DNA of 32,897 bases, from contig JANNVS010000197.1 of the NCBI GenBank assembly GCA_031414515.1, positions 1-32,897 of the forward strand, in the 5' to 3' direction. The position numbers and the translations under genes are program-made. Source of the stretch: Sphingobacteriales bacterium. GTDB taxonomy: Bacteria; Bacteroidota; Bacteroidia; Chitinophagales; JADIYW01. The notes beneath the pieces were generated by a model. It ran no database searches. It was not told where the DNA came from and saw nothing but the letters and a program-made list of their open reading frames with translations. Shown here one piece after another: positions 1 through 32,897 of this stretch; within the stretch, counting starts at the first letter, position 1, and the number at the start of each line of letters is the position of its first letter.

Positions 1-1268
1 TGGAGGAAAAGCTTAATTTAATGAAACCAGATATTGTTGGGATAACCAGTTTTACTGTATCATTAATAGATGTTGTATTATCAGCTCAAGTGGTTAGAAA
101 GGTAGTTCCTGATGCACATATTTGTTTAGGTGGACATCATCCAACGGCATTTTCCTATGAAGCTACACAATTATCTCAGTTTGACAGTATTATTGTTGGA
201 GAAGGTGAATATGCTTTTGCAGAACTCATAGATAAAATTGCCCACAATATTGACTTTACGGATATATTAGGTGTTTATACAAAAGAATCTATTTCGCGAT
301 TTGTTGATACAGGTTTTAAGGATAGGCGATTCTTGGCACATATGAATGTTCCACCAGCTTATGTTGAAGAAGTAGATGATATTCCTGTGCCAGACAGAAG
401 TTATATTCAACACATTAATTATAGTAGTATAGTAGGATTAACAGGAAAACTGGCTACTATAATTACGACAAGAGGTTGTCCATATAAATGTACTTTTTGT
501 GATGTTCCGTATAAAAAATACCGTGAACGTGACATAGATTTAGTGATGGATGAAATCGAGGATTGTATTAAACTTGGATATAAAGAATTTCACTTTTACG
601 ACGATTTATTTAATATTACGGCACAAAAAATAATTGATTTTTGCGATGCCTTGGAACGTAGGAATATAGATATTGTTTGGGATTTCAGAGGAAGAGTAAA
701 TGGTGTAACCAAAGAATCACTTGAAAAAGCAAAGAAAGTAGGATTGCGAATGATTTCTTTTGGTGTAGAAACAGGTTCTGATATTGGCATGAAAACATTG
801 AAAAAAGGAACAAATATTGCACAGGTAGAAAGGGTATTTGCCTGGTGTTCGGAATTAGGTATAAAAACCATTGCCAATTATATGATTGGTTTGCCACACG
901 AAAAATCTGTTCAAGATTTAAGAGATAATGTTGATTTTCTGATTCGCTTGAATCCAAATTATGCCCAATTTAATATATTGAGTTTATACCCACACACGCA
1001 AGTACATAAAGATGCAATGAAACTAGGAATAGCAGAAGAAGGAAAATGGGAAAAATTTTCATTAGATCCGTTGCATTATAATTTCAGAGTGGAACATTGG
1101 ACAGAATTTATTCCTGAAAAGAAATTAATAGAATTACAAAGAGAATCCTATCGCAGATTTTACTTCAGACCCAAATATATTTTTAACAGTCTTTTAAAAA
1201 CGACTACTATTCACGAGTTTAAATCCAAGGTAAAAGGTGTTATGAGTCTAATGAATATAGATATCTAA
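1..1268 (+). CDS. Cobalamin (B12)-binding radical SAM protein, 5'-truncated by the window edge
   Basis: TRGCPYKCTFC CxxxCxxC motif; B12-domain motifs PDIVG, GGHH, GEGE; FYDD and GVETG. The frame is open upstream of the ATG at 21 (EEKLNL-M) and the usual N-terminal part of the B12 domain is missing, so the true start is probably outside the window. Confidence 0.9.
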   Translation, partial: EEKLNLMKPDIVGITSFTVSLIDVVLSAQVVRKVVPDAHICLGGHHPTAFSYEATQLSQFDSIIVGEGEYAFAELIDKIAHNIDFTDILGVYTKESISRFVDTGFKDRRFLAHMNVPPAYVEEVDDIPVPDRSYIQHINYSSIVGLTGKLATIITTRGCPYKCTFCDVPYKKYRERDIDLVMDEIEDCIKLGYKEFHFYDDLFNITAQKIIDFCDALERRNIDIVWDFRGRVNGVTKESLEKAKKVGLRMISFGVETGSDIGMKTLKKGTNIAQVERVFAWCSELGIKTIANYMIGLPHEKSVQDLRDNVDFLIRLNPNYAQFNILSLYPHTQVHKDAMKLGIAEEGKWEKFSLDPLHYNFRVEHWTEFIPEKKLIELQRESYRRFYFRPKYIFNSLLKTTTIHEFKSKVKGVMSLMNIDI

Positions 1269-1396
1269 GCATTACTCAATTTGCGTTTTTAGAAAACCAA
1301 AATAGCACAAACATCAACTCTTATTAAACTCTAAATTAATATAGTACCTTATTTAATAATTCATTCTGGTGATTGTAATTTTTTAAAAGATAAAAC

Positions 1397-1404
1397 TATC
1401 TTTG
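1397..1404 (+). promoter_or_regulatory. Bacteroidota-type -7 promoter element (TATCTTTG)
   Basis: Exact TAnnTTTG match 22 bp upstream of the ATG at 1427. Confidence 0.55.
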
Positions 1405-1426
1405 TTAAACGTTCATAAATGAGTCA

Positions 1427-2443
1427 ATGAGTAATAATATCAGTGTTAGCATTATAGGATTTGGATATTGGGGTCCGAATTATGGCAGGATAATTCATTA
1501 TCATAAGAATGCTGATTTACGTATGATATGTGATGTAGATAAAACTCGTTTAAATGCAGCTAAAGAGTTATATCCTTCCGTACAATGTACTGATGATGTC
1601 GAAAGCGTTTTTAGTGATGCATCTACAGATGTTATAATTATTGCAACACCAGTAAATACACATGCAGACTTGGTCAAAATAGCATTGAAAAACAATAAAC
1701 ATGTTTTATGTGAAAAACCAATAGCCGCTACATTATCTGAGATACATGAAATAGAACTTATTTTAAAGAATACAGATAAGAAGTTGATGTGCGCTCACAT
1801 TTATGAGTTTAATCCAATCATCAGATATATAAAAAATTATTTAAAGAATGATGATATTGGCCAGCTACTTTATATGAGTGCTTTCAGAAATGGTTTAGGT
1901 CCAATCCGGAAAGATATAAATGTAATTTATGATTTAGCTACTCATGACATATCTATCATTTTATTTCTAATGGAGAAAATGCCGATAGCAGTATCAGCAG
2001 TCGGTACAAGTTGCTTTAAAAATGGAATTGAAGATGTTGCATTTATACATTTGGAGTTTGCCGAAAAATTATTTGTATCCATTCAGGTTTCCTGGCTGGA
2101 TCCTATTAAAGAAAGAAAATTAAGAATTGTAGGCTCTAAAAAGATGCTACTTTTTAATGATCTTTCCGTTGATGAAAAATTAAAAATCTATAAAACAGGC
2201 GAAAGTTATTTAAATTTTAATGGTGATTTCGGAAGTTTCCAATCTACCATAAAAGATGGTGACATTCTGATTCCTAATATTTTTTTTGAAGAACCATTAG
2301 TTGTTCAATTTAATCACTTCATGGATTGTATTGCAAATAATCAACAACCAGATACAGATTTAACGAGTGCAAAAAGAGTAGTAAAAATATTGGAAGCATT
2401 GAATCATTCTTTAAAAAATAACGGTGAAAGAATTAGACTTTAG
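1427..2443 (+). CDS. Gfo/Idh/MocA family NAD(P)-dependent oxidoreductase (probably nucleotide-sugar)
   Basis: GFGYWG Rossmann motif, ATP...H, HVLCEKP, DLATHD, SWLDPIKER. Confidence 0.9.
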   Translation: MSNNISVSIIGFGYWGPNYGRIIHYHKNADLRMICDVDKTRLNAAKELYPSVQCTDDVESVFSDASTDVIIIATPVNTHADLVKIALKNNKHVLCEKPIAATLSEIHEIELILKNTDKKLMCAHIYEFNPIIRYIKNYLKNDDIGQLLYMSAFRNGLGPIRKDINVIYDLATHDISIILFLMEKMPIAVSAVGTSCFKNGIEDVAFIHLEFAEKLFVSIQVSWLDPIKERKLRIVGSKKMLLFNDLSVDEKLKIYKTGESYLNFNGDFGSFQSTIKDGDILIPNIFFEEPLVVQFNHFMDCIANNQQPDTDLTSAKRVVKILEALNHSLKNNGERIRL

Positions 2444-3152
2444 TCATATCTCACTTTCATTAATTATTCCTGTTTATAATGAGGAAAAATCTGTACAGGT
2501 AGCTATAGATTCAAACCTGAAAGCATTAAAAAAATACTTAACGAACTATGAACTTATCATAGTAAATGATGGCTCAGTTGATAACAGCCAATCACTTATT
2601 AATGATTATATTAAAGGAAAAGAGAATTTCATTACTATTGAAAAACAAAAAAATCAAGGAATTGGAAGTGCAATAAGAGTAGGAATAGAAAAAGCAAAAT
2701 ATGATTATGTGTTACCAGTTCCAGTTGATTGTCCATTAGATGATAATACATTATATCTTTTTTTATGCAATTTAGAAAATGTTGATGTATTAGTAGGATA
2801 CAGACCCAAAAGAGTTGGATATTCATTGAGAATGAAACTAAACTCTTACGTATTTCACAAATTAATATCTTGGCTTTTTAAAATAAACTTAAAAGATTAT
2901 AACTGGATTCATTTGTATAAGCGAAAAATATTTTTTGAAGAAGGTATTAAAATTTCGTCAAATGGCATCATGATGTTGGCAGAAGTATTAATCAAATCAT
3001 CCAGAAAAAACAGGTCTCTTAAAGAGATTGAAATTGTACAACGAGAACGACTCACTGGAACAGCTACAGCATCTAAACTTATAACAGTAATAAAAACAAT
3101 CAAAGAAATTGTCTTATTGTATAAAGAGATAAGAAATAAAAGCTTTATATAA
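2424..3152 (+). CDS. GT2 glycosyltransferase, DPM-synthase/polyprenol-P-sugar synthase-like
   Basis: IIPVYNEE, IVNDGSVD, NQGIGSAIRVG, GYR, RxxG; GTG start overlaps the upstream gene by 20 bp. Confidence 0.85.
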   Translation: MKELDFSHISLSLIIPVYNEEKSVQVAIDSNLKALKKYLTNYELIIVNDGSVDNSQSLINDYIKGKENFITIEKQKNQGIGSAIRVGIEKAKYDYVLPVPVDCPLDDNTLYLFLCNLENVDVLVGYRPKRVGYSLRMKLNSYVFHKLISWLFKINLKDYNWIHLYKRKIFFEEGIKISSNGIMMLAEVLIKSSRKNRSLKEIEIVQRERLTGTATASKLITVIKTIKEIVLLYKEIRNKSFI

Positions 3153-3173
3153 AATGAATAACAAAGATTATAT

Positions 3174-4829
3174 ATGGATGGATTAAAAATGATTGTACGA
3201 TTTTATTCTTTGCCTTTCATTATTATACAACTGATAAATTTATTATTTTTCATTTTATTTAATAGCTATTTCGAAGAGTATGAAACCTATATTTCCTCAG
3301 CCATAGAAGGAATTTATACAAAACCAGCTGTCTTGGGTTGGGATTCTGATACTCATTTTTTATTAATTTATATTTATAGCTGGCTCGCAAAAATGACCAA
3401 CGATTATAATATCTATGGTATCATTTTATTTTTTAATAATTGGTGCAGTCTTACTTTTTTAGGATGCATTCTCTATAGAATTCTAAGAATAAATATTTCT
3501 AATAGTAAGTTGTTTATTTTTATTCTTTTGTATAGCATAGTTTGTGTAGATAATATGTTGAACTTAAATAGTGTGCGCATTGCTTTTGTTTATACAGCCG
3601 CTGTCTTAGGTTATATGGAATCCATGCGTTTTGAGAATAAATTCATAAGCAAGAAAAAGTGGTTTTGTTTATCAATGATTGTTATTTATGCAGGATTAAT
3701 TAGGTTTGAATCTGTCCTGATGTTTTCGATAATTTATGTTATTATTCTACTTATACATAAACGATTTTATAAGTTAGCACTAGTTCCAGTCTTTATTAGT
3801 GGAAGCATTTATTTAGGATATAATTTAACTGTAGCAAATTTTTCCAGTGAAGAAAAAAAAGTATTTATTTATAAAGAAAGAGAAATTTTTGATAGATATA
3901 ATATTGACTATAATAAGCTTTCTGCTCTACAAAAATTAGATGTAGATGCAATTATGAATTATTGTATAACAGATAAAGAACACTTTACATTAAGTTTTTA
4001 TGATTCCATCAGTAGAAATCATCCTAAAAATGGATATCTAAATGTGTTTAATGGATTTAATTATGATTCTCTAGGAAATACATGGATGATAACAAAAAAC
4101 AATTTTTATGCTGCACGATTCTTTTTTATTTTCTTCTGGATTTCAGGATTATTTATTTTATTTAAAAAACTTCCAAATAGAAAGCGATATTTCTTAATCT
4201 ATTTGTTTTTAGCTTTATTGCCTCTGCTCTTATGCTTTTATACAGTAGTGCCATTAAGATTCTTAATTCCTTTTCTTTCATTGTCCGGATGTCTGAATGT
4301 GTTTATATTTATTAAATACACTGAAAAAATTAAAACTATTTTATGGTTCTGTTTAATTATTCTGTCATTTATTTTTTCAGATATATATAAAGCTAAAAAA
4401 CAATATGAAGATAAATCAAAAAAGTATAATGATTTTTCAAACAAATTATTATTGCTCGATAAAAACCAGCATTCTTTAAATCCTATTGTTATAAATAGTA
4501 TTTTTCCTGTCAACTATTTTCCGGTAAAACCATTGGAGAAATTAACCAAACAACATGCTGTATTTTTAAATTCCTATCTTTTAAGTGCGGATGATTACCA
4601 GATTCAGACATGGAAAGAACTCTGTCATTGCAATACTTTTTCACTGAAAGAAAGAGTTGATTATATTGTAGCAAACCAGAATTTGTTTTTGATTGATGAT
4701 AAGGCTTTTGATTTTATGAAAGTATATTTTGAAAAAAAGTATCATCTTCATTTACAAAAAACTGTTCTAAAGGATTTTGATAGAGATTTAAAGGTCTGTA
4801 GATTAAGTTATGTTTCAGAAAATAAATAA
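3174..4829 (+). CDS. Polytopic membrane protein, paralog family A copy 1 (putative GT-C-fold glycosyltransferase)
   Basis: About 10-11 hydrophobic segments, acidic first loop (FEEYE), LIRFES and PLRFLIP motifs, soluble C-terminal domain with CHC; alignable with 4882..6543 and 13543..15177. Confidence 0.6.
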   Translation: MDGLKMIVRFYSLPFIIIQLINLLFFILFNSYFEEYETYISSAIEGIYTKPAVLGWDSDTHFLLIYIYSWLAKMTNDYNIYGIILFFNNWCSLTFLGCILYRILRINISNSKLFIFILLYSIVCVDNMLNLNSVRIAFVYTAAVLGYMESMRFENKFISKKKWFCLSMIVIYAGLIRFESVLMFSIIYVIILLIHKRFYKLALVPVFISGSIYLGYNLTVANFSSEEKKVFIYKEREIFDRYNIDYNKLSALQKLDVDAIMNYCITDKEHFTLSFYDSISRNHPKNGYLNVFNGFNYDSLGNTWMITKNNFYAARFFFIFFWISGLFILFKKLPNRKRYFLIYLFLALLPLLLCFYTVVPLRFLIPFLSLSGCLNVFIFIKYTEKIKTILWFCLIILSFIFSDIYKAKKQYEDKSKKYNDFSNKLLLLDKNQHSLNPIVINSIFPVNYFPVKPLEKLTKQHAVFLNSYLLSADDYQIQTWKELCHCNTFSLKERVDYIVANQNLFLIDDKAFDFMKVYFEKKYHLHLQKTVLKDFDRDLKVCRLSYVSENK

Positions 4830-4881
4830 ATAATTTAATGAATTCTTAAATACAGAAAATTAATTTATACACAAGAAAAAG

Positions 4882-6543
4882 ATGAATAGTATAAAGAAAA
4901 TATCGAATTTTTATCTTAAGCCATTAATTGTTATACAGCTATTAAATCTTGTGTTTTTCATTGTATTAGGTTCATATTTGGAAGAATGGGAAGGTTTTTT
5001 TTCTACTGCGATTGAAGGAATTTTTACTAAGCCTGCAACCCGAGGTTGGGACACAGATACTCATTTTTTATTACTTTATATTTATAGCTGGCTTGCTAAT
5101 TTTACCAGTGATTACAATGTTTATGGTTTTATTTTAATATTTAATAATTTATTTAGTCTTACTTTTTTAGGGTGTGTGATATTTAGAATTTTAAGAGTAA
5201 ATCTTTCAAATAGTAGTTTTCTTCTATTTATTGTAATATATAGTATAGTTAGTATTGATAATCTTGTTAATTTAAATAGCACTCGAAATGCTTTTATTTT
5301 AATTACTGCAATCTTGGGTTATATTGAATCCAGACGATATCAAAAATCGTCAATAAAAAAAACAGAATGGTGTTTTTTATCTTTTTTTATTATTTATGCG
5401 GGTCTTATCAGATTCGAATCAGTATTTCTGTTTTCAATAATATACATTACCCTACTTTTTATTCATAAAAAATTTTATAAGTTAGCCCTTATTCCTGTTT
5501 TTATCAGTGGTGGCATACTATTGTTATTTAATTTAACTTCTGCACAATTTTCAAGTGATGAAAAAAAAGTATTGATTTATAAAGAAAGAGAAATTTTCGA
5601 CAGGAATAATGTGGACTATGAGAGACTTTCAATTCTCCAAAAATTAGATGTGGATGCTATTACAGAATATTGTATAACAGATAAAGAACATTTCAACGTT
5701 GGTTTTTATGATTCAATTAGTAGAACTGATTCTGAAAATGGTGTATTTAGTTCTTTAAATGGGTTTACTTACGTCTCTTTTTTAATTACCTATATTACTT
5801 CACTTAAAGATATATATGCAGCTCGATATTTCTTTTATTTTTTTTGGATTTCGGGTTTATTTGTTTTGTTTATAAAGCATCCTGACAGAAAAAAAGCATA
5901 TAATATTCAGTTTCTATTTCTGCTAGTTTTTCCATTTCTCTTATGTTTATACACCACAATACCACTACGGTTTTTAATTCCATTTCTATCTGTTGCAGGC
6001 TGCCTTAATGTGTTCATTTTTTTAAAACATAGTAAAGAAACTAAAGCCATTTTGTGGTGCTCTTCACTTTTGTTTTTGTTGATTTTCTCGTATGAGTTTA
6101 ATCTTAAAAATGAATATGAAGAGAAGGTAAAAAAATATTCTGATTTTACAAATAAATTATTTTTACTAGATCAAAAATATCCAGCTAGTGAGCCCATTGT
6201 CATTAACAGCGTTTTTCCAATTAATTATTTTCCAGTAAAACCATTTGAAAAATTAACCAAACAACATGCCGTTTTTTTAAATTTCTATCTTTTCAGTGCA
6301 GATGATTACCAGATTCAAACATGGAAAGAACTCTGTCATTGTAATACTTTTTCGCTGAAAGAGAGAGTAGATTATGTAGTAGCACATCAGAATTTATTCC
6401 TGATAGATGATGATGCTTATGGTTTTATGGAAAATTATTTTTCTGTAAAGTATCATGTTCAATTAGAAAGAACGATAATAAAAGATTTTGATGAAAATTT
6501 AAGAGCATGTAGATTAAATTATGGTAGAAGTGTAAGTAATTAG
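4882..6543 (+). CDS. Polytopic membrane protein, paralog family A copy 2 (putative GT-C-fold)
   Basis: Tandem paralog of 3174..4829 (DTHFLL.YIYSWLA, YAGLIRFES, IYKEREIFDR, SADDYQIQTWKELCHCNTFSLKERVDY). Confidence 0.6.
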   Translation: MNSIKKISNFYLKPLIVIQLLNLVFFIVLGSYLEEWEGFFSTAIEGIFTKPATRGWDTDTHFLLLYIYSWLANFTSDYNVYGFILIFNNLFSLTFLGCVIFRILRVNLSNSSFLLFIVIYSIVSIDNLVNLNSTRNAFILITAILGYIESRRYQKSSIKKTEWCFLSFFIIYAGLIRFESVFLFSIIYITLLFIHKKFYKLALIPVFISGGILLLFNLTSAQFSSDEKKVLIYKEREIFDRNNVDYERLSILQKLDVDAITEYCITDKEHFNVGFYDSISRTDSENGVFSSLNGFTYVSFLITYITSLKDIYAARYFFYFFWISGLFVLFIKHPDRKKAYNIQFLFLLVFPFLLCLYTTIPLRFLIPFLSVAGCLNVFIFLKHSKETKAILWCSSLLFLLIFSYEFNLKNEYEEKVKKYSDFTNKLFLLDQKYPASEPIVINSVFPINYFPVKPFEKLTKQHAVFLNFYLFSADDYQIQTWKELCHCNTFSLKERVDYVVAHQNLFLIDDDAYGFMENYFSVKYHVQLERTIIKDFDENLRACRLNYGRSVSN

Positions 6544-6578
6544 TATTTTATTTAATGCTTATCATAAAAATAAAATTT

Positions 6579-8192
6579 TCAATTTTCTTCGGCATATATT
6601 TCTAATCTGTTGAATTCAATATTTAGATTTTTATCTTTGGGTACTTTTATTTGCATCTCAATTTTGCTTTTATCTACTTTCAGAAGTGAATCTATATAAG
6701 GTGTTTTGCTGTCTGTTTTATATAAAGCAATCTTAATATCTTTTAATGCATTTTCATATTTTCCTGCCTTCATATATAATCTGCTTCTGCAAAGGTAGTA
6801 TGGCCAAGGATTATTAAACCATATATCAGTACCTAATTTATCAGCTCTATCTAAACATGCCAATGCCTTTTTGGTTTCACCTCTTCCTTCATATTGTAGT
6901 GCCAGCTTGTACAGAAATTCTTCCGATGGATAATATTTAGCATTATTCTCAAACATTGTTATCTGGTTTCTGAAAGTTGGCAGATGTATTTTAAAAAGAA
7001 TAACAAGCAATAAGAAGTAACTAATTATGAAACTGATTTTTAAATTTCTGTTTTTTATTATTGCATCAATAACCAATCCTATGTATAAGATAATACCTAA
7101 CGGTGTGTGATAAAAGTAACGGTTGGAGACCAGCATCGGTAAGTCACCAAAAGGATAAAACATTAAATTCAGCATCGGTAAGATGGTTATTGTATAAAAA
7201 CCTAAAGCAAAAAACAGCGTATTTTGTTTTTTTATGTAATGATAAATCATTAAACCTATCAATATGCAGCTTGAAGCAGACATAATAAAATAATGCATAG
7301 GTAAAGGAAAATTCTCCGAAGGTGCAGGATAAAATACAACCAGTGGAAAAGGAAATAAACTTTTTATCCAGTAAAAAGAATAACTATATCCTGCAAGAAT
7401 GAGGTGTTCAAAATTCGAATAACTGAAATTCCGTATCAGGTAACTTTTGTCATTTGCTAATGTATTCAGATACCAGAAGAGCACTACAAAGGGTAGCATC
7501 GGCAATATATGTCCTGCAATAGTTTTAATCTTAATAGCATCTCTGTTCTCGTGAATATATAAAAGTATAAACACGCCAGGCATCGTAATAGCAGTTGTCT
7601 TTGCTAATGTTGATATTATCCAAAATAACAGAGAAAAAACATATAGCAGTATTTTATTTTTTTTTAATTCTGGACTTAAGTATAGTTTATAACATATCAG
7701 AGATGCCATAAAATAAGTATAAAACAAACCTTGTTTTCTACAGGAAGCCCAGGCAATAGATTCAATATTTATTGGTTGGATAAGAAAAATCATAGCGACT
7801 GCAAAAGCAATCCACCTTCTTTTTATCAATAGATTTATAAAAATAAACAGCAATAACCCGGACGTAATATGTAATAATAGATTATGCAACTTTATCATCA
7901 CCGGATTCATGCCAAACAGAATGTAATCAATAGAATAACTTACATAGGTAATAGGCATATAATGTAAGTCTGTTGTGTCATGAAAAAACAAATAAGTTAA
8001 CCCATTTTTCAATCCATATGCAGAAATCATCTGAATACTTTTATTGCTTATTACTAGCCAGTCATCATCTAATTCATAAAGCCAATCGTATAATAATGCA
8101 GGATAATACAATACAAAAGGTACAGATACCAAGAGCACAAGCATAATAAACAGTTGCTTTTTTTCTTGAATAGTATTATATTTTTGCATCAT
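6579..8192 (-). CDS. TMTC-like GT-C membrane glycosyltransferase with short C-terminal TPR region (family B copy 1)
   Basis: LDDDW loop, Y-x-P-I-T, HNLLLH, PINIESIAW, LAK, P.PL..FY, NRYFY, then TPR-like helices (KLALQY...AL; SRLYMKAGKYENALKD). Confidence 0.75.
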   Translation of the reverse strand: MMQKYNTIQEKKQLFIMLVLLVSVPFVLYYPALLYDWLYELDDDWLVISNKSIQMISAYGLKNGLTYLFFHDTTDLHYMPITYVSYSIDYILFGMNPVMIKLHNLLLHITSGLLLFIFINLLIKRRWIAFAVAMIFLIQPINIESIAWASCRKQGLFYTYFMASLICYKLYLSPELKKNKILLYVFSLLFWIISTLAKTTAITMPGVFILLYIHENRDAIKIKTIAGHILPMLPFVVLFWYLNTLANDKSYLIRNFSYSNFEHLILAGYSYSFYWIKSLFPFPLVVFYPAPSENFPLPMHYFIMSASSCILIGLMIYHYIKKQNTLFFALGFYTITILPMLNLMFYPFGDLPMLVSNRYFYHTPLGIILYIGLVIDAIIKNRNLKISFIISYFLLLVILFKIHLPTFRNQITMFENNAKYYPSEEFLYKLALQYEGRGETKKALACLDRADKLGTDIWFNNPWPYYLCRSRLYMKAGKYENALKDIKIALYKTDSKTPYIDSLLKVDKSKIEMQIKVPKDKNLNIEFNRLEIYAEEN

Positions 8193-8211
8193 AAAAAGAG
8201 TAAGAATTTTT

Positions 8212-8219
8212 CAAAAGTA
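8212..8219 (-). promoter_or_regulatory. Bacteroidota-type -7 promoter element (TACTTTTG on the minus strand)
   Basis: caaaagta on the + strand, about 20 bp upstream of the start at 8192. Confidence 0.5.
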
Positions 8220-8326
8220 GCCAGAATTTATTTAAATTAATAAATTAAACAGGAATGATTTTTTATCACTGAAGGTTCTGTCATTATAAATATGCTGATA
8301 CTGTAATAATATTTTTATAATTGAAT

Positions 8327-9901
8327 TCAAGGCTTCATCGAAGTACTACTTTGAATTAATATTTCTATATTTTTTTTATCCAGGAGCAACACTGAATCAT
8401 CAGCCGGTGTTTTGTACTGCTTTTTTTGCAATGCGGTATTTATATCTTCTAATGCTTTATCATACTTAGCAGATTTTAGGTATAAGTTACTTCTTTTCTG
8501 ATAATAGGACCAAGGATAATTTATCCAGATATCTGTTCCTAATGTGTCTGCCTTATTTAAATTAAGTAGTGCATTTTTTGTTTCTCCTGAATCGTCATAT
8601 ACCATTGCCAGTTTGTATAAAATATCTTCTGACGGATAATATTTTGCAGCATTTTCCAGCATGGTAATCTGGTTTTTCCAAACTGGCAAGTTCACTTTAA
8701 AAAGAACACCTAATAAAACAAAGTATAAACTTGCGATAATAATTTTTTTAGTTCTGTTTCTTACCGTATAATGAACAACTAAGACAATATATAGAAGAAT
8801 GCCTAACGATGTATGATAGAAATACCTGTTGGATACTAACATAGGAAGATCACCTAATGGATAATACATTAAATTCAACATAGGTAATATTGTTAAGGTA
8901 TAAAATCCAAGAGCAAAAAACAATGTATTTTGCCTTTTCAGAAAATGATAAATCATCAGAAGAATTAAAAGGCAACTGCCAGCAAACATAATAAAATAAG
9001 CTATTGGCTGATGTGGCAAATGTTCTGATGGAGCAGGATAGAAATAAACAAGAGGAAATGGAAATAAAGCTTTTACCCAATAAAAACAATAAGTATATCC
9101 CGCAAAAATCAGATGATCAAAATTACTGTAACTAAAATTCCGAACCAAAAAATTTCTTGCATTTGCAATCTCATTTAGGTGTACAAAAAGCAGTAGCAAT
9201 GGCAACATTGGCAATATATGTTTTACCATAGTCTTGCTTCTAAAAGTGTCTCTTTTTTCGTGAATATATAATAACACAAAAACTGCAGGCATAACAATAG
9301 CGGATGCTTTTGCAAGTGTAGATAATATCCAAAATACGATGGACAGAAAATAGAGCCAGTTTTTGTATTTTTTATATCGATTTTCTAGAAATATTTTATA
9401 TACTATTAGAGAAGCTAGGAAATAACAAAAAAACAAAGCTTGTCTTCGACAGGAAGCCCAGGCAATAGATTCAATATTCATTGGATGTATCAGAAATAAT
9501 AAGGCAACTATAAACGCTATCCATCTCTGTTTAACTAACAAATTAATAAACCAGAAAAGTAAAATACCTGAAGTAATATGTAAGAATAAATTATGTGCTT
9601 TTATTGCAGTAGCATTTAATCCAAACAAAATGTAATCTAAAGAGAGACTAAGATAAGTAATAGGATGATAGTGAAAATCTGTAGTATCCATAAAAAACAA
9701 ATAGGCTAAACCCGTTTTCCAACCATATATAGAAATTATTTTTATGCTATTGTTGCTTACAACAATCCAGTCATCATCTAATTCATACAAAAAATCATAA
9801 AATAAGGAAGGCAAGTAGAATACAATAGTTACGAGTACTAAGAATGCAAGCATTATAAACACTTGCTTTTTAGATGGAATAGAATTATTTTTTATAATCA
9901 T
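8327..9901 (-). CDS. TMTC-like GT-C membrane glycosyltransferase with TPR (family B copy 2)
   Basis: ELDDDW, YHPITY, HNLFLH, HPMNIESIAW, NRYFY, WKNQITM, TPR-like C-terminus; tandem paralog of 6579..8192. Confidence 0.75.
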   Translation of the reverse strand: MIIKNNSIPSKKQVFIMLAFLVLVTIVFYLPSLFYDFLYELDDDWIVVSNNSIKIISIYGWKTGLAYLFFMDTTDFHYHPITYLSLSLDYILFGLNATAIKAHNLFLHITSGILLFWFINLLVKQRWIAFIVALLFLIHPMNIESIAWASCRRQALFFCYFLASLIVYKIFLENRYKKYKNWLYFLSIVFWILSTLAKASAIVMPAVFVLLYIHEKRDTFRSKTMVKHILPMLPLLLLFVHLNEIANARNFLVRNFSYSNFDHLIFAGYTYCFYWVKALFPFPLVYFYPAPSEHLPHQPIAYFIMFAGSCLLILLMIYHFLKRQNTLFFALGFYTLTILPMLNLMYYPLGDLPMLVSNRYFYHTSLGILLYIVLVVHYTVRNRTKKIIIASLYFVLLGVLFKVNLPVWKNQITMLENAAKYYPSEDILYKLAMVYDDSGETKNALLNLNKADTLGTDIWINYPWSYYQKRSNLYLKSAKYDKALEDINTALQKKQYKTPADDSVLLLDKKNIEILIQSSTSMKP

Positions 9902-9951
9902 AATTGGATTAAGAATAGTCTAAAAATAGACAGAAATATTTAAATTAGCAT

Positions 9952-10692
9952 ATGATTAGCATAATTCAGGAATTTGCAGCAAAAATAATACTTGGTTTTT
10001 TTGATTACTTAGTTAGTAAGTTTACTGCAAACAAACCCATTCTAACGGAGACAGATATACCATTCTACAAAACTTTAATTGATAATCGCACTATATTTTT
10101 AAGTGAATATCTGGCTATGGCTGAAACAAAAAATATTAACGATATTAAAAATTTTTATAAAATAAAAAAAGACATAAATGAAGATGATAAATGGAAAGCA
10201 GAGCCACTTATACTATACAACTATGTATTTAAAGAAAATGCGGCGAAATGCCCAAAAACCTTTGATCTTGTAAGTCAAATTCCAGGATGTTGTGCTGCCA
10301 TGTATTCTATATTAGAACCTGGAAAATATATTCCACCACATAAAGGAATCTATAAAGGAATTTACAGGTGTTTATTTACCTTACAGTTAAAAGAAGAAAA
10401 TGCAGATTGCTGGATACGTGTAAATGAAGTGAAAACCCCTTTTAAAGAAGGTGAGTTGATTATTTTTGATGAAACCGCAGAGCATGAAGTCAAAAATGCA
10501 TCTTCCGTAGACAGAGTTGCATTATACTTAGACATATACAGAAAATTGCCATTTCCACTCAATATCTACAATAGAGTTATATATTATATCATCCAGAAAT
10601 CTCCATTCGTACAAAATATATTAAAAGAGTATAAGAAACTAGAAAATAGCACCATTGTTCCTTTTAAATCAATCAACCCAATTTTAAAGTAA
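9952..10692 (+). CDS. Aspartyl/asparaginyl beta-hydroxylase (AspH/LpxO-like) Fe/2OG oxygenase
   Basis: CPKT, SILEPGKYIPPHKG, EGELIIFDETAEHEVKN, DRVALYLD, RKLPFPL. Confidence 0.85.
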   Translation: MISIIQEFAAKIILGFFDYLVSKFTANKPILTETDIPFYKTLIDNRTIFLSEYLAMAETKNINDIKNFYKIKKDINEDDKWKAEPLILYNYVFKENAAKCPKTFDLVSQIPGCCAAMYSILEPGKYIPPHKGIYKGIYRCLFTLQLKEENADCWIRVNEVKTPFKEGELIIFDETAEHEVKNASSVDRVALYLDIYRKLPFPLNIYNRVIYYIIQKSPFVQNILKEYKKLENSTIVPFKSINPILK

Positions 10693-10726
10693 ATAAATAA
10701 TTGAATCTGAAATTACAACGCTTTGA

Positions 10727-11704
10727 TTATTTATTAGAAAGTATAGAATCTTCTTTCTTAATTCTTTTGGCAAAGAAACTATAAAATAGAAATGGCCTTG
10801 TAGATAAAAAAAGCAAAAAGGTAAGCATTTTAGTAGATTTAAATGCTGAAGATAAATTTGCAAATTTATAGGCAATACCAATGGAATCTGATTTATTCTC
10901 TACATAATGCCAGTAGAATGGTGGTACTATCAATTCATCTCCGGGTTCCATAAGAACTTCATACTTTCTGGCAAAGTCGCCAATTTTATGCTCTTTATTT
11001 TCTGCATTTGGAATGTACGTGCTGAAAAAGTAAGGACGACGTTCTGTTATCGCATCTAAAAAAATTCTGTCTTCTGGAGAATAAATTATCCATTTTTTTA
11101 TACCGTGTATCTGAATATAAATAGTAGTAGGAAATTCATTGTGCATTGGTGTAATTGTTTCCTTGCCACCTATAAACATAAAAAAAGTTTCACCAAAAGA
11201 AAATTTCTTTTTAAAACTTCTTAACCAATTGAGGTCAAGGTCTTCTTGAATGCTTTTTTCTTTTTGTGCTAGTCCAGATAATTTTAAATATTTACGACTT
11301 CCTTTCTCTAATTCTTCTAAATACTCTTTTAAAAGAATAGTTTCTGCCTGTTGTGGTGCATTTGGATCTACAATGCCTTTAGTTGTATTTATCTCTACTG
11401 CTCTGTCACCATAAGTTTCTTTAAAATAATTTAGGTTCCATTTTTTGTAAGCAGGCCAGTCTTTCGCTAACCCTTTATATAAAAGATGTTGATTTGGATT
11501 TTTTATAACTTCGGTGCCGACTATTTCATTCGTTTGCAAATTTGTATCGATTTTTTTTTCAATAAGATCATTATAAATTTCATCCATTAATTTCTTTTTT
11601 GCGCTGTTTGGTTTATTAAAAAAATCAGCACCTAAAAAGTGTTCGGTGAAAAATAATAGGTTGTATTTTAACCAGTGATTACATTTTAAAAAAGAAGGTT
11701 TCAT
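10727..11704 (-). CDS. JmjC / cupin-like (Cupin_8) Fe/2OG hydroxylase
   Basis: WPAYKKWN, FIGG...TPMHNE (HxE), QIHGIKKW, MEPGDELIVPPFYWHYVEN. Confidence 0.85.
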   Translation of the reverse strand: MKPSFLKCNHWLKYNLLFFTEHFLGADFFNKPNSAKKKLMDEIYNDLIEKKIDTNLQTNEIVGTEVIKNPNQHLLYKGLAKDWPAYKKWNLNYFKETYGDRAVEINTTKGIVDPNAPQQAETILLKEYLEELEKGSRKYLKLSGLAQKEKSIQEDLDLNWLRSFKKKFSFGETFFMFIGGKETITPMHNEFPTTIYIQIHGIKKWIIYSPEDRIFLDAITERRPYFFSTYIPNAENKEHKIGDFARKYEVLMEPGDELIVPPFYWHYVENKSDSIGIAYKFANLSSAFKSTKMLTFLLFLSTRPFLFYSFFAKRIKKEDSILSNK

Positions 11705-11871
11705 TTACGGAGTTTTTAATTTAATGCATCTTTTTTAACAACTTTATATAGGTTAAGTACTAAATAGTACAATTTGCCTATTTTAGAGCGCAAAATAAAT
11801 TTTTTTACCTGCACAATAATACTTAATTTTAATTACTTTAGTAAAAAGACTTAAGTTTTTAATAGAATTTT

Positions 11872-13464
11872 ATGAATATATCTTTTGTCTCTTCAGGATC
11901 TGAGCAATTAGCCATTACTTTATTGGCGAATATGGCTAAACAAAGAGGTCATCAGGTAGATCTTGCTTTTAGTGCCGCTTTATTTAAAGATTTTAAAATA
12001 AAATTTCTGGTTAATTTATTTGATGATACCAACTTAGTAATAGATAAGTTAAAAATGCAAGAACCGGATATTGTTGCCTTTTCTTGTTTAACACAATCCT
12101 ACCAATGGATGTTAGGTATTGCAAGAGAAATTAAGAAAATTTATCCTGATGTAATTACCATTTTTGGTGGTGTACATGTTTCGGCTGTACCAGAAGTTGC
12201 ATTAAAAAACAAAGAAGTAGATTATGTGGTCGTTGGTGAAGGAGAAGATGCCTTTTTCGATATTATAAGCGCAATTGAAGAAAATGATTTTTATAGAACT
12301 ATACCTAATACAAGATATATAAATCCAGACGGAAAAATTGTAAGAGGAGATCAAAAGGGATTTAAACAGGAATTAGATACATTGCCTTTTTTTACCAAAG
12401 AATTGTGGGAAAAAGATACCATAGTAACAGATAATTTTATTACCATGGCATCCAGAGGTTGTCCGTACAGATGTACATTTTGTTTCAATAATTTTTTTGC
12501 TGATTTACCTGATAATACTAAAACTAAAGGCAAGTATGTGAGAACACGTAGCGTAGATCATGTCATAAATGAACTCTTATTCAGTAAGAATTTATTAAAG
12601 AATATAAAGTATATAGATTTTCAAGATGATATATTTACGGTGAATAAACCTTGGTTACAAGAATTTTTAATAAGATATAAAGCAGAAATTAATATTCCTT
12701 TTCAATGTTTGACACATCCAAAATATATAGATGATGAAGTAGCAGGTTGGCTGAAAGATGCAGGCTGTGTATGGACACAAATTGGGATTCAAACAATGGA
12801 CGATGAATTCAAAAATGGAAGTTTGAGGAGATATGAAAAATCTAGTCATATAGAAAAGGCGTTGTCCGCTATGTTGAAAGTTGGGTTAAAAGTAAAGGCT
12901 GATCATATGCTGGCATTACCAGGTGAGCCATTGGAAGCACAGGAAAATGCACGGAAATTATATGCAGAAAATTGTCCAACCAGAATCCAAAGTTTTTGGA
13001 CCTGCTTTTTGCCAGGTACCGAAATGTTAAAAGATGCAATAAAAGATGGCGTTGTTTCTAAAGAACAGGAAGAAAGATTAAATAATGGAATTGATTTTTT
13101 CTTTTTTAATAATCCAGATAATATAAAGGATATAAAACTGATAAAATATTATGAAAATTATCTGTTATTATTTAAATTGTATCCATTATTGCCAAGATTT
13201 ATTAGAAAGAGATTGCTTTCTAATCACGTTAGTTTCATTCCATCTTCAACGAAAAGAATTTTAGGCATGTTTGTAGATTTTATAAATGCTATTGTAAATC
13301 AAAATCCTGAATTAATGGCATATATGAAGTATACTTTCTATCATTCATATATCATATTGTTTAAAAAATTTAAGAAAATTATAAATCAAAATCCGTTAGT
13401 TCCAGTTCAAAAAAACAATATTAATAGGAGAGAAAGTAAGAAGCCTGTCTATCAGAATTCTTAA
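11872..13464 (+). CDS. Cobalamin-binding radical SAM protein
   Basis: PDIVAFS, GGVH, GEGE, SRGCPYRCTFC, FQDDIF, LPGE. Confidence 0.9.
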   Translation: MNISFVSSGSEQLAITLLANMAKQRGHQVDLAFSAALFKDFKIKFLVNLFDDTNLVIDKLKMQEPDIVAFSCLTQSYQWMLGIAREIKKIYPDVITIFGGVHVSAVPEVALKNKEVDYVVVGEGEDAFFDIISAIEENDFYRTIPNTRYINPDGKIVRGDQKGFKQELDTLPFFTKELWEKDTIVTDNFITMASRGCPYRCTFCFNNFFADLPDNTKTKGKYVRTRSVDHVINELLFSKNLLKNIKYIDFQDDIFTVNKPWLQEFLIRYKAEINIPFQCLTHPKYIDDEVAGWLKDAGCVWTQIGIQTMDDEFKNGSLRRYEKSSHIEKALSAMLKVGLKVKADHMLALPGEPLEAQENARKLYAENCPTRIQSFWTCFLPGTEMLKDAIKDGVVSKEQEERLNNGIDFFFFNNPDNIKDIKLIKYYENYLLLFKLYPLLPRFIRKRLLSNHVSFIPSSTKRILGMFVDFINAIVNQNPELMAYMKYTFYHSYIILFKKFKKIINQNPLVPVQKNNINRRESKKPVYQNS

Positions 13465-13542
13465 TATTATAAGTCTTATCTTTCAATTTAATTTTTTGGT
13501 CAAACTGATTTTATTTATTGTAAAAAAAGTTCTCCGCAAGTA

Positions 13543-15177
13543 ATGATGAAAACCTTACAATTTTACCTAAAGCCTTTAATTGCAATAACGCTTATAAATC
13601 TGCTTTTTTTTTATTTTTTTGGAATATACTTCGATACCTATGAAGGAATGATAAGCAGTATTCTTCAGTGTACCTATTCCGCATCTATAACAAATTGGTG
13701 GGATTCAAATATTCATTTCTTATTGCTATACGTTTACGAACAAATATCACTTTTGATACCTGAATACAATGTTTATGGAGTCATATTGATTTTTTATAAT
13801 TTTTCTTCACTTACACTTTTAGGGTTAATCTTGTACAGAATTTTAGTGGTGAATTTAGAAGTAAAGAATTTATCATTTTTTTTGCTTTTGTACGCCATTC
13901 TATCAATAGATAATTTTGTAAATATCAATACAACGAGACAAGCATTTGTATTGATAACGGCGATTCTGGTTTTTATAGAATCAAGAAGATTTGAACATAA
14001 ATTAATTAATAGAAAAGAATGGCTGCTGCTTGTAATACTAATGATTTTTGCTAGTTTATTAAGGTTTGAAGCAGTTCTCCTGTTTTCATCAATTTATATA
14101 GTACTGTTATTAATTTACAGACGATTAATTTTTTCGTCATTGTTGTCATTCCTGATTAGTGGTATAATCTTTATTATTTTTACTTTTCTAATATCAAATT
14201 ATTCTTCAGAGGCAAAAAAAGTATTTACATATAAGGAAAAAGAAATTATTGTCAGAAATAATATAGATATTAATCGCTTGTCAGAAAAACAATTATTGGA
14301 AATTCAGTTACTTAAAGATTACTATATCGCAGATGAAATTCATTACAAACTAAGTTTCTATGATGCTATCAGTAAATACCCTTTCACCAATGGAATCCTT
14401 AGTATTTTTGATGGTATAAGATTGGATTATTTTTTGAATACACTTAAAATGTCACAGACAGATATTGTTGCATCGTGGTGTTATATCTTGTTTTACTTTT
14501 TATCAGGTATATTGCTGCTGTTTAAGAATAAATTTAAGAAAAGGCAGTTTTTATATCATTACACTTTTTTGTTCAGTATGCCGTTTCTTCTTTGTTTGCA
14601 TTCAATAGTACCATTACGATTTCTGATTCCTTTTTTCTCAATCGCTGGATGTCTTAACATAATTATTTATTTTAATTTATTTTATTTTGACAAGCGTATT
14701 ATGATGGCCTGTTTATTGTTTTGCTTATTGCTTATCTACAACGCATACAATACTAAAAAGAAGTATCAGTATGCAGAAAGAAAATATATAGAAGTAACAA
14801 AAAAACTATTGAATCTTGATAATAAGCAACATGCTTTAAATCCAATCATCATTTATCAAAATTTTCCAAATAATTATTTTCCAGTACAACCACATTTGAA
14901 ATTGCAAAAACAACATGCATTATTTTTTAATTTTTATTTATTTAGTTCGGATGAACAATATGTAAAAGGATGGTCTCAGGTTTGTGATTGTAATTCTTTG
15001 TCTATGAAAGAAAAAATGGATTATATGGTCAAAAATCAGAATCTATTTTTAGTAGACGAGAAAACATTTGATTTCCTTAAAACTTATTTTCTTACGATTT
15101 ATAATACTCGGCTAACCAAGACAACTATTAGTGATTTTGATAAAAAACTTATTGTTTGTAAAGTAAACTATGAATAG
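13543..15177 (+). CDS. Polytopic membrane protein, paralog family A copy 3 (putative GT-C-fold)
   Basis: FYLKPLI, WDSNIHFLL, YNVYG, SIDNFVN, LLRFEA, PLRFLIP, NYFPV, KQHALF, CDC. Confidence 0.6.
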   Translation: MMKTLQFYLKPLIAITLINLLFFYFFGIYFDTYEGMISSILQCTYSASITNWWDSNIHFLLLYVYEQISLLIPEYNVYGVILIFYNFSSLTLLGLILYRILVVNLEVKNLSFFLLLYAILSIDNFVNINTTRQAFVLITAILVFIESRRFEHKLINRKEWLLLVILMIFASLLRFEAVLLFSSIYIVLLLIYRRLIFSSLLSFLISGIIFIIFTFLISNYSSEAKKVFTYKEKEIIVRNNIDINRLSEKQLLEIQLLKDYYIADEIHYKLSFYDAISKYPFTNGILSIFDGIRLDYFLNTLKMSQTDIVASWCYILFYFLSGILLLFKNKFKKRQFLYHYTFLFSMPFLLCLHSIVPLRFLIPFFSIAGCLNIIIYFNLFYFDKRIMMACLLFCLLLIYNAYNTKKKYQYAERKYIEVTKKLLNLDNKQHALNPIIIYQNFPNNYFPVQPHLKLQKQHALFFNFYLFSSDEQYVKGWSQVCDCNSLSMKEKMDYMVKNQNLFLVDEKTFDFLKTYFLTIYNTRLTKTTISDFDKKLIVCKVNYE

Positions 15178-15197
15178 ATTGTCTTTTAATTATTTTA

Positions 15198-15484
15198 ACC
15201 CATTGTGCGGTTTAGATAATATATTTTTGCAAAAAAAAATGTCAAAAGGTATAGTTTTGCAGATTGCAAAGAAGCGTAGGCTGTCAAAAATCGCCAGCAA
15301 AGCGTTGGCATTGAAGTTTAGCGCGTTATTTTTGACTTGAAATACAAAGTATTCACGAACACAATTATAATATAATATTTGAGTAATTTTTTGTTTCTTT
15401 TTTTATCAAGAAAAAAAGATAGGCAAAGTACAAGAAAAAAAGATAAATAGTATCAGAAATAGAAAATTAAATCGCACAACAGGT
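15198..15484. mobile_element. MITE-like non-autonomous insertion (287 bp) with IS982-like ends
   Basis: Imperfect terminal inverted repeats ACCCATTGTGCGGTTTA (15198-15214) and TAAATCGCACAACAGGT (15468-15484), 14/17 match, flanked by a perfect 8-bp direct repeat TTATTTTA (15190-15197, 15485-15492). No ORF is listed inside. Confidence 0.7.
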
Positions 15485-15603
15485 TTATTTTAATTAATAT
15501 TCAACCTTACTACTTAAAGATTCTTTGTTATTTATCAATAACATTATTTATGTGTTTGCGTATTTTTTGTCTAAAATTTCTTTATTTTTACAATATAGAT
15601 AAT

Positions 15604-16731
15604 ATGTATTTTAACATTCCATATACTTGCAACGAAAGTCACGATAATATTAAAAATCTGATTGAGCATCCAGAATTAGTGAATGAAGGTGTTTTTATCG
15701 GAAAATGCAAATTATGGTTCGAAGATAACTATCCAGGTTATACAGCATTTATTACTACTTCAGCTACAAGAGCACTGGAATTAATAGCAGTAAGTTTAAA
15801 TTTATCTTCAGAAGATGAAATTATTTTATCACCATTTACATATGTTGGTGTTGGAAACGCTTTTTCTAATTATGGTGCAAAATTGGTATATGTAGATATT
15901 GAAAAGCAAACGATGAATATCGATGCGTCACTTATTGAAGCTGCTATTACGAAACAAACAAAAGCTGTTATTGCTATGCACTATGCTGCAATTCCTTGCG
16001 AATTGGAAAAAATAAAAAGCATTTGTAAGAAGTATAATCTGATACTCATTGAAGACAATGCGCAAGGAATGCAGGCATTTTACAATAACCAACGATTAGG
16101 AAGCTTCGGTGATTTTTCTTGTTTTAGTTTTGATATACTTAAGAATATATCCTGTAACGAAGGAGGTGTTTTGTTGTGTAAAAATGAATGGTTAGACGCC
16201 GTTGATATAGCTTATAGCATTGGAACAAATAAAACTGCATTTTCAAAAGGCTTGGTCGATAAGTATGAATGGATTAGTAAAGGTTCAAAATTTGGAATGT
16301 CAGAATATACTGCAGCTGTGTTATATCCATTACTGGAAAAAAGTGCAATAATAACTGAAGAAAGAAAAAAAATATGGCTTTCGTTATATGATAAAATTAA
16401 AAATGAAGAACAGCTAAGAAAATTTATTCCACAGATAATGTTAAGTACTGACCACAATGGACATATTGCCTATCTTATGTTCGAGAATCAACCACAACGA
16501 TATAATGTAATGAATTATTTAAATAATAATGGTATTCCTTGTTCCTTTCATTATGTTCCATTAGATGATTCTGTAAACGGAAGAAAGAATACAGCAAACA
16601 AAAATGTTTGTGAAATATCATTACAACAAAGCAACTGTTTATTGCGATTACCTATGCATAATTATCTTACGGAGATTGAACAATCAAAAATAGTAACAAT
16701 TTTAATGGAAGCTATTCAAAAAAATAGCTAG
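15604..16731 (+). CDS. wecE: DegT/DnrJ family PLP aminotransferase, WecE/RffA (dTDP-4-amino-4,6-dideoxygalactose transaminase)-like
   Basis: MYFNIPY start (more likely than 15550), TTSATRALE, HYA, IEDNAQG, SF...KNISCNEGG with catalytic Lys, WecE-like GTN...F..G.VDKYEW..KGS, FHYVPL, LLRLP. Confidence 0.75.
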   Translation: MYFNIPYTCNESHDNIKNLIEHPELVNEGVFIGKCKLWFEDNYPGYTAFITTSATRALELIAVSLNLSSEDEIILSPFTYVGVGNAFSNYGAKLVYVDIEKQTMNIDASLIEAAITKQTKAVIAMHYAAIPCELEKIKSICKKYNLILIEDNAQGMQAFYNNQRLGSFGDFSCFSFDILKNISCNEGGVLLCKNEWLDAVDIAYSIGTNKTAFSKGLVDKYEWISKGSKFGMSEYTAAVLYPLLEKSAIITEERKKIWLSLYDKIKNEEQLRKFIPQIMLSTDHNGHIAYLMFENQPQRYNVMNYLNNNGIPCSFHYVPLDDSVNGRKNTANKNVCEISLQQSNCLLRLPMHNYLTEIEQSKIVTILMEAIQKNS

Positions 16732-18239
16732 GTTTTTTGTGGAGTTTTATGTGTATAAAACTGTGCTTTTCCTTGTGCAATGGTTTCTGATACAGGATTA
16801 ATCTTTTTTCTATATTGACTTTGTATCCACAGTTGTATATATTGTACTAATTGTCTAGGAGAAACATCGTGGTATTTTATTAAATAGTATAAATAATATA
16901 ATCCAAAAACACCATCCAGTATTTTTTTAGACCATGTTTGCCTAGCAAGCCAGACTAAAGGTCTTTTTAGAATTGGAAAAGCAACAGTTAAGCCAAAGAT
17001 TCTTTGAATGTTTATTACTTTCTGTAATTCAACGTCATTATTATTATATCTATCATAAAAAGAAAAGCCTAAATCATCTGCAACAGTTTCTGTAAAATAT
17101 TTATGTTCAACACCATAATCTTTAAGTTTAGTTTCTGCATAAGGCTGATAAACATAGCAGTTCGCATATTCAGGTTTTAAGAGAATATTTAATTCCAATG
17201 TTTCTAAGGCCATTTCATACGTTTCACCAGGAAGCCCAATCATATTCATGCTAACATATCTAATTCCGTATTTTCTGGATAGCTCGGCAGATTTGATGAT
17301 ATCACTATTTTTAACTTCTCTACTTAAAACTGTATTTCTATATTCTTCGTTACCACATTCCACCGCTAACCCGAGAATAGAATGATTGGTTTTACTCAAT
17401 TCTGCAACATACTTTTCGTCTACAAATCGTTCAATGCGTATTGCACCAGCCCATTTTATTTTAGGTTCAATGGAAGATAATTTTCCGAGTATATCTAATG
17501 TACGTGTTCTGTTATTACCAAAATGATCTTCCACAAAATGTACGATGGATTTCTTAGGAGAAAATGCAATACATTCATTCAATTCTAAAATAATATTTTC
17601 AGCACTACGTTGTCGTACAAATTTCCCAAGTCCATCAAAAATTTCTTTTGCTTTTGGAATAAAACAATAAGCACAAGTATATGGACAACCTCTACTGCCT
17701 AAAATAGGTAACATATTTCTGTCTTCTATACTTGGATATTTCCAATACATCTGTCTGTCAGGAAATGGAAGACTATCTAAATCATCAATCAACTTTGACA
17801 TTGGAGTTTTAATAATATTTCCTTTTTCATCTTTAAACCATAGTCCTACAATCTTAGTGTCAATACAGCCATTATCAATGGAATCACATAACTCTTTCAT
17901 CGCTATTTCACCTTCACCTGTGCAGATAATATCTATGGAATCCCATTTTATTACAGCCGTTGGACTGGAATAAACATGAACGCCACCAAAAACTATAGGA
18001 ATATGACCAAATTTCTTTTTAATTTCTCTAGACAAACTCAAAGCCCATTTAAAACTACCAGATAAAGTAGAAAACCCTATAAGGTCTGGCTTTTCTACAT
18101 CAATTTTTTGAAGTATATCATTTTCTAATGATTCTATAAATACATCACAGGAATGATTGTGTTTTTTTAAATAGGCACTAATATGCATCACACCCATATA
18201 TTCGTATGCAATATCTTGTATGAAAATAACCTTTGCCAT
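16728..18239 (-). CDS. Cobalamin-binding radical SAM protein
   Basis: PDLIGFS, GGVH, GEGE, SRGCPYTCAYC, MIGLPGET. Confidence 0.9.
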   Translation of the reverse strand: MAKVIFIQDIAYEYMGVMHISAYLKKHNHSCDVFIESLENDILQKIDVEKPDLIGFSTLSGSFKWALSLSREIKKKFGHIPIVFGGVHVYSSPTAVIKWDSIDIICTGEGEIAMKELCDSIDNGCIDTKIVGLWFKDEKGNIIKTPMSKLIDDLDSLPFPDRQMYWKYPSIEDRNMLPILGSRGCPYTCAYCFIPKAKEIFDGLGKFVRQRSAENIILELNECIAFSPKKSIVHFVEDHFGNNRTRTLDILGKLSSIEPKIKWAGAIRIERFVDEKYVAELSKTNHSILGLAVECGNEEYRNTVLSREVKNSDIIKSAELSRKYGIRYVSMNMIGLPGETYEMALETLELNILLKPEYANCYVYQPYAETKLKDYGVEHKYFTETVADDLGFSFYDRYNNNDVELQKVINIQRIFGLTVAFPILKRPLVWLARQTWSKKILDGVFGLYYLYYLIKYHDVSPRQLVQYIQLWIQSQYRKKINPVSETIAQGKAQFYTHKTPQKT

Positions 18240-18383
18240 AATTTTAATAAATTATTAACAATTAAAGATATAAGAATAATTGGAAATATACTTGGTTTAT
18301 TTTTTATAAGTCGGATTATTTTACTAACTATTCGCCAAAATAACACTGTTCAAGTATTCAACTAAATATTTTACCTTTATCAT

Positions 18384-19268
18384 ATGGATTATTCAATAGT
18401 TATTCCAGTTTATAACAGTAGTAAAACATTACCAATTCTTCTGGATGAATTGATAGCTGTCATGAATAAGATAAATAAGGAATTTGAGTTGGTGTTTGTA
18501 GATGATTGCAGCACTGATAATAGTTGGGAAATTCTTAAATCCATTAAATCCGGTAATAAAAATATAAAAATTATCAGGCTGGCAAATAATACTGGACAAT
18601 GGATGGCAACATTAGCAGGAATACGAAAATCGAAAGGAAAGCTAATCGTTACGATGGATGATGATTTGGAATATGATACAAATGACATAGAGCTACTTAT
18701 TTCTGAATATCATAAAAATGATTTTTATTTAATTTATGGGATTCCAACCGAGAAAAAAAATAAAGATTTGTTTTATAAGTTATTTTTTAAAATCAGAGAC
18801 CGTTTTTTGCGAATTTTCTTTGATAAAATCCAAACTGAAAGTTTCAAGATATTCAAAAGGGAAATCTATTTTAATGAAGATGGAAAAATGTTATCGCATC
18901 TTCATTTTGAAGCATATACAAAGTTTACGGTTGCAAATAGATATACAGGTCACGTTGAGGTGAATTATAGAAGCAGGTACTTTGGGAATTCAAATCATAC
19001 TCTATTAATGAAGACAAGAATAATGATAAAATATGGAATAGAATATTATAAATCTCCATTTAAATATCCACTTTATTTAATGTTTCTGCTTATAATATTT
19101 TATTTTTTAGCGATCTATTTTAAGTTTAATGAGGAATTAATATTAATTGCTAAATTCTTCATTTTTATGTCTTGTCTGTTAATCATCGGAATATTGGGAA
19201 AATATTTATCCAGTCTATATTTTAAACTAAAGGGTTTACCTGAGTATGTTGTAATTGAAGAGTTTTGA
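18384..19268 (+). CDS. GT2 polyprenol-phosphate glycosyltransferase, ArnC/GtrB-like
   Basis: SIVIPVYN, VDDCSTD, NTGQ, TMDDDL, RYFGNS, two C-terminal TM helices with GKYL and P.YVVIEE. Confidence 0.85.
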   Translation: MDYSIVIPVYNSSKTLPILLDELIAVMNKINKEFELVFVDDCSTDNSWEILKSIKSGNKNIKIIRLANNTGQWMATLAGIRKSKGKLIVTMDDDLEYDTNDIELLISEYHKNDFYLIYGIPTEKKNKDLFYKLFFKIRDRFLRIFFDKIQTESFKIFKREIYFNEDGKMLSHLHFEAYTKFTVANRYTGHVEVNYRSRYFGNSNHTLLMKTRIMIKYGIEYYKSPFKYPLYLMFLLIIFYFLAIYFKFNEELILIAKFFIFMSCLLIIGILGKYLSSLYFKLKGLPEYVVIEEF

Positions 19269-19275
19269 TATAATT

Positions 19276-19306
19276 AAGTACTATTTCACAGTAGTACTTT
19301 TCTTTA
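19276..19306 (+). terminator. Possible weak intrinsic terminator after the GT2 gene
   Basis: AAGTACTA-8 nt-TAGTACTT hairpin followed by a T-rich run at a convergent junction; the stem is AT-rich and overlaps the opposite gene's end. Confidence 0.25.
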
Positions 19307-20855
19307 TAGTTTCTTCTATCTTTTTTTTATCTATTTCCAAAATAGAGTCGAAATGTGGCGTTTTAAATTCTTTTTTTTGTATTGCTGTATTTATATCATT
19401 TAAAGCTTTATCATATTTTTTTGCTTTCAAGTATATATGGCTTCTTTCCTGATAGAATATCCAAATATTATTTATCCATATATTTTTTCCTAGGGCATCA
19501 CCTTTCTCTAAATAATTCAGGGCCTTTTGGGTTTCGCCCTTTTTATCATGAAATATACTAAGCTTATAAAAAAAATCTTCTGACGGATAATATTTCACAT
19601 CATTTTCAAATACTCTTATTTCATCTTGCCAAACAGGAAGATGCACTCTAAAGAGAAAAATAAGTAATAAAATATAACTTAAAAAGATGGTTGTTTTGAT
19701 TGGAGTATTTTTTAATATTTTATTTAATATTAAAATTAAATATAACAGAATACCTAATGAGGAATGATAAAAATACCTGTTTGCAACTAGCATGGGTATA
19801 TCGCCAAGTGGATAATACATTAAGTTTAGTAATGGTAAGATACTGATTGTATAATATCCTAATGCGAAAAAAAGTGCATTTTGTTTCTTAATTAAATGAT
19901 AAAACATCAGGCCTATTATCAATAGACTACTAACAAACATTATTGGATAAACAGAAGGTATTGGTAAATGCTCTGAAGGAGCTGGATAGAAGACTGCCAA
20001 TGGAAAAGGAAACAAACTCTTTACCCAATAATAGCTGTAACTATATCCAGCAAAAATAAGGTGTTCAAGCGTAGAATAACTGAAATCTCTGGTTAGGATA
20101 TTTCTGTCATTAGCAACTTTGTTAAGGTACCAAAATAGCAAAACAAATGGCAGCATTGGTAGTATCTGTCTGGCAATAGTTTTGATTTTAATAGCATCTC
20201 TATTTTCATGAATGTACAAAATAACAAATACTCCAGGCAATGTTATTGCGGTTGCTTTTGCCATAGTAGATATGATCCACAATACAATTGATAATAGGTA
20301 TAAAAATTTACTTTGTTTTCTTGACGGATTCTCCAGAAATAATTTATAGCTTATCAGAGATGCTAATAAATAAAAATAAAATAGAGACTGTTTTCTGTCA
20401 GAAGCCCACACAACAGATTCTATATTGATAGGATGAATTAAAAAAAATAATGCGACTAGGAATGCAATCCATCTTTCTTTAACTAAAAGATTTATGAAAA
20501 TAAAAAGCAGGATGCCAGATAGGATATGCAATAGTAAGTTGTGCAGTTTAAATATGAATGGATTAAGTCCAAATAGAAAATAATCGATAGAATAACTAAC
20601 ATAAGTAACAGGCATGTAATGTAAATCTGTGGTATCATTTATAAATAAATTTATAATCCCTTGTACAGAAAAATCTTTAATAGCACTATTAGTAATAATT
20701 AGCCATTTGTCATCTAAAAGAGGCAAAAATTCGTAATATAAAGATGGATAATATAGAACGAATGGTACTAGCACCAAAACTGCTATCATGATAGTGAGCT
20801 GCTTGGTATATAGAATATGTCTTATAGGAAATGACATCCGATTTAACTTTATCAA
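19281..20855 (-). CDS. TMTC-like GT-C membrane glycosyltransferase with TPR (family B copy 3)
   Basis: LDDKW, YMPVTY, HNLLLH, HPINIESVVW, NRYFY, WQDE, TPR-like tail; start uncertain (TTG at 20855 or ATG at 20837). Confidence 0.75.
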   Translation of the reverse strand: MIKLNRMSFPIRHILYTKQLTIMIAVLVLVPFVLYYPSLYYEFLPLLDDKWLIITNSAIKDFSVQGIINLFINDTTDLHYMPVTYVSYSIDYFLFGLNPFIFKLHNLLLHILSGILLFIFINLLVKERWIAFLVALFFLIHPINIESVVWASDRKQSLFYFYLLASLISYKLFLENPSRKQSKFLYLLSIVLWIISTMAKATAITLPGVFVILYIHENRDAIKIKTIARQILPMLPFVLLFWYLNKVANDRNILTRDFSYSTLEHLIFAGYSYSYYWVKSLFPFPLAVFYPAPSEHLPIPSVYPIMFVSSLLIIGLMFYHLIKKQNALFFALGYYTISILPLLNLMYYPLGDIPMLVANRYFYHSSLGILLYLILILNKILKNTPIKTTIFLSYILLLIFLFRVHLPVWQDEIRVFENDVKYYPSEDFFYKLSIFHDKKGETQKALNYLEKGDALGKNIWINNIWIFYQERSHIYLKAKKYDKALNDINTAIQKKEFKTPHFDSILEIDKKKIEETIKKSTTVK

Positions 20856-21117
20856 AAGGTATCTAAAATAATTTGATTATAAATTTAATGTATAAAGATA
20901 AGTTTTCCTGTCAATTTCTTTCTGTTCAAATCTTCAGCATTTAAAGATAATTGCATAAAATAAAAAAATTGAAATGCTGCACTATAATAGTTATTAGAAA
21001 TTAATTGACTTAGACTAAGATTTATTCTTTTTTATTTCATGGATAATAAATTACTTCTTTTTATAAATCATAGCTTTAAATTGCTAATTTTATTTCTAGT
21101 TGTTTGATTCCGATTAC

Positions 21118-22149
21118 ATGAAAGTGATTTTGAAATATATTTTAGCAGTCATTTTCTTCTTATTACTTTCTGAAGGAATAGTAAGATTAATAGGAATTCC
21201 ACTTTTCCCAAATGCAGAACAGAGTACTGAAAGGTCTGAACCTAGTGAATATGCTGGATTCGACCCTAAGTATGGACCTTATCCAATACCAGGGAAATTT
21301 CAGGTTCTCTTTACAAATAAATGGTGTCAGGTAACGCATAATAAGGATAGTAATCGTATTACAAGACCAATTTCAGATATTATAGATTACACTAGAAAAC
21401 CAAAAATTAATATTTATGGTTGCTCTTATACTTGGGGCACAGGTATAAGCGATTCATCAACTTATCCTTATCTGGTTCAGAAAGCATTCCCTTTTTACAA
21501 TGTCCAAAATAAAGGTATTTTTGCTGCAGGTAATGTAATCGCTTATTTACAGATTAAAGAAGAGATACGTAGACATCAACAGCCAGCGATTGCACTTGTT
21601 GCGTATGCATCTTTCCACGATCAGCGAAATACATTTAACAGAGAATGGGCAATCCCAATAAAAGAAAGTGTCAAATCTGTAAATTACGATAATCCCACAT
21701 CGCTTAATGATGCTATTAATCATATTGATACTATACAGTTGCCACATGCACTAATATTACATGATTCATTGTGTATAGAATATAAGCCACTGGCTGGAAA
21801 TTTGTTTCCATTTAGTAAATATTCCGCAATCTGTAATCTTATTAATTATTACATTAATTATAGAAACGAAGAAGAAACCAAAAGTAATGAAGTTACCAGA
21901 AAGATATTTTTTGAAATAAATAAAATATGTAAGCAAAATGGAATTAGGCTAATTGTAACATGTATTGACAATGACAAGAATACATTAGGTATGCAGGATT
22001 ATTTCAAGAAACAAAGTATTGAATTTTTATCATTTGGAGTAGATTGGAATGATAAGAATTATAATCTATATCCTGATGAACATCCAAATGAAAAGGCTCA
22101 TGTAATTTATGCAAAGAAGATAGTTGACTATTTAGCAAAAAATCCTTGA
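21118..22149 (+). CDS. Membrane-anchored SGNH/GDSL-fold protein (esterase or O-acyltransferase)
   Basis: N-terminal anchor ending in EGIVRL, block I GCSYTWG, VQNKG, C-terminal DEHPNEKAH; the ATG at 21118 is preferred over the TTG at 21100. Confidence 0.75.
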   Translation: MKVILKYILAVIFFLLLSEGIVRLIGIPLFPNAEQSTERSEPSEYAGFDPKYGPYPIPGKFQVLFTNKWCQVTHNKDSNRITRPISDIIDYTRKPKINIYGCSYTWGTGISDSSTYPYLVQKAFPFYNVQNKGIFAAGNVIAYLQIKEEIRRHQQPAIALVAYASFHDQRNTFNREWAIPIKESVKSVNYDNPTSLNDAINHIDTIQLPHALILHDSLCIEYKPLAGNLFPFSKYSAICNLINYYINYRNEEETKSNEVTRKIFFEINKICKQNGIRLIVTCIDNDKNTLGMQDYFKKQSIEFLSFGVDWNDKNYNLYPDEHPNEKAHVIYAKKIVDYLAKNP

Positions 22150-22217
22150 AAAAGCAATTAACTTATTTTCAATTAATGGATTCAGCTTTTAAATAATCCT
22201 ATTAAAATAGTATTAGG

Positions 22218-23465
22218 TTACTTTTTTATTTTCTGCATAACGCTTAGTAATGGACCTGTCATAAATGTAGTTGTAATTGCCATTAATACTAAGATGGTAA
22301 ATAATTCAGGTTTAATTATTCCTAGATCATAACCGATATTTAAAATTATTAACTCTATCAAACCTCTTGTATTCATTAGTATTCCGATGGAAAATGAATC
22401 GTGCCAGTTTAACCCAGATGCTTTAGACGCCAAAGTGCTCGAAACTAGTTTTCCTGCAATCGCTAAGATTAAAATAATAAAGAATAGAAACCATAAATTT
22501 CCTGTGTTCAATAAACCAATTGAAGTGCGTAAACCTGACAACACAAAGAAAATTGGTAAAAATAGAATAACGGTTATATCGTGAATCTTTTTTATCAATT
22601 CCGATTTGTCAAATTTCTTTTCAGAGATAATGATACCTGCAATAAATGCACCAAACAATGCGTGAATACCCAATAATTCTGTGAGTATGGAAGAGAACAA
22701 CACGATTGATAGCATAATTATAGTAAAATAATTTTTAATACGATGTAGTAATTTTTGTAATAAAGGCTTTATGATAAGAAACATAAAACATAAATAAAAT
22801 ATGATAAATACAAATCGAGTAAAAGCAGCATATAAATTTTCTGCTTCCACATAAGCAAGGATTATTGATAATATAAACCATGCAGCGCAATCGTTTATTG
22901 CAGCACAGGATAAGGAAAGATAACCAACTTTAGTTTTTTGCATTTTTTTTTCTAAAATAATTCTCGCTAAAACAGGAAATGCTGTTATAGAAAAAGCAAT
23001 ACCCATAAATAATGCAAATGAAAAAAAAGTGTGTTGTTCTGGTGTAAAAAAACTATAAATGTAATAGGCAACTCCATAGCCTATCATAAATGGAATCAGA
23101 ATGCTTGATGTGCTGATTATAGCAATGGATTTCATTTCACCTTTTAATTCAGTTAAGTCTAGTTCTAAACCAACAATAAACATAAATAATACTAATCCAA
23201 TTTGACTCATGTATTGTAAACCTTTTAAAGATTCCATTGGAAATACAAAGGCTGAGAAATCTGGATACAGAGCACCCATGATGGATGGCCCTAGTAAAAT
23301 ACCTGCCGCAATTTCACCAACCACTGCGGGTTGCCCAAGTTTTTTAAGTAGAAAACCCGTTACTTTTGCGACTGAAATAATTAATAATAATTGAAATAAG
23401 AATAAAATTTGTGGTTCTTTTAAACCAGCTATTATTTCATCGATAGAGTCTAAATTTGTTGTCAT
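22218..23465 (-). CDS. Cation:proton antiporter (CPA2, Na_H_Exchanger)
   Basis: GQPAVVGEIAAGILLGPS, SITAFPVLARI, AAIND, FGAFIAG, LPIFF, MNTRGL. Confidence 0.92.
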   Translation of the reverse strand: MTTNLDSIDEIIAGLKEPQILFLFQLLLIISVAKVTGFLLKKLGQPAVVGEIAAGILLGPSIMGALYPDFSAFVFPMESLKGLQYMSQIGLVLFMFIVGLELDLTELKGEMKSIAIISTSSILIPFMIGYGVAYYIYSFFTPEQHTFFSFALFMGIAFSITAFPVLARIILEKKMQKTKVGYLSLSCAAINDCAAWFILSIILAYVEAENLYAAFTRFVFIIFYLCFMFLIIKPLLQKLLHRIKNYFTIIMLSIVLFSSILTELLGIHALFGAFIAGIIISEKKFDKSELIKKIHDITVILFLPIFFVLSGLRTSIGLLNTGNLWFLFFIILILAIAGKLVSSTLASKASGLNWHDSFSIGILMNTRGLIELIILNIGYDLGIIKPELFTILVLMAITTTFMTGPLLSVMQKIKK

Positions 23466-23482
23466 ATTCCTTGCTTCTAATT

Positions 23483-24535
23483 CTATTTAGATGAAAAATA
23501 TCCAAAACTAATGAGTCTATTATCTGTATTATAAATTTTAATTGTAATCAAAGTTTCATTAGATGAGATTACTGGAAAGGTAGTTATTATATTGTATTTT
23601 CCTGGAGTAATATTTTTTAATTGATTAATCTTTAAATGGAGATTTAAAAATGAATTATCTATAATAGAATTTGCATTCTTTGTTGCTATGGCAGATATTT
23701 TAGTATAGGTAGTTTTAGCATCTTCATTTTCTATTATTAATTCATCCTGATTGATTTTATTCTCAGTAGTATGACTTAAAAGTGATACGATATGAAATAT
23801 ATTATCAGCATCTGATGCAGTATACCCAAATTTCTGAAAGATTTCGTTTACTCGTCGATTTTCATTTCTCGCACCAAAGGCAAAGTATTTTAATTTTTTT
23901 TCTATACAGAATCTTCTGATATATTCCTGCATATCAAAAAAGTAACCACCATTTCGATAGGGTTCAACAATGCCGCCAATATGCGACTCGAGTCTGTCAT
24001 CAATAATATTCAGTGCAAAAAATCCAACATAATTTTCTTTGTCTCTTATAAACATAATGGTATTGTTTGGAAAATCCTTCTGAAGGTTATGATTCTTGTA
24101 AAACTCAAACACACATAGAATTTCCTGCTCTTTTGTAACCAGCTGATTTAAAAACGGTGTTCTGTAATAGCCGATAGGATAGGTGCCCCAAGTTCCAATT
24201 AGCAATTGAAGTAATAAACCATCTTGTGTGCCATCATATTTTTCATATTGAAGATCTTTATGCAGAAATGTTCCTTCAGCCAAATCAGCAATTCTCGTTT
24301 TATATCGAATGATACTTCCAGAATAATAATAAGGTAAGCCAGTTCTTTCTAATTTTACAACTGCATCTTCATCACTGGCTGGTACAGTGAGCCGGCAAAT
24401 ATCGTATTCTTCTTTTAAGATTTGTTCTGATAGAGATAGTTCATCAAAGTTACTGGCAACACATCTGCCAACTTTAATGTTTAATAAATTAGTTTCATTT
24501 GCTGAAAAACTGACATTAGTTTCTTCTGATGACAT
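23483..24535 (-). CDS. GNAT-fold acyltransferase-like protein (possibly WecD-like)
   Basis: YVGFFA, GGIVEPYRNGGY (acyl-CoA motif A-like), N-x-x-V-x-x-x-F-x-K-F-G-Y (motif B); the N-terminus resembles WecD architecture. Confidence 0.5.
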   Translation of the reverse strand: MSSEETNVSFSANETNLLNIKVGRCVASNFDELSLSEQILKEEYDICRLTVPASDEDAVVKLERTGLPYYYSGSIIRYKTRIADLAEGTFLHKDLQYEKYDGTQDGLLLQLLIGTWGTYPIGYYRTPFLNQLVTKEQEILCVFEFYKNHNLQKDFPNNTIMFIRDKENYVGFFALNIIDDRLESHIGGIVEPYRNGGYFFDMQEYIRRFCIEKKLKYFAFGARNENRRVNEIFQKFGYTASDADNIFHIVSLLSHTTENKINQDELIIENEDAKTTYTKISAIATKNANSIIDNSFLNLHLKINQLKNITPGKYNIITTFPVISSNETLITIKIYNTDNRLISFGYFSSK

Positions 24536-24553
24536 TTTTTATAAATTATTTAC

Positions 24554-24561
24554 CAAATTTA
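24554..24561 (-). promoter_or_regulatory. Bacteroidota-type -7 promoter element (TAAATTTG on the minus strand)
   Basis: caaattta on the + strand, 18 bp upstream of the start at 24535. Confidence 0.5.
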
Positions 24562-24664
24562 GAAAAAATACATAGTTTAAATTAATAAAACCAACTAATT
24601 TTATTATTTTTTCATGCTTGTTTTCTTATCTGTTTTGAGTCAAAAATGATACATTTACATAATT

Positions 24665-25567
24665 ATGATGCAGAATAATAATTCTATAGTTAGCCTTTCT
24701 GATATAAGAGAATTATCCATATTAAAGACATGGAAAAGTATTTTAATCATTCTTGTAGAATGGTTGATTATAATAGCTTGTGTTTTTGCTCATAAAATGT
24801 ATTCAAATATCGTTATGTACTTCATGGTTTGGTTTATAATTTCCACCAGACTATATGCCATGTATAGTTTAATTCACGAAGCTATACATTATTCTATTAG
24901 CAGAAACAAAGTGTTGAATGATGGTATTGCACAATTTTTTTTAGGAATTCCGTTGTTTATTTCCATAACAGAAATCCGAAAGGCACACTTGGCACATCAT
25001 AAATATTTGCAAACAGAAAACGATCCGGAAATGAAACATTTGTTATATAATGAATTTCAATTTCCTAAAACTAAAACACAAATAGCAGCATTATTTTTTT
25101 TAGATATTAGTGGAATTAATTTTGTGTATTACAAATTGTTAAAATTATTTAGTTGGTTGTTGAATTTTGATTTAAACAAACTTAAAGATGCAGTTAAAAT
25201 TATTTTGTTTGCTATAGTTTTTGTAGTTGCTTATTATAATAATTTTTTAATAGATTTAATGCTGTATTGGTTGATTCCTTTTGCAACGCTATATCAATTA
25301 TTAAACAGAATTAGGTTGTCGACGGAACATTTTAATATCGATGAAACGAATGCTTTCAAAACAAGGTCAGTTATTCCATCTTTTATGGAAAAATGTATTT
25401 TTTCACCACATAATTTAGGATACCATTTGGAACATCATTTATATCCAGGAATTCCGTTTTATAATTTGCCTAAATTGCACGATAAATTAATTAATGATTC
25501 AGATTATGTTAAAAATGCAATAGTTGAATCGAGTTATACAGAAGTTTTAAAAGATTTTATAAAATAA
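24665..25567 (+). CDS. Membrane-bound fatty acid desaturase family protein
   Basis: Three His boxes HEAIH, HLAHH, HLEHH; DPE after box 2; PFYNLP. Confidence 0.88.
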   Translation: MMQNNNSIVSLSDIRELSILKTWKSILIILVEWLIIIACVFAHKMYSNIVMYFMVWFIISTRLYAMYSLIHEAIHYSISRNKVLNDGIAQFFLGIPLFISITEIRKAHLAHHKYLQTENDPEMKHLLYNEFQFPKTKTQIAALFFLDISGINFVYYKLLKLFSWLLNFDLNKLKDAVKIILFAIVFVVAYYNNFLIDLMLYWLIPFATLYQLLNRIRLSTEHFNIDETNAFKTRSVIPSFMEKCIFSPHNLGYHLEHHLYPGIPFYNLPKLHDKLINDSDYVKNAIVESSYTEVLKDFIK

Positions 25568-25568
25568 G

Positions 25569-26384
25569 ATGAATATCAATAATCATATCAATTCTTTAGA
25601 TAAAGAAGCATTTCTACAGGAGTTTACAGCAAACGGTTATGTAATAGTAGAAGGTATTTATTCCAATGAATTTTTGAGTGAATTAATGCCTGAATTAGAG
25701 ATGGCAAAAGTGAAAGAAGCAATTATCAATCTTGCAAATAATCAAAAGGCAGACGGCACTTTACTGGCTTGTCCGATTTATGGCGGTAAGTTTTTAGACG
25801 TGCTCGAAAATAAAAAATTCTTCGAGCCATTCAACTGGATATTAGGTGATACTTGTATAATTTGGGTGTATACTTCGTCATCGTTAGCACCAAATAGTAT
25901 TAATTCTACATCTCGTATTCATGTAGATAGGCCGCATTTTATTCCAAATTATAATGAAGGTGTTGGTAGTTTAATTTTGTTAGATGATTTTACAGAAGAA
26001 AATGGCGCTACTTGGTTTTTACCTGGTTCACATAATACAGCAGTAGAACCAGATGAAGATTATTTTTATAATAATGCCAAACGACTGATTGCACCAAAAG
26101 GTTCTGTTTTTTATTTTAATTTACGATTATGGCATGCTGGCGGAATGAATACGACAAATAAAAGTCGTAATGCATTAGGTATTGGAATGATTAGGCCATA
26201 TTACAAGCAAAGAATTGATTTACCTCGTGCTTTGGAACATATCGATACTTCTAATTTATCAAATATGACGAAACAAAAATTAGGTTTCTTTTCTCAACCA
26301 CCAATATCCTTAGAAGAGTTTTATGATAATGGCAAAGGAAAGATAAAGCATCAGCCTTCTGAATGGGAAAAACCAATGAAGTAA
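25569..26384 (+). CDS. Phytanoyl-CoA dioxygenase (PhyH) family Fe/2OG oxygenase
   Basis: NGYVIV, HVD, LDDFTEENGAT..LPGSH, APKGS, LWHAGG.N, R; starts 1 bp after the desaturase stop. Confidence 0.88.
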   Translation: MNINNHINSLDKEAFLQEFTANGYVIVEGIYSNEFLSELMPELEMAKVKEAIINLANNQKADGTLLACPIYGGKFLDVLENKKFFEPFNWILGDTCIIWVYTSSSLAPNSINSTSRIHVDRPHFIPNYNEGVGSLILLDDFTEENGATWFLPGSHNTAVEPDEDYFYNNAKRLIAPKGSVFYFNLRLWHAGGMNTTNKSRNALGIGMIRPYYKQRIDLPRALEHIDTSNLSNMTKQKLGFFSQPPISLEEFYDNGKGKIKHQPSEWEKPMK

Positions 26385-26385
26385 A

Positions 26386-27735
26386 TCAGCGCGCCTGGTA
26401 GGCTTGTTTGTTTGATTTTTCTAAAATAGCATCATGATTATTTTCTGCTTTAGACATAATGGCTAAAAAATCATAGTGAGCATTCCATAACTCACTCACA
26501 CTTTTATAATCATGATATGGATAGTTATATTTCGCACATAAATTTTTCACAATAGGAATCATCTTTTGTAAATTTTCTACTGGTATGAATGGTATTAAAT
26601 GATGCTCTATTTGTACATTAAATCCACCAGTGTACCAATTCCAAAATTTGCTATCTGAACAGAAATTAGTAGTGTTATGACAGGCATAATAGGCAAATTT
26701 ATTCTTGTACTCATCAGGTATCTGCTGAATTACTTGTGGTACAAAATGATTGATTGCAGAACCTACATATATTCCATAAAACAATATACATTGATACACA
26801 AAATAAAGAGTGATATGCCATAGCAATCCATTGTTTGTCAATAGAGTTGGAATAACAATAAAATATACTATTGTCATAAATAGCGATAGGTTATGTTTTA
26901 GTGTTATTTTGCGATTATGATTAGTCCAGAAGTTAGATTTTATGCCACCAATGGTAGTGATAATATTGGCATAAAATGGATAAATATATTTGGCCAATTT
27001 ATGTTGATGTTTATGAAAATAATTTGGTGTGACATTTCCTGAATATCGAATGAATGATGCAAAAGCGGCTACTTCAAAATCATATTCAGGGTCACCAATT
27101 TTTATATGATGACTATTGTGTTCGTATCGCAATCCAGATTGTGTAATAAAAGGCCAAAAAACTGGCCATGTAATATCTAATAATATTTTTAGTAATTTAT
27201 TCTTTGGAAAATTTCTGTGTGTGGCTTCATGTCCAATCAACCCAAATAATGAAGTGCCGATAATGGCTTGTAATGCAACAAAGATTATAGAGATCCACCA
27301 GGCAATATTTCCATAGAGTGCCAGTACTGAAAGACCGAAAAATATAGTAAGATTTATTAATCGAAACCAGAAAAATTTATTTTGGAAAGCATTTGGTATT
27401 TTGTACAATTTTGCTTTGTAAGATTGATCGACTAATTCCATAAAAAATGGCTCATCAAAATCATTTATATTTATATGTTCTTCTAAAGGTAATATGCCAA
27501 TTTTTAGATTTTCTAGCCGTTTTATTACAGTTGGATTTTTGCCATGTTTTCCAATAAAATAACTAGTGGCATCTTCACCAGCTCTAGATAATAATATTTC
27601 ACTTCCGCCAGGATGCTGTTTGATAAAACCAGTGAAGTCGTAAACATTGTTTTGGATAATTAACCAACAATCATTTATTGAATTATGTTGAAGAATTTCA
27701 ACTCTGGAAATAATATTTGTATCAATGGTTGACAT
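26386..27735 (-). CDS. Cytochrome b5-fused front-end-type fatty acid desaturase
   Basis: N-terminal b5 domain (HN...DCWLII...VYD...HPGG...AGEDAT.YF...H); His boxes HEATH, HNSHH and QIEHH. Confidence 0.88.
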   Translation of the reverse strand: MSTIDTNIISRVEILQHNSINDCWLIIQNNVYDFTGFIKQHPGGSEILLSRAGEDATSYFIGKHGKNPTVIKRLENLKIGILPLEEHININDFDEPFFMELVDQSYKAKLYKIPNAFQNKFFWFRLINLTIFFGLSVLALYGNIAWWISIIFVALQAIIGTSLFGLIGHEATHRNFPKNKLLKILLDITWPVFWPFITQSGLRYEHNSHHIKIGDPEYDFEVAAFASFIRYSGNVTPNYFHKHQHKLAKYIYPFYANIITTIGGIKSNFWTNHNRKITLKHNLSLFMTIVYFIVIPTLLTNNGLLWHITLYFVYQCILFYGIYVGSAINHFVPQVIQQIPDEYKNKFAYYACHNTTNFCSDSKFWNWYTGGFNVQIEHHLIPFIPVENLQKMIPIVKNLCAKYNYPYHDYKSVSELWNAHYDFLAIMSKAENNHDAILEKSNKQAYQAR

Positions 27736-27806
27736 TTTTTAATTAACGTAGTATTTTATGTTGCAATTTAAGGCGCTGAAATGAATTTGTTTGAATACTA
27801 TTCAAT

Positions 27807-29096
27807 TTATTTATTCTTTAACCAAGCAATATAGCTATAAAAACCAAAAGGATAAGTGTAATTCGAAATTTCATTGCCTTTTAAATCATAAAGGTATACT
27901 TGTGGATATTTATATTTTTCAAAATAACTGACAGCTGCCTTAGCATCTGACTTACTCATCCTTTGCATAATACCTGCTATCGGAATATTAAAGCCAACAT
28001 TGACTAGAACAAAATCATCCAGTACACTAATACTACCCATTGCGATAGTATTAATATCATATACTTTCTCAAATACAACTTCTAAAGAATTATCGGCATC
28101 GTTAATTTTAAAGACTCTAGCTAGTGCTGGTCTGAATGGATTAATTGAATCACCAGCGGAACCATTTTCAAAATAGCTAAAATAACCTTTAAATGGACCT
28201 GATTCTATCCTATTTAGATGATGCGTATAATAAGGATTACTTAGATTTCCAATGCCATTTATTTTGGAGAATGAATGTCCATTATTGCCCCAATACCAGT
28301 CTATATTGTGTGTCTTTAAATCAATTTGTAAAAATCCTGAAAAAGCACAATTTATTAGCAACTTATTATTTTCTGTTTTTTGTATCCAATTCCAATGATA
28401 GATATCTAAAATCTTATTGTAAATTCCGTCAGATTCAAATAGTTCAGGAACTAACATGGAATCGGGTACAATAGTTGACGTAGAAAATAGAAATGATTTT
28501 TTGTTGGTGGTAGAATTCCACTCATAGAAATCAAAATCTATAATACTGGTATCTATTCCGAAAAGCATTTTTCTTCTGTCGTAGTCAGCTACTGAAAAAT
28601 AGTATAAACTATCACCTTCATTAATAATACAATGTCTGTCAAGATTGGCATCTATATCTTTTCCTATAGATAATTCTATTACGTTACTACTATTATATTT
28701 TTTAGAGATTATTTTAAAATTGTCCAGATACATATAGCCTTTACTATCATTGCTTTGTGGCTGCATCCAGATAGAAGTTAAAATTGATTTTTCAGATTTT
28801 TCAGAATTATTTTTTTTAACCAGCACTTCTTCACTTGTTTTTCCATAAATACTGTTTGTTAGAATATAAGATTTTTCATGTTCTTTACCTTTAGTGGAAT
28901 CAAAGAGACCAGGTGTTAAAAAATCAAAAAGATTGTAGAAATCATGACAAGGTAGAACTATCGAATACTTATTATCAAATAATTTTGCTTTTTTAGGGTT
29001 AGTAATTTTACTGGCAACTTTTATACTGGCTGGATTCTCACAGAATGATTTTTGAAATGTAAATAATGTAAGAAGAAGGAATATAAATTGTTGCAT
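27807..29096 (-). CDS. Secreted protein, arylsulfotransferase (ASST)-like beta-propeller
   Basis: Signal-peptide-like N-terminus; motif order D-x-H, Y-H-x-N, W-x-W-G, T-H-H, FENG, MGS resembles ASST-family motifs. Confidence 0.5.
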   Translation of the reverse strand: MQQFIFLLLTLFTFQKSFCENPASIKVASKITNPKKAKLFDNKYSIVLPCHDFYNLFDFLTPGLFDSTKGKEHEKSYILTNSIYGKTSEEVLVKKNNSEKSEKSILTSIWMQPQSNDSKGYMYLDNFKIISKKYNSSNVIELSIGKDIDANLDRHCIINEGDSLYYFSVADYDRRKMLFGIDTSIIDFDFYEWNSTTNKKSFLFSTSTIVPDSMLVPELFESDGIYNKILDIYHWNWIQKTENNKLLINCAFSGFLQIDLKTHNIDWYWGNNGHSFSKINGIGNLSNPYYTHHLNRIESGPFKGYFSYFENGSAGDSINPFRPALARVFKINDADNSLEVVFEKVYDINTIAMGSISVLDDFVLVNVGFNIPIAGIMQRMSKSDAKAAVSYFEKYKYPQVYLYDLKGNEISNYTYPFGFYSYIAWLKNK

Positions 29097-29120
29097 AGAT
29101 ATATAATTATTAATTCATTG

Positions 29121-29128
29121 CAAAGTTA
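29121..29128 (-). promoter_or_regulatory. Bacteroidota-type -7 promoter element (TAACTTTG on the minus strand)
   Basis: caaagtta on the + strand, 24 bp upstream of the start at 29096. Confidence 0.55.
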
Positions 29129-29306
29129 ACGATTTTATGCATATCTGGATGGTTTTTTGTAATCCTATTTAGATACAAAGCATCACTAGAAGTATGCAAG
29201 ATTCTTATCATTTTTATACAGATGTAACTATCTAGACATTCCAGCGTATATATTAGTTTGATTTTTAGATATTTAAATGAATAGACTTTAGAAACCTGAA
29301 TTTTTA

Positions 29307-30989
29307 TTAGTCTATTTTATACAGATGAAATTGTAATAATCCTCTTGGAGTGTTCGCATTAATTTCTGGTGATTGATTGGTTTTAGAAAAGTGAATATCT
29401 ATTTCGTAAATTGACTGAATATAATTTTCCAACATTTGCATTCTTTCTTCACAACCTAAGAAGTATACGTTTTCTTTGTTTTTTTCTATATATAAAACAT
29501 AGTCTTTAAAATGATTAGAGCCTGCAATTTTATTATTGAATTCCAAATGATTCTTCATCATAGACATATATCCATTGTCTAGGCTGAATAAATTTATTTT
29601 TTTAATATCAGCAGTTGACATTATTGCTTTTGTAAAAAATAGTTGTAGAGAATATAAATCTGGTACCAAGATTTTATCTGATTGGCGCAATTTCCAGTTT
29701 TCAATAAATGATGTTGCCTGTGTATGCAGACTTTTTCGATATCTTAATTTATAATAGCATTCCGATATAAAAAACAGTTCTGCTAATAAAAGCACAGCAA
29801 CAAATAATAGGTATGTTCTTTTGTTTGTTGGCTTTAAATCCGGTAGATTATGTAATAGATAAAATAGTGTTATTAGTAGTATTGGATTTAGAACCCTGTC
29901 TTCCATTTTTATATAAATCGTAATTGCAAAAATGTATATAAAGGCCAACAAGAGAATCAGTAATACTTTTTTTAATAATTTATATTCTTTTAACATAAAA
30001 AGCAGTACTATTAAAATAAAAGTAACTGACAATAAAATGATATAATTAGCTCTATTGTTATATGCCAGATCCGACAGATTGCTAATGGCGTTAATTATAT
30101 TATGTTCATACTTAAACGTTTTGACAAACGATTTAAAATCAACTCTGTCGTGAGGTTTTATATTTAATTGTTCAAATATAGCAGTGTTTATTAAACTATC
30201 CGTATCGCCAAAGAATGCTTGATGTAATGAATAGTATTTAATATAATTTTGTTTTGAAAGTACTAGGTGCAGGCTGTCTTTCTGCTTAAAATCAAGTATG
30301 CTATATTTATATGTTCTAAATACTTCATAACGCTTATCATCATCATTATAAGGTTGCTTATTTAAATAACTAATGAGAGCTGCTGATAGAATTACAATTA
30401 ACCAAATGTATTTCCTTTTTTTTAGGTTTAAAATAAATAACGATGCTTTTTGAATAATACAAATGCCTGATGAAAATATAAAGACAAACCAGAACGTTTC
30501 GGTTCGTAATAAAACTCCGAGCAGAATCAATAATAAAGCGATTTTAATCTTTCCTTTATCATTGAGTAAAAAATAACAACCTAAAAAATTGCAATAGATG
30601 GCTGTCTTTGTGAACTGTATAAATATAAAATCATGAAGTAGCAAAAGTAAGACACCCGATAGAAGAATGAGTTTAAAAAACTTATTCTCTTTAAAACTCA
30701 TTCTTTCTATAAATAATAGAATCATTAAATAGATGCAATAGGAATTAATGGCAACAATTATGACTCCATAGATATTTATATTTACAAAAACTGTTTGCAG
30801 TTTTTGTATTAGTTTTGAAATAATAAATAAGCATTCATAATTATTAAATATACTACCAGGTTGCGTTTGAAATAAACCAGAAAATATTGCAGAAAAAATA
30901 TAATCTGAGAATTCATCTAAGTAAATACCAATAAAGTAAGCAATGGCTACTAAAGTAATTATTAGATATCTTTTTTTTTGAACACTCAA
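29307..30989 (-). CDS. Polytopic membrane protein, distant member of family A (putative GT-C-fold)
   Basis: Same size and topology; LDEFSD loop, NIYG, FTKTA, LLRTE, DRVLNP correspond to family A NVYG, STRNA, LIRFE, LRFLIP. Confidence 0.5.
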   Translation of the reverse strand: MSVQKKRYLIITLVAIAYFIGIYLDEFSDYIFSAIFSGLFQTQPGSIFNNYECLFIISKLIQKLQTVFVNINIYGVIIVAINSYCIYLMILLFIERMSFKENKFFKLILLSGVLLLLLHDFIFIQFTKTAIYCNFLGCYFLLNDKGKIKIALLLILLGVLLRTETFWFVFIFSSGICIIQKASLFILNLKKRKYIWLIVILSAALISYLNKQPYNDDDKRYEVFRTYKYSILDFKQKDSLHLVLSKQNYIKYYSLHQAFFGDTDSLINTAIFEQLNIKPHDRVDFKSFVKTFKYEHNIINAISNLSDLAYNNRANYIILLSVTFILIVLLFMLKEYKLLKKVLLILLLAFIYIFAITIYIKMEDRVLNPILLITLFYLLHNLPDLKPTNKRTYLLFVAVLLLAELFFISECYYKLRYRKSLHTQATSFIENWKLRQSDKILVPDLYSLQLFFTKAIMSTADIKKINLFSLDNGYMSMMKNHLEFNNKIAGSNHFKDYVLYIEKNKENVYFLGCEERMQMLENYIQSIYEIDIHFSKTNQSPEINANTPRGLLQFHLYKID

Positions 30990-30998
30990 GTGGATACT

Positions 30999-32627
30999 TT
31001 AAATATTAGTTATTTTTTTTAGATACAAATTAATGCTTTTTTTGTCATCAACTATATGAATAAAACTATCATTATCTTTTAAAAATTTAATTAGGTTATT
31101 ATAAATTAGACTTTGAGTTGAAAATTCCTGATTTTCTGTTAGAATGATTACATCGTAGTTTATGAAATTTAATTTTGGCTCTTTTTTATTATAAGTATAC
31201 ATGTTATTAATAGAAATATTTTCACAGGATGAATTTGGTATAAACTTATCAAATTCACCATCGTTTGATAATATTCTTAGATTTTTTATTTTCCGTTCCT
31301 CTTTATACTGATTAATAATATTAATACTATTTATTACTCTTCGGTCTATATAGCTTTTGTTTTTTTCAAAATATGTACTAGTTGTTGGATGCAGTATAAT
31401 AATACAACCGATAATGAAAATTAGGATAAATTCTGTTATCTTTTTGTATCTAAAATTTATTAGAAGGTGTATAATACTTATGTATATTATAGGTACAAAA
31501 AATAAAAAATATCTTGCTTCAAATATATACACTACAAATACTATAATTGTAGGTATTGTGCAAATCACAAGAAATAATATTACAGGATTCCTTAATAAAT
31601 ATTTTATTTTTAATTGTGAGATGTTTATAAGTAGTGTAATAATTATAATCCATGAAAACATATAGTTTATTATACTTTTGTCTTTATAGCCTACAAATAT
31701 CTGAGGAAGTAGTATGTCTGTAATTCTATATGAATTAATAATCACAGTATTGTAAATATTAAAAAGTGAATTCTTTGTAAATTCTATAGGGTTGCTAAAA
31801 AAGAATTCGGATATGCTTTTTGCATTTCCAAATATCTTTGTACTGTTGGTATATAAATCAATGTTTGGAAAAAGAGGCATCTCTTTCATTTGTAAATAAT
31901 TTCTCGTATAACTTTGTGCATAGGCTAAATAACTATGTTCTGTTGCAGTAATTGATAAGCCAAATACTTTTATTAGAATGAGTGAAGTCAGTATGATAAA
32001 AATAAAAAGAATTGTTTCCCTCTTTTCATTTCTTAATTTTAGTATATAATATATTGCGTATATAATAATTGAAATGATAAATAAAAGACAATATTCATTT
32101 CTGCAGTAGCTTAATATCAAAAATGAAATTGTAAACAATGAAATTGTAGAATATTGTTTCTTTTTAAAATAATAAATTAAACAGGCCATTAGGCAAATTA
32201 TACTTAATGTAAAATTATTTAACTTCATTGCCCACGAGAAGACAAAGTCATTTACAATATATTCTGTTGATACATTTGTATTTGAATATAAAAAGAGTAA
32301 TGCAAAAAATAAACTAAATACAATATTCCTGAAATAAGTGAATAATAATAAGTAAATGCAAATGGGTAATAGAATAATATTTATTCGTTGATTTAAATAA
32401 TAAAGAGATATGTCATTTGATTCAAAAATACGTAAGAATTTATACCAGAGCGGATATACGATTCTTGTTCCACCAGACATAATGTGTTTGCTTAATATAA
32501 GATAATCTGCTTCATCATTTAAATCCAATTCAATATAATTCTTTAATTCTGAAGTCAGATTATATCCTAAAAAGATCAAAATAATAATTCCAAAAATAAA
32601 GTATATCGTTTTTTTATGATTAATCAT
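30999..32627 (-). CDS. Polytopic membrane protein, putative GT-C (ArnT/PMT-like) glycosyltransferase
   Basis: DLNDEADY acidic loop after TM1, YP, RNE, EARYFLFFVP, C-terminal soluble domain. Confidence 0.55.
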   Translation of the reverse strand: MINHKKTIYFIFGIIILIFLGYNLTSELKNYIELDLNDEADYLILSKHIMSGGTRIVYPLWYKFLRIFESNDISLYYLNQRINIILLPICIYLLLFTYFRNIVFSLFFALLFLYSNTNVSTEYIVNDFVFSWAMKLNNFTLSIICLMACLIYYFKKKQYSTISLFTISFLILSYCRNEYCLLFIISIIIYAIYYILKLRNEKRETILFIFIILTSLILIKVFGLSITATEHSYLAYAQSYTRNYLQMKEMPLFPNIDLYTNSTKIFGNAKSISEFFFSNPIEFTKNSLFNIYNTVIINSYRITDILLPQIFVGYKDKSIINYMFSWIIIITLLINISQLKIKYLLRNPVILFLVICTIPTIIVFVVYIFEARYFLFFVPIIYISIIHLLINFRYKKITEFILIFIIGCIIILHPTTSTYFEKNKSYIDRRVINSINIINQYKEERKIKNLRILSNDGEFDKFIPNSSCENISINNMYTYNKKEPKLNFINYDVIILTENQEFSTQSLIYNNLIKFLKDNDSFIHIVDDKKSINLYLKKITNI

Positions 32628-32639
32628 TATTACTTGAAC

Positions 32640-32897
32640 TTATGCAATTAATTTATTAAACTCTTTCATCTTTATTTTACTTGTAGAAGGATCAAAGGTG
32701 TCAATCAATTCTCCATCCGCCACATAATTAATAAATCCATTTTTTATGGAAGAAGAGAAATTTGTTTTCTGAGCTATTTGTAGAAAATAATCTTTTGTTA
32801 CATGGTATTTATTTATTTTATTTGATTCTGTATCTAATATGTAATGTGTAATAGGTGTATCTTTTGGTTTCAGATTTAGTCCGATTGAAATTCGATG
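32640..32897 (-). CDS. 3' end of a gene running off the window; possibly a PhyH-family dioxygenase C-terminus
   Basis: 85-codon open frame not in the ORF track (HRISIGLNLKPKDTPITHY...NKLIA*), ending 12 bp before the next start; RIxIGxxxxPxxxPxxHY resembles PhyH-family C-terminal strands. Confidence 0.5.
   Translation of the reverse strand, partial: HRISIGLNLKPKDTPITHYILDTESNKINKYHVTKDYFLQIAQKTNFSSSIKNGFINYVADGELIDTFDPSTSKIKMKEFNKLIA

Follow-up and report, generated by a model that had tools for sequence, protein, structure and literature searches.

The window analyzed here comprises 32,897 nt and is the entire contig C197 of the genome (G000) of Sphingobacteriales bacterium, an uncultured member of the Bacteroidota; therefore, there are no flanks for inspection. 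Gene calls were taken from the list of open reading frames and scanned with Pfam and NCBIfam profiles. The contig encodes three B12-radical SAM enzymes, three Fe/2OG oxygenases, two desaturase-family enzymes, two family-2 glycosyltransferases (GT2), one WecE-like aminotransferase, one Gfo/Idh/MocA oxidoreductase and eight polytopic membrane proteins. Parts of the island are packed in an operon-like manner. The genes g01 to g05 (radical SAM, Gfo/Idh/MocA, GT2a and two GT-C proteins) all lie on the same strand, with 158 nt between g01 and g02, intergenic gaps of at most 52 nt from g02 to g05 and one overlap of 20 nt (g02/g03), and g10, g11 and g12 (radical SAM, GT-C and DegT) share one direction. 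Repeated strand switches among the genes indicate that the island is not a single operon. Its GC content is 28.4%, compared with 31.6 +/- 1.4%, which ranks fourth lowest among 224 contigs. The island is best read as accessory and was probably acquired horizontally.

The three radical SAM enzymes that the first-pass annotation had proposed (g01, 3..1268, +, truncated at the 5' end by the contig boundary; g10, 11872..13464, +; g13, 16728..18239, -) match both the B12-binding and the Radical_SAM families of Pfam (3.5e-9 and 5e-20 for g01), and a CxxxCxxC motif could be read in each (CPYKCTFC, CPYRCTFC and CPYTCAYC, respectively). The cut copy of g01 is 79% identical to its ortholog in a 42-kb metagenome contig that is largely syntenic with C197 (the sister contig, labeled L006 and L007) and 72% identical (tblastn) to that in G190, a genome from another genus of the same family; with a full-length ortholog as the query, the latter value is 68%, and orthologs are found at 47-87% identity. 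The g01 protein belongs to a strongly conserved orthogroup. The closest solved relative of the full-length g01 ortholog is AprD4 (1.4e-18), followed by TokK, and both are also the closest solved relatives of g10 (4e-11), which has an 89% ortholog in L007. The matches to g13 in the sister contig are at paralog level only.

Profile matches also bear out the sugar enzymes that had been listed. The Gfo/Idh/MocA sugar oxidoreductase g02 (1427..2443, +; GFO_IDH_MocA, 1.8e-23) matches the archaeal UDP-GlcNAc 3-dehydrogenase model of NCBIfam under its cut-off (5.8e-45), and the DegT/WecE-like PLP sugar aminotransferase g12 (15550..16731, +; DegT_DnrJ_EryC1, 3.8e-59) reaches 351 bits (5e-105) against the dTDP-4-amino-4,6-dideoxygalactose transaminase model, whose cut-off is 375. 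Two GT2 proteins are candidate polyprenyl-phosphate sugar synthases by sequence. GT2a (g03, 2424..3152, +; Glycos_transf_2, 6.5e-23) is a soluble-type protein of 242 aa with no membrane anchor in its sequence, and its matches to ArnC (5e-16), PgfS (2e-11) and AglJ (1e-7) are all far under the NCBIfam cut-offs. GT2b (g14, 18384..19268, +; Glycos_transf_2, 2.3e-30) is of the GtrB/ArnC/PgfS type; it ends in two hydrophobic helices, matches ArnC (2.6e-24) and PgfS (2.2e-21) end to end with scores far under the cut-offs, and has orthologs in the sister contig (72%) and G190 (42%). Neither GT2 nor the aminotransferase reaches an NCBIfam equivalog cut-off, and donor sugars are not assignable from these models.

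The membrane parts of the eight polytopic proteins have no match in Pfam or NCBIfam. Nevertheless, all eight can be linked to GT-C glycosyltransferases, as had been suspected: families A and B, with three paralogs each, through predicted folds, and memC1 and memC2 through profile comparison. Family A, a rare family without a Pfam model, consists of memA1 (g04, 3174..4829, +), memA2 (g05, 4882..6543, +; 63% to memA1) and memA3 (g11, 13543..15177, +; 45%), and only 15 relatives of memA1 were found among 5.8e9 proteins. For the memA model (AF2, pLDDT 82.8), the top 26 Foldseek matches are GT-C throughout, and the top 13 in VIA-align are all GT-C, with Z of 9.7-13.4 (AftA 13.4, Pmt4 13.1, ArnT 10.5). 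Family B consists of memB1 (g06, 6579..8192, -), memB2 (g07, 8327..9901, -; 64% to memB1) and memB3 (g15, 19281..20855, -; 62%). The memB1 model (AF2, pLDDT 89.1) gives a top 20 in VIA-align that are all GT-C (Z 10-19.7; Pmt2 19.7, ArnT 17.7), its residues 410-520 resemble TPR proteins (Z 8-9), and distant homologs bear PMT_2 or PMT; the predicted architecture, a PMT-like GT-C domain followed by a C-terminal TPR, is TMTC-like. The memC1 protein (g23, 29307..30989, -), with 110 representative relatives, is a distant member of the memA GT-C superfamily, since hhalign aligns it with the profile of family A over 514 columns (probability 99.8, E 8.5e-28), and memC2 (g24, 30999..32627, -), a rare GT-C-like protein with eight relatives, aligns with the memB/PMT_2 profile over 199 columns (probability 94, E 1.4e-7). 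The latter alignment pairs DLNDEA with ELDDD. Acidic residues directly after TM1 are kept in all four types, and D42 and D43 downstream of TM1 are conserved in memB1. Separately, the atlas neighbors of memC2 labeled 'RgtA/B/C/D-like' and PMT_2 provide a lead. The eight membrane glycosyltransferases probably use lipid-linked sugars.

Three or four Fe/2OG oxygenases from three families had been counted; the three families are present with one member each, and the Pfam and NCBIfam scans of C197 found no fourth. The Asp/Asn beta-hydroxylase-family protein g08 (9952..10692, +; Asp_Arg_Hydrox, 2e-32) is OlsC/LpxO-like, with NCBIfam matches to OlsC (1.4e-34) and LpxO (1.1e-24) under the cut-offs and a 73% ortholog in L007. 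The Cupin_8/JmjC protein g09 (10727..11704, -; 8.4e-25) has a 72% ortholog in L007 and a 39% paralog on contig C380, and its closest solved relatives are JMJD5 (1e-14) and FIH (1e-8). The PhyH-family protein g20 (25569..26384, +; 1.7e-19) has orthologs in L006 (78%) and G190 (45%). Both expected desaturase-family proteins were recovered: g19 (24665..25567, +; FA_desaturase, 2.3e-37), a membrane di-iron hydroxylase or desaturase with three readable His boxes, a match to GntB under the cut-off (9e-35) and a 65% ortholog in the sister contig, and g21 (26386..27735, -; Cyt-b5, 1e-18; FA_desaturase, 9e-26), a desaturase with an N-terminal cytochrome b5 and a 78% ortholog there. HPGG and a QIEHH third box were read in g21, which we take to be hallmarks of front-end desaturases. 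The closest solved relatives of g09 are protein hydroxylases, g08 is closest to lipid hydroxylases and g21 seems directed at lipids, so the substrates of part of the island may be lipids or proteins instead of sugars.

Acylation and sulfation of the product had also been proposed, from GNAT, SGNH and ASST-like genes, and these calls proved weak. The 350-aa protein g18 (23483..24535, -) is conserved, with orthologs in L006 (70%) and G190 (38%), but is weakly GNAT-like (Acetyltransf_1, E 0.014) and shares 25% identity with L007:1541-2545, a sister-contig protein that is GNAT-positive. The 349-aa protein g16 (21100..22149, +), with an N-terminal hydrophobic segment, has neither a Pfam or NCBIfam match nor an ortholog in the sister contig; a block-I-like stretch that aligns with an SGNH protein of locus L025 (pairwise E 0.005) makes the SGNH label a lead. 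The secreted or lipoprotein-like g22 (27807..29096, -) has a 57% ortholog in the sister contig and matches Arylsulfotran_2 under the cut-off (3e-4); pairwise comparison with the clearer ASST protein of L025 showed no similarity. Within the window, sulfation would depend on this Arylsulfotran_2 match, true sulfotransferases being confined to the sister contig and a different contig of the genome, and acylation on the weak GNAT and SGNH calls; both modifications are therefore tentative. Neither the sister contig nor the G190 locus holds an ortholog of the CPA2 cation/proton antiporter g17 (22218..23465, -; Na_H_Exchanger, 7e-65), which is probably a passenger outside the pathway. It was absent from the earlier gene list. 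The last gene, g25 (32640..32897, -), is an 85-aa C-terminal fragment cut by the contig end, with no Pfam or NCBIfam match.

Judged by sequence comparison with other genomes, this gene set is not a chance neighborhood. Fifteen of the 25 genes have orthologs in the sister contig (g01, g04, g05, g06 or g07, g08-g12, g14 and g18-g22), which carries five memA copies and one memB copy. In addition to the g01 ortholog, G190 encodes four further B12-type radical SAM enzymes and one without a B12-binding match, three GT2, GFO, DegT, PhyH and AspH proteins, the g18 ortholog and four GT-C proteins. The families therefore occur together elsewhere, contrary to the refuting outcome named beforehand, and the core of B12-radical SAM, GT-C and DegT does so in other phyla too. 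A search for g01 orthologs recovered 15 loci spread over four phyla, with hosts in Chitinophagales, Hydrogenedentota, Elusimicrobiota and Bdellovibrionota. Among the ten loci of at least 15 kb, six carry clear GT-C genes (L024, L025, L028, L029 with four PMT_2, L031 and L034), L027 has a marginal match (2.3e-4), and none was found at L022 and L036 with our own profiles and Pfam or at L032 with our own profiles only; DegT is present at four of the ten. The pairing of GFO with GT2a is seen again in G190, L025 and L028, and the g01 ortholog of L031 is flanked by a GDP-mannose 4,6-dehydratase-family gene and by a radical SAM gene with DegT. Of 45 genomes in the family, 5 have g01 and 3 have memA, and memA is present in 2 of 401 genomes of a phylum sample; one congeneric genome has a g01 ortholog and lacks memA.

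As anticipated, C197 has no Pfam or NCBIfam match to Wzx, Wzz, Wza or ABC exporter families, nor to the polymerase Wzy. However, contig C237 of the same genome carries a conventional Wzm/Wzt polysaccharide locus that includes a memC1-type GT-C, so the island may not be self-contained and may instead modify a polysaccharide exported by the conventional route, with the C237 locus as a possible supplier of the acceptor. C197, the sister contig and the G190 locus contain no flippase of the GtrA, MATE or SMR type, and the sole GtrA-family ORF of the genome lies on contig C87.

Overall, the gene content suggests a heavily modified and so far undescribed glycoconjugate of the cell surface, and we lean toward viewing the island as an expanded three-component system for periplasmic glycosylation that is accessory and low in GC. 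The earlier logic, in which GT2 enzymes load lipid carriers and GT-C enzymes transfer the sugars, fits the gene content; the acceptor, all substrates and the sequence of reactions are inferred. In the cytoplasm, the Gfo/Idh/MocA oxidoreductase and the WecE-like aminotransferase would generate an amino-deoxy sugar. On this sugar or its lipid-linked form, the B12-radical SAM enzymes, whose closest solved relatives are an aminoglycoside enzyme (AprD4) and a methylase (TokK), might perform C-H chemistry (C-methylation or deoxygenation). The two GtrB/ArnC-type GT2 enzymes would put sugars on polyprenyl phosphate, some flippase would carry the lipid-linked sugar across the membrane, and the eight GT-C paralogs (four of the memA/memC1 type with a putative C-terminal globular domain, three TMTC-like with TPR and one of the memC2 type) would pass sugars to periplasmic acceptors. 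The likeliest acceptor would be LPS or a surface polysaccharide whose synthesis is encoded outside the island, for example by the C237 locus, and proteins are possible acceptors for the TPR-bearing enzymes. Further oxidative decoration of the glycan, the carrier or an associated lipid may come from the Fe/2OG oxygenases and the di-iron desaturase-family enzymes at the membrane.

No described pathway of this composition had been recognized. The composition is indeed new, but the logic is not: three-component periplasmic glycosylation has already been described, including systems whose GT-C is encoded within an O-polysaccharide locus (PMC11127046). The island would be an expanded system of this type, unusually rich in radical and oxidative tailoring.

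The Sphingobacteriales genome that carries the window (G000) comprises 3.04 Mb in 484 contigs, and the window spans the whole of one contig, C197, which is filled by 25 ORFs (g01-g25). Its GC content of 28.4% is the fourth lowest among contigs of at least 5 kb (31.6 ± 1.4%, n = 224), and the named homologues nearest to its genes come from Chitinophagales MAGs. Pfam and NCBIfam scans bore out the three B12-binding radical SAM proteins listed by the first-pass annotation (g01, 3-1268; g10, 11872-13464; g13, 16728-18239), and its Fe/2OG oxygenases of three families proved to be three genes, Asp_Arg_Hydrox (AspH) g08, Cupin_8/JmjC g09 and PhyH g20. We also recovered its Gfo/Idh/MocA oxidoreductase (g02), its WecE-like protein (g12, a DegT aminotransferase scoring 351 bits against a cut-off of 375), the GT2 family of its two polyprenol-type synthases (g03 and g14) and its two desaturases (FA_desaturase-family g19 and g21, the latter with a cytochrome b5 domain). 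The g21 protein (26386-27735, minus strand) carries HPGG in its b5 domain, and its third histidine box reads QIEHH; we take both to be marks of eukaryote-type front-end or sphingolipid desaturases, which are uncommon in bacteria. Three further calls fared less well: the GNAT match of g18 is weak (E = 0.014), g16, proposed as an SGNH protein, has no Pfam match and stays a mere lead, and the ASST-like match of g22 (3e-4) lies below the cut-off, the protein showing no pairwise similarity to a clearer ASST protein from a related locus (L025). A CPA2 antiporter (g17) is additional to the earlier gene list. As had been claimed, no Wzx, Wzz, Wza or ABC exporter family was matched in the window, nor was Wzy, and no conventional Wzx/Wzy- or ABC-dependent locus was found there. 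A promoter and terminator scan of the window returned fewer sites than in shuffles and was uninformative.

No Pfam or NCBIfam family was matched in the membrane part of any of the eight membrane proteins that had been described as GT-C-like. These proteins form four types: memA1-3 (g04, g05 and g11), in which memA2 and memA3 are 63% and 45% identical to memA1; memB1-3 (g06, g07 and g15), in which memB2 and memB3 are 64% and 62% identical to memB1 and the C-terminal TPR region is short; memC1 (g23); and memC2 (g24), which shows no similarity to memC1 by BLASTP. The memA type has 15 relatives among 5.8 billion proteins. Its AlphaFold model (memA1, pLDDT 82.8) retrieved GT-C proteins at all of Foldseek ranks 1-26, at E values of only 2e-3 to 0.3, and VIA-align against 48,161 chains returned GT-C folds for the entire top 13 (Z 9.7-13.4, 340-442 residues aligned), including AftA, Pmt4, Pmt1, AftB, ALG12, STT3, AglB, DPY19, AftD, PglB and ArnT. 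By sequence, memB reaches PMT_2/PMT-domain proteins and proteins named protein O-mannosyltransferase. The top 20 VIA-align matches of the memB1 model (pLDDT 89.1) are all GT-C proteins (Z 10-19.7), Pmt2, AglB, Pmt4, ALG12 and ArnT among them, and its residues 410-520 match TPR proteins. For memC1 (110 representative relatives), the alignment to the memA profile extends from end to end (hhalign probability 99.8, E = 8.5e-28, 514 columns). For memC2 (8 relatives), the assignment comes from profile, not fold, and solely through the memB/PMT_2 profile (probability 94, E = 1.4e-7, 199 N-terminal columns), an alignment that puts its DLNDEA motif on ELDDD of memB; a memA-type assignment of memC2 was rejected (probability 1 against the memA profile). 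Matches of the memA and memB profiles among PDB chains were discarded as chance matches or as covering TPR only.

The catalytic Asp or Glu of GT-C enzymes sits directly after the first membrane helix, and acidic residues are kept directly after TM1, in the first extracytoplasmic loop, in all four types, the topology of this loop being taken from the models. In memB, D43 is invariant and D42 nearly so; in memA, E32 is invariant and E29 nearly so; D38 is invariant in memC2; and memC1 carries YLDEFSDY after TM1, with a conserved E..D in its family consensus. The assignment of all eight proteins to the GT-C superfamily is supported, by predicted fold for six and by profile for two. Their link to PMT_2 (PF13231) and PMT (PF02366), judged by sequence, is at superfamily level: none of the eight matched either model at E ≤ 0.01, memA1, memC1 and memC2 did not do so even at E ≤ 10, and PMT_2 was matched by only 2 of the 32 members of an extended memB alignment. 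Co-location with the two GtrB/ArnC-type GT2 genes suggests a polyprenyl-phosphate-linked donor as the putative substrate of these transferases.

In G000 as a whole we counted about 27 GT-C-like ORFs in 3.04 Mb, unusually many for the genome size. Profiles detected six memA/memC1-type, five memC2-type and ten memB-type ORFs, and a Pfam PMT_2 search added 6 clear and 2 weak ORFs; they lie on contigs C197, C466, C237, C400, C256, C37, C453, C203, C144, C361, C278, C111, C289, C112, C213, C201, C31 and C332. Across genomes, memA was found in 3 of 45 family members and in 2 of the 401 genomes of a phylum sample, and a first scan of genome contigs with the memA alignment as profile found no relative. 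Window-type memB occurs in 4 of the 45 family genomes, the commoner type being longer (roughly 690 aa), and g01 in 5. The island is therefore accessory.

The B12-binding matches of g01, g10 and g13 range from 3.5e-9 to 1.3e-19 and their Radical_SAM matches from 5e-20 to 4e-16; with the CxxxCxxC motifs CPYKCTFC, CPYRCTFC and CPYTCAYC, respectively, they are predicted class B (cobalamin-binding) radical SAM enzymes. Among solved structures, AprD4 (1.4e-18) lies nearest to the g01 orthogroup and the methylase TokK comes next; AprD4 is an enzyme of apramycin biosynthesis and is not known to contain cobalamin. At 15 loci we found g01 orthologues that are 47-87% identical along their full length; they come from Chitinophagales, Hydrogenedentota, Oligoflexia, Bdellovibrionia and Elusimicrobiota, the last represented by Endomicrobiaceae and a second lineage. 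A further 14 matches at 22-26% are not orthologues. The g01-type enzyme is 47-59% identical between Chitinophagales and the MAGs of the other four groups and is conserved far beyond its neighbours, which suggests either a tightly constrained substrate or recent horizontal transfer.

Ten of the 15 g01 loci are at least 15 kb long, and six of these hold clear GT-C genes (L024, L025, L028, L029, L031 and L034); L029 has four PMT_2 genes, L034 has a PMT_2 protein with TMEM260-like and TPR regions, and L024 duplicates the locus of G190, a genome of another genus in the same family. The evidence for a GT-C in L027 is marginal, and none was found in L022 or L036 with our own profiles or Pfam, or in L032 with profiles only. 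Further radical SAM genes occur in nine of the ten long loci and DegT genes in four, the loci being mutually related and the counts therefore descriptive rather than a statistical test. In L031 (Elusimicrobiota), the genes follow in the order GDP-mannose-4,6-dehydratase family, g01 orthologue, second B12-type radical SAM, 142-aa ORF and DegT, and this order ties the radical SAM enzymes to nucleotide-sugar metabolism. The g02-g03 pair of Gfo/Idh/MocA and GT2 genes is also adjacent or overlapping in G190, L025 and L028, and in L028 a memC1-type GT-C gene precedes it. Beside its g01 orthologue, this Chitinophagaceae MAG locus (L028:11600-20197) encodes six PhyH proteins, a WelO5-like Fe/2OG enzyme of the halogenase type, a SPASM radical SAM protein and a multihaem cytochrome. 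An ABC ATPase with a weak Wzt_C match comes after these oxygenase genes; it was the only Wzt-like gene within 10 kb of a g01 orthologue, none being found in the other three relatives checked. L025 holds a 132-aa Polysacc_synt_C fragment.

The first-pass annotation had regarded these families as parts of one island, and their co-occurrence was indeed found in a metagenome contig, in another genus and in other phyla. The metagenome scan yielded one contig of 42 kb, here split into two loci (L006 and L007), which holds orthologues of 15 of the 25 window genes at 45-89% protein identity: g01 (79%), g08 (73%), g09 (72%), g10 (89%), g12 (71%), g14 (72%), g18 (70%), g19 (65%), g20 (78%), g21 (78%) and g22 (57%), with memA present five times and memB once. 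Orthologues of g02, g13, g16, g17, g23, g24 and g25 are missing from it, and g03 finds only distant GT2 matches there (24-29%). Additional genes on this contig encode more PhyH proteins, another B12-type radical SAM, a methyltransferase, a sulfotransferase, a GNAT protein and GT2s, as well as a UbiA-family prenyl/phosphoribosyl transferase, a FAD_binding_4 oxidoreductase and an SDR beside memA (L006:8684-9676; L007:4112-5512 and 5513-6364), the enzyme trio of the decaprenyl-phosphoarabinose pathway. We rejected a pathway of this kind in G000, as neither G000 nor the G190 locus has a DprE1-like orthologue: the best FAD_binding_4 match in G000 (C41) reaches 24% identity and the G190 locus has none. 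A UbiA-like match of 33% lies on C319 of G000, adjoining island-type genes. The G190 locus gathers within 34 kb a g01 orthologue (72% identical to the truncated copy in the window, 68% when a full-length query is used), four additional B12-type radical SAM genes and one radical SAM gene with no B12-binding match, AspH and PhyH genes, an orthologue of g18 at 38% identity, three GT2, two Gfo/Idh/MocA and one DegT gene, a CN-hydrolase, a carbamoyltransferase, a LysE-family gene situated between two radical SAM genes, and four GT-C genes (three of memA/memC1 type and one memB).

Packing within the window is also close in places. Genes g01-g05 (radical SAM, Gfo/Idh/MocA, GT2, memA1 and memA2) lie on one strand, with a gap of 158 nt between g01 and g02, an overlap of 20 nt between g02 and g03, and gaps of 21 and 52 nt thereafter; g10-g12 (radical SAM, memA3 and DegT) are co-directional, g19 and g20 are one base apart, and g25-g24-g23-g22-g21 form a minus-strand series in which 9 to 210 nt separate one gene from the next. 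Many strand switches interrupt the window. Its segment 19281-23465, between g14 and g18, holds memB3, g16, for which no family was matched, and the antiporter g17, whereas its counterpart on the metagenome contig is a single GT2 gene, which points to a local insertion or rearrangement. These switches, the antiporter and family-less gene missing from the syntenic contig, and a complement of tailoring genes that varies among relatives would fit unrelated chance neighbours with no common pathway. However, synteny of 15 of the 25 genes at such identities, clustering of the same families in another genus and in other phyla, and overlapping or tightly spaced co-directional genes already disfavour this explanation, and we regard it as extremely improbable. 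On three lines of evidence, namely the syntenic contig, G190 and the g01 orthogroup in other phyla, the neighbourhood is more than chance.

Island families recur on other short, low-GC contigs of G000. Two AspH, one SPASM radical SAM and three PhyH genes lie on C67; C319 carries AspH, two SPASM radical SAM genes, a glycosyltransferase, an SGNH/AlgX-like gene and a carbamoyltransferase fragment; C380 carries a CN-hydrolase, FdtA, a GT2, PhyH, two B12-type radical SAM genes, two to three AspH and JmjC; C427 carries a methyltransferase, a SPASM radical SAM and a further radical SAM; and C466 carries a memA-like gene and AspH. The GC content of C197, C67, C319 and C466 is 25.8-28.8% compared with 31.7% for the genome, and that of C319 is the lowest among the 224 contigs of at least 5 kb. 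Since the families recur in this way, the window probably represents part of a larger island that is fragmented, or else one among several related islands. Four radical SAM proteins of about 470-520 aa from C67, C319 and C427 (L015:1255-2676, L016:584-2071, L016:2080-3651 and L018:1729-3225) have SPASM (residues 55-130) N-terminal to the core, which starts from about residue 150; SPASM usually lies on the other side of the radical SAM core.

The fold or homology, packing and conservation of the island genes are established by these data, and as their interpretation we favour, with slightly better than even confidence, an expanded periplasmic glycosylation system of the three-component type. 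In this model, tailored amino-deoxy sugars would be loaded onto polyprenyl phosphate by g03 and g14, and the lipid-linked sugars would then be flipped and transferred by the GT-C paralogues; the radical SAM enzymes might methylate or deoxygenate. The similarity of the two GT2 proteins to known synthases is at family level: g14, which has C-terminal hydrophobic helices, aligns from end to end with the ArnC model (85.8 bits against a cut-off of 529) and with the PgfS model (76.4 bits against 500), and g03 gives partial matches to polyprenyl-phosphate sugar synthase models. All matches to the named equivalogs ArnB, ArnC, PgfS, WecE, OlsC, LpxO and HpnJ fall below their cut-offs, and a flippase of the GtrA, SMR/ArnEF or MATE type was found neither in the window nor in the metagenome contig nor in the G190 locus; both points argue against the three-component reading. 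G000 has one GtrA-family (GtrA_DPMS_TM) ORF, on C87, and this ORF and the LysE-family gene of G190 are candidate flippase genes.

As acceptor, a surface polysaccharide is our first choice by analogy. Contig C237 of G000 carries a conventional Wzm/Wzt locus (L051:11826-13944; L052:7892-9469) with ABC2_membrane, ABC_tran with Wzt_C, GT4, GT2, GT8 and three DegT genes, in which a memC1-type GT-C gene is embedded, and a GT-C gene inside an ABC-type O-polysaccharide locus is the arrangement that PMC11127046 describes for post-polymerisation addition of side chains. The C237 locus is a candidate source of the acceptor glycan. Methyltransferase genes and an asparagine-synthase-like gene also lie in it.

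Action on lipids has to be weighed against this. The block g18-g22 may act on lipid, as judged from g08, which is nearest to lipid hydroxylases, and from the front-end-like motifs of g21. The whole island might then remodel lipid A, LPS core or membrane lipid, with Arn/Rgt/Lgm-like GT2 and GT-C enzymes decorating lipid A or core with sugars that are cationic or acidic, while LpxO/OlsC-like hydroxylases, desaturases and lipid-type B12 radical SAM enzymes modify acyl chains. The nearest named relatives of g08 are OlsC (1.4e-34) and LpxO (1.1e-24), two membrane enzymes are of the FA_desaturase family (one with cytochrome b5, HPGG and a QxxHH box), and the best NCBIfam match of the radical SAM proteins is HpnJ, a lipid-biosynthesis radical SAM model being matched too. 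In addition, the DegT, ArnC-like GT2 and GT-C logic follows the scheme of the Arn pathway, ArnT ranks first in Foldseek for the memA and memB models alike, and atlas neighbours are labelled RgtA/B/C/D-like. However, the Arn, LpxO, OlsC and HpnJ matches are all far under their cut-offs, eight GT-Cs in the window and about 27 in the genome far exceed the needs of lipid A decoration, and the arrays of PhyH and AspH paralogues on the companion contigs suggest a substrate with many distinct sites. Moreover, a separate compact trio of ArnC-like GT2, DegT aminotransferase and PMT_2 GT-C genes on C31 (G000:C31:22366-26259) may be the ordinary Arn-like lipid A or LPS modification module of the genome. 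We consider lipid remodelling unlikely, while granting it some weight.

A PMT-like GT-C domain with TPR repeats is the architecture of protein O-mannosyltransferases, and memB combines such a domain (Pmt2, Z 19.7; Pmt4, Z 19.2) with TPR repeats. Additionally, the nearest solved relatives of the JmjC protein g09 are the protein hydroxylases JMJD5 and FIH, and the radical SAM proteins also match RiPP C-methyltransferase models (ApyD, 4.5e-37). The island could thus modify surface or periplasmic proteins, its TMTC-like TPR-GT-Cs O-glycosylating secreted proteins, its JmjC and AspH-type oxygenases hydroxylating side chains and its B12 radical SAM enzymes methylating peptides in a RiPP-like manner. 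Against this, the intergenic regions contain no precursor-peptide-like ORF; when those exceeding 60 nt were scanned for ORFs with an ATG-encoded Met start and 25 aa or more, only three unconvincing candidates appeared, which were rejected. Protease, leader-recognition and export genes are likewise missing, no readable signal peptides were seen on the oxygenases or radical SAM proteins, whereas GT-C acceptors are periplasmic, and the radical SAM genes are accompanied by sugar-nucleotide genes (Gfo/Idh/MocA and DegT; in relatives FdtA and a GDP-mannose dehydratase-family gene). We hold protein modification to be decidedly unlikely.

The tailoring toolkit also parallels that of aminoglycoside pathways, which employ GenD2/GenS2/GenD1-type oxidoreductase, aminotransferase and B12 radical SAM enzymes, the PhyH-type KanJ and the carbamoyltransferase TobZ. 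That AprD4 is the closest solved relative of g01, and that a carbamoyltransferase, a CN-hydrolase, a sulfotransferase and a WelO5-like halogenase are encoded in companion or related loci, would suit a gene cluster that makes a glycosylated natural product, either diffusible or membrane-bound (an aminoglycoside-like compound or a glycolipid), rather than a surface polymer. Neither the window nor the related loci examined holds a scaffold gene (cyclitol synthase, PKS or NRPS), however; there is no evident resistance or efflux gene, and GT-Cs, which are extracytoplasmic and use lipid-linked donors, are atypical of small-molecule pathways. A natural-product cluster is very doubtful in our judgement.

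A bolder form of the glycosylation reading, which we put forward as a rather improbable speculation, is that the island and its companion contigs assemble a surface glycoconjugate independently of an exporter, in a manner previously undescribed outside Actinobacteria. The B12 radical SAM and Fe/2OG enzymes would make exotic sugars at the cytoplasmic face (C-alkylated, deoxygenated, hydroxylated, perhaps carbamoylated or sulfated), polyprenyl monophosphate would carry them, and arrays of new GT-C families would assemble them stepwise in the periplasm, like mycobacterial arabinan. The conserved g01-type enzyme, which Hydrogenedentota, Elusimicrobiota and Bdellovibrionota also possess, would then define a new class of radical enzymes that modify sugars and serve lipid-linked glycosylation specifically.

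Bacterial surfaces owe much of their antigenic and phage-receptor diversity to GT-Cs that use lipid-linked donors, and few families of these enzymes are characterised. The logic of a GT2 lipid-sugar synthase and a GT-C transferase is already known. Our full-text literature searches, which covered the main text of papers outside subscription journals, returned no published description of a locus with this composition, the papers retrieved being confined to one on three-component systems and those on TMTC proteins; within the literature covered, its scale (eight GT-Cs in the window and about 27 genome-wide), its GT-C families without Pfam models and the conserved coupling of a cross-phylum B12 radical SAM orthogroup, Fe/2OG and di-iron oxygenases to GT-Cs are undescribed. 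The island supplies at least two GT-C families without a Pfam model, one of them with only the 15 relatives counted above, and ties them to a strongly conserved radical SAM orthogroup shared across phyla. If the radical SAM enzymes act on sugars destined for periplasmic transfer, the radical C-H chemistry of antibiotic pathways would extend to cell-envelope glycans, and the g01 orthogroup and the memA family would serve as handles for finding such glycans in uncultured lineages. Should the glycosylation reading be wrong, the island would still be a compact, conserved set of tailoring enzymes.

Compared with known systems, the island shares with aminoglycoside tailoring (AprD4; GenK/GenD1; GenD2/GenS2; KanJ) its B12-domain radical SAM, Gfo/Idh/MocA-type, DegT-type and PhyH proteins, which in those pathways act on amino sugars. 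The likeness of the g01 orthogroup to AprD4 extends only over the radical SAM core, at 1.4e-18, and the island, unlike these pathways, has no cyclitol pathway and employs GT2 and GT-C rather than GT-B glycosyltransferases. With eukaryotic TMTC1-4 and PMT enzymes, memB has in common a PMT-like GT-C domain (Z 19-20 to Pmt2 and Pmt4), TPR repeats and an acidic pair after TM1, but its TPR region, of about three repeats, is much shorter, its context is bacterial, and it has no PMT, PMT_2 or DUF1736-type Pfam match. Mycobacterial arabinan assembly (UbiA/DprE1/DprE2 donors; AftA-D and Emb GT-Cs) likewise uses several GT-C paralogues, which act in series on polyprenyl-monophosphate donors, and in VIA-align memA scores highest against AftA (Z 13.4), whose Z scores are tied with those of PMT, ALG and STT3. 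Arabinan-type genes are missing from the island, where action in series is putative.

The Arn (L-Ara4N), Rgt (GalA), Lgm and Flm systems resemble the island in pairing an ArnB-like DegT protein and an ArnC-like GT2 with a GT-C transferase, and Rgt has four GT-C paralogues. Unlike Arn, the island has no ArnA, ArnD, ArnE or ArnF, many more GT-Cs, and radical SAM and oxygenase genes; no ArnA or ArnD family was matched in the window, and its scores against the ArnB and ArnC models (133 and 85.8 bits) lie far below the equivalog cut-offs of 631 and 529. A close parallel to our preferred reading is provided by three-component systems (GtrA/GtrB/GtrC; the Citrobacter youngae pentofuranose systems, GT136). 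According to PMC11127046, a synthase in the cytoplasm forms the polyprenyl-phosphate sugar, which a GT-C equipped with an additional extracytoplasmic domain then hands on to a glycan after export, and this GT-C may be encoded within an ABC-transporter-type O-polysaccharide locus. In contrast to the one GT-C and one GT2 of the systems described there, the island has eight GT-Cs and two GT2s, has no flippase gene nearby, contains GT-C families without a Pfam model, and is packed with B12 radical SAM, Fe/2OG and di-iron enzymes that are absent from those systems. Like them, however, G000 carries a GT-C gene inside an ABC-transporter-type locus, that of C237.
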